Shown here piece after piece: positions 1 through 64,000 of a DNA stretch of 64,000 nt. This DNA comes from an uncultured Christensenella sp. (GTDB taxonomy: Bacteria; Bacillota; Clostridia; Christensenellales; UBA1242). Every line of letters starts with the position of its first letter. Position 1 is the first letter of the stretch. The notes below the pieces were generated by a model. It made no database searches, had not been told where the DNA came from, and saw only the letters and a list, made by a program, of their open reading frames with translations. Location: NCBI GenBank assembly GCA_949296965.1, contig CASFQL010000012.1:36259-100258 (forward strand), given 5' to 3'. The position numbers and the translations under genes were made by a program.

Positions 1-327
1 AATGATATTTACTACATAAATTGATGCACCATCTCCACCAATTAATGTAAGTAGATTAAATGGACTTAAAATATAGTAGAGTAGATAACCAAAAGTGTTA
101 GCCCCAAGTCCGTAAGCATTTGTATAAAATAGGGGAGATTTCCCTTGAAAAAAATCAAAAATTAATTGACTTTGAGGAATTGTTTGAGAAAGCATATCAT
201 AGTGTGCAATCGTATTATCTCCAAAGGGAAAAATTTGGAATATAGCAAATAATATTGACATAATAACTAAAATGCTAAGCCCACTTATAAAATATTCTTT
301 GTTCTTATGAAAAAAGTTAGTTGTCAA
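1..327 (-). CDS. YfhO-family polytopic membrane glycosyltransferase, N-terminal part only (gene continues past the left edge)
   Basis: Not in the ORF track because it is truncated. My reverse-strand translation starts at TTG 327 (AAGGAG 10 nt upstream; alternative ATG at 261). It reads TTNFFHKNKEYFISGLSILVIMSILFAIFQIFPFGDNTIAHYDMLSQTIPQSQLIFDFFQGKSPLFYTNAYGLGANTFGYLLYYILSPFNLLTLIGG. A first TM helix followed by PFG..D...Q and G.G.N..G..YY.LSPFN is the usual YfhO N-terminal pattern. The start overlaps the stop of the upstream GT2 gene by 11 nt. Confidence 0.55.
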   Translation of the reverse strand, partial: MTTNFFHKNKEYFISGLSILVIMSILFAIFQIFPFGDNTIAHYDMLSQTIPQSQLIFDFFQGKSPLFYTNAYGLGANTFGYLLYYILSPFNLLTLIGGDGASIYVVNII

Positions 328-1246
328 AATTTACTTTCTCCTTTACAATATATAAAGGTCGATTTCTGGTTTCTTTATAGTTATAGGCAAGATACATTCC
401 CAACACCCCAAGAGAAAATAGGATAACGCCTGAAAGCCCAAACAAAACTAATAGAATTAGAAAAACATATGCTAAACTATTGTATGTAAAAATCAAAACA
501 ATAAAGGTTACTAAACTAGCAACAAATAATATAAATGATAAAATACTAAAATAAAATGGTAAGTATAATGGTCTTGTTGTAGAACTAACAATAGAACGAT
601 TTGCTATTTTAAGTAATTTTTTAAAGTTAAATTTAGTTTTACCAACCTCTCTTTTTTCTCTATCAACCTCTAAAATTTTTTTCTTAAAACCTAACCAATT
701 AACTTGAACTCTAAGTTGGATATTATTTTCTTTAAATGAACAAAATACATCTAAAACCTTTCTATCTAATAATGTGAAATTAGCAAGATTATTTATTTCC
801 TTCATTCCAAGGTGACTCATATATTTATAGTATAACCAAGCAGTAAATTTTTTTATAAAACTATCCTTTCGTTTTTTTCTTCTAATACAAACTATATCAT
901 AACCGTTTTCCCAATTTTCAAGCATGGCAGGGATAATTTCAGGCCTTTCTTGTAAATCTATATCAAGGTAAATGGCACATCTTCCTTTTGAATGTTGCAG
1001 TCCAGCAAAAACCGCATATTCTTGTCCAAAGTTCCTTGAAAAAGATAAAAGCCTTAATTTATTGTTATTTTCGCATAATTCCTTTATTATTTTTGCCGAA
1101 TTATCAGTCGAACCATCGTCAACAAAGATAATTTCATATGAATATTTTGTTTGGTCTAAAATATTGCAAATTCTTTCTTTTGCAATAATAATCGAGTCTT
1201 CTTCGTTTAATAATGGGAAAACTATTGATATATCAATTTTGCTCAT
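317..1246 (-). CDS. GT2-family polyprenol-phosphate glycosyltransferase (CsbB/GtrB/ArnC-like)
   Basis: 309-aa ORF. It has a GT-A N-terminus (ISIVFPLLNEE), DxD-type motifs (FVDDGSTDNS, DIDLQ) and two C-terminal TM helices (SILSFILFVASLVTFIVLIF, LILLVLFGLSGVILFSLGVLGMYL). This is the GtrB/CsbB architecture. It is translationally coupled to the YfhO-like gene. Confidence 0.8.
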   Translation of the reverse strand: MSKIDISIVFPLLNEEDSIIIAKERICNILDQTKYSYEIIFVDDGSTDNSAKIIKELCENNNKLRLLSFSRNFGQEYAVFAGLQHSKGRCAIYLDIDLQERPEIIPAMLENWENGYDIVCIRRKKRKDSFIKKFTAWLYYKYMSHLGMKEINNLANFTLLDRKVLDVFCSFKENNIQLRVQVNWLGFKKKILEVDREKREVGKTKFNFKKLLKIANRSIVSSTTRPLYLPFYFSILSFILFVASLVTFIVLIFTYNSLAYVFLILLVLFGLSGVILFSLGVLGMYLAYNYKETRNRPLYIVKEKVNFDN

Positions 1247-1293
1247 ACTCTAAATAAACTCCATTTTTTATAGTATAAAAAATTTGTTTTTAT

Positions 1294-1319
1294 TTGTCAA
1301 ATGAAATACTATTTGACAA
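1294..1319. promoter_or_regulatory. Inverted repeat TTGTCAAAT-N8-ATTTGACAA in the divergent GT2/MarR intergenic region; candidate MarR operator overlapping a TTGACA -35 hexamer
   Basis: Perfect 9-bp arms at 1294-1302 and 1311-1319. TTGACA sits at 1313-1318, about 45 nt upstream of the MarR start. The -10 element is not clear. Confidence 0.45.
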
Positions 1320-1362
1320 TATTAAAAATTAATCTTATTTTTAAATAAGGAGATGATTAAGC

Positions 1363-1809
1363 ATGGATTTTACAAGTCAAATGTTAAATGAAGTTTTAGT
1401 TAAACTTTTTAATTCTATTTTGTTTAATGAAGAAGAATATTTGAAGAAAAATTTAAAAGATAACAACATCACTCTTAGGGGTGTTCATATTTTAGAAGCA
1501 GTTCAAAAATGTAAACAAAATGAAAATAATACAATGGGGAAGATTTCAAAAGATATTGGAGTTACTGCTGGAACTTTTACAACGCTACTAAAAAACCTTG
1601 AATTAAATGGATACATAATTAGAAACAGGTCGGAAGACGACAAGAGAAAAACTTTTATAAATATTACTAGTAAAGCAAAAGATGTTTTAAAAGTTCATAG
1701 TCAATATCACGCTAAAATGATAAATATGATAACGACAAATTTAAGTAAAAAAGAAGAAATGGCACTCATTGATCTTTTGTCAAAAATAAAATATTTTTTT
1801 ACAATGTAA
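1363..1809 (+). CDS. MarR-family transcriptional regulator
   Basis: 148 aa. Winged-HTH region ITLRGVHILEAV...MGKISKDIGVTAGTFTTLLKNLELNGYIIRNRSEDDKRKTFINITSKAKDV. AAGGAG lies upstream of the ATG. Confidence 0.8.
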   Translation: MDFTSQMLNEVLVKLFNSILFNEEEYLKKNLKDNNITLRGVHILEAVQKCKQNENNTMGKISKDIGVTAGTFTTLLKNLELNGYIIRNRSEDDKRKTFINITSKAKDVLKVHSQYHAKMINMITTNLSKKEEMALIDLLSKIKYFFTM

Positions 1810-1874
1810 AATTAGTTTGACATTCAAACTAATTTATGTTAAAACACTTTCGTATTAAATTTTGGGAGTTAAAT

Positions 1875-2747
1875 ATGAAAGTTGCAATTGTTACAGATAG
1901 TAATAGCGGAATAACACAAGAAGAAGCAAAAAAACTTGGGATAACGGTCATTCCAATGCCATTTTTAATTGATGGGGAAGAATATTTTGAAGAAATTAAT
2001 TTGTCACAGGAAGAATTTTATAAGAAGTTGTTAGCAGGTGCTGATGTTTCTACTAGTCAACCAAGTATTAATAATATTGTTGAGATATGGAAAGATTTGC
2101 TTAATAATTATGATGAGATTGTTCACATTCCTATGAGTAGTGCTCTTTCCGCTAGTTGCGAAACTGCTACAAATTTTGCAAAAGAGTTTAATGGTAGGGT
2201 TGTGGTTGTAGATAATAAGAGAATTTCTATAACGATGAAACAATCGGTTTATGATGCTCTAAAACTTGCAAACCAAGGAAAAAGTGCTAGTGAAATAAAA
2301 GATTATCTTTTAAAATCTTCTATGAATGCTAGTATTTACATTATGTTATCTACTTTGAAATATTTGAAGAAAGGTGGAAGGATTACACCGGCTGCTGCCG
2401 CTATTGGAACACTACTTAAAATAAAACCTGTTCTTCAAATTCAAGGGGAAAAGTTAGATAAGTTTTGTCAAGTTTTGACTGAAGGTCAAGGAAAGAAAAA
2501 AATGATTGACCAGATATTAAATGATATTGAAAAAAGATTTAAAACACAACTTGAAAACGGAACACTTAAAATTCAAATGGCATATACTTTAGATATAGAT
2601 AAGTGCATCAAATTTCAACAAGAGGCGGAGGAGGCTTTAAAGAAATATAACTTAAAAGTCGATAAAGTAGACCCACTCAGTCTTTCAGTTTCTTGTCATA
2701 TTGGAAATGGTGCAATTGCTATAGCGTGTTGTGAATATTTAAAATAA
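1875..2747 (+). CDS. DegV-family fatty-acid-binding protein (FakB-like)
   Basis: The ORF track opens at 1836. The ATG at 1875 (MKVAIVTDSNSGI) follows TGGGAG and matches the canonical DegV N-terminus. The LKYLKKGGRI motif is present. Confidence 0.85.
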   Translation: MKVAIVTDSNSGITQEEAKKLGITVIPMPFLIDGEEYFEEINLSQEEFYKKLLAGADVSTSQPSINNIVEIWKDLLNNYDEIVHIPMSSALSASCETATNFAKEFNGRVVVVDNKRISITMKQSVYDALKLANQGKSASEIKDYLLKSSMNASIYIMLSTLKYLKKGGRITPAAAAIGTLLKIKPVLQIQGEKLDKFCQVLTEGQGKKKMIDQILNDIEKRFKTQLENGTLKIQMAYTLDIDKCIKFQQEAEEALKKYNLKVDKVDPLSLSVSCHIGNGAIAIACCEYLK

Positions 2748-2765
2748 TTGAATATTTTATAATAA

Positions 2766-2800
2766 AAAAAGGCTTTTTATAATAGAAGCCTTTTTGTTTT
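2766..2800. terminator. Bidirectional rho-independent terminator between convergent DegV and ABC-2 permease genes
   Basis: AAAAAGGCTT (2766-2775) pairs with AAGCCTTTTT (2786-2795) around a 10-nt loop. An A-run lies 5' and a T-run 3'. Confidence 0.7.
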
Positions 2801-2864
2801 ATTAAAATAAATTAACTAAAAATTTTAAAAATATATTTACTGTATTTCTTTATTTTTATTATGT

Positions 2865-4406
2865 TTATAATTTTTTAAATAGTTTAACTCCTTTTGTAAA
2901 CAATAGAATTGTGAAAATTATTAAAAGTAAAACAACACTTGATATTGATATTAAGTAGATTGTAAGTGGTGTTAGTTTTGTTAAGTAAAATAATGCTAAT
3001 GGAAGCATAGCAACTATAAAACCAAAAATCATACTTGTAAAGACTGCCATACTTTGTTTAACAACTTTCATTTCATTATCAAATTCAAGCAATGGTAAAC
3101 ACAAATTAAAAAATAAACCAACAACTGCTACTAAAAAATTAAATAGAAAAGGTAGCGAAAATACTATCATAAATTGTGTAAAGTTATAGCCGTCAATTAT
3201 AATGAAAGTTAAACAACTTATGACAAGCGCAGGTAAAGTTACTGTTAGGTGGGTTAAAATCTTTGCTAAGAAAATAGTTTTTTCTTTAATAGGACTTGTT
3301 TTTAATATCCATAAATTTTTCCCCTCAAGTGAGATTGAACTTGCAGAAATTAGAGTTGTCGCAAGAAGCAAAATAATAATGACGCTTAAAAAACCAGCAA
3401 TTAAGTCTTTTGAAGTTTCCATTGAATTTTCAAGTCCAAAGAAACCTTGTAAAAAAGGAAGCAATAATATCATTACAGGCCCTATAATTGTATTTATAAG
3501 ATAACTTGGAGTGGAAAAGTAATTTGAAATTTCTTTTTTGTATAGTATAAAAAAAGGAGAATAATTTTGCTTAAATGTTAATTCTTTTTTTGAAGATTTT
3601 GTATAAGTGTAACTTTTCCCAAAAGAAAAGGTATATAATGACCAAGCACACAACAACAAAATAAAGGAAGTAAGAGTGAAAATTAATATATTTATTAAAT
3701 TTGGGTTAGTGATAAAATTCAATAAAAAATTTGTTATTGGGCGTGAAGAATAAAAACTCTCAATGTTATTGTTTAATAAATAGTCTAAGTATGAAGTATT
3801 TGAAAAAATAAACACCATTATTAAAGCAAATAAAACTAGATAGAATAACGACGAAAACAATTTACCTAATTTAAATTTTGAAAATAAAATGTTTGATATA
3901 AAATTTAAAATGTAAGTAATTGAGTCTGCAATTATTGAAACAAGAATTACAAAGGCAATGCTTGAAAAAAGTATTGTAGCTGAAAATTGAAATTTGACAA
4001 AGTATATAACTATACAAGGGAAATATATTACAAGTATAAATAACAAATCATATATTAAATTTGTTAAAATTTTTGAAATTACAATTGTTTGTTTCTTAAT
4101 TGGTAGAGATAAGAGAAAATCACTATCATTTGTTTTTGAAAGTAAACTCATACGAAGTAGTGACAAGCATAGAGCAATTAAAATTGCATTTGATATAGCA
4201 TTAAAAATTGTAAGTTCGGGGTGTCCATAACCTATAAATAAATCAAAAGTTGATAATGTTTGATAAGCATAAACACCAACAATTAAGCAAACGCCTAAAA
4301 GTAAAAATAAAATCGCAGATAAAGTTGACCTTTTACCATTTTTACCTCTTAGGCTACCTAAACTCACTAGAATATTATTTTTTAATAGAAGAAGTAAATT
4401 ATTCAT
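2865..4406 (-). CDS. ABC-2-type exporter permease (large polytopic membrane protein)
   Basis: Highly hydrophobic ORF with 12 or more predicted helices by eye. The likely start is ATG 4406 (MNNLLLLLKNN), which overlaps the ATPase stop in an ATGAATAA junction. The ORF-track start at 4433 lies inside the ATPase gene. Confidence 0.7.
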   Translation of the reverse strand: MNNLLLLLKNNILVSLGSLRGKNGKRSTLSAILFLLLGVCLIVGVYAYQTLSTFDLFIGYGHPELTIFNAISNAILIALCLSLLRMSLLSKTNDSDFLLSLPIKKQTIVISKILTNLIYDLLFILVIYFPCIVIYFVKFQFSATILFSSIAFVILVSIIADSITYILNFISNILFSKFKLGKLFSSLFYLVLFALIMVFIFSNTSYLDYLLNNNIESFYSSRPITNFLLNFITNPNLINILIFTLTSFILLLCAWSLYTFSFGKSYTYTKSSKKELTFKQNYSPFFILYKKEISNYFSTPSYLINTIIGPVMILLLPFLQGFFGLENSMETSKDLIAGFLSVIIILLLATTLISASSISLEGKNLWILKTSPIKEKTIFLAKILTHLTVTLPALVISCLTFIIIDGYNFTQFMIVFSLPFLFNFLVAVVGLFFNLCLPLLEFDNEMKVVKQSMAVFTSMIFGFIVAMLPLALFYLTKLTPLTIYLISISSVVLLLIIFTILLFTKGVKLFKKL

Positions 4407-5109
4407 TTTCAATCTCCAAGAAAACATTTTCAAGGGAAGTATCTTTCTTAATGTCTTTCATATCGCCAGAAGCAATAATTTCACTGTTTTTTATAATGGC
4501 GACCTTATTACAAAGTTTCTCGGCAACTTCAAGCACATGAGTTGAAAAAAATATTGCACCACCAGATTTTACAAACTCTTTCATCATCTCTTTTACAATA
4601 AAACTTGCTTTTGGGTCTAGTCCAACAAAAGGTTCGTCCATAACAATTAGTTTAGGGCTATGAATAAATGCTCCAATTAAAACAAGTTTTTGTTTCATTC
4701 CGTGAGAATATGTCGAAATTAAGTTGTTTAAGTCATTAATTAATTCAAGTTGGGTAGCATATTGTAAAATCAATTTTTGCCTAATAGGTGTATTGACTTT
4801 GAATATATCGCCTATTAAATTTAAGTATTGAATTCCCGTTAAAGAAGTGTAAATTTCTGGGTTATCAGGTATATATGAAATAATTTTTTTACATTCCAAA
4901 GGTTTTTCTTTTACAGAAATGCCATTTATAAAAATTTCTCCACTAGTTATGTCATTTATGCCAACTATACTCTTTATTGTTGTGGTTTTACCAGCCCCAT
5001 TATGTCCAATAAAGGCAAAAATATCACCGCTTTCAACTTTTAAATTAATATTTTTTGCTCCATATTTTCCATTTGAGTATTTTTTTGTGTAATTAATAAG
5101 TTCTAACAT
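4399..5109 (-). CDS. ABC transporter ATP-binding protein
   Basis: 236 aa. Walker A GHNGAGKTT, signature YSHGMKQK, Walker B LIVMDEPFVGLD. Confidence 0.9.
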   Translation of the reverse strand: MLELINYTKKYSNGKYGAKNINLKVESGDIFAFIGHNGAGKTTTIKSIVGINDITSGEIFINGISVKEKPLECKKIISYIPDNPEIYTSLTGIQYLNLIGDIFKVNTPIRQKLILQYATQLELINDLNNLISTYSHGMKQKLVLIGAFIHSPKLIVMDEPFVGLDPKASFIVKEMMKEFVKSGGAIFFSTHVLEVAEKLCNKVAIIKNSEIIASGDMKDIKKDTSLENVFLEIENE

Positions 5110-5268
5110 ATTTATTTCCTTTGTAATATTATATATTATAAAAATTAAAAGGTCAAATTCTTAATATTTTGTGAAATTATATATGTATAATGCTCAAAAA
5201 AACTTTTGGCTATTGAAATATTTTTTATTTGTGCTAAAATTAAAATAATAAATATGTTGAGGTGTAAA

Positions 5269-5610
5269 GTGGTTGTAAAATTAATTGATAATGACGAAAT
5301 AAATTTCAAAAATGTAATAAAAATTATTAAAGATGATTTAAAAGAAAAAAATCCTAATTGTAATATCTTTTTGCAAAAATCATATGGAGATAGGTTAGGA
5401 GCAAAAGTTGTGGTTTATCCACTGCAAATTTTTAATCTAAAAAAAGAATTTTTAGTTTTAGTTAAAATAAAAAAATTTGAAGACGGCAAGTGGGTGCTTG
5501 AAGACAAAATTTCATATGGTTTTGTTCCTGTTTTAAATAGGGAAATATCATTTAAAAATTTTTTCAATGGAGTTTCAGAGGAAACTATAAGTGAATTTGA
5601 AAAAAAATAA
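5269..5610 (+). CDS. Hypothetical small cytoplasmic protein
   Basis: ORF 5206-5610. GAGGTG followed by GTG at 5269 is the best start. No signal peptide, TM helix or recognisable motif. Confidence 0.5.
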   Translation: MVVKLIDNDEINFKNVIKIIKDDLKEKNPNCNIFLQKSYGDRLGAKVVVYPLQIFNLKKEFLVLVKIKKFEDGKWVLEDKISYGFVPVLNREISFKNFFNGVSEETISEFEKK

Positions 5611-5775
5611 TAGCGAGTATATAGATGATATTTTTGATAGAGAAAAACAATAAAAAAACAAAAAAATTAACTAATTTATTTATTTTTTTGTGTAAATTAT
5701 CTAAAAATTAATGTTAATATTGAAAAAAAAATTACAAGTGCTATAATATCATCAAATAAAGGTGAGGTGTTTAAT

Positions 5776-6171
5776 ATGAAATATATAAAAAGAGTTATTG
5801 ATCTTCCAAAAAAATTAGATGAAACTATGAGAGATAGTTATGATGGGAAGAAAGTTCAAAGGTCTAAAATTACTCCTTCTAGTATCGAATGTGGACAAGA
5901 GAGAAGCGAAGTAGTATTGTATAATTTAAAATATACTATTGACACTTGCGATGGAGTTTTTGTTGGAGTAAATGAAAAAGTTTACAAAAATTCAAGTTTA
6001 ATTGCTGATATCATTTCTATCTATGCTTTTTCTAATGATGGTGAAAGTCAATGTCTTGCTAGATTTAAAAATAAGGATTATTCGAGTTTTCAAATAAAAA
6101 ATTATTTGAATATTTTTGCTAAAAATGGCTTTCCAAAGAAAGTTTATGAAGACAAAGAACAGACTATGTAG
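5776..6171 (+). CDS. Hypothetical small protein, paralogue of the next gene
   Basis: AGGTGAGG lies upstream of ATG 5776 (MKYIKRV). The C-terminal stretch IYAFSNDGESQCLARF...IKNYLNIFAKNG resembles FYGFTKNGEANFFGEI...LSNYINQIAKSC in the next ORF. Confidence 0.55.
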   Translation: MKYIKRVIDLPKKLDETMRDSYDGKKVQRSKITPSSIECGQERSEVVLYNLKYTIDTCDGVFVGVNEKVYKNSSLIADIISIYAFSNDGESQCLARFKNKDYSSFQIKNYLNIFAKNGFPKKVYEDKEQTM

Positions 6172-6205
6172 TTTAAAAAATATTATTAAATGGGGGAATA
6201 TAAAA

Positions 6206-6580
6206 ATGAAAAATAAAAGTTTTTTACAAGAAGAATTAGAGAAAATGTTTAAATCTCGTTACAAACTTAGAATCATTAACAAAAAAAATTTTTGCAATAA
6301 AGATGAAGAAATAGGAATTACTTATTCACCTGTTGCAATTGAAAAAATTAATGATAATTATTATGTTGCTGTTTTAGTTAACGATTACTCAGAAGAAAGA
6401 ATTAATAAAAGAAGATTTTTTGAATTCTATGGTTTTACAAAAAATGGTGAGGCAAATTTCTTCGGTGAGATTTGTGATAATAATTTAACAAAAAATGATT
6501 TATCAAATTACATAAATCAAATTGCTAAAAGTTGTGAGAATATTCAAAGTGAAGAAATTGAACTTGCTTTCTCAATGTAG
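6206..6580 (+). CDS. Hypothetical small protein, paralogue of the preceding gene
   Basis: GGGGG lies upstream of ATG 6206 (MKNKSFLQEE). The ORF-track start at 6116 overlaps the previous gene. The shared C-terminal pattern is described under 5776-6171. Confidence 0.55.
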   Translation: MKNKSFLQEELEKMFKSRYKLRIINKKNFCNKDEEIGITYSPVAIEKINDNYYVAVLVNDYSEERINKRRFFEFYGFTKNGEANFFGEICDNNLTKNDLSNYINQIAKSCENIQSEEIELAFSM

Positions 6581-6586
6581 TTAATT

Positions 6587-6667
6587 AACTTGTTTAGATA
6601 ATTAGTATAACAATTCATTAAATTTAATTTTTTAAAAAGTTTACTAAGTCTAAACAAGTTTTTTTAT
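6587..6667 (+). terminator. Long hairpin followed by a T-run, downstream of the small-gene trio
   Basis: AACTTGTTTAGA (6587-6598) pairs with TCTAAACAAGTT (6649-6660). Inner pairing TTAGTA/TACTAA extends the stem. TTTTTTATTT follows. Confidence 0.5.
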
Positions 6668-6763
6668 TTATAATATCTTATTGATTGATAAAAATAAGTA
6701 GATTAAAAGATTAAATATGATATTTTATTAGTGGTAGGAAAAAATAGGGACAAGTCTTGTTAA

Positions 6764-6907
6764 TTACGAACATTGTTTAACTCGTTTGGTCTTCTTCGTG
6801 GCGGTCGTGTAGGAAATAGTGATGAAGCCGGGGCTTTTGATTACTACATCAGTAACACTCTTTCTACACCAAGTGTTAATCTCGGGTTTCGCCTTTCCCT
6901 TACTTAG
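6764..6907 (+). pseudogene. Orphan C-terminal gene fragment with an RGG...GFRL (FGE-sulfatase / SUMF1-EgtB-PvdO-like) ending; locally GC-rich
   Basis: The frame between TAA 6761 and TAG 6905 reads LRTLFNSFGLLRGGRVGNSDEAGAFDYYISNTLSTPSVNLGFRLSLT. There is no ATG or RBS. The RGG to GFR spacing resembles the C-terminus of FGE-type domains. G+C is visibly higher than in the flanks. Confidence 0.3.
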
Positions 6908-7371
6908 CAATTAAAATTTAATTGAATTAATGATTTGTTCCTTAGCGTGTCTAAAAATTTATCGTTTGCCGTCGATTTAGTAAATAATTGAGAGACCGAC
7001 AAATATTGTAAGGGAAAAATGTTTCGTTATTTTAATAAAAAAAATTATTTTAGTTAAGAATAGAATAATTTAAAAAAACAAAAAAACTTTATCTTATTTG
7101 ATAAAAGTTTTTTTTAATTATTAATATTTTCAACTAACTTTATTTTTTTTATAAGTTAAGGAATAAATGTAAAATAAATTTAAGTTTTATAATTATCTTT
7201 ATGTAAAATAACTTAAAGATTATTTTTGTTTTTTTAATCTTTATAAATAAGGGGAAGTTTTTAATAATTTTTTTTAAAATAACTCTTGTAAAAATGCTTA
7301 TAAAATTGTTAACAAATAAGTAATTAAAAGTTATTTTTTTCTTTTATATTAAAACTTTTGCTCTTATAATT

Positions 7372-8400
7372 TTAGCCACCATATTTTGCTATAATATATA
7401 TAATCGTTCCAACAATTCCTAAGATAAGAAGTGTTGTGCCTAAAATTTTCCAAAATGATTTTGGGGCTTTACCACAAACTTTTCCATTTTCACCATTTAT
7501 GAAGTAAGAATACTCTTTTGATTTGTATTTATACCTACCTTTCCAAATTGGGAGATAAACATATGCGTATTTTATGTCTGAAAATGTTGTTGATGCTGAA
7601 AAGTTTTCAATGTTATCATATGGAAGACTCATTCTAATATCTTGTGCAACTTTTATTTCAATAGTTTTTTTCATTTTAGGGACATTTGTTTGTATTAGGT
7701 CGGTTACACTTTCTCCTAGCCAGCCATATAAATATTCCATTGAATAAACTAGAATACTTTCTTTTGAATACCCACCAATACTTCTTAATTTGTCAGATGA
7801 GATTGAGTTCCCAGCACTTTCAATATAATCTTGGTATCTATCTGTCCTTGAAGAGTTGAAGAATTGTCTTGTTGTTCTAATTTCTCCATTTCTGCTTCTA
7901 TAACTTTTTATTCCAATACCAGAATATTTTGTATAACAATCAAAATCATAAAAATACGCTGGGGTATAAATTCCCGTAATACTTTCATTTCTTGCTAAAT
8001 GCTTTAAGTTATTTGGAGCAAATTTTCTTTTCTTTATCCAAGCAAGTAACCTACTAATTGCATTTTTTTTGTCAACCTTAAAAGGTATAATGCCGTCAGG
8101 CAAATATTCAATGTTGACATTTTTTGTAAGGTTTGTGCTATCACCACAAAAAGGACATCTACTTAAACTTGTATCACTTGTAGTAATATGTTTTCTTCCA
8201 CAAGTAGCACACGAAAATTGTGTGTATTTGGTTTTGCTTGTAGAAATAGTTGAAGAAGGTGTAAAAACTTTTTTTTCTAGTGTTTTGTTTTTACTCTCTA
8301 TCTCAACAAGGGAAGAACAGTGATTACATTTTAGGTCTTGTGTCTCAGCATCAAAAATTAATTCTCCGCCACAATTTTTACATTTGTTTGAAGTCGTCAT
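7372..8400 (-). CDS. Double zinc-ribbon protein with a C-terminal TM anchor (B. subtilis YdjG-like)
   Basis: 342 aa. CKNCGG...CNHC and CATCG...CPFCG ribbons. C-terminal helix ILGTTLLILGIVGTIIYIIA. It lies next to an SPFH (YdjI-like) gene. Confidence 0.6.
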   Translation of the reverse strand: MTTSNKCKNCGGELIFDAETQDLKCNHCSSLVEIESKNKTLEKKVFTPSSTISTSKTKYTQFSCATCGRKHITTSDTSLSRCPFCGDSTNLTKNVNIEYLPDGIIPFKVDKKNAISRLLAWIKKRKFAPNNLKHLARNESITGIYTPAYFYDFDCYTKYSGIGIKSYRSRNGEIRTTRQFFNSSRTDRYQDYIESAGNSISSDKLRSIGGYSKESILVYSMEYLYGWLGESVTDLIQTNVPKMKKTIEIKVAQDIRMSLPYDNIENFSASTTFSDIKYAYVYLPIWKGRYKYKSKEYSYFINGENGKVCGKAPKSFWKILGTTLLILGIVGTIIYIIAKYGG

Positions 8401-8734
8401 TTTTTCTCCTAATTTACTTTAAAAAATAATTATCTAAAAGTTATTACATATTATGTTGTCTTAGGTTAAAGATTAAATTGCACACTTTGTTAACATAGTT
8501 ATTAAACTTTGTTTATAAGATATGAAAATTATTTAAAAAAAGATAAATTTTATTAAATACATTTTTACATATTTTTAGAAATTCTTAGTGAAAGCATTTC
8601 ATAAATAAAACAACCTAAAAAACAAATGGTTATTGTTTTTAACTAAATATTTTTTCTTATTATCTAATATTATTATAAAAAGTTGTTTTATCAATAAAAT
8701 GTTATCATACAAAAATAAAAATTACAATCAATTA

Positions 8735-8771
8735 CAAAAAAAAGATATACGACAAGATATATCTTTTTTTT
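8735..8771 (-). terminator. Rho-independent terminator downstream of the SPFH gene
   Basis: AAAGATATA (8741-8749) pairs with TATATCTTT (8758-8766). It is flanked by A- and T-runs, so a T-run follows the stem on the minus strand. Confidence 0.55.
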
Positions 8772-8943
8772 AATTTACTTATATTTTTATTTTATTTTAA
8801 CTATTATTTACTTTAAAAACTTAAAAAATTAATTTAGATATACTTTAATTTTTGTAACTTGAATTTAGAAATAATAAATTGTTATTTTGCTTAAAATTAA
8901 AATAAATTTTATATTCTTAGTAAAATATAATTATAAGTAAAAA

Positions 8944-10017
8944 TTATTTTTTGATTTTCGTTCCGCAATCTGGGCAAAACTTTGTCTTTTGAGTAACTTC
9001 TGCTCCACATACAGGGCAAGTTAGAACTTCTTTTTTAAAAGCGGTCCCACATTCAACACAAAACTTTGCTCTTTTTGAATTTTTAGCACCACACTCAGCA
9101 CAATATTTATGAGTAGAATCATCTCGTTTAACTTCTTCTTTATTTTGACTCTTTTTCGTAGAAGATGTAAGAGAGTCCTTAATAATCTCTGAAATTGCCA
9201 TTCCTGTTCCAAGTTGAGAACCAAGGCCAGCCATACCTGTATTTTTAGCGGCGTCACCAATTGCTTCTGCTGATTTGTATTTTATGTATGTGTCCATATT
9301 ATCTTTCATAACACCCATTGAGGTTTGTGTGTCAATGGCTTTTTCTACTTGTTCAGGGAATGAGATGTTTTCAATAACAAGATTTGTTAAATCAAGTCCA
9401 AGTGCTTGAAATTGATGATTAATTTGTTCTTTTGCCACCTTGTTAAATTCAAGTAAATTACAAGCAAGGTCAAGAGCACTAATCTTACTTTCTGCAATAG
9501 TATCAGAAATTCCAGCAACTAGCATACTTTTTAAATAACTTACAATATTTTCTGTCGTATAAAGAGAATTTGTTCCAAAAACTTCTTTTAAAAAGACTTC
9601 TGGGTTTGTAACTTTAAAAGAGAAACTCCCGTAACTCTTTATTCTTATTGAACCAAAATCTTTATCTCTCATAACAATAGGGTTAGTTGTCCCCCATTTT
9701 TGATTTGTAAACTGTTTTGTGTTTACAAAAAAGACATCTGCTGTAAATGGCGACTTAAATCCTCGTGGCCAAGCAAGTAATGCTGATAAGATTGGTAAAT
9801 TATTTACAATAAGTTTATGTATACCAGGTGTAAAAACATCTGCAATTTTACCTTTTACCATAAAGATAGCAACTTGCGACTCCCTAACAGTTAGTTTTGA
9901 ACCTATCATAATCTCTCTGCCTTCCATAGGGTATTTATATACCATAGTGTTAGAAGAAGGGTCGGTCCAATCAATATTTTTTAATAGTTGTGTTTTTAAA
10001 AAACTAAATAATCCCAT
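8944..10017 (-). CDS. SPFH/band-7 domain protein (YdjI / 'virion core protein'-like, COG4260 type) with a C-terminal double zinc ribbon
   Basis: 357 aa. The N-terminus MGLFSFLKTQLLKNIDWTD...LTVRESQVAIFMVKGKIADVFTPG...FVNTKQFTNQKWGT is characteristic of the family. The C-terminus carries CAECG..CVECG and CPVCG..CPDCG. Confidence 0.7.
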   Translation of the reverse strand: MGLFSFLKTQLLKNIDWTDPSSNTMVYKYPMEGREIMIGSKLTVRESQVAIFMVKGKIADVFTPGIHKLIVNNLPILSALLAWPRGFKSPFTADVFFVNTKQFTNQKWGTTNPIVMRDKDFGSIRIKSYGSFSFKVTNPEVFLKEVFGTNSLYTTENIVSYLKSMLVAGISDTIAESKISALDLACNLLEFNKVAKEQINHQFQALGLDLTNLVIENISFPEQVEKAIDTQTSMGVMKDNMDTYIKYKSAEAIGDAAKNTGMAGLGSQLGTGMAISEIIKDSLTSSTKKSQNKEEVKRDDSTHKYCAECGAKNSKRAKFCVECGTAFKKEVLTCPVCGAEVTQKTKFCPDCGTKIKK

Positions 10018-10030
10018 TTTATTTTTCCTT

Positions 10031-10459
10031 TTATCTCAATATTACCGAAGTGTTTACACAAGTAATTTCTTCACCTTCGTTTAAAACAATATCTTGGTTG
10101 TGTTTATATTCCTTAACATAACTTCCAATTCTAATATTAAACTTTTCTTCATTTTGAACAGTTGCAAGCAAAGTGTATTTTCCAGGTTTAACTTTGTTTT
10201 TAACTCCAACTATTTCAGTTTTGTTTTGACTAAGTAAAATATCTTTTTGAGAAAGAGAAATGTTTGCGTTCCCATCAGTATCCACAACAGTTTGGTCTAT
10301 GGTATATCTAACGCCGTTTTTAATATTTACATCTTCAACTCCACGACCTGACATTCCTTTTAAAATTTTACCATACTTCTTATTTATGAATATAAGCAGT
10401 AATAATTGAAAAACACACACGCACCCAAGTAGCAAACATAGTATTTGATAAATATCCAT
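10031..10459 (-). CDS. Small single-pass membrane protein, first gene of the SPFH operon
   Basis: 142 aa. N-terminal helix IYQILCLLLGCVCVFQLLLLIFI followed by a soluble domain. Its stop is 13 nt before the SPFH start. Confidence 0.55.
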   Translation of the reverse strand: MDIYQILCLLLGCVCVFQLLLLIFINKKYGKILKGMSGRGVEDVNIKNGVRYTIDQTVVDTDGNANISLSQKDILLSQNKTEIVGVKNKVKPGKYTLLATVQNEEKFNIRIGSYVKEYKHNQDIVLNEGEEITCVNTSVILR

Positions 10460-11022
10460 TTTATCCCCCTTTTTATAAAGTTATTTTATATAAAAAAAAG
10501 TATTTTCGCAACAAAAATAGACAACATTTTTTTAGTTAGAGCCTTTTATAGAAATTACAGAAAAAATTTTTAATAATAAATGTAAAAAACTTTAACGCAA
10601 TTTTTTTGAAAAGAGAAAGGCTATTTATGGCTACTTTAAAAATTAGGTAGCAGAATATTAATCTTCTATTATTAAATTATGAGTTAAAATAACAATTGTG
10701 TTTTTGTTTTTTAAAGTTATTTTTTAAATACAACTTTTTTTATTTTATTAGAGTTTGAAAGTTAAATTTTTTGACTTATTATTAGACTTATTAAAAGTTA
10801 AATATCTATAAAATTTTAACACCTAGTTTAGTAATAATAAGTTGATAAAGAAATATAGTAAATACGGGCTTAAAAATTTAAGAATTTGATTCATTTAACT
10901 TTTAAATTAATTTAAAGAAATTTTCTATGGTTTTATTTTATGTAGTTATCATAAAAAATAATAAAAATCATTTTGAATTAATTTTTAAACATTTTATAAT
11001 GTAAATGTTTGAGGTGAAATTT

Positions 11023-12417
11023 ATGAAGATTGGAACGAGTGGTTTTAGGGGAGTTATTGCACAAGACTTTACAAAAGATAGTTTTTGTAAAATAATTCAA
11101 TGCACTTGTGATATTGTAAAAAAATTAAATTTTAATAGAGAGATTGTCGTTGGCTATGACAATAGATTTATGTCTGAAATTTTTGCAAAATGGGCGGTTG
11201 AAGTTTTGTGTGCAAACGATATAAAGACTAAAATTACAGATAGTAGTGTGCCTTCGCCACTTATTAGTTTTGTTGGAAAATTTTTAAAAAATGATATCAG
11301 TTTAATGATAACCGCAAGTCATAATCCATATTACTATAACGGAGTTAAAATATTTTCAAAAGACGGACAAGATTTGGAAATTTACCTTGAAAAGTTATAC
11401 ACAAAGCAACTAAAAAAAGTAAATAAGTATAAATCAATGAGTTTTGATGAAGCAAAAAAAAGTGGAAAAGTTGAGTTTTGTAATTACACAAAAGAATATG
11501 TTAAAAATATTGTCAATGTCCTTGACTATAAAAAAGATATTAAGACTAGCAATATTAAAACTCTCTTTAATGTTATGAATGGTTCTAGTTTTAGTGCTAT
11601 AACTGAATTAAAAAAACAATTAAAACTTGATACTGAAATAGTTAACTCAAAAAGAGATGCTTTATTTGGGCTTAAAGGTCCTATACCAGATGAAAGTAAT
11701 TTGTTAGATTATAAAAAATATGCCTTAGAAAAAAAAGTTGATTTTGCTTTTGCAACAGATGGAGATGGAGATAGAATTAGCGTTTTAGATGAAAAGGGAA
11801 ACTATTATGCGGGTAATGAAATTGCTTCACTAATTTATTATTTTTGTATTAAGGAAAAGAAGATGAAAGGGGCATTTGTAAAAAATTATTCTTTTTCTTT
11901 GCTTGCTAATAAACTTTGCCAACATTTTAATACTAAACTTATTGAAACTCCTGTTGGGTTTAAGTATATAGGCGAGCAAATAATAAAGAATGATGCTATA
12001 TTAGGTGCTGAAAATAGTGGTATTGAAATTGCTGAGAATACTTTTACAAAAGATGGACTAGTAGTGTATGCTCTCTTACTTGAAATTGTTAGTTTTTACA
12101 AAAAACCACTTGGCAAAATTATTGAGCAAATGAAAAATGAAATTGGTTATAATATGTATTACAAAGAAATTTCGTTTGAGGTAAAGGACAAAGACAAAAT
12201 TATAGAATTTTTAAAGGAAAATAATCCACCTTTTGATAAAATGATTGCACAAAAAGGTGTTTTAGACGGAGTAAAATATATTTTTGATGATAATTCTTGG
12301 ATTTTGATTAGGTTTAGCGGGACTGAAAATTTGATTAGATTAGTCGCAGAATGTTATTCTAAAAAAGATTTGAAAAATTTATTAACAAAAACTCAAAATT
12401 TTGTTAATAACATTTAA
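11023..12417 (+). CDS. Phosphoglucomutase/phosphomannomutase-family phosphohexomutase
   Basis: GAGGTG lies upstream of ATG 11023 (MKIGTSGFRG). Active-site loop TASHNPYYYNG, metal loop FATDGDGDR, sugar loop GAENSG. Confidence 0.85.
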   Translation: MKIGTSGFRGVIAQDFTKDSFCKIIQCTCDIVKKLNFNREIVVGYDNRFMSEIFAKWAVEVLCANDIKTKITDSSVPSPLISFVGKFLKNDISLMITASHNPYYYNGVKIFSKDGQDLEIYLEKLYTKQLKKVNKYKSMSFDEAKKSGKVEFCNYTKEYVKNIVNVLDYKKDIKTSNIKTLFNVMNGSSFSAITELKKQLKLDTEIVNSKRDALFGLKGPIPDESNLLDYKKYALEKKVDFAFATDGDGDRISVLDEKGNYYAGNEIASLIYYFCIKEKKMKGAFVKNYSFSLLANKLCQHFNTKLIETPVGFKYIGEQIIKNDAILGAENSGIEIAENTFTKDGLVVYALLLEIVSFYKKPLGKIIEQMKNEIGYNMYYKEISFEVKDKDKIIEFLKENNPPFDKMIAQKGVLDGVKYIFDDNSWILIRFSGTENLIRLVAECYSKKDLKNLLTKTQNFVNNI

Positions 12418-12555
12418 TTTTTAAATATTTTAGTGTATTTTGCCTTTTCAAAGGTATTAAAATATTTAACAAAAAACATTTTTTATGTTAAAATTACCTA
12501 GATTAATCTCTATTTTTTTACAAAAATTCTTTTTTACACTTATTTGGAGGACTAT

Positions 12556-13818
12556 ATGTCAGTTATAAAAAGTCAACACATTTTCTTGCCTAAAAAATAT
12601 TTAGATTTTTCTAAATGGGCTATTATCGCAGTTGACCAACATACTCATAACCCTGATTATTGGGAAAGGTTATTGCACTATACTAATGGAAGTCCTTCAA
12701 GCCTTGATTTGATTTTGCCAGAAATTTATCAGGGTAAGGATAATACGGAAAGAATTAAAACTATTTATAAAAAGATGAGAGATTATAATGATTTAAGCCT
12801 TTTAGAAGATATGGGGCCCTCGATGGTTTTGGTGGAAAGACAAACTAGTAATAATAAAAAAAGGCTTGGGATAGTCTTAAATGTTGATTTGGAGCAATAT
12901 GATTTTAGAAATGATAGCAATGCACTTATTAAACCTACTGAGCATACAACACTTGAAAGAGTTATCCCAAGGTTAGAGTTAAAGAAAGAAGCAATATATG
13001 AACTCTCGCATGTAATTCTACTCTATGATGATAGAGAGAAAAATATTGCTAAAACTCTTTATAAAAATAGAGATGAATTGACTAAACTTTATGATTTTGA
13101 CTTGAATATGGGTGGCGGGCATATTAAGGGGTGGCTAATAAAAAAATACCAAGAAGTTATTAATTTGTTTGATAGTTTGATTTCCAAAGATTATACAGAC
13201 AAATATCTACATTCGGCAAATCCGCTTATGTTTGTTATTGCAGATGGTAGTCATAGTTTAGCAACGGCAAAAGAACATTGGGAGAAACTAAAAGTTAACC
13301 TTAGTAGTGAAGAACAACTTGTTCACCCAGCAAGATATGCTCTTGTTGAAGCAATTAATTTATATGATGAAAGTATTGATTTTAGTCCTGTCCACAGAGT
13401 TATAAAAGGGGCATCAAAAAGTTTTGTTAAAAGACTTAAAAAGTTATATAAGGTTAATCTAAAAAAAGCCCAACCGAATTCTTTTATTGTTGAAAAGATT
13501 TATAATAAGGGTAAACAAGAAGATTTGTATTTGCCAAACGATACGCCACTTGCTATTAAAATGATACAAGACTTCATAGACGAGTGTTTAACAAAAGATT
13601 TGGAGATGTCTGTTGACTATGTTAATTCGCTTGAAGAATTAGAAAAAATTTGTAAAAAAGATGAGCGTGCCATTGGAATTACTTTTCCTAAGATTGAAAA
13701 GACGCAACTTTTTGAGTTTATTTCAAGGTATGGCATATTGCCAAGAAGGTCGTATAACCTTTGCTCCGAAAATGAGAAAAGGTATTATATAGAAGCACAC
13801 AAGATTAAAATGATTTAA
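12556..13818 (+). CDS. DUF1015-family protein
   Basis: GGAGG lies upstream of ATG 12556. About 420 aa. The length and the ADGSHSLATAKEHW region are consistent with DUF1015. This assignment is from memory of the family only. Confidence 0.5.
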   Translation: MSVIKSQHIFLPKKYLDFSKWAIIAVDQHTHNPDYWERLLHYTNGSPSSLDLILPEIYQGKDNTERIKTIYKKMRDYNDLSLLEDMGPSMVLVERQTSNNKKRLGIVLNVDLEQYDFRNDSNALIKPTEHTTLERVIPRLELKKEAIYELSHVILLYDDREKNIAKTLYKNRDELTKLYDFDLNMGGGHIKGWLIKKYQEVINLFDSLISKDYTDKYLHSANPLMFVIADGSHSLATAKEHWEKLKVNLSSEEQLVHPARYALVEAINLYDESIDFSPVHRVIKGASKSFVKRLKKLYKVNLKKAQPNSFIVEKIYNKGKQEDLYLPNDTPLAIKMIQDFIDECLTKDLEMSVDYVNSLEELEKICKKDERAIGITFPKIEKTQLFEFISRYGILPRRSYNLCSENEKRYYIEAHKIKMI

Positions 13819-13835
13819 GGAGATTTTACTACAAA

Positions 13836-16010
13836 ATGGATATTGCAAAAGCATTAAGTTTAGAGTTTAACATAAAACAAGAATACGCAAACAATATTAT
13901 TCAGTTGCTTGACGAAGGTTGCACAGTTCCTTTCATAGCAAGATATAGAAAGGAAATGCATGGTAGTTGTGATGACCAAGTCATAAGAGATTTCGCGGAT
14001 AGACTTGAATATCTAAGAAATTTCGAAAAGAGAAAAGAAGAAATAGTTAAACTTATCACAGAACAGGAAAAGATGACGCCTGAGATTATGGAGAGTTTGG
14101 ATAAGGCTTTGACTCTTACAGAACTTGAAGATATTTATAGACCATTTAGACCAAAAAGGCAAACAAGAGCAACTATCGCAGAAGCAAAAGGGCTTAAACC
14201 ACTTGCCGAGATTATTTATGCTCAAAAAGATACGCGAAGCCTTGAAGAAATTGCTAAGGACTTTATTAATGAAGAAAAAGAAGTTAATGATACTCAGACT
14301 GCTTTAAGCGGTGCTTCTGACATTATTGCCGAAATGATTTCTGATAATGCAGAAATAAGAAAAATTTTAAGAGAATTTTTATTTAATTCTGCTCAAATTG
14401 TTACTACCTTAAAGCCGGGCGAAAAGTATTTAGTTTATCAAACATATGAAAATTACAAAGAACCTGTTAATAAAATTCCAAGTCATAGAATTTTAGCAAT
14501 AAATAGGGGTGAAAAGGAAGACTGTTTAAAGGTAGATGTCGAAACAAATAACGAAAGATGTATTGAACTTATTTGTGATGAAGTTTTAGTTAAAAATGGT
14601 TCTTTTGAAGAATTTATGAGAAACTCAATAGCAGATAGTTTTGAAAGACTTATTTTGCCTTCACTTATAAGAGAACTTAGAACACAATTAACTGATAATG
14701 CTAATGAACAGGCAATAAAGATGTTTGAAGTTAATTTAAAGCCTTTACTCATGCAACCTCCATTAAAAGATAAAATCATATTGGGGCTCGACCCTGCTTA
14801 TAGAACGGGGTGCAAAGTTGCGGTTATTGACACTAATGGTAATGTTATTGATAAGACTGTTATTTATCCAACTCCACCTCATAATCAAATAGAGAAGTCG
14901 GAAAAAATTATAACAGAACTTGTTATGAAAGACAAAGTTGACGCAATTTCAATAGGGAATGGGACAGCAAGCAAAGAAAGCGAAATATTTGTTAGTAATT
15001 TGATAAAAAAATTACCTAGAAGAGTCGAATATATGGTAGTCAATGAAGCAGGTGCTTCCGTTTATAGTGCATCAAAACTAGGAGCAGAAGAATTTCCAGA
15101 CTATGATGTTTCATTAAGGAGTGCAGTAAGTATTGCAAGGAGATTACAAGACCCACTTGCAGAACTCATTAAGATTGATGTTAAATCAATTGGTGTTGGT
15201 CAATATCAACACGATATGCCTCAAAAACGACTTTCAACTGTCCTTGATGGAGTTGTTGAAGATTGTGTAAACTCGGTTGGCGTTGACTTGAATACGGCCT
15301 CATATAAATTGCTCGAACATATTTCGGGGCTTAACTCTGCGATTGCAAAAAATATTGTTGAATATAGAAAAGAGAATGGAAAGTTTGTAGAAAGAAAAGA
15401 ACTATTAAATGTAAAAAAGTTAGGTGAAAAGGCTTATGTTCAATGTGCGGGCTTTCTTAGAATACCAAATGAGAAAAATATTTTAGATAACACAGGCGTT
15501 CACCCTGAAAGTTATGAAGCAACTGAAAAATTATTAAAAATGTTTAATCTTACTGATGAAGATATTAAAAACGGAAATGTCCAAAATTTACCAAGACTAA
15601 TTGGTGCAAAGGGAGAAGAAAATGTTGCTAAGGCCTGTGGAATTGGCGTTCCAACACTTGACGATATTGTAAAGGAACTTTTAAAACCTGGCAGAGATGT
15701 TAGAGATGACCTTCCAAAACCAGAATTAAGAAGTGATGTCCTAAGTATTGAAGATTTAAAAGTTGGAATGGTTATGAGGGGCACCGTTAGAAATGTTATT
15801 GATTTTGGAGCATTTGTAGATATTGGTGTTCACCAAGATGGGCTTGTTCATATTTCAGAAATTTGTGACAGATATATAAAACACCCTAGTGAAGAATTGT
15901 GTGTTGGAGATATTGTTAAAGTTAAAATCATAAATATTGATTTGCAAAAACAAAGAATAGGACTATCTATTAAAAGAGTTGGAGAAGACGAAGAAGTTTC
16001 TTCAACATAA
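13836..16010 (+). CDS. tex: Tex-like transcription accessory protein (S1 RNA-binding domain protein)
   Basis: 724 aa. N-terminal VPFIARYRKE motif, a central YqgF/RuvX-like region and HhH regions. C-terminal S1 domain GTVRNVIDFGAFVDIGVHQDGLVHISE. Confidence 0.9.
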   Translation: MDIAKALSLEFNIKQEYANNIIQLLDEGCTVPFIARYRKEMHGSCDDQVIRDFADRLEYLRNFEKRKEEIVKLITEQEKMTPEIMESLDKALTLTELEDIYRPFRPKRQTRATIAEAKGLKPLAEIIYAQKDTRSLEEIAKDFINEEKEVNDTQTALSGASDIIAEMISDNAEIRKILREFLFNSAQIVTTLKPGEKYLVYQTYENYKEPVNKIPSHRILAINRGEKEDCLKVDVETNNERCIELICDEVLVKNGSFEEFMRNSIADSFERLILPSLIRELRTQLTDNANEQAIKMFEVNLKPLLMQPPLKDKIILGLDPAYRTGCKVAVIDTNGNVIDKTVIYPTPPHNQIEKSEKIITELVMKDKVDAISIGNGTASKESEIFVSNLIKKLPRRVEYMVVNEAGASVYSASKLGAEEFPDYDVSLRSAVSIARRLQDPLAELIKIDVKSIGVGQYQHDMPQKRLSTVLDGVVEDCVNSVGVDLNTASYKLLEHISGLNSAIAKNIVEYRKENGKFVERKELLNVKKLGEKAYVQCAGFLRIPNEKNILDNTGVHPESYEATEKLLKMFNLTDEDIKNGNVQNLPRLIGAKGEENVAKACGIGVPTLDDIVKELLKPGRDVRDDLPKPELRSDVLSIEDLKVGMVMRGTVRNVIDFGAFVDIGVHQDGLVHISEICDRYIKHPSEELCVGDIVKVKIINIDLQKQRIGLSIKRVGEDEEVSST

Positions 16011-16067
16011 TTATATTTAATTAAATATAAATTTTTATAATCAATAAAAGATAAAAAATAAAAAAAA

Positions 16068-16099
16068 GGATAATGCGTTATTTACATTATCCTTTTTTG
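16068..16099 (+). terminator. Rho-independent terminator of tex
   Basis: AGGATAATG (16068-16076) pairs with CATTATCCT (16085-16093), followed by TTTTTT. Confidence 0.75.
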
Positions 16100-16100
16100 T

Positions 16101-16345
16101 TGTAAAAAATCTGTTTTTTAAGATAATATCTTAATTTTATTGTATTTATTTACATTTAACTATTTTAAGATTAATTATTTAATTTAATTGTAAAAACTCT
16201 GTTTTTTTAAGATAATTTTTTTCAATTTTTTATATTAGTTTACACTTAACTATGATTAAAATTAATTGTTTAATTTAATTGCACAAGTTCTGTTTTATTT
16301 AAAATAATATTTTTATATAACTATTTTAAGATTAAATATTTTAAA
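16101..16345. repeat. About three imperfect tandem copies of an 88-91-bp unit
   Basis: Units start at 16101 (TGTAAAAAATCTGTTTTTTAAGATAAT...), 16189 (TGTAAAAACTCTGTTTTTTTAAGATAAT...) and 16280 (TGCACAAGTTCTGTTTTATTTAAAATAAT...). Each ends in ...TTAACTAT.ATTAA.ATTAATT.TTTAATTTAAT. The third copy is shortened. Confidence 0.7.
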
Positions 16346-16361
16346 TGTTTTAGATTTTTAT

Positions 16362-16472
16362 TGATAGTTTAATATTAGAATTTTATAGTAATTTATAATG
16401 ATAGTTTAGCGTATGTTATTTTGTTAATTTTAAGTTGATAGTTTAATTTTTAGGTGGTAATTTTTATTTAAA
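16362..16472. repeat. TGATAGTTTA motif repeated three times with exact 37-bp phasing
   Basis: Copies at 16362, 16399 and 16436. The intervening sequence is only loosely similar. Confidence 0.6.
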
Positions 16473-16543
16473 ATATAAATCTTATTATAAAGTATCACAT
16501 ATTTTTAAATATGTTAACTTTAACTATTTTCCTATTTAAAAAA

Positions 16544-18451
16544 TTATTCTAATTCAAATTTTCCGGTGTAAAGTTCATAATATTTTCCTTTTTGATTAAC
16601 TAGGTCTTCGTGTGTTCCTTTTTCAATAATTACACCATTTTCCAAAACCATAATTACATTAGAATTTTGAACTGTGGATAGTCTATGTGCAATAACAAAG
16701 ACTGTTCTATTTTGCATTAACGCGTCCATACCTTTTTGAACAAGTGCTTCTGTATGGGTGTCTATACTAGATGTTGCTTCATCAAGTATCATAACAGGGG
16801 CATTTGCTACTGCTGCTCTTGCAATAGAAATTAATTGTCTTTGACCTTGTGATAAGTTCGAGCCATCGCTATCAAGCATTGTATCGTAACCATTTGGCAA
16901 CCTTTGTATGAAATCGTCTGCATTTGCAAGTTTTGCTGCTTCGTAAACTTGGTCATCTGTGGCATTTAGATTGCCGTATTTTATATTTTCTTTTACAGTC
17001 CCAGAAAACAAATTAGTATCTTGTAAAACTATCCCGATAGACCTTCTTAAATCGTCTTTTTTAATATCTTTTATATTTATTCCGTCGTATAAAATTTCGC
17101 CTTTTTCTATATCGTAAAATCTATTTATTAGGTTTGTGATTGTTGTTTTTCCAGCACCTGTTGCTCCAACAAACGCAACTTTTTGACCGGGTTTTGCATA
17201 TAGAGAAATATTTTTAAGAATAATTTTGTCGCTATTGTAACCAAAATCAACATTATGAAATCTAACATCGCCCCTTAACTCTATTAATTGTTCGCCTTCA
17301 TTTTTTGTAGGGTCTTTAAAAGCCCAAATATTAGTTTTTTCATCTGTTTTTACAAGTTTACCAGAACTATCTCTTTTAGCATTAACAAGAGTAATTTTTC
17401 CTTCATCAAATTCAGGTTCTTCGTCCATTAATTTAAAGATTCTTTCAGCCCCAGCAAGAGCAACTATAATAGAATTTACTTGTTGAGATAGTTGAGAGAT
17501 TGGTTGACTAAAAGACCTACCAAGTTGCAAGAAAGAAGCAATTGTTCCAACTCCCATAGTGGTAAAACCTAAAATTGTTAGGTTTGGGGTATTGGTTAAG
17601 GCAAGTAGCCCGCCTACTATGGCTAGAAAAACATATTGTAAGTTGCTCAAATTAAACATAACAGGCATAAAAATGTTTGCATATTTATTTGCTTTTGTTG
17701 CATTAAAGCATAATTCATTGTTTAATTTGTCAAAATTTATTTTTGTTTCATCTTCGTGGTTAAAAACTTTTATAACCTTTTGACCATTTATCATTTCTTC
17801 AATGAAGCCTGTTGTGCCAGCAAGAGTTTTTTGTTGAGCAACAAAGTATTTTGCACTCTTACCGCCAAGTTTTTTTGTTATAACTAGAATTAATAGTAAA
17901 AAGAACAGAACTACAAGAGTTAAATAAATACTAAGATAAAACATTGCACAAAAGACAGCAAAAATTGTTATTGCAGAAGAAATTATTTGCGGGATGCTTT
18001 GACTTATCATAGATTCAAGCGAGTCTGTATCGTTTGTGTAATGGCTCATTATCTCGCCGTGAGTGTGGGTATCAAAATATCTTATAGGAAGTTTTTGCAT
18101 ATTGTTAAACATATTATCTCTTATCTTTTTTAAGATTGACTCAGAGATGATAACCATTACATAGTTGTAGATATATGTGCTAAGTATTCCTACTAAAAAT
18201 ATTCCTGCCATAATTAATATGGTCGAAAAAAGTTCGTTAAAATAATTTTCACCCGTTGTAAGCATTGGAGTAATATAGTTATCAATTACGATTTTAATAA
18301 AAAGCGAAGATGCAACTGTTGTAAGACAAGAAAGGATAATGCAAAATATTACGATTGCAAACTTGAATTTATGTTCTTTTATAATGTAGGACATTAGTCT
18401 TTTAATAGTATTTTTAGGATTTTGGGCAAGTCCTGTGCGTTTATTTTGCAT
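16544..18451 (-). CDS. Heterodimeric ABC exporter, subunit with the consensus ATP site (TMD-NBD half transporter)
   Basis: Start ATG 18451 (MQNKRTG) lies behind AAGGAGG and overlaps the upstream gene by 11 nt. Walker A GATGAGKTT, Walker B MILDEATS, H-loop AHRLS. The signature is degenerate (LSQGQRQ). Confidence 0.85.
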   Translation of the reverse strand: MQNKRTGLAQNPKNTIKRLMSYIIKEHKFKFAIVIFCIILSCLTTVASSLFIKIVIDNYITPMLTTGENYFNELFSTILIMAGIFLVGILSTYIYNYVMVIISESILKKIRDNMFNNMQKLPIRYFDTHTHGEIMSHYTNDTDSLESMISQSIPQIISSAITIFAVFCAMFYLSIYLTLVVLFFLLLILVITKKLGGKSAKYFVAQQKTLAGTTGFIEEMINGQKVIKVFNHEDETKINFDKLNNELCFNATKANKYANIFMPVMFNLSNLQYVFLAIVGGLLALTNTPNLTILGFTTMGVGTIASFLQLGRSFSQPISQLSQQVNSIIVALAGAERIFKLMDEEPEFDEGKITLVNAKRDSSGKLVKTDEKTNIWAFKDPTKNEGEQLIELRGDVRFHNVDFGYNSDKIILKNISLYAKPGQKVAFVGATGAGKTTITNLINRFYDIEKGEILYDGINIKDIKKDDLRRSIGIVLQDTNLFSGTVKENIKYGNLNATDDQVYEAAKLANADDFIQRLPNGYDTMLDSDGSNLSQGQRQLISIARAAVANAPVMILDEATSSIDTHTEALVQKGMDALMQNRTVFVIAHRLSTVQNSNVIMVLENGVIIEKGTHEDLVNQKGKYYELYTGKFELE

Positions 18452-20189
18452 TTGTTTTTCCTCCTTTCTTATTTTGTGCTTCATAAAGGTCTTTATATAA
18501 ATCATTTCTCTTTAATAATTCACTATGAGTTCCTTTATCTACAATTTGCCCAGAGTCAATTATCAATATTAAATCGGCATCTTGTAAACTCGAAATTCTT
18601 TGAGAAATTATTATTTTTGTTGTTTTTGGAAGTTTTTCTTTAAGGGATTTTCTAATAAGTTTATCTGTCTTTGTATCAACGGCACTTGTTGAATCGTCGA
18701 GTATTAATATTTTAGGATTTTTAAGAAGTGCTCTTGCAATACATAATCTTTGTTTTTGTCCACCGCTAACATTTGAACCGCCTTGCTCAATATATGTATC
18801 ATATTTTTTAGGCATTTTATCTATAAACTCAGTTGCACAAGCAATTTCACAGGCTTTCTCGATTTGTTTTTGAGTTGCGTTTTTATTTCCCCATTGCAAA
18901 TTTTCTCTTATTGTGCCAGAAAACAATACATTCTTTTGTAGGACTATTGAAACACTATCTCTTAAAACTTTTAAATCATACTCCTTTACATCTTTTCCAC
19001 CTACATAAACTTTCCCTGCTGTTGCATCATATAGTCTTGGTATTAAAGATATGAGAGTTGATTTTGAACTACCTGTATTGCCAAGTATCCCAATAAATTG
19101 CCCAGATTTTATTTTCATATCAATGTTTTTTAAACAAAGTTTTGATATATCGCCAGCATAACTAAATGAAACATCTTTAAAAGTTATATCCCCATTTTTT
19201 ACTTTCATAATAGGATTTTCAGGGTTTTTAATAGTAGGTTCTTCTTCAAGTATCTCAATAATTCTTTCAGCAGATGGTCTTGCGATTGTAGTTGCAACCA
19301 ATATATAAGAAAGTATCATAAGTGAAGTTAAAAGAAGCATAATATATGAAAAAAGTGCTGTTAAATCTCCCGTATCAAGCATTGTTCCACCAGAATTTAC
19401 AATTATGTTTGCGCCAAACCAAGAAATAGCAATCATACAAGCATAAGAAACAAATTGCATAAGTGGGGAAGTAAGGGCGAGTAATTTTCTTGCTTTTGTG
19501 TAGTCTTTATAAATCAAACTGCTTACATTTTCAAATTTATTAATCTCATAATCTTGTCTAACATATGACTTTACAACTCTTGCTCCCCTTACATTTTCTT
19601 CAACTACTTTATTTAAGTCGTCATATTCTTTTATAACTCTTTTGAACGATGGGTGGACATTTTTTAGTATGAAATATAGTCCAACTACTAAAAATGGAGA
19701 GGCGACTAATAAAATAAGTCCCATACTTGAATTAATTGTAAAAGTTAAAATAAGAGTCAAAATCATCATAATAGGTGCTCTAAGTGCTGCCCTTATCAAC
19801 ATTTGGAAAGAAGCCTGAACAAAAGTAACATCTGTTGTAAGTCTTGTAACAATACCAGCAGGGGAGTATTTATCTATGTTAGAAAAAGAAAAATTTTGGA
19901 TTTTGTAAAACATATCTTTTCTTAAATTTTTAGCAAAACCAGAACTTGCCTTTGCACAAAAACTTCCAGATAAATATCCAAATACGAGAGAAATTGAAGA
20001 CATAAAAGCTAGTAAAGCTCCAAATTTTAAAATAACATTCATATCATTTTTATAAATTCCCATATCAATCAGGTCTGCCATAACATAAGGAATTAATACT
20101 TCTAAAACAACTTCAAGGCAGACGAAAAAAGAAGTTAAAATAGAAGGCCATTTATATTCCCTAATAGATTTTGCAAGTTTTTTTATCAT
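18441..20189 (-). CDS. Heterodimeric ABC exporter, subunit with the degenerate ATP site (TMD-NBD half transporter)
   Basis: 582 aa. Walker A GNTGSSKST, Walker B ILILDDSTS (catalytic Glu replaced by Asp), H-loop position ISQRIS (His replaced by Gln). The signature VSGGQKQR is canonical. Confidence 0.85.
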   Translation of the reverse strand: MIKKLAKSIREYKWPSILTSFFVCLEVVLEVLIPYVMADLIDMGIYKNDMNVILKFGALLAFMSSISLVFGYLSGSFCAKASSGFAKNLRKDMFYKIQNFSFSNIDKYSPAGIVTRLTTDVTFVQASFQMLIRAALRAPIMMILTLILTFTINSSMGLILLVASPFLVVGLYFILKNVHPSFKRVIKEYDDLNKVVEENVRGARVVKSYVRQDYEINKFENVSSLIYKDYTKARKLLALTSPLMQFVSYACMIAISWFGANIIVNSGGTMLDTGDLTALFSYIMLLLTSLMILSYILVATTIARPSAERIIEILEEEPTIKNPENPIMKVKNGDITFKDVSFSYAGDISKLCLKNIDMKIKSGQFIGILGNTGSSKSTLISLIPRLYDATAGKVYVGGKDVKEYDLKVLRDSVSIVLQKNVLFSGTIRENLQWGNKNATQKQIEKACEIACATEFIDKMPKKYDTYIEQGGSNVSGGQKQRLCIARALLKNPKILILDDSTSAVDTKTDKLIRKSLKEKLPKTTKIIISQRISSLQDADLILIIDSGQIVDKGTHSELLKRNDLYKDLYEAQNKKGGKTNAK

Positions 20190-20804
20190 ATTTTTTCCTT
20201 TTAAATTAAGATTTTTTTAGTCTAAACTTTATAATTATGTATCAAAAATTTTTAAAAGTCAACGTGAATTTTATTATTGTTTTATACAATCTTTTATAAA
20301 ATTTTAATTATAAAATTTAGCGATATAAGTAGACTAACAAATCTATAAATATACTAAAAAAACTGTCTTAGAATAAAATAATTTTTTAGTAAATATAGAA
20401 TTTTTTAATTTTAAAAATGACATTTTTAAGGTTTAATTTGAGTAAAAAATAATTACAAAAAAACAATAAAAATTATTTAAAAGCATTTTATAATATATTC
20501 ATAAATAAAAAAAAGTTGTTAAAAACTTATATAATAATTTTTGTAATTTTTAAAAAAGTCTAAAAAAATTTTTTTAATTAAGTTAATTTATTTAAGAATT
20601 TTTAAAAAGTAATATTCAAAATTTCTTTAAAAAATTTGCTAGTATTTTATGTTAAAAATTAAATCAAATTTTATAATTTTAGTCTATTTTAAATAGTAAA
20701 AAAAATAATATAAATATTTAAACAAAATTAATACAAAAAATAAAATAAAAGCAATTGAAAATAAAATGAAAATTATAGAAAAAATTTTTTACAGTTAACA
20801 AAAA

Positions 20805-20813
20805 TTATCCACA
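20805..20813 (+). promoter_or_regulatory. Perfect DnaA-box consensus 9-mer TTATCCACA
   Basis: Exact match read from the sequence. It lies in an extremely AT-rich 1.2-kb non-coding region. Confidence 0.4.
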
Positions 20814-21185
20814 GTTTGATTTTAAAAAATCGACCTAACAGTTTTTAAAAAATAAAAAGATTAGTTTTTAATTTTTTGTTTTTCAATTTATTTAGTTTAA
20901 TTAATAAGTTTTTTTATCGAATAACTATTTTTATAAGTTAAAAAATAATTAAATTGATTAGTTTTATAAATGTTTTAGAATTTCTTAAATACCGCTAAAA
21001 TAGTGATAATTAAGTTTTTTTATTAAAATAAAACCATTAATTCGGTAATAATAAATCTTTTAATTTTATTTTATTTTTTTAGATATTATTTTTTTATTAA
21101 AACATTTGGTTTTTTATATAAAAACATCTTTTTTTTATTTTCAAAAATATTATCTTTGTTTGTAAAAAAAATAATATAAAAATTG

Positions 21186-21222
21186 AGTTATCCACAATTA
21201 AATTTCTAAATTGTGGATAACT
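21186..21222. promoter_or_regulatory. 14-9-14 perfect palindrome AGTTATCCACAATT-N9-AATTGTGGATAACT carrying two convergent DnaA-box consensus 9-mers
   Basis: Arms at 21186-21199 and 21209-21222. TTATCCACA is at 21188-21196 and TGTGGATAA at 21212-21220. The site is about 195 nt upstream of the giant ORF start. Confidence 0.5.
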
Positions 21223-21416
21223 TTCTTTGCTCATTTTTTATTGAAATTCTTATTGTTAGTTTATCAAAATATTTCTTTTGTTTTTTAATATAAAAACTTG
21301 TATTTTCGTTTGGTATATAAATTATATTTATGCTAAAATATTTTATATAAAAAAGTATTTTTTATTATTTAAAATATTTTCTTTTTGTAGTGTTATAATA
21401 CTAAGGAGGACTCTTT

Positions 21417-21824
21417 ATGGAAGACGAATTAAACAAGTTTAAGGAAAAGAATTTGCAAAATAATTCTTCAAAGAATTTAGAGCAAAATCCGCCTAATAAA
21501 AATTTTTCTATGAGTTCAAATTTAAGTTCGGACAATGCAAATGGAGTTAATATAAAACCTAACTCCAATGTTTTACATTCTTCTACTTTTAATAATTCAA
21601 ATTTAGGACATTCTAACTTAAATCAAAAAGTAAATCTTTCAAATTCTTCTTCGACCTTTAATTCTTCAAATAATTTGAGTTCTTCCATAAATAATACTCA
21701 AAGACCTTTAAACAATACTCAAAGTCCGTTAAATAATAATTCAAATCTTTTAAAAGATGATAAGAATGTTTCCTATAAAGAAAATATTCCACAAAATAAT
21801 TACAAAGGCAAAAAGAGTAAAAAA
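21417..21824 (+). other. Giant protein aa 1-136: N/S-rich low-complexity, presumably cytoplasmic head
   Basis: NNSSKNLEQN...SNLSSDNANG...NSSSTFNSSNNLSSSINNTQRPLNNTQSPLNNNSN, ending in the basic stretch YKGKKSKK directly before the TM helix (positive-inside). Confidence 0.6.
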
Positions 21825-24800
21825 TTTATAATTTTAGGAGTTGCTATTTCTTTAATAGTTTTAGTCGGCTCTCTACTTTTTTTCTTACTTAGAAAAGATG
21901 AAACTACTTATACTGTTTCGTTTGAAAATTGGGTAGTTGAAATTGAAGATAAAGAGATAAAGAGTGGAAATGTTTTTTATGCTCCTACACCAGAAAATAT
22001 TTATTCCATTACAGATTCACAACAAGAGATTTTAACCTTTAATGGTTGGGTATATGAAGATGGAACAAAATATACTCCAAAAGAACTTACTAGCGATTTA
22101 GTTTTGTATGCTACATATACTTCAAGTGATATTACTACAACTTTTGTTATAAAAGATTATTATAGTGGCAATCAAAATAAATATATTTTCTTATCAAGTG
22201 TTACAACAACATTCTTTGATGCAAATGGTGTTGATGACAAAATTTCATTTGATAGTGTATTAGAAGAAAAACTTTTTAATTTTGACGACTCACAAAATAT
22301 TAACAATGTTTTGTATTATGATATAAATAATAAAATTTTTGAAAATACTCAGAGTTCAGTTAGTATTGAATCATACAAAACTTTCCTTAATAATTATTAC
22401 TCTATTTCTAATTTTACTTTGCTTAATAATGAAGAAAAAATTGATTTTGAAATTAATGATACTATGAATACTCCACAAGGGAATATGGTTGTCGTTGTTA
22501 ATCTTAATCCCAAAGAAGTTGAGTTAATTTTTAATTCTAATTTTGATAGTGTAAAAAATGAATATGGCAAAGATGATTTTGAAGATTATTCTAAAAGTCA
22601 AAGTGTAGTCTATGGAACTGACTACGAATTTTTTAACTTTATAGATATTTTTCCTAATGTAGATTTTAATAAGTTAATTCCTAATCATACCTTTCAAGGT
22701 TGGTCGACAATTTCTCCGATATTTGATAGTGACGGAAATGTCACCAACATTGAAGAAATGGAAAATAATTTGTTTATTAATTATCAAAGGGAAGTTATAG
22801 ATTTTAACATTTTAAACAACGGTAAAGAATTAAATCTATATGCAGTTTGGAAGACGGGCGAAACTGCCGTTATTATTTACAATGAAAATAATGGCGTTTT
22901 ATATTCAACTAATATTATGGTTGGTAGTTCTAACTCGCTATCTAATATTTTAGGTGGTGATTTTAGTAAATTTGATAAACAAGGTTATTCTTTAATTGGT
23001 TTTAATACTAGTAGAGATTTGAGTGGAAAAATTGCTAACAAAGACACTGTTATTTTAGGGGGAATAAATTCAGAATATTATAATCAAGTTAATGGGGCTA
23101 TTGTCTTATATGCAGTTTATAAAAAAGTTTATGACACAACAACAATTAATCTAAATAGTGATAGTGTTGATCAAATTTCTAATTTAGATGAAAGTAATTT
23201 AAGTAGTTTGCTTAATGTCAACTTAAATATTGATGGCTATGTTTATGAAAATGATATTGAGTTTAGTTACTCACAAATTAACAATTCTATTGTAATTACA
23301 AATCTTGTTGAAGGGGCAACTATTTCCTTGCCACAATTTGATAGGAGTAATTATACTTTAACGGGTTACTATACAAATAATTTGATGTATGATGCAGGTA
23401 GTAGTTTTACTATATCAAATCCTTCTCCTAAGATTTTTAGTATTAATATTGATACTATTTGGCAGGGAAATGATTTTGTGTTTGCTATCTCATCAAATGA
23501 CGATAGTTTAACTCCTACAAAAGAGATACAAGTAGAATATGGTGTAGAAATTTTATTTACTTACGATTACAATTTTACTGATAACTTTTCTAATATAATT
23601 GTTTCGTTATTTAGCAATTCTCTATTAATTTCAACTGTTGAAATACAAAAAGAGGGGCATACTTTTGTTAACTTTACTGACATAAATTCAAACATTTTAT
23701 CTAATAATTCTTATTTTGTTGTGAATTCTACTTTTGATGAGATATTTGTTAATTGGCAAGTTTGCTCTTATGATGTTATGTTTATGCTAAACGGTGGAAC
23801 ACATACTCCAACTTCTGCAAGTAGTGTTACTTATAAAGTTAATTATAATGACACTATTAACCTAAAAGAAATTTCAAGTAATATTGATAAACAAGGTTCA
23901 TATTTGATAGGTTGGTCAACGGATAACGATGCTAATGTTGTGTATAATTATCAATATGAAGATTTGATAATTACTAATGAAACGACTCTTTATGCTGTCT
24001 ATAAAATTGCTAAAAAACTCATTGTTTATTTAGACGCATCAAGGTCTAATTATGTTGAAGTTGTTGCAGATATTGAAGATTATTTTGTTTTAACAAATGA
24101 TATTTTTGACGGATACGGATTTAGTTTTAATTATTACAGTAGTTATGAAAGTTCTTCTATTGATACCTTAATTACTGCAAGCACTCAAAAGCGAGTTTAT
24201 AATTATCCAAATGATGTAACTGAGATTTATGCTATTTGGTATGAAATAAATTTTGAAAATGGTTTGATTGATGGTCAAAATATCGAAAATAGCGGGATTG
24301 TTGGCAATCCACCACAAACAAGTTATGTAACAAATAATATAACTTATACTTTTCCTCAATCTTATTATGATGATTCAAATTCTTATTTTAATCTAAGTGG
24401 TTGGGAATTTGGTAGAGAAATATATGATATAAATTCAAGTTTTGAAATAAATGAGCAACTTGGAGCACCTAATTCGCTAGTTGTGTTTACTGCAAGTTGG
24501 GGATATAAAGATGTTCTTGTTCAACTATATTTGGATAAAAGTGCTCAAAGTCCATATATAGAAGGTTATGCTGTTGATTTTGAAGATAGTAGAGTGTTTA
24601 CTATTTCTGTTGAAAATGGTAGATATCCACAAAATTCTAGCAAAGTTTTAGATTATTTTAGTAGTTATGATAATGCTTATTTTGTAGATAATGATAAAAT
24701 TACAATTAACATTCCTTATCCAAATGAAAATATGCAAAAAATAAATGGCGAGTTTGTTTACCCTTTGTATGCAAATTGGAAATTTAAGACTACTTTTAAT

Positions 24801-27800
24801 GCTAATAATGGTAATGGTTTAGATGTTGCAACTATTGATGTTGGTGTAGATTATGATAAAACTACATATGCTAATGGAATTGTTCCTATAAGCGTTTTAG
24901 AAAGTATTGAAAATAAATACTCTTTAACCTTACCAACTTGTGAAAGTCTTGGGTTTGTAAAAACACATTCCGATTTTAGTTTGTGGGAAAATGTTATTAC
25001 AAAAGAACAATTAAGTGCTGGACAGGAAGTTGTTTTACAAGAAAATCAAACATTTGATGCCGTTTGGATTGGTAAAAATTATACTGTAAACTTTGTAGAT
25101 AGTGAGGGTGGAAATCAAACTGTTTCAAAGACTTTTGAATATGGTTTAACCTATTCTTTAAGTGATTTGTTTGATTTGACAAACTATAATACAGAGTATG
25201 AGAATGCTACTACAAATAGATATAAAGTTGTTTCAAATTTGAGATATAGTTATGGAAATACAATAAAAGATTTTGAATTTGACGACGATGTGTTTTTTGC
25301 AACTTTTGATAGTTATTCCGATGGGTTTATTTCTAGCCAAGATTTAACAGATGATAATGAAATTAATTTTGAAGTTGTTTGGACTGAAAAAACTTATATT
25401 CTCAAAATTGCATTTGACAATGGTTTGTGGGACAATAATGTCGGCGAAAGTTATCTTTTGATTGGTGGTAGACTTTATATTGAGAATGGTCAATATTACT
25501 TTAACTATCAAACAAGACTTTCTGAATTAGATGTTGGTGATGATAAAAATGGTAAAGAGATTGCCTACAAAGGTTTTTATAAGTTAGGTTATAAATTTGG
25601 TGGACTTAGCGGAGATAGCAGATTTATAAATAATATAATAGGTGATAATGATAATATTACAAATTATTATTTAAAATTTAGTAGTAGTGCAAGTGATTTT
25701 GACAGTTTAGCAAACGAAGATGACATAATAGAACTAACTGTAATTTGGAATGAAGTTTTAACTGTTGACTTTAACCTTAATGGTGGCTTTTTAAGTGAGG
25801 GTATAAAGTTAAATTCTATTCAAGTTGGTTTTGATTCAAACAATGGGGCTACAATAGTTTTACCTGAGTTAAATAGCGATGATTTCTCAAAGGCTGAAAG
25901 TGTTTTTGCAGGACTTTATTTCACAAATGATACGCAAGAATTAAATAGAGAAGATGCCGTCTTATTTAATTTCGGGGATAGTATAGTTATTACGAGTGAA
26001 ATTTTGTCTAAATTTGGTAGTAGTGAAAGTAGAAGCATCATAATTTATTTTATTTGGAAAGCAACTCTTACCTTTAATGCAAATACTTCTTATAGCGTTA
26101 TTGGACACTTTACAAAAGATAGTAGCGAAATGATTGCTTCAACTTCTACTTCTTTTAGTCAACAATTTTTCTGCGGAGAAGAACTTACTCTTAATGACCT
26201 TTATTCATACTATTTTGTGCTTGATAATATTGACTCTTTTGAAGCAAAAGGTTGGAAGACAAGTTCTGGCGATAGCACGAATTTAAAAAGTTTAATAATA
26301 GACTCTAACATTAATCTTTATGCTAATTGGATTCAAAAAGAAGTAAAAATTTCGTTTAAAAACTTTAATGGCTCTGATTTTAATCAAAGTCAAATCTACT
26401 TTGAAGAATTTTCTGGGGCTAGAATTAATTTAAAAGACAAATTCTTGGAATTAAGTTCTTTTGGGTTGCCTACACTTGAAGGGTATAATTTTGTTGGTTG
26501 GGCAACTAATTTTGATAATAATTTGGTTTCTTCAAAAGATGAACTTGGCGAAGATGTTTACTATAATTTTGACCAAATATTTGTTATACCTAATTATGAA
26601 ACAACTTTGTATGCAGTTTTTGAAAAGTGTCTAGTAACTGTTACTTACATTGTTAATAACGAAAATGCACAAAATGTTCAAAATGTGGTCGAAACCGATT
26701 TAAGATATGGAGATACTTATTATATAAGGGAAGATATTCCTTTTACTGTTAGTTATTTTGACCTTCTGGGATTTAGTTTAGATGATGTAAATTCACAAGG
26801 AATTTTATCTAAAAATATTGTCTTAAATATTGATAACGGACTTACTAAAGTAGTTAGTGGCGATATTGTAAGTTATGAACTTAATCTGTATGCTGTTTGG
26901 AGTCGTCAAACAAAACGATTTGTGATTGAATTAAATGGTGGCTCATTTAATAATAGCGGTAAAAATAATGATTTACCAACTTTCTTTGATTTAAGTGGTG
27001 AAAAAATTAAATCATTTAGTGTAAATAAGTCCAATTTAACTGTTGAAGTTTACTTGGGGCCTGAGGGTGAATATGGCTTAACTTTACCAAGCAATAATTA
27101 CTTATTTAGAGATGGTTATGCTCTAAGTAAATATGTCGTTGATGGACAATCTTATGTTAGTGGTAACACTTTAAGTGCTACTACTTCAACTATGCAAACT
27201 CTCAGTGTTACTTGGATACAAGTAATAGAACTTAGGGTATATTCAAACTACAATTTGGATGATGAGCAATATTTAAGTTTTAGTTTAAATTTAGATGATA
27301 CATTGACTTTTGATATTGTAGGCAAATCAATTTTTAATGTTTCAACTCAAAAGACTTATCAAATTTCTTTTGATAAACCTCATTATGAACTTGCTTATAT
27401 TTCTGCTTCAAAAAATAGTGGAAAAAATTATCAAAACAAGCAATATAAGGTAAATGATACTGAATTTGTTATTACAAATGGTATTATAAATCTTTATTGT
27501 GCTTGGCAAGGGGTAAATATTTCCGTTGTGATTGATGCTTGCGACAATGAAGAAAATTTACTTGATACCACAGTTACGACAATAGAAAATGCGTTTAGGT
27601 ATGGCGATGATTTTGTAATTAGTAGCGTTTACTCTATTAGCCAAAGGAAAGATGAAAACGAGGGGTATGAACTAGATTATTTCTTAGACGAGTTTGGTAA
27701 CAAATATTATGCTAATGATGTCTTTAACCCTGAACTTGATAATTTAGATTACAAAAATAGTTATGAATTTAATGTTGTTTGGAAACAGAAAGAATTTAAT

Positions 27801-30800
27801 GTTATTTTAGATTTTGGAACAGGTGTATACAAGTCTAGCACAACTACTACAAGCAAATTAATTTATACTTGTCTTTATAATGAAGTCTTTGATTTAAAGT
27901 TAACTGACTTCTTACCAGAAAATGCTTATCATGCTGATGATGCATACGATGGCAGAACTTATAGGCTATATGATTTTGACAAATTTACTTCTAAAACTAT
28001 TTCGTTTGACGATAATCAAACTTTTGTTATGCCTGCAAGTGATGTAACTTTTAGTGTCAATTGGGTTAGTAAAAATATTAACTTTGTGTTTGATGCAAAT
28101 AACAGTTATATTAGTGATGAGGTTAATGGCGGAAGTTATCAAAATTCAGATTTAACTAGCGATTATGATGTTAAATTGAGAAATGACAAATTGGTTGTTA
28201 TGAACTTTAAAATCGGAGATATTTTAGATTTATCTAAGTTACCATCTCCTATATATGAAGGTTTTAACTTTATGTATATTTATTTACAAGATTATAACGG
28301 AGTTGGAATTTTTGATACTTTAAGTGAACAATTCTATTCTTATGAAAACACTGATACTTTCACTATTAACGAAGATATTATTAATTCAACTTTGCTAACA
28401 CTTGATAATCTTTGGAACGAAAGTGAAAATGCTTTTGAACTTCATTTTACTATAAGTTGGATTGTTAACAAATATACTATTAATTATGTTGCTCAACTTC
28501 CAATGATTGCAAATGGTTATAATTATGATGCTTCTTCAACTATTTCATCTTCGTCATCAAATCTACAAGAAATGGTTTATGACCAGCCAGCAACTTTGAG
28601 AGCAGGTTTTTCTCTGTATGGTTGGGAGCAAGTTGGTTGGACAACTGTTTTGAATTATAAAGACATTATTCCTAGCGGTGAAAATAAAAATGCTTATTAT
28701 TTTAGTGATGGAATTTGTGAAAATGAGTATGCTTATAACTTCACAAGTGAAAATAATGCAGAGGTTAAACTCTATCCAATTTGGGAACAAAAGGAATTTA
28801 GTTTAAATTTAATAGATTTACAAGCAAATAATAATATTGTAGATAATGATGGCGAGTATAATAGCAAAATTATTTCTTTCTTGTTTGATGAAAGAGTAGT
28901 TATAGACGACTTATTTGCAAGAAATCAAATTAGTATTAAACCTTATTCTTTTGAAAATAACACTTATTATGTTCCAACTGGCATTAGATATTTTTATACT
29001 GAAAATGACAGTAGAGTGGAATTAGATTTTACTTTTGAAGATTATCTTGTCTTTGCTTTGTCTCCAACAGGTTTCATTAATGCAAAAGATTTGACTGACG
29101 ATAATACAATAGAATTTGAAATCATATGGACAGAGGTCTATTTTGATATCTACTTTGATTTAAACGGCGGTAAGTATGATGAGAATGCTTTTGGTTTAGT
29201 TTGTGATATTGATGATAGTGGAAATTATGTTTTAAAAGGTAAAGTAAGATATAGTAGTATACTTAGTGGTGTTTCAACACTTGAAGAATTTGGACTTGTT
29301 GAAGATAAAATTATAAAAGAAAAAAATAATTTGACATATTCTTTTGCTGGTTGGGCTTTACAAGAAAGTAGCGAAAATATGTATTCCTTAAAGGGCGATA
29401 TGTTGACCTTTAGTTTATCTTCGCCAGAAGAAAGTTTAAAACCTGATGAAAATGGTAATTTTGATTTTGTCTTCGTCTTTGTTGCAATGTTTAATGAGTA
29501 TAAAATTTCAATTAACATTGATAATGCTAGCATAAAAGAAAGTGTAGAAGATACTTTTGCTGACGAAAATCAAAATGTTTGGGTAGTTAAGCGAGTTGAA
29601 AATGTTGGGCAAGAACAAGGTGGAGTTCAAATTGAAAAAGAAGAATTTTATACTTATTCTTATGCAAATAATGTGTTTACCATATTAGATAGTGTATTTA
29701 ATAATTTTGAAAAAGAATTTTATCATTTAGAAGGCTCAAATCAGGTAGAAATCATTGTTAGTAGCACTAGAGATAATATTGTTGATATTCCTTTTATAGG
29801 AAATGAAAGATATTTAACTATTTATTCTACAAACGATAGTGATAGTTTTACCATTTCGCAAGATTTTAAATATATTCAAAATTTGCTCAAAGAGGGCTCT
29901 AATAATTTTGGTTATATTAAATTACAGGATAGTCAATCTCCAACAGAACAAAACTTTGTTTATGTTTATGATGAAACAACTCATAGTGGGAGATTTGAAA
30001 ACTATAACTCTCAACAAACCTATGAAGATGGGACAATTTTCTATGAAAAAGTATATGATAAGGCTATAACCTTAAAATTAAGATATGGAGATGAAATTCT
30101 TAGTGGCGATTTTGCTAAATTATCTCTTGTTAGTATGGCTAACTTCACAGGTTGGGGTGATGAGAATGGAATTTATTCTGATACTGAATTCTTTGTAGGT
30201 GGAGATGACAATAATGTTATTAATTTATTCTCCTATTTTGATAAAGTCTATGTTACATTTAATCTTAATGGTGGACTTTATGATAACAAGGAACAAATAC
30301 CTGTTAGAGAAGCAACTTTAAATGGTCAAGTATATCAAATAGACTTACCTCTTATTACTCACCAAGATGGGCAACAATTAGGTCCTACTAAATTTGGTTA
30401 TATTTTCCTCGGTTATTCTTACTATTTCAAAAACTATGAAGAATATAATATATCTGTAATTGAAAATAAAGATGAGTTAGTTGTTTTGCCATCTTCACAG
30501 GCTGGGGTGTCAACACCTTACACTCTTAGTGGTAGTAAGAGCGAAACTCTTTATGCTATTTTTAAGCCAATTCAAACGACATTCACTTTTACTATTAAAA
30601 ATAGCGATGATGACCCTATTGCACAAGCAACAACTTTTACTGTAACTAAAAACTATGGAGAAAGTTTTGAAATGCCAACAAAAGGAGTCGGGGAATTTGG
30701 TAGCATTATTGATAGTTGGGTAAGAGAAGATAGTGTTTTTGTTGGTTGGAAAATTAATGTAAATAGTTCTACTCACTACGAATATAGTCAAGGTTATTCT

Positions 30801-33800
30801 TATGTCCTTGATGGAACAAAAGACTTTAAATACTATAAAGACAATGGACTTGCCATTCCTACTGATATTACTGTTTATTCGATTTGGGAAATTCCAAATG
30901 TTAGCATAAAACTTTATTTAGGTAGTGAACCAATTTCGTCTTATAGATATTTTGGCGATGATAGTAATGGAATTAAAAGAGATAGCAATAATCAAGTTTA
31001 CCTTGAAAGTATTTCATCTTTAAAGAGCACTCATAAATTGCCAAGTTTAACTAATTTTTATTTGAAAGATATGGTCGCCGTAGCATATTCAAAGTCTAGT
31101 GATTTGTCAAATCCTTTTATTAGTGAAGAAATTACAATTGATACAAAGGATATTATTAAACACGAAGATGGCTCTTATGAATTTAAGTTGTATATCAAGT
31201 GGGACAATGCGGATAGTTATATTTTAGGCTACTATAATGGACTTAATAAATACTTTGCTAGTTTTGATAGTTGTTTATCTTTTGTAAACAATATCTTTGA
31301 AAATGAACCAACAAATATTTATGACAATGCTATATATGATAAAAAGATAGTAGAATTGTTTATCCTTGACTTATATGATACTTTTACTATTACAAAAACT
31401 ACAACAGTAAAGGAAGAATTTACTTTAACTATTAACTTAGATGAAAATGTAAAGAATAATAAGAGTTTAGTTAGAGCAGACGACTTTACAGATTATTTGT
31501 TTGTTGTTAATGAGGGGGCAAAACTTGTTGTAAATTCTAAAACAGGTTTTGAAATTTCTTTTGATGGAAAAGAAATTTTAAGTAATGGAATGTTTAAGGT
31601 TGTTTCTGGCGAACTTGAATTTAATTCAGGGGTTGTAGTTAACAATAGTTATAATTCTGGGCTTGAAGTTAGGGAAGGTTTTGGTGCTGTTGGTGGAGTA
31701 ATTCAAGTTGATAATGGAAAGATATCATTAACTAATGTTAAGTTTAGTAACAATGGAGTAAAATCTTCCGTTGATGCTTATGGTGGGGTAATATTTGCAT
31801 TTAACTCTCTTGTTAATATAAGCGGTTGTGAGTTCCAAGATAACTTTGTTCAATCTTCATTAAATGCTTATGGTGGGGTAATTGCACTTGTTGATTGTAA
31901 GAGTGATAACTTTGATGATACATCACTTAGAAACAATATCAATAATAGTATTTTTAATAATAATTTTGCTACAACTACTAGTTCAAGTCAAAACAATTAT
32001 GCCTTTGGTGGTGGTATTTATAATTACAATTCAGACTTTGCTTTTGAAAGCGACTTTATATATGCGGTTTCTTCAAATAAGGCAGACACTTCTGGTGGTT
32101 TCTTATATTCAACCACTCAAACGGGGGCAACTAATTTAATTAATTTTAAAAAGACTTCATTTACTTCTAACTATGCTCTAAATGGGGGTGCTTTATTTAT
32201 TGAAAACTCCCTTGTAAAACTTGATAATATAGAGTTTAGTCAAAATGGATTTATTTTGCTTAGCGAAACTGAAGTAATTTATGCAGAGTGTGGCGGGGCT
32301 ATTTATGGTGGAGAAAATGCTCAAATTGAAATGCTTAACACTGATGAAAATGTTTCAGATAGTGGAGATGGAGATAATAGTTTAGTTACAACAACTATTG
32401 GTAAATTTATGAGTAATTTTGCTAGAAATGGTGGGGCTATTTACTCACTTGGTAATGACCTTGATATATCTTCATTAATGTTTTATAACAATGGACTTCC
32501 TATGACTTCAAATGATGGAAAAGGTGGAGCATTATACCTAGGAAGTGTTGGTGAAAATGTAAATAATGTTTCAATTGCGTTCTCACAATTTAAGTTTAAT
32601 ATTTCTAAGTATGGTGGTGCAATTTATGTTGATGGTAATGTTATTTTAAATATTGATGCACCACAGGCTACTAAGGACCAAATTCAAGCAGTTTTGGATA
32701 AGGGAAGTGAAGTTACAGAAGAAACTTTAAGATATGTTAGCAATACTTTCTCTACTAACTATGCTGAATATGGTGGAGCAATTTACTATAACTCAATACT
32801 TAGTTCAACTATTGACTATTCAATTTTTGAATATAATATGTTGAACGCAGGTTATGATGCAAAACCTAGTTTAAAAGGTGGTGCAATTTATAGTGCAAAT
32901 GGTGAGTTAACTCTTAAAGATTTTGTTTGGATTTATGAAAATTATGCTGTTGAAGGCGGTGGTGTTTATGTTGGGGCAGACCAAGGACAAACATCAGGGG
33001 AAGAAGAAAATTCTGTTGCAAAACTTATAGTTATAGGAACAAAATTTTATTATGAAAACAAAATAGTTGGAGATTATAACAATATAAATGCATATCATGA
33101 GGCAGTAGAAAAACTCGAGGAATTAAAAACTTCAGGGGCTTCGCAAGAAGAAATCGACGAAGTTCAGGCTGTCGTTGATCAACTTAGAGAACAAATTAAA
33201 GGGGAAATTATTACAGAAACAAAAGGTAATAGAGCAACATATGGCGGTTCAGTTTATATAGGGCAGTTTGGTTATGCAGATTTGTCTAGCGGTGGTAATA
33301 GGGGAAATACTATGTATGACCTTGAAAGAGGTGATGCTGTATATAATTTAGGAACTTTAAAGATTGGAGATTTTGACATTTATCAAACTAATGTAAATGG
33401 TAATATAACAACTATTTACAACTGTGGAGATTTTGAAATTTATGGCTATGGTCAGATTAGACCAAGTCCAAGAATTTATCTTTCTAAAAATAGCGACAAT
33501 ACAGGGTATAATTACATTTTGATTTCAAATTTAAATTATAGTAATGTTTCTAGTATTGAACTTGTAATCTCTACTGATGATATTATACTTAATTCGCCAC
33601 TTGTTAAGTTTGCTTCACAAGAAGCATATGATGCCTTTGTTAATAATGCTGATAATGAAAATTTGTTTAGCGTTAATGATCCTACACTAATACTTGATGC
33701 TGATGTAGAACAACTTGCACTTGTTTTACATTATAGAAGTTATGAGATTAAGTTTGAAGATTTGAGCCAAGATAAAGATAAACTCAATTTACCTTTACCA

Positions 33801-36800
33801 ATAACTTTTGAATATGGGGAAACTGTAAGTGAAGAATTTATAACTTCTTTAAATAATTTAACTGTTTTAAGAGATGGTTACTCTTTTGTGGGTTGGGCTT
33901 ATTTCGTCCAAGACGATGTTGACGGTAATGTTTTATTAGACTCTAAAAATACGGGAGTAAAATATTCTGGGGTTGATTTTGTTGAAGTCTATGACTATTT
34001 AGATTCATCTATCAAAGGAAAGCATTTCTATTTACTTTCAAATTTAGTTGAACACACTAGCAGTTATAATAGTTTATTACCTGCTCACAATTTCTATTTA
34101 TATCCAATTTGGAAACCTGATGAGTATAAAATTAGTTATTCATATGCTTCAAATGAAGGACTTGAAAATTATGCCATAAATGGTATACAAGTAACAGATA
34201 GTTATCTTAATGCTTTAAGTAGTGTTGAATATTATAACAACTATTATACTATAAAATCTTTACAAGATTTGAATGCTTCTGTTTTTGCTAAATATGTAAC
34301 TATTTCAGTTGTTGAAGAACAAAATGGAATAATAAAAACAATTAAATATAATAACCTTAACTATCCTGTAACTTTTGATGAAAATTTTGGTTACTATTCT
34401 TTTTCTATTATGTCAGGTGAGTCTGAATTATTAGAAAAGTTTTATATTGAAAGCAATACAAGTGCATTTTCTATATTAAATGTTGATGAAAATGGATATA
34501 TTTATTCTACCCTTGACACTTCAAAACTTTATCCTATACAAGTTGTTATTGATGGACAAATTGTTGATGTTGTTAACTCAACTGTTTCTTATAATGGAGA
34601 AAATTATGTTCTAAGGTCTCTTTATAGACCAGACGGATATGAGTTTGATTATGTAGTGATTAATGGAGCAAAAAATTATTCGCTTGGAAGTCAATTTTTA
34701 ATTAGTAGAGATAACCCTTATTCTATTTGTGTAGGAAGTGATAAAAATCTTGTATTTAATGTCTTCTTTAAAAAGATTGCTCAACAAATTGAGTTTGTAA
34801 TTGACGAAAATAATTCGTTTACTATAAATAGATACAGCGGACAAGAAATTTCTTTGCCTAGTGGAAATGTTTGCAGTTATGATGATGTTAGTTATGAGAT
34901 TTATAAAGATGGTTATGAATTAAAAGGCTTTGTCGACCAAAATGGTAAAAATTATGCACTTGGAGAAACTTATCTTGTAAAAGAAAATTCGTCCAATAAG
35001 CATATTTTTACAGCAGTTTGGGAAAAGGCTATATGTTATATTGAAAATGGTGTTATGATTAATGGCGAATTTAAGCCAAAATATTACACAAGTTTAGAGC
35101 AGGCTTTTAGTGACATAAATAATGGGAATTTGACAACTAATTTAGATAACTATAGGATTGTTATTATAGGTAATAATTTTATTTATCAATCACAACAAAA
35201 TAGTTCTCTTTTAAATTTAGTTGGGGCATCTAGTTCAGTATATGAAATAAGTATGATTGTTAATCAAACATTTGTAATCACAAAGAATATTACGCTTGTT
35301 TTAGAGGGGAATAATGTTTCTTTAAGATTAGTATATGCTGATGATTTTGATAAATCTAAACCAATGTTTGAAGTTGTCGAAAATGAATTTACTTTGGGTG
35401 GAAATGGAGTATCAATTACATTAGACGGAACAAGGACTGATGGAACTAATAGTTTGGTTGTTGTTGAAGAAAATGGTAATTTTATCTCAAATGTCGGGGT
35501 AGAATTTACAAATTCTACAATTGATTCAAAATTTGGAATAAATGACAAAGGCGGTGCTTTAACTGTAAATGGTAAGGCAACTATTAATTCGTCAGTTTTT
35601 GCAAATAATAGATCAAATAACGGCGGTGCAATATATGTTGCATCAAATGGTAATTTAACTATTTTAGGTAATGATAGTAATGTAAACCTTTTTGTTAATA
35701 ACTCTGCAACAAACGGTGGGGCAATATATTTAAGTCAAAATTCAAGTTTATCAATTACGGGTAAAGATGCTTCAAATAATATAGTTTTAAGTCAAAATAC
35801 GGCAGATAATGGCGGGGCACTCTACCTTAATAGTTCTTTATCAAGTTTAAGGCTTGAAAACATTAATTTAGTTAACAATGTTGCTAATTTATATGGTGGT
35901 GCAATTTATAATAGCGGAGATATTAAGTTAGATTACGATTTAATTTTTACAGAAAATAGTGCTTCAATTAGTGGTGGTGCTATCTATACCGTTGGCAAAT
36001 TGGAAATTTCTAAATCTACATTTAATAATAATATTTCTCAACAAAGCGGTGGTGCTATTTATAGCGAAAACAACTTAAATGTTAATAATGTAAAATTTCT
36101 TCAAAATAAGGCAGGTGCTGGTAGTGGTGGTGCTATTTATGCTAAAAATACTTTATATGTTAACGGACAGACATCATTTAATGAAAATAGTGCTAACTAC
36201 GGTGGGGCTTTATATCTAAATAATGTTAGCGGTGAAATTTCTAATACTACTTTTAATAAGAACACTTCAATAAATGGTGGAGCAATTTATCTTAATTCTT
36301 CAAATATTACTTTGACTGAAAGTTGTCAATTAACAAACAACATCGTTTCTGTTTCTTCTTCTGGGGACGATAATGTAGCAGCATATGGTGGAGCAATTTA
36401 TGTTAATAATAGTCAAGTCCACATTTATTCAACTATTAGCGAAAATTATAGCGATACAGAAGGTGGCGCTTTATATGTTTTAAATGCTTCAAGGGTTGTT
36501 TTATATGAACAAAGTAAAATAACTAACAATACCTCTTATGGTGTTGGTGGCGGTATTTCTATTAATGGAAGTTCAACTTTAACTTTCAATTCTAATCTTG
36601 TTGAGATATCAAACAATAGTGCTTCAAAGTATGGTGGAGGTATTTATTATAATTCTAGTGCTATTAGTGTTTTAGATGGTGGAAACATTTACGGAAATGA
36701 TATTGAATTTGATAAGGACGGACTTAAAAAAGGTAAAGAAATTTATTTGACTACAAGCACAACTTTAACTCTTAATAACACAATAATTTGTGAAAAGAGT

Positions 36801-39800
36801 AATATTCAAGGGCAAACAAATGTTTATGATATTTATATTGGAGAGAATGCTTTACTTAATATGAATTCATCTGTTGTTTATGGCAGTATTTATGTAAAAG
36901 ATATTGAGTTTAATAGAGAACCAATTAATGGAATTAATTTTAATTCTTCAAGTTTTGCAAGAGATATTCACTTAAATCAATACAGATATATAAGTATTGA
37001 TGGTTACCTAAATTCTATTTTACTAGAAGATAATAAAATTAATATTCATTTTAGTTACAACAAACCTGGACTTACAACTAATACTCCAAACAATACAAAA
37101 ATTATTAGATTTTTAAGCGAAGATAGTTTAAATAAGAACATTATTTACTTTAACTTAGTTAGAGATGAAGAACTTAGAGATTATACTCTAACTTATGAAA
37201 ACGATGGCTACTATTCTTGGGCTGTTATTAAAGAAATTGCAAAAGAAATAAGAATTAATCCAAATGGTGGGAAAATTATCTTTAATGATAGTTATACTTC
37301 TGAGATTTACGAAGTAAGTGGCAATGAAATTTTAACTATCTATGACTTGCCAGGCAGGGGTAGTTTAGAGTTTTTAGATGAAATTCAAGGTTATAGGGCA
37401 GGTTATCAAAAACTTGATTACTATATTGATATGGATAACAACAAAGTGTATACTTCAAGTAGCATTTTGCCTATTATCTTAATTACTCTAAATGTTCAGT
37501 GGAGCGAAAAAGAATATAGTGTTAATTTGTTAACAACTCAGGCTAATGGTAGTGAAAAACAAGAAAAGTTAACTATAAAATATGGACAAGATATTAAATT
37601 AAGAGAGCCAAGTTTAGATTACCATAGTTTTGTAGGTTGGGAACTTGCTTATTATAAAAATTCTAATTTAGTAAAAACAGGCATAATTTTTGAAAAAGGC
37701 TCAAACTTTAATCTTGCTAATATTAATAGAGAAGATTTAGTTTCAAGTATTACAGGTCAAACGGGAAGTCAAATATTTGAAAGTGTTGATTTGTCAACTT
37801 CTACATTCTACCTTTACAGTGTTTTTGAAGAAGTTCAAGTTGAAATTATTGTCAAAACAAGTCAGGGTATGGTCGTTGAAACTCAAAATTCTAAATACGA
37901 GAGAGAAAAGATTAACGATTTTACTTATAAATATTTAGTTAGTCAATCTAATATGTATGTAAATTACAACGATTTTGTCGACGATTTTGCTTACCAAGAC
38001 CATGTAGTAGATGGACTATTTACAGGAACAAATGGCATTTATGAAAAAAATATTGATGTTATGTATGATAGAAATAATTCATCTATTTCAATTTCAAATA
38101 TTTCATCTCTTACATTAAATTGTTATTGGATTAAGGTAGAAGCCTATATTAGAAAACCAAATGTTGAAGATAGTTCAAAAAATAGAGTTAATTATGAAAG
38201 TTTGCTTGTTGCTGTCAATAATTTAGTAAGTGGAGATGAACTTGTCATAGTTGCTTCATCTATTGATATTCAAAGCACTCTTATATTTAATGAAGATGTA
38301 ACTGTCTTTGCAAGGGGAAATGTAACACTAAATAGAGCAAAGAATTTTGCTGGTCAATTAATTTTGATTAAGGCAGATGTTGAGTTTAAGGGTGAAACAG
38401 AAGAAAGTTCTTTAACTATTAATGGTAATGGCAATGAATTGCTTGAAGATGGAAGCACAAATCCAAAATATACTGCTTTTTCAAATTACGGAGCATTTTA
38501 TGTAGAGTTTGGCTCATCACTTTTACTTGGTGAAAATATTACAATTAAAAATAATGTTTCAAAGTATTATGGGGCTGGTATTTATGGAGAAGGCGAAGTT
38601 ACTTTAAATGGAGTTACAATTAGTAACAATTTAAGTTATGAAAATGGTGGAGGAATTTACTCAAAAGGCAACTTAACCTTAGAAAATGGAAATATTACTA
38701 ACAACTCGTCAAATAAAAATGGCGGTGGAGTCTATGTTGCTTCAAATAAATTATCAATAAATAATTCATTTATAAACAACAACACTGCTAAAAATGGTGC
38801 TGGATTGTATTTTGAAAGTTTAGTGAGTGCTGAAATTAGTGGTGGGGAAATAAATAATAATGCTTCGTCATTGTTAACAAACTCTTATGGTGGCGGTGTT
38901 TATTTAGCACTTAATTGCGGGGTTGTTACATTTAAACAAAATATTGTATTAAAGGGTAATTCTGCTTGCTATGGCGGTGGTATTTATGTTGCTGGAAATA
39001 ATAATGGATATAATGAATATACAGTTATTTTAGATGGTGTTAATATCTTAGAAAATTCTGCAACTTATGGTGGCGGTATTCAAATTGGTAATGAAACAGA
39101 AAATTATTCGTTACAAAAGGTTAAACTTAGCCAAGGTTCAATTCAGAACAACTTGTCAACTTATGGTGGTGGTGTAGGTATATTTAGAGGACAATTTGAT
39201 TTGATTTCAGGCACAATTTCTCAAAATAATGCTAAATTTGGTTCTAATATCTTTGTTAGTGCAGTTGATAGTAAGAGTTATGGTTATGTTAAAATTTCTG
39301 GTGGAATTGTTGGAGATGAAAATAATTTAGGAAGTATTTTAGTCGAAGCAAAAACTTCTACGATTTTGGGTGTTTTGGAGGTATGCTCAACTTATAAAAT
39401 TTATTCTACCGTTTTATTACTTAATAATGCTTATATTAGTGTAAAATCAAATATAAGTGACGATAGTTCTAATATTGTAATTAGACCTATTAGCATAGTT
39501 TCTAATGAAATTGTTGACAATTATCCTTCTTTTGATAGTCAAATTGTTGCAGTTAAATTTGACAATGTTAACCTTGTTAAAACTACTAAATTTGATTTGT
39601 TGGAAGAAGCAAAATCAAAGCAAGAAAATAGTTATAGATTAAAGCAAGTTGATGAAAATATTGTTATTTGTAGGGCAGTATTTACTTTAACTTTTGACCC
39701 TCAAAATGGAAGCATTTCAACTAGTGGGGAATATGACTTTATAAAAGATAATCAAAAAATTTCTATTGATATGGCTTACACTTCTAATTTATTTGGTTTG

Positions 39801-42800
39801 TTAGGCAGTATTTCAGTTAGTTATGAAAACAAAGATTTCCTTTATTGGTATTACCTAAATGAAGAAATGGAAATTGTTGTAGATGAAGTTACAACAATGC
39901 CTTATAGTGATTTGACTTTATTTGCTAAGTGGAGTGTTGATTATTACACCTTATCTATTGATTTAAATGATTCAAGAACAAATAGTGGAAATAAAGCAGT
40001 TGTTGACATTGAGGCAGCAAGTGAAATTGAAGATTTTGTTTATGATGAACAAAGTAGAATTATTAATTTAAAAGTCTTTATTGATGATGAGTCTTCAAAT
40101 TATGGGGAGAGTGCTTTAAAAAGTATTTATCCTTTAATAACTAGATATGGATATGAAATTATAAGTTTTAGCACTTCGCAAATATTAGGTCAGGGTTCTT
40201 CATACAACGCAAATGGAAGTGGCTTTAAAATGCCAAGCGAGAATATTACATTATATTTAATTTGGAATGCAATGCAATATTCAATTATTTATTCTTCAAA
40301 TAGACCAAATGAAACTTCTGCAGAAGAAAAAATCATAAGTGATTATAAGTTTGATGAATTTATCAATTTAGCAACAGCAGAGTTGTTTAGTTGCGTGGGA
40401 TATAATTTGGTTGGTTGGAGTTACACAAAGGGCAATCAAAATGCAGACTTTTCTGTTGGGGAAAAGGCACTTAATATCCTTAGAGAAGATAATCAGTCAG
40501 TTAGATTGTATGGCGTTTGGGAACCTATTCAGTATAAAGTTATTTATGATAGTAATGCACAAGGTAGAGTAGTTTCTGGTCAGGTGGAAGACCAAATATT
40601 TGTTTATGATGAAGAAAACTTCTTAACTTCAAATAGATTTACTTCTCTTGGATATACTCAAATAGGTTGGAGTTTAAGTAAAGTTGTAAATGATGGTGAT
40701 GAGTTCTATGAATTTGAGGACGGACTAATTGCAGTCAATTTGACAAGTGAAAGTGAAGTTACTCTCTATGCAGTTTGGAGCAATAACTCTTATAAAGTAA
40801 ACCTTTATAACAGACAAGGGAGTATGATTGTTAGCACAATTACTGCTTTCTATGATGAAGATAATCTTAATTTGCCACTTGCTAGTCAGTTATTTGGAAG
40901 TGTAGAAAATAATCTCTATTTTGCTGGTTGGAGTTTGACTTTGCCTAGTGAAAACCAAGAAGTAAAATATTTAGATGGTGCGGTTATAGACAATTTTGTT
41001 TATGAAGGAGAGATTAACTTATATCCTGTTTACTGTGAAAGAAGTGTAATAATTAATTCAAATAATGAACAAAATATTACTTTACCTTTAAATATTGATA
41101 GCCAGGGTAATGTTACTATTTCCAAAACTCAAATTGAAAGTCTTATGACCTATTCAGGTTTTGAGATTGGGTATTTGGGGCTTAGCAATGTTCATAGTGA
41201 GAATGAGAAAAAATATGAATTTGGTAATAATGAAGAAATTATTTTAAATGTTATTACTGAAAACTTTACATCAACTGAGTTATTTATTATTTGGCAGGCA
41301 AAGCAATATCAAATTAACTTTATTGTTAATGGTAAAGAATATGCCGAATTTGCTAGTCAAGTAAAAAGCACAAAAGTTTCTCAGGGTAATGCTTATTCTA
41401 CTTACCAAGACAATAATACAGTTACATTGTATTCAAATATTGTCAGCGGAATTGAACTTATAGGTTGGAGTTTTGATACAAATCAAAATATTGTAAATTA
41501 TTTGCCTAATACAAGTTTTGAACTTACAAATCAAACTCTATCAACTATTGCCACATATGGACAAATTGTTGACAATGTAATAACTGTTTATGGAGTAACT
41601 CAAAAAGAATATTCAATTACATATAATCTTAATACAGATATTCAAAATATAATTATAGGTTCAACAACTTCAATTACTAGCAAAAATTCAATAAAAACAG
41701 GAACATTACTAAATAGCAATCCTGTTCAAATTAAGTTTAGCGATTACTATGGTAATGTTTGGGAGATAGCATCTAGCAACATACAAGATAGTTCATCTAA
41801 GTTTGCTTACTTCTTAGGCTGGTCATTAAGTCCAACAGCAACTAGTGCAGAATACTATGATGGTATGGATTTATCAAAAGTTATGTTTGTAGGAGATGTT
41901 ACTCTTTATGCAGTTTGGGGAGAATATACTAATACTTTTTACTTCGATTATGAAGAGACTACAAATGGCGTAATTTTAACATCTTTAAATCAGTTGGGAA
42001 TAACTAATTTAGAAGACAATTCTGAAATTATTTTACCAAGACACACTTTAGTATATAATGATGGCGATTTAAGTTATGGTAAAGAAATTGTTTCTATTAA
42101 GTCTTTAAATAAAGTAGATACAAGTGTTTCATCAATTAATTTGAAGTTTATGTCAAGTTTACAGTCAATACCTTCTCAGGCTTTTGCTGGTTATAAAAAT
42201 TTGAAAGAAGTTGTAAATATTCCACAATCTTGCGACATATCAGGTGGAGCATTTATAAGCACAAGTTTACAGCGTGTTACTTTCATAACTAGTGAGGAAC
42301 CTGTATATGTTACAGATTTATCATACAATGTTTACAAGGTAGACAACAATTCGGCTCAACTAATTTCATTCTTATATGTAAATGCTTTGTCTGAAATGGA
42401 ATTAGAACTAAATTCTTCTATTCAAACTGAAAAGAGGACATATTTATTATCGTCAATTCTTTCAAATGCCTTCTATGGCTTAGAAGTTACAAATTTAATA
42501 ATACCTGAAAGCGTTGAAACTATGAACGAAGGTAGTTTAAACGGACTAAATAATTTAGTATCTCTAACACTTAACTTTATAGGCTATGACAATCAAGTAA
42601 CTAACGATAATAATCAAACCTTTATATTTATGTTTGGTGGACTAGAAAATATTTCATCAAAACTTACAACTATTGTTGTTAGAGATGAAAGCGAGATAGT
42701 AAATAGTTCTTTTGCTGGAATTACAAGTCTTGTTAGTTTGACATATCTAAATGGAATAACAAGTATTGGTAGTGATGCTTTTAATGGGTGTATTAACTTA

Positions 42801-45800
42801 AATATTTTAGCAGGGACTAACTCAAATGAATTTGATTTATCACAAGTTGAATTTATTGGGGCAAGGGCTTTCTATGGGTGTGAAAATTTACCTACAAGTC
42901 TAAGATTTACAAATACAAACGAAATTGGCGACCAAGCATTTAGTTATACTAATATTACAACTGTTTATTTGTCTAGGAATGTAAAGAACTTGGGTGTTTC
43001 TTCAAGTGGTGAAAAAAATACTGCTTTTAAAAATGCAACAAGTTTAGTCAGTGCAACAGTATTTTCTACTTATTGCTTTGATGCGGTTATAAATAACACG
43101 GGCATCGTTCCAAATAGTTTAGATTGTGTTATTTATATTGATATTACTTTCTCGGTTGTATTAGAAAATATTAAAGATATTAAACTTAAAGAAAAATATT
43201 ACTCTTATAATGTTGTTATTTATGATAGCATCGAAGTTTTTGATGAAGATTACAACAGTATTGGAACATATGGAAGTTTAAAACAAGCAATTTCAGATGC
43301 ACAAAGTGGTAATATAGTTGTTATTAAAACAGATTTAACAATTTATGAACAAATATTAATAAATAAAGATATTACAATTCTCTCGGCTTTTAATTTAGTT
43401 GAAGAAGATAACGAGGCATATCAATACCTTGATGGAATAACAAGCATTAATATAAATATTTCAGATAGTTTAGTTGATACAAATGCTTTTGTCATTAAGG
43501 ATAGTAATGTAAACTTTGCCACTAAATTTGTAAGTCAAACTGACGAGCAATATAAAAATTTAACTATTAACATAATAGGAACAGATTTAAGAAGCCAAAG
43601 TCTTTTCTTAATTCAAGGTTCAAATGTTTCGTTTGGGGAAGGGTTATATATATCAAACTTCAACCAAACTGAAAATGCGGTCGTTAATGGTAGCGTTGCA
43701 AAAATTATTAATGGCTCTAATGTAATTTTTTCAAATGTAAATTTAACTAATAACAGTGCTACTAATGGTGGGGCATTGTATGTTGAAAGTTCAACTATTA
43801 ATTTTATAAGAAGTGAAATTTCTTATAATAATGCAGATAACGGCGGGGCAATCTATTTATCAAGTCAGTCTATTTTAAATATTGACGAAGATACAAAATT
43901 ATATAACAACAATGCTCTTATGGGTGGAGCAATTTATGTAAATACTCAAATCTTAGAAGAAAATTATTCTAATATTTTTGGCAGAGTTATTATTGAAAAC
44001 AATAATGCTCAGTTTGGGGGTGCCGTTTATATTGAAAACGGATATGTTATTGTTGATAATAGCGATATTGAGATAAAGTCAAATAGTGCTAATAGTGGTG
44101 GAGCATTCTTTGTTCAAGGTGGTATCTTACAAGTTTCAAATGGTATGATAGGTAGTGAAGACAGTCCAAATACGGCAAATGCTGGTGGTGGAGTTTATGT
44201 AGGTGGTCAGGGAGTTATCAAAGTTCTAGGTTCAGGTAGTATTTCATATAATAGAGCAACCCTTGGTGGCGGTATTTACTTTGCTTCTTTATATACTCAA
44301 ATAGCAAAGGCTTCGCAAATAAAAGGTAAGATTACAAATAATAATGATTTAAGTATTCTTCAAAACGGCAATGTTTTAGGTGGCGGTATTTATGCTCAAA
44401 GCGGAATTCTTAATATTGAAAGTGAAACATCTTTAATTTCACAAAACTATGCAAACTATGGCGGTGGTATTTACAATGAAGGGGCTTCTATTGAAATTAT
44501 AAGTGCTAAGAATGAAAATAATGACATTAATTCAGGGATAACTAAAAACTATGCAAATTATGGCGGTGGTATTTATAATTATCAAGGTTCAATAAATATA
44601 AAGGCAGGAAATATTGTAGAAAATAGTGCTATTTATGGTGGTGGTATTGCTCTTTATGATGGCGAAATACAGGTTTTGCAAAATGATAATGTCTCGTCAA
44701 ATATAATTAGAAATACAGCAAATTATGGTGGTGGTATTTATATTTATAACAATGGTAAGTTGCGTTTTAGTTCTTCTAATTTAAGTTTAAATAGTGCTAC
44801 AATAAGCCAAGATTTACAAGATAGTGGTAATGGTGGCGGTATTTACTTGTTAGATGGAAGTGTAGTTTTTGAAGGTGGAGAAATTTCATATAATACAGCA
44901 AATAATGGTGCTGGATTATTTGTAACTAAGGGAAGCAAAACTTTGTCTTTTGAAATGTATGAGAATACTTTGATTACTCAAAATAATGCAATCAATAATG
45001 GTGGTGGGCTTTATGTTAATTCCTTATTAACTTTAAGTAGTGGTCAAATTTTAAATAATACTGCAAATCTTGGTGGCGCAATTTATATTTCTAATAAATC
45101 TTTACTAACACTCGACAAAGTAAGTATATCAACAGGTAATTCATCACAAGATAATTACACACAAGGTGTTTACCTTGAAGAAAATTGTGCTGAAAATTCA
45201 TTTAGTATAACTAATCAAACTTCTATTAACAAACAAGATACATTTGTTTATCTTAATAAAGGTTGTGTAGTTTATGTGCTTGATAAGTTTGTTGGAGAAA
45301 ATCAAATTAAACTTTATCTTGTTGAATCTATTATTGATAATAAAGTAAAGGCTGCTGTTTTTGCGAAAGAAGAGTATGCAAGTATAGGTAAGTTCTATGC
45401 AATAGAAACTGCATTTACAAGAGAGAAAAATATTATCTACGCAGTTGAGTCATCTGTTGTTGACATTACTGATGAATTAAATCTTATCAATTATGCAACT
45501 TTGAAAGACGCTGTCGAACAGTCCCCAGATAACAAGCAAGTAATATTGCAATTAATTAAAGACCAAGAAATTACAAGCAAAATGATTGTTTCAGTGGGAA
45601 AAGAGAAAGACATAGTTATTGTTGTTAGGAAACAAGAATATATAACTAGGGGAATTGAAGAAAACGGCAATTTATTTACAGGTTTCTTGTTTGAAGTTTT
45701 TGGAAGATTAACTTTTAACTTAAATAATTATACAAATACATTAGTAGTTGATGGCAAAAATGTTGAAAATAGTGCTTCGTTAATTTACATAGCAAAAGAT

Positions 45801-48800
45801 GGGCAAGTTACAATGAACGCTAATGTTGAACTTGTAAATAACATTGCAAATTATTCTTCTATTATAAAGGTAACAAACCCTGATAATGGAACTATTCAAA
45901 ATGTTGACAATACTTCTAATGGTGGTGCAATTTATGTTGACGGTGGCTCTTTTACAATGAATGGCGGACTTATTTATAACAACAAAGCAGAAAATGGTGG
46001 TGCAATCTTTGTTAAATCAGGTAATGTATTTATTGTGGAAGGCACTTTGGGTAGACAGGTCATTGATGGAGATATTGTAAATAATAATTATGGATATAAT
46101 GTCGCTAGTGAAAATGGTGGGGCTATATTTGTTCAAAGCGGAAGTGCTTATATTTATGAAAATGCTTTAATTTCTGGTAACCTTGCAACAAATGGTGGAG
46201 CAATTTATAGTAATGGTATTGTAAGTTTAGAAAAGGCAAAAATTGAATTTAATACTGCTCTTCAAAATGGTGGAGCATTATATCTAAACTCAAATTCAAT
46301 TATTGATGCTTCAAATCATTTTACTTTAAGTTGTGTTGACATTTCAAATAACAAGGCACTTCAAAATGGTGGGGCAATATTATTACTTGCTGGAAACCTT
46401 TCGATTTTGGGAGAAAGTCAAAGTGAGACAAGCAAATTCTATCTAAATTATGCATTAAATGGTGGTGCTATTTACAATTGTGGAACAGGAAAGTTTAATA
46501 TAACTCTTACGGACTTTTATTCTAATAGTGCAACTAATAATGGTGGTAGTATTTATTTTGAAAATGAAAGCATTTCAAATTCAAGCGAGATTGTAAACTC
46601 AAAATTTGGAGTAACAACTCCAAATACTGCTAACCTTGGTGGAGCAATCTTTATAAATAGTGGTAAACTTACAATTTCTTCATCAAGCATTGTTTTAAAT
46701 ACTGCTTTAAATAATGGTGGTGCAATTTATGTTGGTGGTAGTGGTAATTTACTACTTAATACGACTCTTAGTGAAAATATAACAACAATTCAATCAAATT
46801 CTGCAATTAATGGTGGGGCTATATACATTGATACTAGTGGTGATGTTGAAATTTTAGGGTGCTACATTTCAAATAATATAGCAACAAATAATGGTGGTGC
46901 TATTTATCAAGTAAATGGAAGTTTAAGACTTGTCCAAACATCAGGTCAAAGTTTGGGTGGAGTTAGTGAAAATACTTCTACTTATGATGGAGCTGGACTT
47001 TATCTCATCGGCGGTTATGCTAGTTTGGAGTCTGCAATAGTTAGCAGGAATGTGATATCTTCTGGTAATGGCGCGGGGTTATATATTAGTGGCGCTAATG
47101 TTGAAATTAGGGGCTCTTCAATTAGTAATAATGTTATAAGTCAAAGTAGTGATATTAATTTAGATAGAGATGGCCAAGGCATATATTATAATGCAGGAAA
47201 TGTAACACTTTATGGGGATAATTTTATTAATAATCCTATTAATGAAGCAGAAAGCAGGTCTGGGTCAATAGTGATTGAAGGAACAACAAGTTTAGATCAG
47301 TGCTTTACTCTTGCTGGGGTGATTAATAATTTAGTAGACGCTTTCTACTTAAAAACTAGGGATAGTTGGATAAATACACTTGAAAAAGATTATTCTGGTT
47401 CAGATGATGGTTTTTCTGTTAATGATCAAGGGAACCCAACTGTTCTTATAAAAATTAATGAAGAAAAGTTATACAATGATAAAATAGTAAAATTTACTGC
47501 TCAAAGTTTAGCACAATATAATTATTTAAAATATTTTGAGCTTCCACTTTCGACTAAAAAGTTATTGGTTGTTGGGCAGGGAGATTTGGCTGATTATATT
47601 GTATTAAGTTATCAATATTTTTATATTATTGGTAAAAACGATAACAAATTAGAAGTAGACAAACCTGTAAAAATTATTGCGGCATATGATGATTTGCAAG
47701 AGGCGATTGATTCACTTAACCTTTATGAAGGTAAACTTAAAGACACTGAAAAAGGTTTCTTAATCATTGCAAATATTGTAAATGAAACTCATACTTTTAC
47801 ATTTGATAAAACTATTACTATAAAAAACGATAGTTTACTTAGTGTTAAGAAAATAACTATAACTTCGCTTACTGAAAATGTTAAGTTTGTTAAAAGTGAT
47901 AGTTCAAAAGATTTTGAATTTATTTCTGTTGAAGAAGGTTATGAGTTAGTTTTAGGAATTAACGAAGATTTTAGTAGTTATTATGATATACTTTTAGAAG
48001 AAACTTTTGATAGTTCCGTTTATAAAAATGCTTTAACATTTGTTGGAAGTGATGAAAGTTTATCAAGTATGATTGTTAATAATGGAACACTTCAATTAAG
48101 AGAAGGCACAGTATTTACAAATCAAAATTCTTTACAAAATGGGGCAGTTGTAAATAACTATGGGACATTAATAGTTGACGGTGCTAAAATATTTAACAAT
48201 AGTGCAGAAAATGGCGGAGCAATTTATTCAAATACAGGTTCAACACTGAATATTAATTCCGGTTATATTCATAATAATCTAGCAACTAATGGCGGAGCAA
48301 TTTATCTTGCTAATGGTTCTACTTCAAATATTTATGGCGGTTTTATTGGTATTGGAGAAGAAAGTATTATTAGTGAATACAACTTAACTAAGACAGGTAA
48401 TAATGCAATTGATGGCGGTGCCATTTATGTAGACGGGGCAGTATTAAATATTTATGGCGGAGAAATTGCTAATAACTATGCATCAAATAATGGTGGGGCA
48501 ATTTATATAACAACTTATACAAATAATTCTCAAAATATTCATTCAAAAGTTTCGTTACTTCAAAATGACTCTACTTCTATAAATGTTCAAATATATTCAA
48601 ACGAGGCTTATATGTATGGCGGGGCAGTCTATGTTGAAGATAACAATATGAATAAAGATGTAGACTTTGAAGAAAGAAGTAGTTTTGTATTTAATGCTGG
48701 AAGTATAAACAGAAATAAATCTGCTTCTGGTGGAGCCCTTTATGCAACCTCTTTTGTCTTAAATAATGGAGAAAAGAGTTATAATGGTGCAATTAAAGAA

Positions 48801-51800
48801 GAAGATGGTTTAACATATACTTATGGAGTTTATGTTGAGATAAATGGGGGTAACTTTGAAAGCAACTCAGCAAATTATAGGGTTATAAATGACACTTCTG
48901 TTGGTGGAAATGGTGGGACAATTTATCTTTATGGTGCAAATAGTAAAATCTCTAATTCTATTATAGAAGGTATTAAGTCAGAAATTGGAGTAGTCGATAC
49001 AAGGACTGCTTTAAATGGTGGTGGATTATATCTTAACAACTCTTTTGTTTTAGTAGGTAATAATGTCAACATTAGATTTAATGAAGTTTCAAATAATGGT
49101 GGAGGTATATATGTTGACGCTAATTCTAATTTAAAAATTGATGGAGATGAAAATACTATAATTTCTTCTAACAAAGCAACTTCATCAAATAGTAAGGGTG
49201 GTGGTATTTACCCAGAAAAAGGTGCAAAAGTTAACCTTGTTGCAGTTACTATTAGATTAAATTCAAGTTTAGGCTTGGGAGATGGAGTTTATGTAGACTC
49301 TAACGGCAATGATTTTTCAATAGGTGCTGGTATGGTTAATGGAGAAATTGCGAAACTCTCAAATAATTTGAAGATAATTGATAGCATATATCTTGTAACG
49401 GGAAGCATTATCTATGTTGATGGTAGATTTAATAGCGACTATTACAACAATGAAAATGAAGAAAACTTTATAACTATTGTTAGTGATTATTCTTCTAGTG
49501 TTAGTTTAAATGATGAAACTAGAAATGTTGTTGCTGAGTATAACAATAATATTCCACTAGAAGATACTTTAAGTATTGATGCAAAATTATTTAAGGGTAG
49601 CGATAGAACAGGTAAGGCATATTGCTTTATAATTTACGAAGATTATAAGGTTGCTATTGGAATTGCAAACATTGCTAAGAAAGTTGAAGGTAGTTCTGTT
49701 ATTAGATTCTATGAAACATTAGAAGATGCTATAAATAGAATTTCAACTGATGAAACAATGACAACTATATTCATTCTTACTAATGTATCAGTTGAAAGCA
49801 AAATTTATATTAAGTCTAATAATATCTTAATTAAGTGCGGGGAGAAAATTGAGGAAGATAATGAAATTAAGGTTAAGGAAGATACCGACTTAATTTATAC
49901 TATTTCGATAGGGGATATTGATACAGGAGATATTTTTGAAATTTCAAATAATGAAAATTCAACAATTATAGAGTTTAGAAAACTTAATATAGTCGGTAAA
50001 GAGTCCAATATTAGATTATTTAATGTTTTTAGTGGCACGCTTACTTTAAATGGTGTCAATATATCAGGGTTTAGGAGCGAGTTAGATGGTTCAATCTTAA
50101 ATGCTAGCGGTGGACAAATTAACATAATGGGGGAAAAAGAAAGCAATAGTGGTGTAGAAAATTATTCTACTCAAATTACGAACAATACTGCTAAAAATGG
50201 TATCATTAATGTTAATACACTTGCTTCTTTAAGAATCTCAGGTAACGGCGTTAAATTTTCTAATAACACAGCATTAAATGGAATTGTTTACATTGACACA
50301 TACGGAGAAGTTTATTTAGAAGAAACTGTTTTCGGGGGAACATCATTATCAACTAATATTACTGAAAATGGTGGTGCAATCTTTATTCAAAATGGTTCTT
50401 TAACATTAGATAGAGCAGTGTTGGAATACAATAAATCAACAAATGGTGGTGCTATTTATTATAATGGCGGAAGCATTATTTTAAATGATAGTAGTATTAA
50501 ATATAATACAGCAGTTAATGGTGGCGGAATTTACTTTAATGAGTCTTACGCTTTTGCAACAAAGGAAGAAACATCATCAAAATTTAGTAATTATGCAGTA
50601 ACTACTATTTTAGGTAATAATGCAACAAATGGCGGTGGAATTTATATTAACAATAATGTTACTTTAACAGGCGTATTAGAAATTAGTTCTAACATAGCAA
50701 GTAATAATGGTGGTGGCATTTATGTTAATAGAAATTGCCAACTTATTTTAGATGATAATGTTTTAATAAGTTCTAATAAATCAAACTCAAATGGGGCTGG
50801 TATTTATTTAGGTGAAAGTTCAAAACTTAATGCTTTATCAAGTGTTGCTACACTAAACACAAGAAACGACTTATCTAAATCAATTTTTGGCGGTGGGATA
50901 TTTGCAGAAAGTAATACGGTAATTAACCTAAATGACAATGCGATTATTTCATCAAATGAGTCACAAAATGGGGCTGGAATTTACAGCAAAGGCATAGTTA
51001 ATATTTTAGGTAATGCAACTATTTCAAATAATGAAACTACGGGGAATGGTGGTGGAATTTATGTTAATGGAAACTTAACAATGAATAATGGTTCTATTTT
51101 TGCAAATAGTGCAACAAATGGCGGTGGAATTTATCTAAATAGCGGCAAGATAGAGTTTACAAATGGTGTAATTGGTGGAGATTTCTGGTTTGGTTATGAG
51201 GGAAGTGAAAATTTAGAAAATTCAAAAAGTGGGAACTATGCTTCAAATAATGGTGGTGGTATTTACATTAACGATGGCGAATTTGTTTTTGGAAGTCAAA
51301 GTGTATCTAAGTCTACTAATGATACCCAAAAACTTGCTCAGGTATTGTTTAATTTTGCTCAAATTAACGGTGGCGGAATTTATATTAATAAAGTTAAAGA
51401 TACAGGTGTTAATACAATTTATAATGATTTCATTGTTACTCAAAATGTAGCAGAAACGGCTAGCGGTGGTGGAATTTATATCCAAAGCGGTAAACTTAAT
51501 ATGCTAGGTGGACAAATTGGTGGTCAAGTATCAGAAACAAAAGAAAGTTCAACAACACAAACTAATACAGGAAATGTAGCAGTTAATGGCGGTGGAATTT
51601 ATATTGGAAGTGGTGTAAAGGAAATTAATTTAGAAGGCGGAACAATTTTAGGTAACTTTGCAAGTCAAAATGGTGGTGGAGTTTATGTTGATATGAATGG
51701 CGATAACGATGTTGTTGTTAATGTAATTTCACAGATTATTATTTCTAATAATAGTGCAGTTAACGGTGCGGGAATATATATATCAACATATACAAGTAGT

Positions 51801-54800
51801 TCAAAATCAAATGGTGGAGTAATAATGTCGGGTGGATATATTAAGAATAATATAGCAAGTAACTCTGGTGGTGGTGTTTATAATGCTGGAAGATTTGTTT
51901 TAACAGGTGGCGAAATTGGTGGAAGTGATGGCGAAGGTAACGAAGCAGTTTATGGTGGTGGTATATATAACGAAGGTTATCTAAATATTAAGGACAATGT
52001 AGAAAGAATTGATACAGAAACTATTGATGAGATAAATGTAAATAGTAGTGTAACAAGAAACATAAAAATTTCTTATAACAAGGCAACTAATGGTGGTGGA
52101 ATATTTATTTCTGACACACTAGATAGTGGCGAAAATAGTTCTCAAATAATTAGCGTTTTAATTAATAATAATACTGCAACAAATGGTGGCGGAATTTATT
52201 ATTCAAATGGTGAATTAATTTTTAAAGATAATAAGATAGTTGGGAATAAAGCCCAAGGCGTTTCACCAGACGAAACAGGTTCTGCTGGAAATGGTGGTGG
52301 AATTTATATTGCTTCAAATTATACAAATTCTCCAATATTAGAGATTGTTAATTGTTTAACATTTAGCAATTCAGCAACAAATGGCGGTGGTATTTTTGTT
52401 GAGAGTGGACGAGTAATACTTACATTTGATTCTAGCGCTAACCAAACTGTTGTTTCAAATTCAGCAACAAATGGCGGTGGTATTTATGTTAAAGGCGGAC
52501 TAATTGACATTTCAGGTAAAGGCAGTGATAGCAATGAACAACTTTATAGTTTTGCTATTAGTAGTAATACTGCAACTATGGCAGGTGGTGGACTTTACAA
52601 TGAAGGTGGAGTTGTAATAATTACAAACACATTATTTACTAAAAACACAGTAACAAGTTCTAGTGGAAATGGGGGAGCAATTTATACAATGTCAAATGCA
52701 ACGCTTTCTTATCGTAGTAGTGAATATCAGGGTGTATTTGTCAATACAATAATCTTAGAAGAAAATTCAGCAACAAATGGTGGTGGAATCTATATTAATT
52801 ATGGTAAAGCAACTTTAAAGAGTGGGCAGGTATTTAAAAATACTGCTGAAAATGGTGGAGGAATTTATATAATAGGAAATAATTTCCAACAAACTGCATC
52901 GCTAGAAATACAAGATTTAAAAATTTACAACAACATCGCAAGTAGTAGTAATAGAGATGCTAATGGTGGTGGTATTTATATAGGTGAATATGCAACTGTT
53001 ACTTTAAAGGGTAATAGCAATGTTAGCGAAAATATAAATAATCTTGCAAATATCTCTAACATTTACGAAAATTATGCTAGCAAAAATGGTGGTGGAGTTT
53101 ATTTGTATGGAGCAAATTCAGTATTTAACTTTGAAAGTGGTGTAATTTACAACAACTATGCTGCCTACGGAAGTGGTATCTACATTAATGGAACTAATAG
53201 TGAGACAAAACTAACAATGCAAACTGATGCATTTATTATTAAGAATGGTAACTACTCTAATCTTAGTCAAATATTTAAGACATTTGGGGGTAGTAAGATT
53301 GTAAAATATACTGTAAATTATGGCGGTGGTATATATGTCACATATGGTAGTTTAGATTTGAATGGAAGCATTTTAAATAATATTGCAACAGATGGTGGCG
53401 GAATTTATATAAATAATACTGTGTATAATTTTAGTGGTAATCCACTTATTGGTGCAAATGAAAAACTTGGACTTAATGGCAATGAAGCAATAAATTGTGG
53501 CGGTGGAGTTTATGTTTCTTCAAGTGGGATTGTATCGTTAAAGGGTGTTATTTATAAAAATACTGCAACAAATGGCGGTGGTTTGTATTCTAGTGGAAAG
53601 CTTACAATTGGTGGAGAAACAAAAGATGATTCAAATGGTTTTGTATTAATTTCAGGCAATAAGGCTACAGATGGTGGTGGAGCATATGTAAATGGTGGAG
53701 AAACAACTTTCGGAATAAACAGTATAGTTGGTCAAAATAGTGAAAGAACTAATTCTGAACAAAACGGAGATGTTGAAACTTCTTATCAATTATATAATGA
53801 AGCTTCGAATAATGGTGGTGGTATTTACATTAAGGCTGGCACAGTTAAAATGAGTGGTTTTGTTGGATATAACAGGGCTTCAAATAATGGTGGCGGTATT
53901 TGTGTAGATGTTGATATTAATTCGCAAGACGAAAATGCTTTTGTTTCTTTAACAATAGGAGAATTGAATAAAGAAAGTGCAGTATCACATAATGTTGCAA
54001 CAAATTATGGTGGCGGTATATATGCTAACTTTGGGATATATGATCCTAGTAAAGATTCTGAAAATGTTTTAATTATTAGTGGTGGTATAATTAAACTTAA
54101 TGAGAGTGGTAGTAAAATAGATAGAACATTAAACTACTATATGCCAGAAGCAAATGCTCCTAATGTTAAAGTTACTCCATATGCACCAGAAGTTCATATG
54201 TATAATGGTAGACTAAAAATGCAAGGTGGTGTAATTCAATATGAAACTCCACAAGATAAAGATTCTAGCGATATTATTAATTACCTTGCACTTTATTGGG
54301 TAGCCGATGGGCAAAACGATATTGATTTCAATAACAATACGGGAGCAATTAAAGGAAATATATTTATTGATAATGGAAACAAATATGTGATAATTAATAC
54401 AAGTTGTATTGCTTTTGATAATAATAGTGAAGACGAAAATGCAAATAACTCAAAACTTTTCCAAAGTAGTCATATTAACGAACTGCCTATAAAATTCTAT
54501 AATTACTATTACGACCATCATGTAGAACAGACATTTGATTTAGTTGAGTCTATATTAGGAATTTTCCAAGGTGAATTTAATATTATGCAAAATAAAAGAG
54601 TTTTTGAAATTTATCTTAACCCAAATATAAGTGGGTTATATAGAGTAACTGGCTCTGATAAATTTTTAGGTTCATCATTTATTTGGATTCCAGATATTAA
54701 TTATGATGAATTAAATGGTTTTGTTAATTCAATTGCTGGTTGGATTAATAAAGCAATAGATTTTTTAGGTCTACAAGATGTAATTAAAATAGATGACACA

Positions 54801-55223
54801 CTTGAAAGTGTAGAAAATGTTGGCGGTTGGTTTGATATTGACATAGATATAGATTTGGACATAGATGCCTATGAAAATAATTTTTCTATTGTTCAATCTG
54901 TTATTAGTGCAACAAAAATACTTTCTAACTTTGTAGATTTCTTAGTTTATGTTAATGAGGGCTTTGGTGATTTGGAAATTATCTGGAGTTGGAGTCCTCT
55001 TGGACTAGGTGGTAGAGAATCTTCTCTTAGCACTTGGCTTGAATATAGAAACAAAACTCCTATTGGCTCACAAGATGTAACTAGGACATTTGAAGCAATA
55101 TTTACTTCATTGGCTGACATTGCTGGAGTTGTAATTAAGAGTTTTATACCAGAACCTTTTGGAACATTAGTTGCAAAAATACTTACTTCATTCGTAGATG
55201 GATTTTTTGCACCAGAGATATAA
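21417..55223 (+). CDS. Giant (11,268 aa) N-terminally membrane-anchored surface protein: Listeria-Bacteroides-type repeats, BspA-type LRRs and seven PMP-type beta-helix modules; putative adhesin
   Basis: 11,268 sense codons with no stop. SD AAGGAGGA (21403-21410) lies 6 nt before the ATG. A hairpin terminator sits 52 nt after the TAA. There is one TM helix (aa 137-158). Recurrent repeats of about 70-80 aa follow the pattern G(Y/F)xFxGW...LYA(V/I)W. Dozens of NGGAIY / YGGGIY beta-helix turns are present. Confidence 0.9.
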   Translation: MEDELNKFKEKNLQNNSSKNLEQNPPNKNFSMSSNLSSDNANGVNIKPNSNVLHSSTFNNSNLGHSNLNQKVNLSNSSSTFNSSNNLSSSINNTQRPLNNTQSPLNNNSNLLKDDKNVSYKENIPQNNYKGKKSKKFIILGVAISLIVLVGSLLFFLLRKDETTYTVSFENWVVEIEDKEIKSGNVFYAPTPENIYSITDSQQEILTFNGWVYEDGTKYTPKELTSDLVLYATYTSSDITTTFVIKDYYSGNQNKYIFLSSVTTTFFDANGVDDKISFDSVLEEKLFNFDDSQNINNVLYYDINNKIFENTQSSVSIESYKTFLNNYYSISNFTLLNNEEKIDFEINDTMNTPQGNMVVVVNLNPKEVELIFNSNFDSVKNEYGKDDFEDYSKSQSVVYGTDYEFFNFIDIFPNVDFNKLIPNHTFQGWSTISPIFDSDGNVTNIEEMENNLFINYQREVIDFNILNNGKELNLYAVWKTGETAVIIYNENNGVLYSTNIMVGSSNSLSNILGGDFSKFDKQGYSLIGFNTSRDLSGKIANKDTVILGGINSEYYNQVNGAIVLYAVYKKVYDTTTINLNSDSVDQISNLDESNLSSLLNVNLNIDGYVYENDIEFSYSQINNSIVITNLVEGATISLPQFDRSNYTLTGYYTNNLMYDAGSSFTISNPSPKIFSINIDTIWQGNDFVFAISSNDDSLTPTKEIQVEYGVEILFTYDYNFTDNFSNIIVSLFSNSLLISTVEIQKEGHTFVNFTDINSNILSNNSYFVVNSTFDEIFVNWQVCSYDVMFMLNGGTHTPTSASSVTYKVNYNDTINLKEISSNIDKQGSYLIGWSTDNDANVVYNYQYEDLIITNETTLYAVYKIAKKLIVYLDASRSNYVEVVADIEDYFVLTNDIFDGYGFSFNYYSSYESSSIDTLITASTQKRVYNYPNDVTEIYAIWYEINFENGLIDGQNIENSGIVGNPPQTSYVTNNITYTFPQSYYDDSNSYFNLSGWEFGREIYDINSSFEINEQLGAPNSLVVFTASWGYKDVLVQLYLDKSAQSPYIEGYAVDFEDSRVFTISVENGRYPQNSSKVLDYFSSYDNAYFVDNDKITINIPYPNENMQKINGEFVYPLYANWKFKTTFNANNGNGLDVATIDVGVDYDKTTYANGIVPISVLESIENKYSLTLPTCESLGFVKTHSDFSLWENVITKEQLSAGQEVVLQENQTFDAVWIGKNYTVNFVDSEGGNQTVSKTFEYGLTYSLSDLFDLTNYNTEYENATTNRYKVVSNLRYSYGNTIKDFEFDDDVFFATFDSYSDGFISSQDLTDDNEINFEVVWTEKTYILKIAFDNGLWDNNVGESYLLIGGRLYIENGQYYFNYQTRLSELDVGDDKNGKEIAYKGFYKLGYKFGGLSGDSRFINNIIGDNDNITNYYLKFSSSASDFDSLANEDDIIELTVIWNEVLTVDFNLNGGFLSEGIKLNSIQVGFDSNNGATIVLPELNSDDFSKAESVFAGLYFTNDTQELNREDAVLFNFGDSIVITSEILSKFGSSESRSIIIYFIWKATLTFNANTSYSVIGHFTKDSSEMIASTSTSFSQQFFCGEELTLNDLYSYYFVLDNIDSFEAKGWKTSSGDSTNLKSLIIDSNINLYANWIQKEVKISFKNFNGSDFNQSQIYFEEFSGARINLKDKFLELSSFGLPTLEGYNFVGWATNFDNNLVSSKDELGEDVYYNFDQIFVIPNYETTLYAVFEKCLVTVTYIVNNENAQNVQNVVETDLRYGDTYYIREDIPFTVSYFDLLGFSLDDVNSQGILSKNIVLNIDNGLTKVVSGDIVSYELNLYAVWSRQTKRFVIELNGGSFNNSGKNNDLPTFFDLSGEKIKSFSVNKSNLTVEVYLGPEGEYGLTLPSNNYLFRDGYALSKYVVDGQSYVSGNTLSATTSTMQTLSVTWIQVIELRVYSNYNLDDEQYLSFSLNLDDTLTFDIVGKSIFNVSTQKTYQISFDKPHYELAYISASKNSGKNYQNKQYKVNDTEFVITNGIINLYCAWQGVNISVVIDACDNEENLLDTTVTTIENAFRYGDDFVISSVYSISQRKDENEGYELDYFLDEFGNKYYANDVFNPELDNLDYKNSYEFNVVWKQKEFNVILDFGTGVYKSSTTTTSKLIYTCLYNEVFDLKLTDFLPENAYHADDAYDGRTYRLYDFDKFTSKTISFDDNQTFVMPASDVTFSVNWVSKNINFVFDANNSYISDEVNGGSYQNSDLTSDYDVKLRNDKLVVMNFKIGDILDLSKLPSPIYEGFNFMYIYLQDYNGVGIFDTLSEQFYSYENTDTFTINEDIINSTLLTLDNLWNESENAFELHFTISWIVNKYTINYVAQLPMIANGYNYDASSTISSSSSNLQEMVYDQPATLRAGFSLYGWEQVGWTTVLNYKDIIPSGENKNAYYFSDGICENEYAYNFTSENNAEVKLYPIWEQKEFSLNLIDLQANNNIVDNDGEYNSKIISFLFDERVVIDDLFARNQISIKPYSFENNTYYVPTGIRYFYTENDSRVELDFTFEDYLVFALSPTGFINAKDLTDDNTIEFEIIWTEVYFDIYFDLNGGKYDENAFGLVCDIDDSGNYVLKGKVRYSSILSGVSTLEEFGLVEDKIIKEKNNLTYSFAGWALQESSENMYSLKGDMLTFSLSSPEESLKPDENGNFDFVFVFVAMFNEYKISINIDNASIKESVEDTFADENQNVWVVKRVENVGQEQGGVQIEKEEFYTYSYANNVFTILDSVFNNFEKEFYHLEGSNQVEIIVSSTRDNIVDIPFIGNERYLTIYSTNDSDSFTISQDFKYIQNLLKEGSNNFGYIKLQDSQSPTEQNFVYVYDETTHSGRFENYNSQQTYEDGTIFYEKVYDKAITLKLRYGDEILSGDFAKLSLVSMANFTGWGDENGIYSDTEFFVGGDDNNVINLFSYFDKVYVTFNLNGGLYDNKEQIPVREATLNGQVYQIDLPLITHQDGQQLGPTKFGYIFLGYSYYFKNYEEYNISVIENKDELVVLPSSQAGVSTPYTLSGSKSETLYAIFKPIQTTFTFTIKNSDDDPIAQATTFTVTKNYGESFEMPTKGVGEFGSIIDSWVREDSVFVGWKINVNSSTHYEYSQGYSYVLDGTKDFKYYKDNGLAIPTDITVYSIWEIPNVSIKLYLGSEPISSYRYFGDDSNGIKRDSNNQVYLESISSLKSTHKLPSLTNFYLKDMVAVAYSKSSDLSNPFISEEITIDTKDIIKHEDGSYEFKLYIKWDNADSYILGYYNGLNKYFASFDSCLSFVNNIFENEPTNIYDNAIYDKKIVELFILDLYDTFTITKTTTVKEEFTLTINLDENVKNNKSLVRADDFTDYLFVVNEGAKLVVNSKTGFEISFDGKEILSNGMFKVVSGELEFNSGVVVNNSYNSGLEVREGFGAVGGVIQVDNGKISLTNVKFSNNGVKSSVDAYGGVIFAFNSLVNISGCEFQDNFVQSSLNAYGGVIALVDCKSDNFDDTSLRNNINNSIFNNNFATTTSSSQNNYAFGGGIYNYNSDFAFESDFIYAVSSNKADTSGGFLYSTTQTGATNLINFKKTSFTSNYALNGGALFIENSLVKLDNIEFSQNGFILLSETEVIYAECGGAIYGGENAQIEMLNTDENVSDSGDGDNSLVTTTIGKFMSNFARNGGAIYSLGNDLDISSLMFYNNGLPMTSNDGKGGALYLGSVGENVNNVSIAFSQFKFNISKYGGAIYVDGNVILNIDAPQATKDQIQAVLDKGSEVTEETLRYVSNTFSTNYAEYGGAIYYNSILSSTIDYSIFEYNMLNAGYDAKPSLKGGAIYSANGELTLKDFVWIYENYAVEGGGVYVGADQGQTSGEEENSVAKLIVIGTKFYYENKIVGDYNNINAYHEAVEKLEELKTSGASQEEIDEVQAVVDQLREQIKGEIITETKGNRATYGGSVYIGQFGYADLSSGGNRGNTMYDLERGDAVYNLGTLKIGDFDIYQTNVNGNITTIYNCGDFEIYGYGQIRPSPRIYLSKNSDNTGYNYILISNLNYSNVSSIELVISTDDIILNSPLVKFASQEAYDAFVNNADNENLFSVNDPTLILDADVEQLALVLHYRSYEIKFEDLSQDKDKLNLPLPITFEYGETVSEEFITSLNNLTVLRDGYSFVGWAYFVQDDVDGNVLLDSKNTGVKYSGVDFVEVYDYLDSSIKGKHFYLLSNLVEHTSSYNSLLPAHNFYLYPIWKPDEYKISYSYASNEGLENYAINGIQVTDSYLNALSSVEYYNNYYTIKSLQDLNASVFAKYVTISVVEEQNGIIKTIKYNNLNYPVTFDENFGYYSFSIMSGESELLEKFYIESNTSAFSILNVDENGYIYSTLDTSKLYPIQVVIDGQIVDVVNSTVSYNGENYVLRSLYRPDGYEFDYVVINGAKNYSLGSQFLISRDNPYSICVGSDKNLVFNVFFKKIAQQIEFVIDENNSFTINRYSGQEISLPSGNVCSYDDVSYEIYKDGYELKGFVDQNGKNYALGETYLVKENSSNKHIFTAVWEKAICYIENGVMINGEFKPKYYTSLEQAFSDINNGNLTTNLDNYRIVIIGNNFIYQSQQNSSLLNLVGASSSVYEISMIVNQTFVITKNITLVLEGNNVSLRLVYADDFDKSKPMFEVVENEFTLGGNGVSITLDGTRTDGTNSLVVVEENGNFISNVGVEFTNSTIDSKFGINDKGGALTVNGKATINSSVFANNRSNNGGAIYVASNGNLTILGNDSNVNLFVNNSATNGGAIYLSQNSSLSITGKDASNNIVLSQNTADNGGALYLNSSLSSLRLENINLVNNVANLYGGAIYNSGDIKLDYDLIFTENSASISGGAIYTVGKLEISKSTFNNNISQQSGGAIYSENNLNVNNVKFLQNKAGAGSGGAIYAKNTLYVNGQTSFNENSANYGGALYLNNVSGEISNTTFNKNTSINGGAIYLNSSNITLTESCQLTNNIVSVSSSGDDNVAAYGGAIYVNNSQVHIYSTISENYSDTEGGALYVLNASRVVLYEQSKITNNTSYGVGGGISINGSSTLTFNSNLVEISNNSASKYGGGIYYNSSAISVLDGGNIYGNDIEFDKDGLKKGKEIYLTTSTTLTLNNTIICEKSNIQGQTNVYDIYIGENALLNMNSSVVYGSIYVKDIEFNREPINGINFNSSSFARDIHLNQYRYISIDGYLNSILLEDNKINIHFSYNKPGLTTNTPNNTKIIRFLSEDSLNKNIIYFNLVRDEELRDYTLTYENDGYYSWAVIKEIAKEIRINPNGGKIIFNDSYTSEIYEVSGNEILTIYDLPGRGSLEFLDEIQGYRAGYQKLDYYIDMDNNKVYTSSSILPIILITLNVQWSEKEYSVNLLTTQANGSEKQEKLTIKYGQDIKLREPSLDYHSFVGWELAYYKNSNLVKTGIIFEKGSNFNLANINREDLVSSITGQTGSQIFESVDLSTSTFYLYSVFEEVQVEIIVKTSQGMVVETQNSKYEREKINDFTYKYLVSQSNMYVNYNDFVDDFAYQDHVVDGLFTGTNGIYEKNIDVMYDRNNSSISISNISSLTLNCYWIKVEAYIRKPNVEDSSKNRVNYESLLVAVNNLVSGDELVIVASSIDIQSTLIFNEDVTVFARGNVTLNRAKNFAGQLILIKADVEFKGETEESSLTINGNGNELLEDGSTNPKYTAFSNYGAFYVEFGSSLLLGENITIKNNVSKYYGAGIYGEGEVTLNGVTISNNLSYENGGGIYSKGNLTLENGNITNNSSNKNGGGVYVASNKLSINNSFINNNTAKNGAGLYFESLVSAEISGGEINNNASSLLTNSYGGGVYLALNCGVVTFKQNIVLKGNSACYGGGIYVAGNNNGYNEYTVILDGVNILENSATYGGGIQIGNETENYSLQKVKLSQGSIQNNLSTYGGGVGIFRGQFDLISGTISQNNAKFGSNIFVSAVDSKSYGYVKISGGIVGDENNLGSILVEAKTSTILGVLEVCSTYKIYSTVLLLNNAYISVKSNISDDSSNIVIRPISIVSNEIVDNYPSFDSQIVAVKFDNVNLVKTTKFDLLEEAKSKQENSYRLKQVDENIVICRAVFTLTFDPQNGSISTSGEYDFIKDNQKISIDMAYTSNLFGLLGSISVSYENKDFLYWYYLNEEMEIVVDEVTTMPYSDLTLFAKWSVDYYTLSIDLNDSRTNSGNKAVVDIEAASEIEDFVYDEQSRIINLKVFIDDESSNYGESALKSIYPLITRYGYEIISFSTSQILGQGSSYNANGSGFKMPSENITLYLIWNAMQYSIIYSSNRPNETSAEEKIISDYKFDEFINLATAELFSCVGYNLVGWSYTKGNQNADFSVGEKALNILREDNQSVRLYGVWEPIQYKVIYDSNAQGRVVSGQVEDQIFVYDEENFLTSNRFTSLGYTQIGWSLSKVVNDGDEFYEFEDGLIAVNLTSESEVTLYAVWSNNSYKVNLYNRQGSMIVSTITAFYDEDNLNLPLASQLFGSVENNLYFAGWSLTLPSENQEVKYLDGAVIDNFVYEGEINLYPVYCERSVIINSNNEQNITLPLNIDSQGNVTISKTQIESLMTYSGFEIGYLGLSNVHSENEKKYEFGNNEEIILNVITENFTSTELFIIWQAKQYQINFIVNGKEYAEFASQVKSTKVSQGNAYSTYQDNNTVTLYSNIVSGIELIGWSFDTNQNIVNYLPNTSFELTNQTLSTIATYGQIVDNVITVYGVTQKEYSITYNLNTDIQNIIIGSTTSITSKNSIKTGTLLNSNPVQIKFSDYYGNVWEIASSNIQDSSSKFAYFLGWSLSPTATSAEYYDGMDLSKVMFVGDVTLYAVWGEYTNTFYFDYEETTNGVILTSLNQLGITNLEDNSEIILPRHTLVYNDGDLSYGKEIVSIKSLNKVDTSVSSINLKFMSSLQSIPSQAFAGYKNLKEVVNIPQSCDISGGAFISTSLQRVTFITSEEPVYVTDLSYNVYKVDNNSAQLISFLYVNALSEMELELNSSIQTEKRTYLLSSILSNAFYGLEVTNLIIPESVETMNEGSLNGLNNLVSLTLNFIGYDNQVTNDNNQTFIFMFGGLENISSKLTTIVVRDESEIVNSSFAGITSLVSLTYLNGITSIGSDAFNGCINLNILAGTNSNEFDLSQVEFIGARAFYGCENLPTSLRFTNTNEIGDQAFSYTNITTVYLSRNVKNLGVSSSGEKNTAFKNATSLVSATVFSTYCFDAVINNTGIVPNSLDCVIYIDITFSVVLENIKDIKLKEKYYSYNVVIYDSIEVFDEDYNSIGTYGSLKQAISDAQSGNIVVIKTDLTIYEQILINKDITILSAFNLVEEDNEAYQYLDGITSININISDSLVDTNAFVIKDSNVNFATKFVSQTDEQYKNLTINIIGTDLRSQSLFLIQGSNVSFGEGLYISNFNQTENAVVNGSVAKIINGSNVIFSNVNLTNNSATNGGALYVESSTINFIRSEISYNNADNGGAIYLSSQSILNIDEDTKLYNNNALMGGAIYVNTQILEENYSNIFGRVIIENNNAQFGGAVYIENGYVIVDNSDIEIKSNSANSGGAFFVQGGILQVSNGMIGSEDSPNTANAGGGVYVGGQGVIKVLGSGSISYNRATLGGGIYFASLYTQIAKASQIKGKITNNNDLSILQNGNVLGGGIYAQSGILNIESETSLISQNYANYGGGIYNEGASIEIISAKNENNDINSGITKNYANYGGGIYNYQGSINIKAGNIVENSAIYGGGIALYDGEIQVLQNDNVSSNIIRNTANYGGGIYIYNNGKLRFSSSNLSLNSATISQDLQDSGNGGGIYLLDGSVVFEGGEISYNTANNGAGLFVTKGSKTLSFEMYENTLITQNNAINNGGGLYVNSLLTLSSGQILNNTANLGGAIYISNKSLLTLDKVSISTGNSSQDNYTQGVYLEENCAENSFSITNQTSINKQDTFVYLNKGCVVYVLDKFVGENQIKLYLVESIIDNKVKAAVFAKEEYASIGKFYAIETAFTREKNIIYAVESSVVDITDELNLINYATLKDAVEQSPDNKQVILQLIKDQEITSKMIVSVGKEKDIVIVVRKQEYITRGIEENGNLFTGFLFEVFGRLTFNLNNYTNTLVVDGKNVENSASLIYIAKDGQVTMNANVELVNNIANYSSIIKVTNPDNGTIQNVDNTSNGGAIYVDGGSFTMNGGLIYNNKAENGGAIFVKSGNVFIVEGTLGRQVIDGDIVNNNYGYNVASENGGAIFVQSGSAYIYENALISGNLATNGGAIYSNGIVSLEKAKIEFNTALQNGGALYLNSNSIIDASNHFTLSCVDISNNKALQNGGAILLLAGNLSILGESQSETSKFYLNYALNGGAIYNCGTGKFNITLTDFYSNSATNNGGSIYFENESISNSSEIVNSKFGVTTPNTANLGGAIFINSGKLTISSSSIVLNTALNNGGAIYVGGSGNLLLNTTLSENITTIQSNSAINGGAIYIDTSGDVEILGCYISNNIATNNGGAIYQVNGSLRLVQTSGQSLGGVSENTSTYDGAGLYLIGGYASLESAIVSRNVISSGNGAGLYISGANVEIRGSSISNNVISQSSDINLDRDGQGIYYNAGNVTLYGDNFINNPINEAESRSGSIVIEGTTSLDQCFTLAGVINNLVDAFYLKTRDSWINTLEKDYSGSDDGFSVNDQGNPTVLIKINEEKLYNDKIVKFTAQSLAQYNYLKYFELPLSTKKLLVVGQGDLADYIVLSYQYFYIIGKNDNKLEVDKPVKIIAAYDDLQEAIDSLNLYEGKLKDTEKGFLIIANIVNETHTFTFDKTITIKNDSLLSVKKITITSLTENVKFVKSDSSKDFEFISVEEGYELVLGINEDFSSYYDILLEETFDSSVYKNALTFVGSDESLSSMIVNNGTLQLREGTVFTNQNSLQNGAVVNNYGTLIVDGAKIFNNSAENGGAIYSNTGSTLNINSGYIHNNLATNGGAIYLANGSTSNIYGGFIGIGEESIISEYNLTKTGNNAIDGGAIYVDGAVLNIYGGEIANNYASNNGGAIYITTYTNNSQNIHSKVSLLQNDSTSINVQIYSNEAYMYGGAVYVEDNNMNKDVDFEERSSFVFNAGSINRNKSASGGALYATSFVLNNGEKSYNGAIKEEDGLTYTYGVYVEINGGNFESNSANYRVINDTSVGGNGGTIYLYGANSKISNSIIEGIKSEIGVVDTRTALNGGGLYLNNSFVLVGNNVNIRFNEVSNNGGGIYVDANSNLKIDGDENTIISSNKATSSNSKGGGIYPEKGAKVNLVAVTIRLNSSLGLGDGVYVDSNGNDFSIGAGMVNGEIAKLSNNLKIIDSIYLVTGSIIYVDGRFNSDYYNNENEENFITIVSDYSSSVSLNDETRNVVAEYNNNIPLEDTLSIDAKLFKGSDRTGKAYCFIIYEDYKVAIGIANIAKKVEGSSVIRFYETLEDAINRISTDETMTTIFILTNVSVESKIYIKSNNILIKCGEKIEEDNEIKVKEDTDLIYTISIGDIDTGDIFEISNNENSTIIEFRKLNIVGKESNIRLFNVFSGTLTLNGVNISGFRSELDGSILNASGGQINIMGEKESNSGVENYSTQITNNTAKNGIINVNTLASLRISGNGVKFSNNTALNGIVYIDTYGEVYLEETVFGGTSLSTNITENGGAIFIQNGSLTLDRAVLEYNKSTNGGAIYYNGGSIILNDSSIKYNTAVNGGGIYFNESYAFATKEETSSKFSNYAVTTILGNNATNGGGIYINNNVTLTGVLEISSNIASNNGGGIYVNRNCQLILDDNVLISSNKSNSNGAGIYLGESSKLNALSSVATLNTRNDLSKSIFGGGIFAESNTVINLNDNAIISSNESQNGAGIYSKGIVNILGNATISNNETTGNGGGIYVNGNLTMNNGSIFANSATNGGGIYLNSGKIEFTNGVIGGDFWFGYEGSENLENSKSGNYASNNGGGIYINDGEFVFGSQSVSKSTNDTQKLAQVLFNFAQINGGGIYINKVKDTGVNTIYNDFIVTQNVAETASGGGIYIQSGKLNMLGGQIGGQVSETKESSTTQTNTGNVAVNGGGIYIGSGVKEINLEGGTILGNFASQNGGGVYVDMNGDNDVVVNVISQIIISNNSAVNGAGIYISTYTSSSKSNGGVIMSGGYIKNNIASNSGGGVYNAGRFVLTGGEIGGSDGEGNEAVYGGGIYNEGYLNIKDNVERIDTETIDEINVNSSVTRNIKISYNKATNGGGIFISDTLDSGENSSQIISVLINNNTATNGGGIYYSNGELIFKDNKIVGNKAQGVSPDETGSAGNGGGIYIASNYTNSPILEIVNCLTFSNSATNGGGIFVESGRVILTFDSSANQTVVSNSATNGGGIYVKGGLIDISGKGSDSNEQLYSFAISSNTATMAGGGLYNEGGVVIITNTLFTKNTVTSSSGNGGAIYTMSNATLSYRSSEYQGVFVNTIILEENSATNGGGIYINYGKATLKSGQVFKNTAENGGGIYIIGNNFQQTASLEIQDLKIYNNIASSSNRDANGGGIYIGEYATVTLKGNSNVSENINNLANISNIYENYASKNGGGVYLYGANSVFNFESGVIYNNYAAYGSGIYINGTNSETKLTMQTDAFIIKNGNYSNLSQIFKTFGGSKIVKYTVNYGGGIYVTYGSLDLNGSILNNIATDGGGIYINNTVYNFSGNPLIGANEKLGLNGNEAINCGGGVYVSSSGIVSLKGVIYKNTATNGGGLYSSGKLTIGGETKDDSNGFVLISGNKATDGGGAYVNGGETTFGINSIVGQNSERTNSEQNGDVETSYQLYNEASNNGGGIYIKAGTVKMSGFVGYNRASNNGGGICVDVDINSQDENAFVSLTIGELNKESAVSHNVATNYGGGIYANFGIYDPSKDSENVLIISGGIIKLNESGSKIDRTLNYYMPEANAPNVKVTPYAPEVHMYNGRLKMQGGVIQYETPQDKDSSDIINYLALYWVADGQNDIDFNNNTGAIKGNIFIDNGNKYVIINTSCIAFDNNSEDENANNSKLFQSSHINELPIKFYNYYYDHHVEQTFDLVESILGIFQGEFNIMQNKRVFEIYLNPNISGLYRVTGSDKFLGSSFIWIPDINYDELNGFVNSIAGWINKAIDFLGLQDVIKIDDTLESVENVGGWFDIDIDIDLDIDAYENNFSIVQSVISATKILSNFVDFLVYVNEGFGDLEIIWSWSPLGLGGRESSLSTWLEYRNKTPIGSQDVTRTFEAIFTSLADIAGVVIKSFIPEPFGTLVAKILTSFVDGFFAPEI
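21825..21890 (+). other. Giant protein aa 137-158: single TM helix (signal anchor)
   Basis: FIILGVAISLIVLVGSLLFFLL flanked by KKSKK and RKDE. I noticed no other comparably hydrophobic segment. Confidence 0.7.
21891..31208 (+). repeat. Giant protein aa 159-3264: array 1 of Listeria-Bacteroides-type (Flg_new / InlB B-repeat-like) repeats, about 30 units
   Basis: Repeat ends such as FNGWVYEDG...LVLYATY, FQGWST...NLYAVWK, GYSLIGFNT...VLYAVYK, LIGWSTD...TLYAVYK, FVGWATN...TLYAVFE, NLYAVWSR, KLYPIWEQ. The boundaries are approximate. Confidence 0.65.
31209..33734 (+). other. Giant protein aa 3265-4106: beta-helix module 1 (cap, PMP-type GGxIY helix, stalk)
   Basis: Cap YFASFDSCLSFVNN...TITKTTTV. 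Turns AYGGVIFAF, AYGGVIAL, FGGGIYNY, NGGALFI, CGGAIYG, NGGAIYS, KGGALYL, YGGAIYV. Stalk RIYLSKNSDNTGYNYILISN. Confidence 0.6.
33735..35030 (+). repeat. Giant protein aa 4107-4538: Listeria-Bacteroides-type repeat array 2
   Basis: GYSFVGWAY...YLYPIWKP and GYELKGFVD...IFTAVWEK. Confidence 0.55.
35031..37241 (+). other. Giant protein aa 4539-5275: beta-helix module 2
   Basis: Cap YYTSLEQAFSDINNG...IVIIGNN, followed by a very regular run of N(N/A)GGAIY turns and then the stalk IHLNQYRYISIDGYL. Confidence 0.65.
37242..38135 (+). repeat. Giant protein aa 5276-5573: Listeria-Bacteroides-type repeat array 3
   Basis: INPNGGKI...TLNVQWSE and HSFVGWEL...YLYSVFEE. Confidence 0.55.
38136..39677 (+). other. 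Giant protein aa 5574-6087: beta-helix module 3 (GGGIY subtype)
   Basis: Cap NYESLLVAVNNLVSGDELVIVASSIDI. Turns ENGGGIYS, KNGGGVYV, KNGAGLYF, YGGGVYL, YGGGIYV, YGGGIQI, YGGGVGI. Stalk LLLNNAYISVKSN. Confidence 0.65.
39678..41918 (+). repeat. Giant protein aa 6088-6834: Listeria-Bacteroides-type repeat array 4
   Basis: TLFAKWSV, TLYLIWNA, GYNLVGWSY...RLYGVWEP, GYTQIGWSL...TLYAVWSN, FAGWSL...NLYPVY, ELIGWSF, FLGWSL...TLYAVWGE. Confidence 0.65.
41919..43205 (+). repeat. Giant protein aa 6835-7263: BspA-type leucine-rich-repeat (LRR_5-like) block
   Basis: Recurrent pattern I(P/G)xxAFxGCxNL..I.IP.SV: IPSQAFAGYKNLKEV, ILSNAFYGLEVTNLIIPESVETMNEGSLNGLNNL, ITSIGSDAFNGCINL, FIGARAFYGCENL, EIGDQAFSYTNITTVYL. 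Confidence 0.6.
43206..45449 (+). other. Giant protein aa 7264-8011: beta-helix module 4
   Basis: Cap TYGSLKQAISDAQSGNIVVIKTDLTI. Turns NGGALYV, NGGAIYL, MGGAIYV, FGGAVYI, YGGGIY (several). Stalk FVYLNKGCVVYVLDKF. Confidence 0.65.
45450..47612 (+). other. Giant protein aa 8012-8732: beta-helix module 5
   Basis: Cap NYATLKDAVEQSPDNKQVILQLIKDQEI, then NGGAIY/NGGAIF turns, then the stalk AFYLKTRDSWINTLEKDY. Confidence 0.65.
47613..49661 (+). other. Giant protein aa 8733-9415: beta-helix module 6
   Basis: Cap AAYDDLQEAIDSLNLYEG. Turns NGGAIYS, NGGAIYL, DGGAIYV, NNGGAIYI, YGGAVYV, SGGALYA. Stalk SIYLVTGSIIYVDGRF. Confidence 0.65.
49662..54419 (+). other. Giant protein aa 9416-11001: beta-helix module 7, the longest (about 1,590 aa), mostly GGGIY subtype
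   Basis: Cap RFYETLEDAINRISTDETMTTIFILTNVSV, followed by a very long series of (A/S)TNGGGIY / NNGGGIY turns, ending in IFIDNGNKYVIINTS. The boundary with the C-terminal tail is approximate. Confidence 0.6.
54420..55220 (+). other. Giant protein aa 11002-11268: unique non-repetitive C-terminal tail (acidic DIDIDIDLDID tract, Trp-rich segment, amphipathic or hydrophobic end)
   Basis: ...GWFDIDIDIDLDIDAYENN...LEIIWSWSPLGLGGRESSLSTWLEY...FTSLADIAGVVIKSFIPEPFGTLVAKILTSFVDGFFAPEI. There is no LPxTG, SLH, choline-binding or GW motif, and no clear terminal TM helix. Confidence 0.5.
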
Positions 55224-55275
55224 CATAAAGGCATTAAGTTAATCTTATAATCTACTAATCTAGCAAGTTAACTAA

Positions 55276-55305
55276 AAAGAGTTGTGTTATGCAACTCTTT
55301 TTTGT
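55276..55305 (+). terminator. Rho-independent terminator of the giant gene
   Basis: AAAGAGTTG (55276-55284) pairs with CAACTCTTT (55292-55300) around a 7-nt loop, followed by TTTTG. Confidence 0.8.
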
Positions 55306-55352
55306 TGTATTATATTTTTTTGCTAATTTTAGACATAATTATTTATAATAAT

Positions 55353-55384
55353 TTGTTGACAATTCAACAATTAAAGAGTATATT
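55353..55384 (+). promoter_or_regulatory. Sigma-A-type promoter (-35 TTGACA, 17-bp spacer, -10 TATATT) overlapped by the palindrome TTGTTGA-CAAT-TCAACAA; candidate MarR auto-operator
   Basis: TTGACA at 55356-55361 and TATATT at 55379-55384. Inverted-repeat arms at 55353-55359 and 55364-55370. Confidence 0.6.
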
Positions 55385-55405
55385 TCTAATAATTATAGAA
55401 TAATT

Positions 55406-55861
55406 ATGTTAAAGAAAGAAAAAGATATGGATAGATATAACAAATTTAATTCTTTACTTGCTCAAATAAATAGAAGTATAAATAGAATAAAAAATAGAGA
55501 GGCTAGTAAGTTAGGTATAAAAAGTTTTGCAATATCTACAATTTATATTTTGTTTGTTTATGGGCAAATTTGTGCAAAGGATATTGTAAAAATTAGTGGG
55601 GAAGATAAGTCGATAATTTCAAAGGCACTTAACTATTTAAAGAAGATTGAATTTATAGAGCATAATGTTGCCCAAGAAAAAAAATATGGTGCTTTAATTT
55701 CTCTTACTGATAGTGGGCGTTTAATTGGCTCTAAAATTCTTAATAAAATAAACCAAACTATTGCTAAGGCTGGTAGTGATTTTAATGATGATTCACGGGA
55801 AAGTTTTTATAATAGTTTGGAGTTAATTAGTGATAATTTAGAAAAGTTGGTAAATATTTAA
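55406..55861 (+). CDS. MarR-family transcriptional regulator
   Basis: 151-aa ORF. The start may instead be ATG 55427 (MDRYNKF), which follows a purine-rich stretch. wHTH region ICAKDIVKISGEDKSIISKALNYLKKIEFIEHN...KKYGALISLTDSG. Confidence 0.75.
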   Translation: MLKKEKDMDRYNKFNSLLAQINRSINRIKNREASKLGIKSFAISTIYILFVYGQICAKDIVKISGEDKSIISKALNYLKKIEFIEHNVAQEKKYGALISLTDSGRLIGSKILNKINQTIAKAGSDFNDDSRESFYNSLELISDNLEKLVNI

Positions 55862-55877
55862 AGGGGGATAAGTAAAA

Positions 55878-56726
55878 TTGTCAGTTAAAATTATTGTAGA
55901 TTCTGCTTCTGATATAGATACTAAGGAAGCAAAAAAACTTGGTATAGTTGTTATTCCTATGCAAGTTATAATGGATAATGAAGAATTTTTAAGCGGGGAA
56001 AATCTTTCAAACGAGGAGTTTTTTAGAAGGTTACCTGATTTAAAAAAAATGCCACAAACAACTCAAATTAATACATATAAGTTTGAAGAAGTTATCTCAA
56101 ATTGCTTAAAAGAGGATAATGACGAAGCAGTAGTGATAACACTATCTTCTAAATTTTCTGGGACTTATCAAAATGCACTAGAAGCAAGTAAGAGGTTTGG
56201 GGATAGAGTGTTTGTTGTCGACAGTCTTAATGTTAGTATTGGAGAAAGATTACTCTGTTTTTTAGCTATAAAACTTGTAAAAGAGGGCTATAAAGCAAAA
56301 GAAATTTATGAAATTTTAACAAAAGATAGGGGGAAAATAAAACTTTTTGCATTGCTTGATACTCTTAAATATCTAAAAAAAGGTGGAAGAATTTCAACTC
56401 TTATTGCCCTTGCTGGGGATATTTTTTCCATAAAGGCACTTGTTACGGTTATTGGTGGTGAAGCAAAAATAATTGCTCGTGCCATTGGTCAAAAAATGGG
56501 CTTTAATTTACTTAATAAATGTCTAAAATCTTCTAAGATTGATTATGAAAAACCTTATGGACTTATTACCTCAGGACAAGACGATACAACTCTTATTAAA
56601 TATTTAGAAAATAATAAGGAGGCAAAAGAGATTTTTAAAGATAAAGATAAAATTACTCTTGGGCCTGTTGTTGGGGCTCACATTGGACCAAATGGAGTTG
56701 GTTTTGCTTTTTTTGAAAAACAATAA
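55878..56726 (+). CDS. DegV-family fatty-acid-binding protein (FakB-like), second copy in the window
   Basis: TTG start behind GGGGG. N-terminus MSVKIIVDSASDI and motif LKYLKKGGRI. 282 aa. Confidence 0.85.
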   Translation: MSVKIIVDSASDIDTKEAKKLGIVVIPMQVIMDNEEFLSGENLSNEEFFRRLPDLKKMPQTTQINTYKFEEVISNCLKEDNDEAVVITLSSKFSGTYQNALEASKRFGDRVFVVDSLNVSIGERLLCFLAIKLVKEGYKAKEIYEILTKDRGKIKLFALLDTLKYLKKGGRISTLIALAGDIFSIKALVTVIGGEAKIIARAIGQKMGFNLLNKCLKSSKIDYEKPYGLITSGQDDTTLIKYLENNKEAKEIFKDKDKITLGPVVGAHIGPNGVGFAFFEKQ

Positions 56727-56741
56727 AAGAGAGATTTACAA

Positions 56742-57938
56742 ATGAATATTTTTAAAAAATTATATTGCAGAATTTATCAATTAGTTTTTAAGATTGCTAT
56801 TCCTTTTTTGCCTTATAGACAACCCAAATTATTAGAAAATTATGGAGATTTGTGTAATAAGTTAAAGGAAAGAAATTTTAACAAAGTTCTTATTGTTACG
56901 GATAATGGCTTGTATTCTCTCGGACTTTTAGATAATATTGAAAAAATTTTTAGACAAAACAATATTGATTTTGTAGTTTTTAAAGATACTGTCGCAAATC
57001 CTACTACTGATAATGTTGAAAATGCTAAAAAAATTTACCTAGAAAATAATTGTCAGGCTATTGTTGCTTTTGGGGGTGGTTCAAGCCTTGATTGTGCTAA
57101 GGCTGTTGGAGCAATGATTGCTAAACCTAAAAAGTCGTTATATCAAATGAAAGGCTTGTTAAAAGTAAGAAAAAAGTTACCTATGTTGGTTGCTATTCCT
57201 ACTACGGCTGGGACTGGTAGTGAAACGACGCTTGCTTGCGTGATAACTGATAGTAAAACTAGACATAAGTATGTTATAAATGATTTTTGTTTGATACCTG
57301 AGTTTTGTATTTTAGATGCAAGTTTAACTATTAATTTACCTAAAAACATTACTGCTACAACGGGTATGGACGCTTTAACTCATGCAGTAGAGGCTTATAT
57401 AGGTAGAAGCACTACTACTTCAACTAGAAAATATTCGCTTGAAGCAATAAAACTTATTTTTGAAAATTTAGAAAAAGTTTATAATAATCCAAATGACTTA
57501 GTTGCTAGGCAAAATATGCTTAAAGCCTCTTATCTTGCAGGACTTGCCTTCACAAAATCTTATGTTGGATATGTTCATGCTATAGCACACTCCCTTGGGG
57601 GAAAATATAATGTTCCTCACGGGCTTGCAAATGCAATAATTCTTCCTAAAATGTTAATAAAATATGGAAAATGTGTATATAAAAAGCTGTCTAAAATTGC
57701 TAAACATGTAGGGATTGCATCTAAAAACACAACAAATAAAGTTGCTTCGACTATATTTATAAACAAAATATTTGAAATGAATAAAAATATGAATATCCCT
57801 ACAAAAATTGAGCAAATAAAACTTCACGATATTAATTTGCTTGCAAGTTATGCTGATAAAGAAGCAAATCCTTTATATCCTGTTCCAAAATTGTTTGATA
57901 AAAATCAACTTGCTAAATTTTATTATGATTTAGTTTAG
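56742..57938 (+). CDS. Iron-containing (group III) alcohol dehydrogenase
   Basis: 398 aa. GGGSSLDCAKAV nucleotide-binding motif. Metal-binding histidines in DALTHAVEAY and HAIAHSLGGKYNVPHG. Confidence 0.85.
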   Translation: MNIFKKLYCRIYQLVFKIAIPFLPYRQPKLLENYGDLCNKLKERNFNKVLIVTDNGLYSLGLLDNIEKIFRQNNIDFVVFKDTVANPTTDNVENAKKIYLENNCQAIVAFGGGSSLDCAKAVGAMIAKPKKSLYQMKGLLKVRKKLPMLVAIPTTAGTGSETTLACVITDSKTRHKYVINDFCLIPEFCILDASLTINLPKNITATTGMDALTHAVEAYIGRSTTTSTRKYSLEAIKLIFENLEKVYNNPNDLVARQNMLKASYLAGLAFTKSYVGYVHAIAHSLGGKYNVPHGLANAIILPKMLIKYGKCVYKKLSKIAKHVGIASKNTTNKVASTIFINKIFEMNKNMNIPTKIEQIKLHDINLLASYADKEANPLYPVPKLFDKNQLAKFYYDLV

Positions 57939-57991
57939 TTTATGTTGTTTACATTATATTTTTTTATTTTATTTATAATATTTTTTATTTC

Positions 57992-58042
57992 TATTTATAA
58001 CATTTATTTATAACATTTATTTATAACATTTATTTATAACAT
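57992..58042. repeat. 13-nt microsatellite (TTATTTATAACAT) x about 4
   Basis: CTATTTATAACATTTATTTATAACATTTATTTATAACATTTATTTATAACAT, read directly from the sequence. Confidence 0.8.
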
Positions 58043-58073
58043 TTTTTATTTATTTTAGTTGTTTTTTGTTTAA

Positions 58074-58168
58074 GGCTCTGTGCGGTAAAAATTTTCTTAA
58101 AAATTTTTACTATGAAGTTTCAAATATTGAAACTTCATAAAAAAGTGAAACTTTTTTTGCACAGAGCC
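58074..58168 (+). ncRNA. Copy 1 of a ~95-nt multi-stem (closing stem plus three hairpins) repeated element; possible structured RNA, complex terminator or MITE/REP-like repeat
   Basis: The closing stem pairs GGCTCTGTGC (58074-58083) with GCACAGAGCC (58159-58168). Hairpin 1 pairs GTAAAAATT with AATTTTTAC (58085-58110). Hairpin 2 pairs ATGAAGTTTCAA with TTGAAACTTCAT (58112-58138). Hairpin 3 is AAAAAGT-GAA-ACTTTTT. A T-rich tract follows. A second copy lies at 61565-61663. Confidence 0.45.
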
Positions 58169-58286
58169 GTTTTATTTTTTAGTTGTATGACGCTAAATAA
58201 GTTTTGTAAGTTTTTTAAGTTTTTTAATTTTTTTTCCTAATATAATTTCCTTGACATTATTAACTTTAAAACAATATAATTTTTTT

Positions 58287-58799
58287 ATGCAAAAAGTTAA
58301 TGTAAACTTATTAAAAACTTGTTGTTTTACAGGTCCAAGGAGTCAAAATTTACCTTGGAAATTTAATGAAAACGATGACAGATATTTTATGTTAAGAGAT
58401 AATACAAAAGAAAAAATAAAATTGGCAATTACGCTTGGATATGAATATTTTTTATGTGGTATGGCTCTTGGCTTTGACATGATGTGTGCTGAAATTGTTA
58501 TAGAATTAAAAAATCAATTTCCTAGAATAAAATTGTGTGCTATCTTACCTTGTAAAAACCAAGAAGTTAGATGGAATGAGAAATTACAAACAAGATATAA
58601 AAATCTTTTAGAAAATTGTGACAATATTTTTTATGTTAATGAAGAATTTACTGAAAATTGTATGTTAGAAAGAAACAAATATATGGTGGACAATTCTTCT
58701 CTTGTGATTGCATATAGTAATAGTTTTAAGGGTGGAACAAAGTATACAGTAAATTATGCCTTAAAGCAAGGTATAAACATTTTTCAAATAAAAATATAA
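58287..58799 (+). CDS. SLOG-family DUF1273 protein (YpsA-like)
   Basis: The best start is ATG 58287 (MQKVNVN). Pattern CCFTGPR...LGYEYFLCGMALGFDMMCAEIVIELKNQFPRIKLCAILPC..Q...W......Y..LL..CD.....ERNKYMVDNSSLVIAY....GGT. The assignment is by motif recall. Confidence 0.55.
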   Translation: MQKVNVNLLKTCCFTGPRSQNLPWKFNENDDRYFMLRDNTKEKIKLAITLGYEYFLCGMALGFDMMCAEIVIELKNQFPRIKLCAILPCKNQEVRWNEKLQTRYKNLLENCDNIFYVNEEFTENCMLERNKYMVDNSSLVIAYSNSFKGGTKYTVNYALKQGINIFQIKI

Positions 58800-59028
58800 T
58801 TATTCTTTTTGATTATTTTATTATAATATAAAAATTTATTTTTAATCATTTATTTGCTTTAAAAAATTTTTTATAATCAAATAAAAAACTTTACAAGATT
58901 AAAAATAAAGCGAAAATCTAAATTTTATATATAAAAATTAAAACAAAAAAATTTAAAACCCTAAAAATTTTATTGTCAAAGTTTTTAATTTATGATATTA
59001 TTTTCAGCGTAGGGGAAAATTTAATAAT

Positions 59029-59721
59029 ATGTATAGACATTTTTTTAAAAGATTTTTTGATATATGTATATCTGGGGTAGCACTACTATTATTATGGCCG
59101 GTAATGATTATAGTTGCGATATTAGTTAAAATTAAACTTGGCGGACCTGTAATATTTTCACAATATAGGCCGGGGAAAAATAATAAGATTTTTAAATTTT
59201 ATAAATTTAGAAGTATGACTAACGAAAAAGATGAGAATGGCAATCTTCTTCCAGACAATGTTCGACTTACTAAGTTTGGAAAATTACTTAGGAAGACAAG
59301 CCTTGATGAATTACCTCAACTTTGGAATATTTTGAAAGGGGATATGTCAATTATTGGGCCAAGGCCTAAACTTGTTAAGGATATGGTTTTTTATAATGAA
59401 GAACAAAATATAAGAAGTAAAGTTTTGCCAGGGCTTACAGGGCTTGCACAAGTTAATGGTAGGAATAATATCACTTGGGAAGAACTTTTTGAGTATGATA
59501 AAGAGTATGTTGAAAAACTAAATTTTTGGCTAGATGTTAAGATATTTTTTAAAACAATTGTTAAAGTTTTTAAAAGAGCGGATATTGTCGAACAGGATAA
59601 AACTAAACAAAATTATTATTATGGAGATTACCTTTTAGAAACTGACCAAATTAAAGAAGATGAATATAACAAAAAAATAAAAGAGGCAAATGATATTATA
59701 GAAGAACAAAAATTCAGTTAA
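59029..59721 (+). CDS. Small monotopic initiating sugar-phosphate transferase (bacterial sugar transferase family, PglC/EpsL-like)
   Basis: 230 aa. N-terminal re-entrant helix CISGVALLLLWPVMIIVAILV. Motifs GGPVIFSQYRPG, DELPQLWNILKGDMSIIGPRP and PGLTGLAQVNGRN. Confidence 0.85.
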   Translation: MYRHFFKRFFDICISGVALLLLWPVMIIVAILVKIKLGGPVIFSQYRPGKNNKIFKFYKFRSMTNEKDENGNLLPDNVRLTKFGKLLRKTSLDELPQLWNILKGDMSIIGPRPKLVKDMVFYNEEQNIRSKVLPGLTGLAQVNGRNNITWEELFEYDKEYVEKLNFWLDVKIFFKTIVKVFKRADIVEQDKTKQNYYYGDYLLETDQIKEDEYNKKIKEANDIIEEQKFS

Positions 59722-59757
59722 TTTGTGACTAGTATATTAATAATTTTTATGTTTAAC

Positions 59758-59800
59758 CTAAATATGATAGACATTTAATGTTTATCATATTTAGTTTTTT
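59758..59800 (+). terminator. Hairpin followed by a T-run after the sugar transferase gene
   Basis: CTAAATATGATA (59758-59769) pairs with TATCATATTTAG (59783-59794), followed by TTTTTT. The flippase gene starts only 16 nt later, so read-through or attenuation is possible. Confidence 0.55.
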
Positions 59801-59815
59801 AAAATAGGGAAAACA

Positions 59816-61495
59816 ATGGGTAGAATACAAAATGTAAAAAAAATAACTATATTTGGATTTGTTAAATACTTCATTCAATTAGTGCTAAAATTTATTTTAC
59901 AGTCCGTTATCATCAAGTATATGGGTGATAATTATGTTGGTGTAAATGGTCTTTTTAGCAATGTTTTTAGTTTACTTAATTTGGCTGAACTTGGGATAGG
60001 TAGTGCAATAGTTTTTAGTATGTATAAACCTATTGCTGAAAATGATATTGAAAAGGTTAAGGCTCTCAATAATTTATATAAGAAGTTTTATATTTATATT
60101 GCTGTAATTGTTTCTATAATTGGCGTTGCAATTACCCCTTTTTTGCCATATGTAGTTACACAACAGGGCATAGAAGTAAATATTTACATTATTTACTTGA
60201 TGTTCCTTTTTAATATGGTTATTGGCTATCTTTCAGCACATAAGCGTTCGCTTTTATTTGCCTATCAAAAAAATGATGTTGAACTAAAAATTAAATCTTT
60301 AGTTTTAATTATAACTACTATATTGCAAATTATTTGTATAGTTCTTTTTAAAAACTATTATGTTCACGCATCTATTATGATATTTGGAACTATATTAGAT
60401 TGTATTGTTGTTCAGGTAAGTGCTAATAAATTATATCCACAAATTAACGGTAAAAGTGAAGCATTAGACGATGCAACAAAAAAAGAAATAACAAAAAATG
60501 TTAAAGCCACTTTTTTGCATAAAATAGGCTCAGCACTTGTAGTTTCAACTGATAATATTTTGATTCTAAATTTTGGGGCAGTCGCTTATTTTGCTATTTA
60601 TGACGCTTGGGACCTTTTGGGATATTACTCTAACTATATCTTAATTTGTGACAGTTTAATTTTGTTTTTTAGTCTAATTATTAACGGACTTAAAGCAAGC
60701 GTGGGTAACTATATTGCAGAAAAGTCAACTCAACAAGTCTATGAATATTACAAAAAATTAAATTTTGTTTTTTCGTGGTTAATAGGGTTCTGTGCTATTT
60801 GTCTAATTTGTCTTTTCCAGCCGTTTATCTATCTTTGGAGAGTTGATATTGCTAGCAGTAGTGGGATTCTTTTACCAGATGTCACTGTCTTGTTGATTGT
60901 TATTAGTTTCTTCTTAACAAGAATGAGGTCAAATACTAATATGTTCAAAGATTGTGCTGGCCTTATGTGGAACGATAGATGGAAACCTATTGCTGAAAGT
61001 GTGGTTAATTTAGTCGCCTCTATTCTACTTGCAAAATTTATTGGACTTGATGGAATTATTTTAGGAACAATTATAAGCACTCTTGTTGCACCTTTCTGGG
61101 TTGAGCCTGTCGTCCTTCATAAATATTATTTTAAAATATCTTCAAAATCCTATTTTTTAAGTTACTTTATTTTTGTTGTAGTAACAGCCTTAACGGGTGG
61201 ATTGTGCTATTATCTTTGTAGTTTGTTGCCTTTCTATGGTATTGGTTGGTTTATTATTAAATGCTTTATTTGTGCTATTTTACCAAACTTAATCTTCTTA
61301 TTAGTATTTTGTAAAACTAAGATTTTTAGAGAAACGATAAATCTTGCTAAATCTATTTTATTTTCAAAGAAATCAAGCGTTAAGTCAAAAAAGAAAAAAG
61401 TGGAAACAATTAATAGTATAAAAGAAAATATTGAGAAAGATAATATTGTTGAAGTTAACTCTACTGAAAGTATTGAAGATGTTAATTTGGAGTAA
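59816..61495 (+). CDS. Wzx-like oligosaccharide/polysaccharide flippase (MOP superfamily) with a charged C-terminal tail
   Basis: 559 aa with about 12-14 hydrophobic helices. N-terminal region VGVNGLFSNVFSLLNLAELGIGSAIVF is typical of polysaccharide-biosynthesis (PST) family proteins. The C-terminus SKKSSVKSKKKKVE... is hydrophilic. Confidence 0.7.
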   Translation: MGRIQNVKKITIFGFVKYFIQLVLKFILQSVIIKYMGDNYVGVNGLFSNVFSLLNLAELGIGSAIVFSMYKPIAENDIEKVKALNNLYKKFYIYIAVIVSIIGVAITPFLPYVVTQQGIEVNIYIIYLMFLFNMVIGYLSAHKRSLLFAYQKNDVELKIKSLVLIITTILQIICIVLFKNYYVHASIMIFGTILDCIVVQVSANKLYPQINGKSEALDDATKKEITKNVKATFLHKIGSALVVSTDNILILNFGAVAYFAIYDAWDLLGYYSNYILICDSLILFFSLIINGLKASVGNYIAEKSTQQVYEYYKKLNFVFSWLIGFCAICLICLFQPFIYLWRVDIASSSGILLPDVTVLLIVISFFLTRMRSNTNMFKDCAGLMWNDRWKPIAESVVNLVASILLAKFIGLDGIILGTIISTLVAPFWVEPVVLHKYYFKISSKSYFLSYFIFVVVTALTGGLCYYLCSLLPFYGIGWFIIKCFICAILPNLIFLLVFCKTKIFRETINLAKSILFSKKSSVKSKKKKVETINSIKENIEKDNIVEVNSTESIEDVNLE

Positions 61496-61564
61496 AATTA
61501 TTTTAATTAGGAATTATTAAGTAAATTTTTTATCTTTTTGCAAGTGTTTGAAATGAAAATAAAC

Positions 61565-61663
61565 GGAACTTTGTGCTGTAAAAATTTGTGAACAAATTTT
61601 TACTATGAAATTTTAAAAGATTTAAAATTTTATACAAAAGTGAAACTTTTGGCACAAAGTTCT
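61565..61663 (+). ncRNA. Copy 2 of the multi-stem repeated element
   Basis: The closing stem pairs GAACTTTGTGC (61566-61576) with GCACAAAGTTC (61652-61662). Hairpin 1 pairs GTAAAAATTTG with CAAATTTTTAC. Hairpin 2 pairs ATGAAATTTTAAA with TTTAAAATTTTAT (one G-T pair). The conserved AAAAGTGAAACTTTT is present, and TTTTT follows. Confidence 0.45.
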
Positions 61664-61810
61664 TTTTAGTGTAGTAGCATAGTGATAGAAAATAAAATAA
61701 ATTGAAAAAACATAGAAAAATTTAGTTCTATAAATCTTTTATTGATAATTAAATATTTTAATTATTTAAAAATTGAATTTATTGCAATGTCAAAATCTTT
61801 AAAAATTAGC

Positions 61811-61856
61811 AAAAACAAAAGGAACTCTACACATAAAAGTAAAGTTCCTTTTTTAT
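61811..61856 (-). terminator. Rho-independent terminator of the cupin gene (usable in both directions)
   Basis: AAAAGGAACT (61817-61826) pairs with AGTTCCTTTT (61844-61853). A and T runs lie on both sides. Confidence 0.65.
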
Positions 61857-61896
61857 TAATTTTTTAAACAAAAGACTAATGATAATATTTTTCTAT

Positions 61897-62331
61897 TTAA
61901 TCACCTTCTGCATCAGAATCTGCTTTTGTTTTGTGAATTGTGCCATAAGGGTGATGAGGGGGAGCATAAATTGAATATAATTTCAAAGCATTTTCGCCAA
62001 CATTTACGACATTATGCCAAGTGCCTGCTGGAATAAAAATTGCATCTCCACTACTAACTCTTTTTTGAAAATTTAGTTTATCTTTATTTTGTCCCATAAA
62101 GACTAAACCTTGCCCTTGTTCAATTCTTAGGAATTGGTCGTCATCTGGGTGAACTTCAAGCCCAATTTCTCCCCTTTGAGGGATACACATTAAAGTTAAT
62201 TGTAAATGTTCTCCTGTCCAAAGAGTTCTTCTAAAATATTGATTTTGTAGTGTTTGGCGGGCAATATTTGTAACATATGGTTCTGGCCCGTAATCAGTAG
62301 TGTCATTAGTTATTCTACTAAATAAATCCAC
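61897..62331 (-). CDS. Cupin-domain protein
   Basis: 144 aa. Cupin motifs GLEVHPDDDQFLRIEQGQG and GDAIFIPAGTWHNVVNVG. The gene is noticeably less AT-rich than its neighbours. Confidence 0.7.
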   Translation of the reverse strand: MDLFSRITNDTTDYGPEPYVTNIARQTLQNQYFRRTLWTGEHLQLTLMCIPQRGEIGLEVHPDDDQFLRIEQGQGLVFMGQNKDKLNFQKRVSSGDAIFIPAGTWHNVVNVGENALKLYSIYAPPHHPYGTIHKTKADSDAEGD

Positions 62332-62648
62332 AATAATCTCTCCTTATTAAAATTTTACTAGTTTTATTTATGAAAAATCATATTTATTTGTTAATAATTA
62401 ACTAATAGAATTTTTTTAAAAGAAAGAATTATAAATTTATGATACATTATAGTAAAATGTGTTTATTTATAATTAATAACTATAAAATTGCCATATTTTT
62501 GAAGATATTAAAATTACAAAAGAAATGTATATGGTTAAATATTTATAATTAAAATACTTATTAAATTTTAATTGTAGAATAACTTACTTTAACTTATTAG
62601 TAAATAAAATATTTTACTTTTTTGATAGAATGTAATATAATAAATAAT

Positions 62649-63146
62649 ATGAAACAATTAAATAAAGATATTAAAAGGTTATTTACTTTTTGTTTATTAT
62701 CTTCCTTTCTATTTGTGATAGGGATACCTCTAATTCCTATTTTTGCAGGTAAAAGTTGGATTATTATGACTTTGGGTATTGTATTTGTAGTATTTGGTTT
62801 TTATGGTATGCCTATTTTATGGGTAAATTTTGCATCATTTAAAGGACTTAAAAGGGTGGTGGAAGCAGTTGAAGAAGAAAATTTATATACAAATAGCGAA
62901 ATTGCTATGCATTTACAAATTAATGAAAGGCAGGTTTATGAAAACATAAAAAAGGCAATTAATAAAAAATATTTAGTGGGTTATAAGTATGATGGGAAAA
63001 CATTAGATGTAAATAAAAATAAAGAGAAAAAAGTTGTTTTACATAAAAAAGTTTGTAAAAATTGTGGCGGAAAGTTAGAAAAAGTAGGCGATAGTTGGCA
63101 TTGTCCATATTGTGGAGTTGAATTTTCTTTTGAGCAAATTGATTAA
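62649..63146 (+). CDS. Hypothetical membrane protein with two TM helices and a C-terminal zinc ribbon
   Basis: The best start is ATG 62649 (MKQLNKD). Helices FTFCLLSSFLFVIGIPLIPIFA and IIMTLGIVFVVFGFYGMPILWV. C-terminal CKNCGG...CPYCG. Confidence 0.55.
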   Translation: MKQLNKDIKRLFTFCLLSSFLFVIGIPLIPIFAGKSWIIMTLGIVFVVFGFYGMPILWVNFASFKGLKRVVEAVEEENLYTNSEIAMHLQINERQVYENIKKAINKKYLVGYKYDGKTLDVNKNKEKKVVLHKKVCKNCGGKLEKVGDSWHCPYCGVEFSFEQID

Positions 63147-63240
63147 AAATGTTTTAATTTAAAAATTAATTTTTTTACTATTTTAAGTAAAGAGCAATTA
63201 ACTTTTTTGAAATAAAAATTATAATTATATTTAAAAAAAT

Positions 63241-63285
63241 AAAAAAACACACTATTTTTACTGTTAAAAAAATAGTGTGTTTTTA
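63241..63285. terminator. Bidirectional terminator between convergent genes
   Basis: ACACACTATTTTT (63247-63259) pairs with AAAAATAGTGTGT (63268-63280), flanked by an A-run and a T-run. Confidence 0.7.
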
Positions 63286-63335
63286 GGTTGTGAGAGTTTA
63301 AAAATTAATTGTTAATTTTTTTAATAAAGTCTTAA

Positions 63336-63896
63336 TTAAATATTATAATTTTTAATTATTTGAATTATTTCAGGGATATCTTTTACGCCAGAAGTTTTTC
63401 CAAAATGTCCTTTATCTTTTAAAAAAATTTCAGTTGAATTAGATAATTTTGAATACAAATGTATATTTTCTTGCTTCCATATATGATCGTTATTACTATA
63501 AATATTAAAGCAATAATCAACTAATTTATTAAATTCCTTGAACTCATCTTGGCTTGGAACAAAAGGCTCTAAAAAATCAAAGTCTTCACCCATCTTTTCC
63601 GTTGCAACACCACCTGCTACCATAATGCAAAGTTTTGTTTTTATATTATTCTTAGTAAGATATTTTACAATAAAGTTTGTTCCTAAACTATGACAAATTA
63701 TTACATCAGCGCACTTTATGTCTTTTATGTAATTATCCATTTCTTTAAACCAAGAACTTAATGTAATTTGCTTTTTTGTTGTGAAAATAGGTTCAATTAT
63801 TTTATAATCTATTTTTTTAAGTTCTTCTTTCAGTTTCTTGCCAAAAGATTGGTCAAGGCTTCCACTCATTCCGTGAATTAAAATCGCTTTCTTCAT
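63336..63896 (-). CDS. Small alpha/beta-fold serine hydrolase (YdeN/RBBP9-like)
   Basis: 186 aa. N-terminus MKKAILIHGMSGS, nucleophile elbow ICHSLGT and a C-terminal GHFG region. Confidence 0.55.
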   Translation of the reverse strand: MKKAILIHGMSGSLDQSFGKKLKEELKKIDYKIIEPIFTTKKQITLSSWFKEMDNYIKDIKCADVIICHSLGTNFIVKYLTKNNIKTKLCIMVAGGVATEKMGEDFDFLEPFVPSQDEFKEFNKLVDYCFNIYSNNDHIWKQENIHLYSKLSNSTEIFLKDKGHFGKTSGVKDIPEIIQIIKNYNI

Positions 63897-64000
63897 TTTT
63901 CACCTTCCGAGTAGTTATAACAAAAAGTATAAAAAATGTCTATTGTTTATATTATAATTTCTAAGATTAAAATAGTTATTCTTTTAATCTAAAATGAGTA

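Follow-up and report, generated by a model that had tools for sequence, protein, structure and literature searches.

A 33.8-kb gene for a predicted 1.24-MDa surface protein of conserved length and domain order in an uncultured lineage of gut Clostridia

Introduction

The Staphylococcus aureus protein Ebh carries an N-terminal signal peptide and helical repeats of the FIVAR/GA type. With a mass of ~1.1 MDa, Ebh resembles the giant protein reported here in belonging to the Bacillota, in exceeding 1 MDa, in having a single transmembrane (TM) segment in the cytoplasmic membrane rather than a sortase anchor, and in its long, repetitive and (here by prediction) extracellular chain (PMC4856396). Ebh is, however, anchored C-terminally and the giant protein N-terminally, the latter is composed of predicted beta domains and beta-helices in place of helical repeats, and no sequence relationship between the two was found. 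The chlamydial Pmp and Fusobacterium Fap2-type adhesins share with the giant protein the GGA(I/L/V)/FxxN repeats (PF02415, TIGR01376) and a rod predicted to be a parallel beta-helix. While these type V autotransporters end in a C-terminal beta-barrel, the giant protein lacks a barrel and has an N-terminal anchor instead, and it also differs in carrying seven beta-helix modules per chain amid other domain types and in being encoded by a member of the class Clostridia. No autotransporter family of Pfam was detected in it, and in place of a cleavable signal peptide it begins with a tail of 136 aa and then the TM segment, which places it outside the type V autotransporters. The BspA-like leucine-rich repeat (LRR) proteins of Tannerella and Trichomonas likewise contain LRR_5 repeats, found above cut-off in the giant protein, although these occupy only ~390 of its 11,268 aa. 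In Trichomonas, the BspA and Pmp families co-occur as adhesion factors (PMC6701047).

Two further groups are comparable in size. The Giant1-5 proteins of Apilactobacillus kunkeei (3,000-8,000 aa) are also huge extracellular proteins of host-associated Bacillota, with beta-solenoids and an elongated predicted shape (PMC12863079). In Giant1-4 the beta-solenoid is one N-terminal tip domain, whereas the giant protein has seven solenoid modules; moreover, the A. kunkeei proteins are encoded by a five-gene cluster and diversified by recombination, as opposed to a single gene with an architecture frozen across species. The Omnitrophota giants (up to 85,804 aa) are similarly giant, fast-evolving, mostly extracellular and metagenome-derived (bioRxiv 10.1101/2023.11.21.568195), but possess numerous TM helices and SecA DEAD domains, while the giant protein, according to its TM count and the Pfam scans, has one TM segment and no SecA family and so is not of the Omnitrophota type. 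Giant surface proteins are thus an established class, and current ideas are not overturned by the present gene, a well-supported giant bacterial gene from an unstudied, uncultured lineage of gut Clostridia, for which our literature search found no described giant surface protein.

Results

A real and uninterrupted gene

The window, i.e. the whole stretch of 64,000 nucleotides analysed, derives from a Christensenellales-like member of the Clostridia that is of low GC content, has not been cultured and comes from animal guts. In the ORF listing and translation, a single frame extends on its forward strand (the strand of the upstream region, of every part of the gene and of the terminator given below) from an ATG to a TAA at positions 21417-55223 and comprises 33.8 kb and 11,268 codons. 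The gene is real and uninterrupted, as the initial annotation had stated: the terminal TAA is its only stop, and the window contains no N. Given a stop probability of 0.089 per codon, calculated from the base composition of the ORF itself, ~1,007 stops would be expected by chance and log10 P(no stop) is about -458, while the remaining five frames over the same interval hold 692-1,882 stops each. A Shine-Dalgarno (SD) sequence, AAGGAGGA, occupies 21403-21410 and is separated from the ATG by 6 nt. A terminator-like hairpin of the intrinsic type (55274-55302; 13 pairs followed by a T-run) was also confirmed and has no counterpart in shuffled sequences; it begins 50 nt 3' of the TAA, close enough to the 52 nt originally given. 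The frame statistics, the independent assemblies and the syntenic orthologues of near-equal length together sustain the earlier view of a single gene under selection. The same annotation had put the gene at the extreme end of bacterial gene lengths, which holds for its rarity but not as a record, as predicted proteins of >30,000 aa are reported from Firmicutes and other phyla (bioRxiv 10.1101/2023.11.21.568195). The giant protein is striking, not unprecedented, and examples of >10,000 aa are on record from several phyla.

The possibility that assembly created the ORF, or that it is a relic without expression, is largely refuted and, in our judgement, exceedingly unlikely. All sources are short-read metagenome assemblies, and one small scaffold (L083) fuses a different repeat type in frame to the 3' part of the gene, both of which would fit an artefact. 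Against it stand, besides the open frame of 11,268 codons, the identical or near-identical copies in independent assemblies: a Logan contig (L082, ERR10610602) is 100% identical across 12.6 kb and likewise has a gene call of 11,268 aa, and an ENA contig (L081, ERZ17292904) is 99.945% identical across 16.4 kb, with four substitutions and no indels in the ORF. A further contig of the same sample (L109) contains the first 8,338 aa, up to the contig end. The agreement of at least six orthologues in length and domain order is a further argument against an artefact. Long DNA repeats are absent: none within the ORF is longer than 68 nt, and their identity is 60-85%, which makes it unlikely that repeats have caused a collapse or a chimera. 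A repetitive gene of 34 kb can thus be recovered correctly by short-read assembly when its repeats are old and divergent.

N-terminal anchor and topology

The protein has a mass of 1.24 MDa and an acidic pI of 4.35. Its first 136 aa (21417-21824) form a low-complexity tail rich in N, S and K, with a pI of 9.7 and predicted to be cytoplasmic. It is followed by a predicted signal-anchor TM segment, FIILGVAISLIVLVGSLLFFLL, at aa 137-158 (21825-21890; Kyte-Doolittle maximum 2.87), preceded by the basic patch KGKKSKK. This is the only segment above 1.6 on the Kyte-Doolittle scale within the 11,268 aa, in agreement with the one N-terminal anchor noted before, and the same layout, a low-complexity tail of 120-240 aa, a basic patch and a TM segment, is repeated in five of five orthologues (by hydropathy in L084, L110, L112 and L113; L195 was read directly). 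The basic tail and the acidic ectodomain (pI 4.3) agree with the positive-inside rule, and a type-II topology, N-in/C-out, appears probable. The sortase motif [LN]P.[TSA][GNDA] has no match in the whole protein and the window contains no sortase gene, so that the protein does not belong to the LPXTG sortase-anchored class.

Domain architecture

In agreement with the three repeat families named in the initial annotation, Flg_new, Chlam_PMP and LRR_5 each exceeded the curated cut-off, by which the protein belongs to the Flg_new, PMP-repeat and BspA-type LRR families alike. Chlam_PMP (PF02415) was detected in 14 of 30 protein pieces at 20.8-67.6 bits (cut-off 20.6), and the NCBIfam model POMP_repeat (TIGR01376) scored 82.9, 57.7 and 27.3 bits (cut-off 15). 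LRR_5 (PF13306) reached 58.2 bits (three stretches) and 28.5 bits (cut-off 27.7). Flg_new (PF09479, the Listeria-Bacteroides repeat, a domain of some 65-80 aa) exceeded its cut-off in one copy, at aa 785-861 (30.4 versus 27 bits), while two more copies stayed sub-threshold in Pfam (20.9-24.5 bits) and the NCBIfam scan gave no Flg_new-type match. Seeded on the aa 785-861 copy, an in-house iterative profile recognized 29 Flg_new-like domains, 28 of which thus rest on this decoy-controlled profile and not on curated models. At strict thresholds such profiles retrieved the seed alone; because lenient per-domain thresholds were needed, decoys were added, and the profile recruited 110 real hits as against none of the reversed and one of the shuffled decoys. 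The claim that the three repeat types fill ~11,100 aa was too wide, as ~2,000 aa are without family and the C-terminal ~380 aa form a separate domain.

The region after the TM segment, a membrane-proximal stalk (aa 159-3274; 21891-31238), consists of 19 Flg_new-like beta domains and ~1,360 aa without family, and NCBIfam gave no match of any kind in it. It is followed by the first PMP-repeat beta-helix module (aa 3275-4100; 31239-33716; Chlam_PMP 28.5 bits), delimited from the motif map and with its N-cap motif at aa 3283. A linker with two Flg_new-like domains by the in-house profile (aa 4101-4544; 33717-35048) leads to module 2 (aa 4545-5290; 35049-37286; Chlam_PMP 67.6 and 56 bits, POMP_repeat 82.9 bits), and another, with one such domain by the same profile (aa 5291-5584; 37287-38168), to module 3 (aa 5585-6085; 38169-39671; Chlam_PMP 24.1 bits, POMP_repeat 27.3 bits). 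Seven tandem Flg_new-like domains (aa 6087-6834; 39675-41918), recognized by the sub-threshold Pfam scores of 20.9-24.5 bits and the in-house profile, precede the BspA-type LRR block (aa ~6840-7230; 41934-43106), in which both LRR_5 scores lie. Four consecutive beta-helix modules, M4-M7, then extend over aa 7275-10890 (43239-54086), with Chlam_PMP above cut-off in nine of nine pieces and N-caps at aa 7285, 8026, 8757 and 9432, M7 being of double length. Strict GGA(I/L/V)-type motifs number 91, compared to 0.66 in shuffles, and all 94 FxxN-GGA-like pairs fall within the beta-helix blocks.

An AlphaFold2 (AF2) model of M4 (pTM 0.71, core pLDDT 70-90) with ~60 short strands is beta-solenoid-like. 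In a Foldseek search with this model the top matches were nearly all beta-helix proteins, among the weak ones Fap2 and the autotransporter passengers Ag43 and Hbp, which indicates the fold class only, as the best E-value was 0.07, TM-scores did not exceed 0.42 and no match reached E <= 1e-3. A PDB sequence search with the N-terminal 3,115 aa and modules 4-7 gave no match.

The C-terminal domain (aa 10891-11268; 54087-55220), at the membrane-distal end and with a moderately hydrophobic tail, is defined by its conservation in orthologues, being retained in L116 (39% identity) and L118 (24%). It has no detectable relatives beyond the orthologues. Neither the single sequence nor a four-sequence alignment matched any of 5.8 billion proteins, and among 1.84 billion representatives the only matches were a fragment of an orthologue (P0121) and a spurious match to a nuclease (P0122). 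The PDB contained no sequence match to it, and the Pfam scan of the last 364 aa gave no family. AF2, supplied with a two-row alignment, returned a pLDDT of 29.9, too low for the model to be used. The absence of known relatives, together with its position at the distal end of the proposed fibre, makes this domain the natural choice for work on structure and binding.

Orthologues of near-constant length

At least six other genomes at species level carry a syntenic orthologue of 10,978-11,504 aa, so that the architecture recurs in related genomes with domain order and length kept. The individual lengths are 11,466, 11,495, 10,978, 11,173 (11,169 in a second assembly) and 11,504 aa which, including the window protein, gives a mean of 11,314 aa with an SD of 194 (1.7%). 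The orthologues are collinear across ~3,000 aa at each end with 28-43% identity, as compared to 87-91% for Tex in the orthologue-bearing genomes. Length is accordingly almost constant in related species, and domain order is conserved while the sequence diverges much faster than neighbouring genes. Within the protein no repeat pair exceeds 39% amino-acid identity, indicating that the copy number has not changed recently. The orthologues, at least six in number, constitute a good natural experiment on the constraints upon giant surface proteins.

Discussion

Possible functions of the giant protein

The architecture is probably that of a surface fibre inserted by Sec/SRP, anchored N-terminally and projecting adhesive modules, with the C-terminal domain at its tip. 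The basic tail would remain in the cytoplasm and the hydrophobic segment would function as a signal-anchor that is not cleaved and that enters the membrane during translation through the general SRP/Sec(YidC) pathway, and the chain may then fold outside the cell, one domain after another. The string of Flg_new-like beta domains, ~3,100 aa in length, would serve as a stalk through the wall and hold seven rigid PMP-type parallel beta-helix rods, the LRR block and the C-terminal domain off the cell. At ~24 aa and 0.48 nm per helix turn and ~4 nm per small domain, the extended length is estimated to be of the order of 0.2-0.3 um, and the distal modules may bind ligands such as host mucus, glycans or other cells. 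The ORF, the layout of the anchor, the repeat families and the conserved domain order and length are established here, and topology, export route, extended shape and adhesive function are all predictions from the sequence, the adhesive role being suggested by the domain families. Adherence is a role of the Pmp and BspA families (PMC6701047), proteins for surface attachment make up the second main class among huge bacterial proteins (PMC11573180), and giant proteins tipped by beta-solenoids are known from lactic acid bacteria (PMC12863079). Counting against an adhesin, large surface proteins such as Ebh of S. aureus can also impede adhesion (PMC4856396).

The latter observation leads to a rather unlikely alternative, a steric coat or spacer in which a dense brush of ~0.2-um fibres keeps phages, immune factors and other cells away, or sets cell spacing, and in which physical length itself is selected. 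This would be consistent with a length SD of 1.7% among orthologues sharing just 28-43% identity, with the repeats at most 39% identical and hence of no recently changed number, and with the interference of the membrane-anchored 1.1-MDa Ebh with clumping, probably by steric hindrance (PMC4856396). A pure spacer would, however, have no need of the conserved distal domain, and adhesion is what the LRR_5 (BspA) and PMP families are best known for (PMC6701047). Length fixed by selection is also the basis of a further reading to which we give a low probability, a molecular ruler with a new kind of tip, in which the conserved, partly hydrophobic C-terminal domain would make contact with the surface of a partner at a defined distance, the length being fixed because this domain must reach, for example, a microbial membrane or envelope or a host cell. 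If true, it would suggest that this gut lineage of low GC content lives attached, in the manner of an epibiont.

Carbohydrate-degrading domains occur in giant proteins (West-Roberts et al., bioRxiv 10.1101/2023.11.21.568195), and the weak Foldseek matches of M4 include PL6 alginate lyases, pectin methylesterases, polygalacturonases and phage tailspikes, as would be seen if the protein were a surface-tethered machine degrading or binding host or dietary polysaccharides, with lyase- or hydrolase-like beta-helices of the CASH or pectate-lyase fold. This is improbable, as the Foldseek matches stay short of significance with TM-scores of no more than 0.42, PDB sequence matches are lacking, the Pfam and NCBIfam scans of all pieces gave no glycoside hydrolase, lyase or esterase family, and the repeats belong to the PMP type, which is not catalytic. 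Very unlikely, finally, is a contact-dependent effector or anchor whose C-terminal domain enters the membrane of a partner cell as a toxin or harpoon-like tip, a role suggested by the distal position of this domain, its lack of relatives beyond orthologues and its hydrophobic or amphipathic end in three orthologues (Kyte-Doolittle 1.55 in the window, 1.72 in L116, 2.01 in L118). The tips of polymorphic toxins swap between strains. The C-terminal domain is instead collinear and conserved about like the rest of the protein (24-39% versus 33-43%), no toxin family was found by Pfam, and the downstream 151-aa ORF is not conserved, being absent at the orthologous locus of BRZ_E__bin128, where 190 nt separate the end of the giant ORF from Fe-ADH. 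The protein thus falls outside the polymorphic toxins and contact-dependent inhibition systems.

Gene neighbourhood and upstream region

As the initial annotation remarked, no secretion, sortase or chaperone gene adjoins the giant gene, nor is there any among the other ORFs of the window. At 16544-20189 lies a divergent ABC pair, an exporter of the ordinary ABC_membrane+ABC_tran kind that has neither an MFP nor a C39 peptidase; in the absence of this MFP and of any RTX or BIg match in Pfam, the protein does not conform to the RTX/LapA/SiiE type of T1SS substrates. Adjacency to the ABC pair reflects conserved gene order and persists in two loci lacking the giant gene (L114 and L115). A dependence of the gene's presence on an ABC identity of at least 69% was considered and rejected, since L193 has the gene at 62% and L114 and L115 lack it at 66-67%. 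DegV, used as a synteny probe, recovered no locus.

The upstream intergenic region (20190-21416), which includes the SD sequence, is 1.2 kb long with a GC content of 13%. It contains three exact matches to the DnaA-box consensus, with none elsewhere in the window; a replication origin was rejected, as the GC skew shows no switch there and the boxes are not conserved in orthologues. Rfam gave no match in the whole window or in the 5' region, which indicates that a riboswitch such as that for c-di-GMP is not present. An alignment of seven orthologous upstream regions revealed a conserved motif, TAAAATATTTTT, followed after ~13 nt by ATAATACTAAGGAGGA, and a putative promoter/SD arrangement, ATAATACT-AAGGAGG, is conserved upstream of the giant gene.

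An uninterrupted gene recovered in separate assemblies

The giant reading frame at 21417..55223 (+) runs over 11,268 codons from an ATG start to a TAA end, with a GC content of 29.6%, and its translation contains no internal stop in a window that is free of N. Given the composition of the ORF, chance alone would put about 1,007 stops in it (log10 P for none about -458), and the other five frames over the same stretch hold between 692 and 1,882. A Shine-Dalgarno sequence (AAGGAGGA, 21403-21410) lies 6 nt 5' of the ATG, while a hairpin of 13 pairs followed by a T-run (55274-55302) begins 50 nt past the stop codon and is the only terminator-like site in the stretch after the gene, where shuffles give none. 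With open frame, start and stop signals and downstream hairpin all in place, the single uninterrupted 33.8-kb gene described in the initial annotation is confirmed as written.

The assembly was checked with the 151-aa protein encoded by the next gene as a probe, exact copies of which were found on four contigs. Contig L082 (Logan ERR10610602, 38.1 kb) is 100% identical across 12.6 kb and the giant gene is called there at 11,268 aa, while L081 (ENA ERZ17292904) is 99.945% identical across 16.4 kb, with four substitutions (three of them non-synonymous) and no indels in the ORF. In a second contig of the latter sample (L109) the protein can be followed for its first 8,338 aa, up to the contig end. 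Pairs of 200-aa segments within the protein share at most 39% amino-acid identity, DNA repeat families inside the ORF do not exceed 68 nt, at 60-85% identity, and tandem arrays are absent from the coding body, save a 21-nt, three-copy repeat in the tail. The internal repeats are old and, because they are also divergent and short at the DNA level, repeat-driven collapse is unlikely. An artefact or a pseudogene is largely refuted by the open frame set against the number of expected stops, by the independent assemblies without long repeats and by the same-size orthologues described below; the gene is single and real.

One small scaffold deviates: positions 1-593 of L083 (ENA ERZ16268200 scaffold_13320) hold 593 nt of another repeat type (NIGGLVG/NIGGFVG, GLUG-like) that run in frame into the giant gene's 3' part, with the junction near aa 10,813 (window ~53854). 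It is taken as a chimeric scaffold or else a recombinant allele.

Orthologues of nearly constant length

Related genomes were reached via the upstream ABC exporter and gene calls were made on the recovered contigs, in which the giant gene has the same position and orientation as in the window. The orthologues measure 11,466 and 11,495 aa (ENA scaffolds L110 and L112), 10,978 aa (L113, GCA_964387705.1), 11,173 aa (L193, GCA_949290565.1), 11,169 aa (L194, a second assembly of the L193 type) and 11,504 aa (ENA contig L195). In BRZ_E__bin128 the two gene ends (L084, L118) lie about 34.0 kb apart on one 104-kb contig, which implies an orthologue of about 11,340 aa, provided that the unseen middle is open. 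Once the window protein is included, lengths average 11,314 aa (SD 194 aa, 1.7%). The N-terminal ~3,000 aa are collinear with the window protein at identities of 43% (L193), 36% (L084), 35%, 34%, 28% and 28%, and the C-terminal 2,800-3,250 aa of two orthologues are collinear up to the very end (43% and 33%). Other proteins of these genomes are 87-91% (Tex), 62-78% (ABC proteins) and 48-66% (PGM) identical to those in the window. Judged from these alignments, the giant protein evolves fast in sequence, with length and domain order kept. That both are kept despite the fast change argues for a functional and selected product, the repeat architecture of which would be old and frozen.

The gene is absent from the syntenic position in two relatives with similar Tex identity (L114, L115), and its distribution is therefore patchy. 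Neither protein search returned the giant protein or its contig-truncated fragments, and the contig index has 11,268-aa gene calls. Both protein libraries seem to lack very long or truncated products, so that "no homologue" outcomes there are weak evidence for giant proteins.

Anchor, stalk, beta-helix modules and tip

The protein begins with a low-complexity, N/S/K-rich tail (aa 1-136, pI 9.7), in which NNTQ(R/S)PL occurs three times (21688-21754). The N-terminal tails of L084, L110 and L112 differ in sequence; GVPPIK repeats occur in three orthologues and the repetitive, proline-containing character recurs. The sole strongly hydrophobic segment of the chain (aa 137-158, Kyte-Doolittle 2.87) follows KGKKSKK, and the same layout of a 120-240-aa low-complexity tail, a basic patch and a TM segment is found in the five orthologues examined, which bears out the single N-terminal anchor proposed earlier. 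As the remainder of the protein is acidic (pI 4.3), an N-in, C-out orientation is predicted by the positive-inside rule. Since no conserved signal-peptidase or lipobox site follows aa 137-158, we infer that this segment is an uncleaved signal-anchor.

The initial annotation assigned the extracellular part to three adhesin-associated repeat types, and this is supported with a caveat: Chlam_PMP, LRR_5 and Flg_new all score above their cut-offs, but the curated Flg_new model recognises a single copy above threshold (aa 785-861, 30.4 bits) and one further weak one in the stalk, and of the chain ~82% is assigned, the remaining ~2,000 aa being without assignment. The stalk (aa 159-3274) contains Flg_new-like domains and has no NCBIfam and no PDB sequence match. 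A profile of our own, seeded with the validated copy plus orthologous columns and iterated with lenient per-domain thresholds, finds 29 copies in the window protein, all with the pattern G(Y/F)xFxGW ... LYAxW: 19 in the stalk, two in aa 4109-4535, one at aa 5356 and seven in aa 6087-6834. The same profile run gave 110 real matches against none in reversed and one in block-shuffled decoys.

Seven beta-helix modules, each filled with PMP-type repeats, start with the N-cap Y-x-S/T-L-x-x-A-I at aa 3283, 4557, 5593, 7285, 8026, 8757 and 9432. Of the 30 pieces scanned, 14 score above the Chlam_PMP cut-off, and POMP_repeat reaches 82.9 bits; strict GG[AG][ILVFM][YFS] motifs number 91 (0.66 in shuffles), and all 94 FxxN-GGA-like pairs fall inside the beta-helix blocks. 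An AF2 model of module 4, based on an alignment of the seven paralogous modules, has a pTM of 0.71, with a core pLDDT of 70-90 and about 60 short strands. Foldseek found no PDB match to it with E <= 1e-3; its top 50, none significant, are nearly all right-handed parallel beta-helix proteins (among them PL6 lyases, Ag43, rhombotarget A, pectin methylesterases, tailspikes, PfbA, Hbp and Fap2), which for this predicted model indicates the fold class only, namely a beta-helix. A BspA-type LRR_5 block (58.2 and 28.5 bits, cut-off 27.7) occupies aa ~6840-7230. The C-terminal domain (aa 10891-11268) is conserved in orthologues (39% and 24% identity), with about 50 invariant positions, and Pfam, PDB sequence and protein searches detected no relatives beyond these. 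In three orthologues it ends in ~45 residues of moderate hydrophobicity; its AF2 model, with a pLDDT of 29.9, failed.

Putative function and relation to known giants

The protein would enter the membrane during translation through the general SRP/Sec pathway, in type-II orientation, and the chain may then fold vectorially outside the cell into a fibre, with the Flg_new-like stalk proximal and the beta-helix rods, LRR block and C-terminal domain distal. The beta-helix modules (5,689 aa, at ~24 aa and 0.48 nm per turn) would span roughly 110 nm, and the ~29 or more small domains may contribute a comparable extra length. Members of the Pmp and BspA families serve other organisms as adhesion factors (PMC6701047), and surface attachment proteins rank second among the main classes of huge bacterial proteins (PMC11573180); by this analogy the most likely role, proposed with moderate confidence, is attachment, whether to host mucus or glycans or to other cells. 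A steric coat or spacer also fits the tight length conservation, and Ebh offers a precedent of steric hindrance (PMC4856396), but such a role leaves the conserved distal domain unexplained. Non-significant structural resemblances, and nothing else, point to a polysaccharide-active enzyme, the catalytic families of which were not found in the protein. In a contact-dependent effector the C-terminal domain would be expected to vary, but here it is conserved, not polymorphic, and the small ORF 3' of the giant gene is not conserved.

All of the building blocks come from known families, and the class of giant surface proteins is itself established: in UniProt, 41,754 proteins reach 5,000 aa or more (PMC11573180), and proteins of more than 30,000 aa are predicted in Firmicutes, Actinobacteria and especially Omnitrophota (bioRxiv 10.1101/2023.11.21.568195). 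Unlike Pmp-type autotransporters the protein has no barrel and is anchored N-terminally. It has no LPXTG-like motif and is not a sortase substrate, nor does it belong with the RTX adhesins, the polymorphic toxins or the giants of Omnitrophota type. It stands out by carrying seven PMP beta-helix modules on a single chain with an N-terminal anchor, by its length SD of 1.7% at 28-43% identity and by a C-terminal tip domain without known relatives. A literature search found no paper describing this orthologous group.

Organism and genomic neighbourhood

Tex of the window is 84-91% identical to Tex of uncultured Clostridia and "Christensenella sp." MAGs from animal and human guts, and related names such as Candidatus Onthoplasma are classified under Christensenellales. 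The genes near the giant gene (phosphoglucomutase, DUF1015, Tex, DegV, Fe-ADH, YpsA, a sugar transferase and a glycosyltransferase) are ordinary for Bacillota; tRNAs and Rfam families are absent from the window. No Sec accessory, sortase, chaperone or type-I secretion component was found in the 64 kb, in agreement with the earlier remark that dedicated export genes are lacking nearby. For the question raised there, how so long a chain is exported without them, the nearest Bacillota precedent in size is Ebh, a 1.1-MDa membrane-anchored surface protein (PMC4856396); accessory factors may be encoded outside the window. A pair of full-length ABC exporters (ABC_membrane+ABC_tran, 16544-20189, minus strand) is divergent from the giant gene. 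As the pair also adjoins Tex in L114 and L115, which are without the giant gene, its adjacency looks like plain synteny and not like a dedicated exporter.

Directly past the terminator lies the 151-aa ORF (55406-55861, plus strand), without a Pfam match and with a strong promoter-like site of its own (TTGACA-17-TATATT, 55356-55384). Its position is not conserved, the giant ORF of BRZ_E__bin128 stopping 190 nt before Fe-ADH. More distant relatives carry other large surface-protein ORFs near the Fe-ADH gene, namely one of 1,904 aa, anchored by a C-terminal TM segment, in "Christensenella sp." MGBC128010 (L120 1480-7191) and another, longer than 2,446 aa, in a MAG of Candidatus Onthoplasma (L192 13853-21190), neither similar to the window protein (BLASTP, E <= 1e-5).

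The 1.2 kb upstream of the giant gene has a GC content of 13% and contains every site of the window that matches the DnaA-box consensus TTATCCACA exactly, three in all (20805-20813, 21188-21196 and 21212-21220), two of which make a palindrome, GTTATCCACAAT-N10-ATTGTGGATAAC, ~205-229 nt 5' of the ATG. There is no GC-skew switch at these sites and they are absent from the orthologous upstream regions; they are probably chance matches or a species-specific operator. An alignment of seven orthologous upstream regions contains a conserved non-coding motif at window ~21365-21416, TAAAATATTTTT, ~13 nt, then (G/A)ATAATACTAAGGAGGA, the ATAAT of which abuts the Shine-Dalgarno sequence. The window version, TGTTATAAT, resembles an extended -10 element, and the motif points either to a promoter whose leader would be very short or to a conserved 5' element.

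What the first reader, a model, noticed from the sequence alone, without database searches (positions are those of the whole stretch)
31209..54419. Seven divergent copies of a composite cap / PMP-type beta-helix / stalk module
Each GGxIY-rich block opens with the same kind of cap, a short alpha/beta element containing Y..(S/T)L.(D/E/Q)A(I/V/F). Examples are YYTSLEQAFSDI, NYESLLVAVNNL, TYGSLKQAISDA, NYATLKDAVEQS, AYDDLQEAIDSL and FYETLEDAINRI. The cap is followed by '...I.I....I' strands.

Each block closes with a similar GGxIY-free stalk, I(Y/H)L....Y(I/V).(I/V)DG-type, for example IHLNQYRYISIDGYL, SIYLVTGSIIYVDGRF and FVYLNKGCVVYVLDKF.

Modules fall into an NGGAIY subtype (2, 4, 5, 6) and a (N/Y)GGGIY subtype (3, 7). 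Module length ranges from about 510 to about 1,590 aa. In the first half of the protein, modules alternate with Listeria-Bacteroides-type repeat arrays. Modules 4-7 are directly concatenated.

PMP-type repeats are best known from chlamydial autotransporters. I do not know of a description of a tandem capped-helix cassette on an N-terminally anchored protein.
Basis: partly seen in the sequence, partly recalled or inferred. Interest (0 to 1): 0.7.

Follow-up and report, generated by a model that had tools for sequence, protein, structure and literature searches.

The report
Giant surface protein with seven beta-helices
An 11,268-residue, membrane-anchored surface protein of an uncultured gut Clostridia bacterium really does carry seven capped PMP-type beta-helix modules, but this tandem design is already described in gut methanogen adhesin-like proteins, so it is a large new member of a known kind.

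Summary
The observation largely holds. One ORF (window 21417-55223, 11,268 aa) has a single N-terminal TM helix. All 89 GG[AG][ILV][YF] motifs fall in seven blocks and none in the other 5,433 aa. Pfam or TIGRFAM PMP models score above cut-off in every block.

AlphaFold2 models of M5 and M6 give beta-helices (core pLDDT above 90). All listed PDB matches are right-handed beta-helix proteins.

The cap (strand plus helix, Y.[STD]L..A[IVF]) is supported for M2-M7: 7 motif hits against 0.11 expected, conserved in colinear relatives, and recovered by leave-one-out HMMs. M1's cap is not recovered.

The stalk is weaker. BLAST and MAFFT find nothing. Profile-profile comparison supports in-register similarity only among M3-M6. 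AF2 models the M6 stalk as about 100 aa of short strands and helices (pLDDT 59-90).

Smaller corrections: M4 is a mixed subtype, not NGGAIY. The Listeria-Bacteroides repeats between modules score below Pfam threshold.

The novelty claim fails. M. smithii YP_001273761 is N-terminally anchored with seven RBH domains (PMC11532034). One metagenomic protein (P0177) has seven directly joined cap/helix/stalk cassettes. Colinear relatives keep modules M2-M7 in the same order at 26-34% identity.

Most likely function: a fibrillar, multivalent adhesin.

The parts
21417..55223 (+). Giant ORF, 11,268 aa, the single gene that holds the whole finding
   Evidence: An identical 11,268-aa product is called on Logan contig ERR10610602_6657.
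21417..21824 (+). N-terminal tail of 136 aa, N/S-rich and low-complexity, presumed cytoplasmic
   Evidence: Sequence. The K-rich stretch KGKKSKK lies just before the TM helix.
21825..21890 (+). The only strongly hydrophobic segment (aa 137-158), an N-terminal membrane anchor or uncleaved signal anchor
   Evidence: Kyte-Doolittle scan. It is the only 19-aa window above 1.6, with a maximum of 2.87.
21891..31208 (+). About 3,100 aa of divergent Listeria-Bacteroides (Flg_new)-like repeats forming the proximal part
   Evidence: Flg_new scores 33.6 bits (cut-off 27), best stretch aa 785-861, when the N-terminal 4,540 aa are scanned whole. A rescan of aa 162-1528 alone returned no family. GW...LYA.W motif pairs are present. 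No PMP motif occurs here.
31209..33737 (+). Module M1 (aa 3265-4107): PMP beta-helix with a helical insert; its cap is not supported at sequence level
   Evidence: Chlam_PMP 23.4 bits. The cap is not recovered by the leave-one-out HMM.
35037..37271 (+). Module M2 (aa 4541-5285), GGAIY type; cap YTSLEQAF at aa 4557; stalk from aa 5184
   Evidence: Chlam_PMP 104.8 bits with 9 stretches. Cap leave-one-out i-E 1.2e-5. Stalk leave-one-out i-E 3e-4.
38148..39695 (+). Module M3 (aa 5578-6093), GGGIY type, the shortest; cap at aa 5593; stalk from aa 5999
   Evidence: TIGR01376 27.6 bits. Cap leave-one-out i-E 3.7e-4. hhalign stalk matches to M4 and M6 are in register.
41964..43223 (+). BspA-type leucine-rich repeat domain between M3 and M4
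   Evidence: PF13306 LRR_5, 103.4 bits, 5 stretches.
43224..45452 (+). Module M4 (aa 7270-8012), mixed GGA/GGG units; cap at aa 7285; stalk from aa 7944
45453..47651 (+). Module M5 (aa 8013-8745), GGAIY type; cap helix at aa 8026-8035; stalk from aa 8643
   Evidence: AF2 gives the helix core a pLDDT above 90 and places a cap helix exactly on YATLKDAVEQ. Chlam_PMP 61.1 bits.
47652..49676 (+). Module M6 (aa 8746-9420), GGAIY type; cap strand plus helix at aa 8751-8766; stalk at aa 9324-9420
   Evidence: AF2 with relatives in the alignment gives mean pLDDT 75.8, pTM 0.80 and stalk pLDDT 59-90.
49677..54416 (+). Module M7 (aa 9421-~11000), GGGIY type, about 1,580 aa with one cap (aa 9432) and no internal cap
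   Evidence: The colinear relative P0125 keeps one long module here.
54417..55220 (+). C-terminal 268 aa, non-repeat and without relatives, with an acidic DIDIDIDLDID run and an amphipathic hydrophobic tail
   Evidence: No Pfam hit. No relatives found.
55274..55302 (+). Terminator-like hairpin just after the stop codon
   Evidence: 1 found against 0.1 expected.

Best explanation
The region encodes the distal 70% of a giant fibrillar surface protein, most likely an adhesin. The host is an uncultured, low-GC, Christensenellales-like gut Clostridia bacterium.

The protein is held in the membrane by one N-terminal TM helix and projects about 11,100 aa outward. A proximal run of Flg_new-like beta domains comes first. 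Seven right-handed parallel beta-helices follow, built from PMP-type (hxxN...GGxIY) rungs.

Each helix opens with a strand-plus-amphipathic-helix N-cap, which shields the open end of the helix. Four to six motif-free turns follow before the PMP rungs begin. Each helix closes with a motif-free segment of about 70-110 aa. That segment starts with an 'IYL..g..I.V' rung and leads into either the next cap or the next repeat array.

The modules are ancient paralogues, 25-32% identical, not recent duplications. Their order is kept in colinear relatives. This suggests that each module supplies a distinct binding surface on a fibre with roughly 100 nm of beta-helix.

Shown here: the ORF, the anchor helix, the PMP repeats, the beta-helix fold of M5 and M6, cap conservation and module colinearity. 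Inferred: surface display, adhesion to glycans or to other cells, and the capping and linking roles of cap and stalk.
For: - ORF and single hydrophobic helix.
- PMP models score above cut-off in all seven blocks, and the motif is confined to them.
- AF2 beta-helices for M5 and M6, with cap helices on the motif.
- All listed Foldseek PDB matches are right-handed beta-helix proteins. They include Rhombotarget A, PL6 lyases, GH87, tailspikes, and the adhesins or autotransporter passengers Ag43, PfbA, pertactin, Hap and L. reuteri SRRP.
- Cap statistics and the held-out HMM test.
- Cap and stalk patterns sit at aligned positions in colinear relatives. P0125 aligns to aa 5402-10869 at 27% identity. 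P0263, P0144, P0121, P0124 and P0199 also align colinearly.
- No long DNA repeats are present, only 30-68-nt PMP-motif units at 60-80% identity.
- The nearest sequence relatives of M2 are Methanobrevibacter adhesin-like proteins. Those are described as N-terminally anchored, multi-RBH surface proteins (PMC11532034).
- A BspA-type LRR domain, a common surface-adhesion module, lies in the same protein.
- Neighbouring genes place the locus in Christensenellales-like Clostridia: Tex is 87% identical to 'Christensenella sp. UBA7862'.
Against: - No binding or localisation experiment exists.
- No cell-wall anchor (LPXTG, SLH or similar) was found, so retention rests on one TM helix.
- AF2 covered only M5 and M6. 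The fold of M1-M4 and M7 is inferred from repeats.
- Foldseek E-values are weak (best 3e-3), although the fold class is unanimous.
- The stalk is poorly conserved in sequence. M1 and M7 stalks are unsupported by hhalign. The fold of the M5 stalk was not predicted with confidence.
- Beta-helices are also the fold of many glycan-cleaving enzymes, so a catalytic role for some module is not excluded.
Confidence: 0.72

Rival explanations
1. Some or all modules are polysaccharide-degrading enzymes (lyases or hydrolases of the pectate-lyase fold) displayed on a giant scaffold. The protein would then be a surface glycan-processing machine rather than a passive adhesin.
For: Foldseek matches include PL6 alginate lyases and chondroitinase B, GH87, GH28 polygalacturonases and phage tailspike depolymerases. 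The giant-gene preprint links giant proteins to cell-wall degradation (10.1101/2023.11.21.568195).
Against: No catalytic family (PL, GH or Beta_helix enzyme models) is hit by Pfam or NCBIfam in any module. Only the PMP repeats are hit. The matches to enzymes have weak E-values and 7-15% identity and reflect the shared fold. The closest structural match, Rhombotarget A, and the closest sequence relatives, the methanogen adhesin-like proteins, are not known enzymes.
Confidence: 0.12
2. The fibre delivers a variable C-terminal effector, as in contact-dependent inhibition or polymorphic toxins. The beta-helix rod would be the delivery stalk and the relative-less C-terminal 268 aa the payload.
For: The C-terminal 268 aa have no relatives. 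They differ from the C-termini of colinear relatives. The gene is hypervariable between congeners: 26-29% identity against 83-87% for Tex.
Against: No toxin, pre-toxin or immunity family is detected. The next gene is a weak TrmB-like 151-aa protein followed by DegV and Fe-ADH housekeeping genes. Relatives end in hydrophobic helices that look like anchors, not toxins. An N-terminal TM anchor is unlike known two-partner or type VII delivery systems.
Confidence: 0.06
3. The 'stalk' is not a distinct homologous element. It would be only the degenerate last turns of each helix plus an unrelated linker, and the apparent shared motif would be hydrophobic beta-strand periodicity picked out after the fact.
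For: BLAST finds no significant stalk pairs. MAFFT misaligns the stalks. Leave-one-out HMMs fail for M3, M4, M5 and M7. My loose regular expression was written after seeing the sequences, and 300 shuffles reached 6 hits at least once.
Against: That loose motif hits exactly six times in 11,268 aa, each time 58-117 aa after the last PMP unit of M2-M7. hhalign matches among M3-M6 start at position 1 in both partners, and reversed controls do not. The same 'VYLASGKVITVG...I.P...VL...F.L' element closes each cassette of the unrelated protein P0177. AF2 gives the M6 stalk a pLDDT of 59-90.
Confidence: 0.25

Closest known systems
Adhesin-like proteins (ALPs) of gut methanogens, e.g. Methanobrevibacter smithii YP_001273761 (PMC11532034)
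   Same: They have an N-terminal TM anchor and several tandem right-handed beta-helix (RBH) domains, seven in YP_001273761. Each domain carries the conserved N-terminal alpha-helix cap. PMP repeats are present, the sequences are N/T-rich, the proteins are very long, and the habitat is the gut. Methanobrevibacter ALPs are among the top sequence matches to module M2. P0001 and P0002 hold 2-3 cap-plus-PMP modules.
   Different: They are archaeal. In YP_001273761 the helices sit next to the anchor and are followed by archaeal Big domains. Here Flg_new-like repeats come first, and the helices are distal and partly interleaved with repeat arrays and a BspA LRR. This protein is 2.4 times longer. The 'IYL..g..I.V' stalk is not evident in the ALP sequences I inspected.
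Chlamydial polymorphic membrane proteins (Pmp autotransporters; PF02415 / TIGR01376)
   Same: The same repeat type (GGA[ILV] with hxxN) is matched above the curated cut-offs. A beta-helix passenger with an adhesin role is established knowledge for Pmps.
   Different: There is no autotransporter beta-barrel and no PMP middle domain. The host is a Clostridia-type bacterium. The anchor is an N-terminal TM helix rather than a C-terminal barrel. There are seven helices instead of one.
Rhombotarget A (PDB 9cdu / 9cdv; TIGR04212)
   Same: It is the best structural match of both AF2 models (probability 0.95-0.99). M4 gives a weak sequence hit to TIGR04212.
   Different: The score is 17.3 bits against a cut-off of 295, so this protein is not a member. 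RbtA is a single helix of about 450 aa with a GlyGly-CTERM sorting signal.
Metagenomic multi-cassette PMP proteins, e.g. P0177 (2,686 aa) and the colinear relatives P0125, P0263, P0144, P0121, P0124, P0199
   Same: P0177 has seven directly concatenated cap / GGGVY-helix / 'VYLASGKVITVG' stalk cassettes. The colinear relatives keep modules M2-M7 in the same order and at similar sizes, at 26-34% identity.
   Different: P0177 cassettes are short (about 200-590 aa) and near-uniform, and the protein has a lipoprotein-like signal rather than a TM anchor. None of these proteins is named or studied.
Giant (10,000-30,000 aa) Clostridia proteins from mammalian gut metagenomes with Listeria-Bacteroides repeats (bioRxiv 10.1101/2023.11.21.568195)
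   Same: They share the size class, the taxon class, the habitat and the presence of Listeria-Bacteroides repeats.
   Different: That survey does not describe PMP-type beta-helix cassettes. Its 'beta helix' refers to antiparallel structures in Omnitrophota proteins.

Membership tests
PMP / POMP repeat proteins (PF02415, TIGR01376) | Repeats matching the curated model above its cut-off | tested here: met
   PF02415 scores: M1 23.4, M2 104.8, M4 27.9, M5 61.1, M6 31.7, M7 31.8 bits (cut-off 20.6). M3 scores 18.5 in Pfam but 27.6 in TIGR01376 (cut-off 15).
Chlamydial Pmp autotransporters | C-terminal autotransporter beta-barrel and PMP middle domain | tested here: not met
   Neither family is reported in Pfam scans of the whole protein.
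Right-handed parallel beta-helix (pectin-lyase-like fold) with N-terminal helix cap | Predicted three-dimensional fold is a right-handed beta-helix | tested here: met
   Tested for M5 and M6 only. AF2 core pLDDT is above 90. All listed Foldseek PDB matches are right-handed beta-helix proteins, although the best E-value is only 3e-3.
Right-handed parallel beta-helix (pectin-lyase-like fold) with N-terminal helix cap | Amphipathic alpha-helix capping the N-terminal end of each helix | tested here: met
   AF2 helices fall at aa 8026-8035 (M5), 8760-8766 (M6) and 9435-9439 (M7), each preceded by a strand. The motif is enriched 7 against 0.11. The leave-one-out HMM recovers M2-M7. M1 is not recovered.
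Methanogen adhesin-like proteins (ALPs) | N-terminal membrane anchor plus one or more RBH domains | tested here: met
   TM helix at aa 137-158 and seven PMP beta-helix modules. The definition is taken from PMC11532034.
Methanogen adhesin-like proteins (ALPs) | Archaeal Big (ABD) domain repeats and an archaeal host | tested here: not met
   No Big-type domains are hit. The repeats are Flg_new-like and LRR_5 instead. Flanking genes and relatives are Clostridia.
CSLREA N-terminal domain proteins (recalled from memory as TIGR04214, associated with PMP repeats) | Match to the CSLREA domain model at the module start | tested here: not met
   It is not listed for any module in the NCBIfam scan at E up to 1. 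The resemblance of Y.SL.QAI to CSLREAI is only my recollection.
Listeria-Bacteroides repeat (Flg_new, PF09479) arrays between modules | Pfam match above the gathering score in the inter-module segments | tested here: inconclusive
   Flg_new scores 33.6 bits (above 27) only when the N-terminal 4,540 aa are scanned whole. A rescan of aa 162-1528 gave no family. The inter-module segments give 20.1 bits, 11 bits and no hit. GW...LYA.W motif pairs are present.
Sortase-anchored Gram-positive adhesins | C-terminal LPXTG sorting signal | tested here: not met
   There is no LPXTG near the C-terminus. Only three loose internal matches occur, at aa 3694, 6486 and 6696.
Rhombotarget A (TIGR04212) | Score at or above the equivalog cut-off | tested here: not met
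   17.3 bits against a cut-off of 295. The similarity is structural only.

The most novel reading that the evidence does not exclude
The stalk-to-cap junction (the last strands of one module, a linker of about 10 residues, then the strand and cap helix of the next) may be a dedicated, conserved coupling element. It would stack beta-helices end to end into one rigid rod. M4-M7 would then form a continuous distal spear of about 65 nm, and the fixed module order seen in relatives (shown for M2-M7) would encode an ordered series of binding surfaces. A tandem beta-helix coupling device of this kind has not been characterised structurally, as far as the papers I found show.
Probability: 0.2. Interest if true: 0.5.

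Novelty: new member of a known kind. Interest (0 to 1): 0.3.

Why it matters
Giant surface proteins take up a notable share of small gut-bacterial genomes, yet almost none has been studied. This gene is 34 kb.

This one gives a clean bacterial counterpart to the multi-RBH adhesin-like proteins of gut methanogens. Its host belongs to a Christensenellales-like lineage, and that group co-occurs and flocculates with Methanobrevibacter (PMC7002349, seen). It could therefore be a candidate for cell-to-cell or cell-to-mucus attachment.

The conserved module order at only about 27% identity is of interest for surface-protein evolution. So is the very fast divergence relative to neighbouring genes. None of this changes the picture that tandem capped PMP beta-helices are an established architecture.

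Tried and rejected
- A search for relatives of the M6-stalk plus M7-cap junction (aa 9271-9651) found none at E <= 1e-3.
- Searches with the C-terminal region in genomes (319 aa) and in proteins (247 aa) found no relatives.
- A plain MAFFT alignment of the seven caps and stalks was uninformative for the stalks.
- An iterative HMM to count Flg_new repeats did not expand beyond two copies.
- The search for homologous proteins listed nothing longer than about 1,300 aa, so giant relatives came only from the representative search.
- AF2 job 1 used a shallow alignment and left both stalks below pLDDT 50. Job 2, with colinear relatives in the alignment, resolved the M6 stalk but not the first 90 residues of the M5 stalk.
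- No match to any CSLREA-domain model appeared in the NCBIfam scan.
- I considered recent tandem duplication and rejected it. There are no long DNA repeats, paralogue identity is 25-32%, and relatives are colinear.
- I considered M7 being several fused modules and rejected it. No internal cap hit is significant, and P0125 has one long module at the same place.
I could not crop the stalk for a separate fold search or check the handedness and junction geometry directly.

Full report
**The gene.** The finding lies inside one uninterrupted reading frame, window 21417-55223 (+), of 11,268 aa. The window has 25-33% GC. The same 11,268-aa product is called on an independent Logan assembly contig. A terminator-like hairpin follows the stop codon at 55274-55302. 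A 1.2-kb spacer of about 18% GC precedes the start.

Flanking genes are ordinary Bacillota housekeeping genes: phosphoglucomutase, DUF1015, Tex, two ABC exporters, DegV and Fe-ADH. Tex is 83-87% identical to MAGs labelled Christensenella sp. UBA7862 or 'uncultured Clostridia' from animal and human guts. The host is therefore an uncultured Christensenellales-like gut bacterium.

**Overall architecture.**
- A 136-aa N/S-rich tail comes first, followed by the only strongly hydrophobic segment of the protein, aa 137-158.
- About 3,100 aa of divergent Flg_new-like repeats follow. Flg_new reaches 33.6 bits, best stretch aa 785-861, when the N-terminal 4,540 aa are scanned whole. A rescan of aa 162-1528 alone returned no family, so this support is not robust. 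GW...LYA.W motif pairs are present.
- Seven PMP blocks follow.
- A BspA-type LRR domain (103 bits) sits between M3 and M4.
- The last 268 aa hit no Pfam family and have no relatives.
- There is no LPXTG signal.

**Check of the observation: PMP blocks.** The GG[AG][ILV][YF] motif occurs 89 times. All 89 lie within aa 3265-4107, 4541-5285, 5578-6093 and 7270-11000, and none in the remaining 5,433 aa. Pfam Chlam_PMP or TIGR01376 exceeds the curated cut-off in each of the seven blocks. Module lengths are 843, 745, 516, 743, 733, 675 and about 1,580 aa.

Pairwise module identity is 25-32% over the repeat region. The DNA shows only 30-68-nt motif-level repeats at 60-80% identity. The copies are therefore old.

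The subtype assignment is partly wrong. M2, M5 and M6 (and M1) are GGA-dominated, and M3 and M7 are GGG. M4 has 6 GGA and 10 GGG units.

**The cap.** The motif Y.[STD]L..A[IVF] occurs 7 times against 0.11 expected (maximum 2 in 1,000 shuffles). Six occurrences lie 126-220 aa upstream of the first PMP unit of M2-M7.

I used the colinear relatives (see below) to enlarge the training set and ran a leave-one-module-out HMM. It recovers the held-out cap as the top non-training hit for M2-M7, with i-E values from 3e-6 to 4e-4. It does not recover M1.

AF2 places a helix on the motif at aa 8026-8035 (M5), 8760-8766 (M6) and 9435-9439 (M7). Each helix is preceded by a strand. This is the classical N-terminal cap of pectate-lyase-fold beta-helices (Bryan et al. 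2011, as cited in PMC11532034).

**The stalk.** Evidence here is mixed.
- BLAST finds no significant pair.
- MAFFT scrambles the alignment.
- Leave-one-out HMMs rank the held-out stalk first only for M1, M2 and M6. Only M2 reaches an i-E below 1e-3.
- A loose motif, [IVF][YHFL][LI]x4-5[YIVW][IV]x[IVT], hits exactly six times in the protein. Each hit lies 58-117 aa after the last PMP unit of M2-M7. I wrote this motif after seeing the sequences, and shuffles reached 6 hits at least once.
- hhalign of per-module alignments gives in-register matches among M3-M6. M4-M6 reaches 73% probability and E 3e-5. M4-M5 gives E 1.6e-3. M3-M4 and M3-M6 give E about 5e-3. Reversed controls reach at most 1.3% and are out of register. 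M1 and M7 are unsupported.
- AF2 with relatives in the alignment models the M6 stalk (aa 9324-9420) at pLDDT 59-90. Two strands (IYL, IIYV) continue the helix. Six short strands and two short helices follow and run straight into the strand and cap helix of M7.

**The fold.** The M5 core and the M6 core (mean pLDDT 75.8, pTM 0.80) are beta-helical with pLDDT above 90. All 50 listed PDB matches of each model are right-handed parallel beta-helix proteins. They include Rhombotarget A (probability 0.95-0.99), PL6 lyases, GH87, tailspikes, Ag43, PfbA, pertactin, Hap and L. reuteri SRRP. E-values are weak (best 3e-3). The fold class is secure, but no specific family is indicated.

**Relatives.** Module M2 finds 2,419 proteins at E <= 1e-5. 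The named hits near the top of the list are mostly Methanobrevibacter 'right-handed parallel beta-helix repeat' or adhesin-like proteins. Some of these, P0001 and P0002, contain 2-3 cap-plus-PMP modules in tandem.

An exhaustive HMMER search with M4-stalk/M5/M6-cap finds 7,437 proteins at E <= 1e-3. The top 150 are mostly 2,000-7,800 aa with several PMP clusters, and many have an N-terminal hydrophobic segment.

Several are colinear with the giant protein over thousands of residues at 26-34% identity:
- P0125 (6,139 aa) aligns to aa 5402-10869.
- P0263 aligns to aa 3970-7667.
- P0144 aligns to aa 7944-11044.
- P0121, P0124 and P0199 also align colinearly.

Together they cover modules M2-M7. 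Cap spacing in P0125 (1,652, 793, 745 and 714 aa) mirrors the giant protein (1,692, 741, 731 and 675 aa). This part of the module order is therefore conserved in the lineage. M1's helix and cap have no aligned relative.

Congeneric MAGs also carry a giant ORF next to Tex. It is only 26-29% identical where Tex is 83-87% identical.

An unrelated protein, P0177, has seven directly concatenated cap / GGGVY-helix / 'VYLASGKVITVG...' cassettes. The full three-part cassette in tandem is thus not unique to this gene.

**Literature.** PMC11532034 describes the adhesin-like proteins of M. smithii and M. stadtmanae. They are mostly N-terminally TM-anchored, with 43 and 52 RBH domains respectively, a conserved N-terminal alpha-helix cap and frequent RBH repeats. 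YP_001273761 (4,691 aa) has seven RBH domains followed by 18 Big domains. A preprint on giant genes notes 10,000-30,000-aa Clostridia proteins from mammalian guts with Listeria-Bacteroides repeats.

**Mechanism.** The best-supported reading is a fibrillar, multivalent surface adhesin. An N-terminal TM anchor holds it in the membrane. Flexible Flg_new-like domains form the proximal part. Seven capped beta-helices make up about 5,800 aa of helix, roughly 100 nm at about 27 aa and 0.48 nm per rung. That length is my estimate.

The cap shields the open N-terminal edge of each helix. This role is established for the fold and inferred here. The stalk closes the helix and links it to the next unit, which is also inferred.

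Rival readings:
- Surface-displayed glycan-cleaving enzyme: fold-level matches only, and no catalytic family is hit.
- Delivery of a variable C-terminal effector: the C-terminus has no relatives and the gene is hypervariable, but there are no toxin or immunity signatures.
- The stalk is merely degenerate turns plus a linker.

**Verdict.** The feature is real and the structural reading is mostly right. M1's cap and the M1 and M7 stalks are unsupported at sequence level. M4 is mis-typed. The inter-module Flg_new assignment is below threshold. In kind, it is a new, very large bacterial member of an already described architecture.

Noticed in passing
window 21417-55223 compared with L002 17522-22159, L003 15360-21725 and L008 12672-22142: The giant gene diverges far faster than its neighbours. 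In congeneric MAGs Tex is 83-87% identical. The syntenic giant ORF, which is open to the end of each locus (at least 1,546-3,157 aa), is only 26-29% identical.
   Followed up: partly
window 54417-55220 (aa 11001-11268): The C-terminal 268 aa hit no Pfam family and have no relatives in genomes or proteins. They contain an acidic DIDIDIDLDID run and end in an amphipathic hydrophobic stretch. The colinear relatives P0125 and P0144 end in a hydrophobic helix instead, which hints at a second membrane contact.
   Followed up: partly
window 41964-43223 (aa ~6850-7269): A strong BspA-type leucine-rich repeat domain (PF13306, 103 bits, 5 stretches) lies between modules M3 and M4.
   Followed up: partly
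window 55274-55302 and 20190-21416: A 13-bp-stem terminator-like hairpin lies 50 nt after the stop codon. A 1.2-kb spacer of about 18% GC lies upstream of the start. The promoter scan of the spacer found no more sites than in shuffles.
   Followed up: partly
window 21417-21824 (aa 1-136): A long N/S-rich, low-complexity N-terminal tail, with the near-repeat TQRPLNNTQSPLNNN, precedes the TM helix. It is presumably cytoplasmic and its role is unknown.
   Followed up: no
P0177 (2,686 aa): A metagenomic protein with a lipoprotein-like signal has seven directly concatenated cap / GGGVY-helix / 'VYLASGKVITVG' stalk cassettes. It is a cleaner example of the same cassette.
   Followed up: partly
window ~33070-33200 (aa ~3885-3930) and 47964-48005 (aa 8850-8863): Helical insertions interrupt two helices. 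M1 has a charged stretch that looks helical by eye (AYHEAVEKLEELK...QLREQIKGE). M6 has an AF2-predicted 14-residue helix in its pre-PMP turns.
   Followed up: no
window 55406-55861: The first gene downstream encodes a 151-aa protein with only a weak TrmB-like winged-helix hit (18.5 bits, below cut-off). Any relation to the giant gene is unknown.
   Followed up: no
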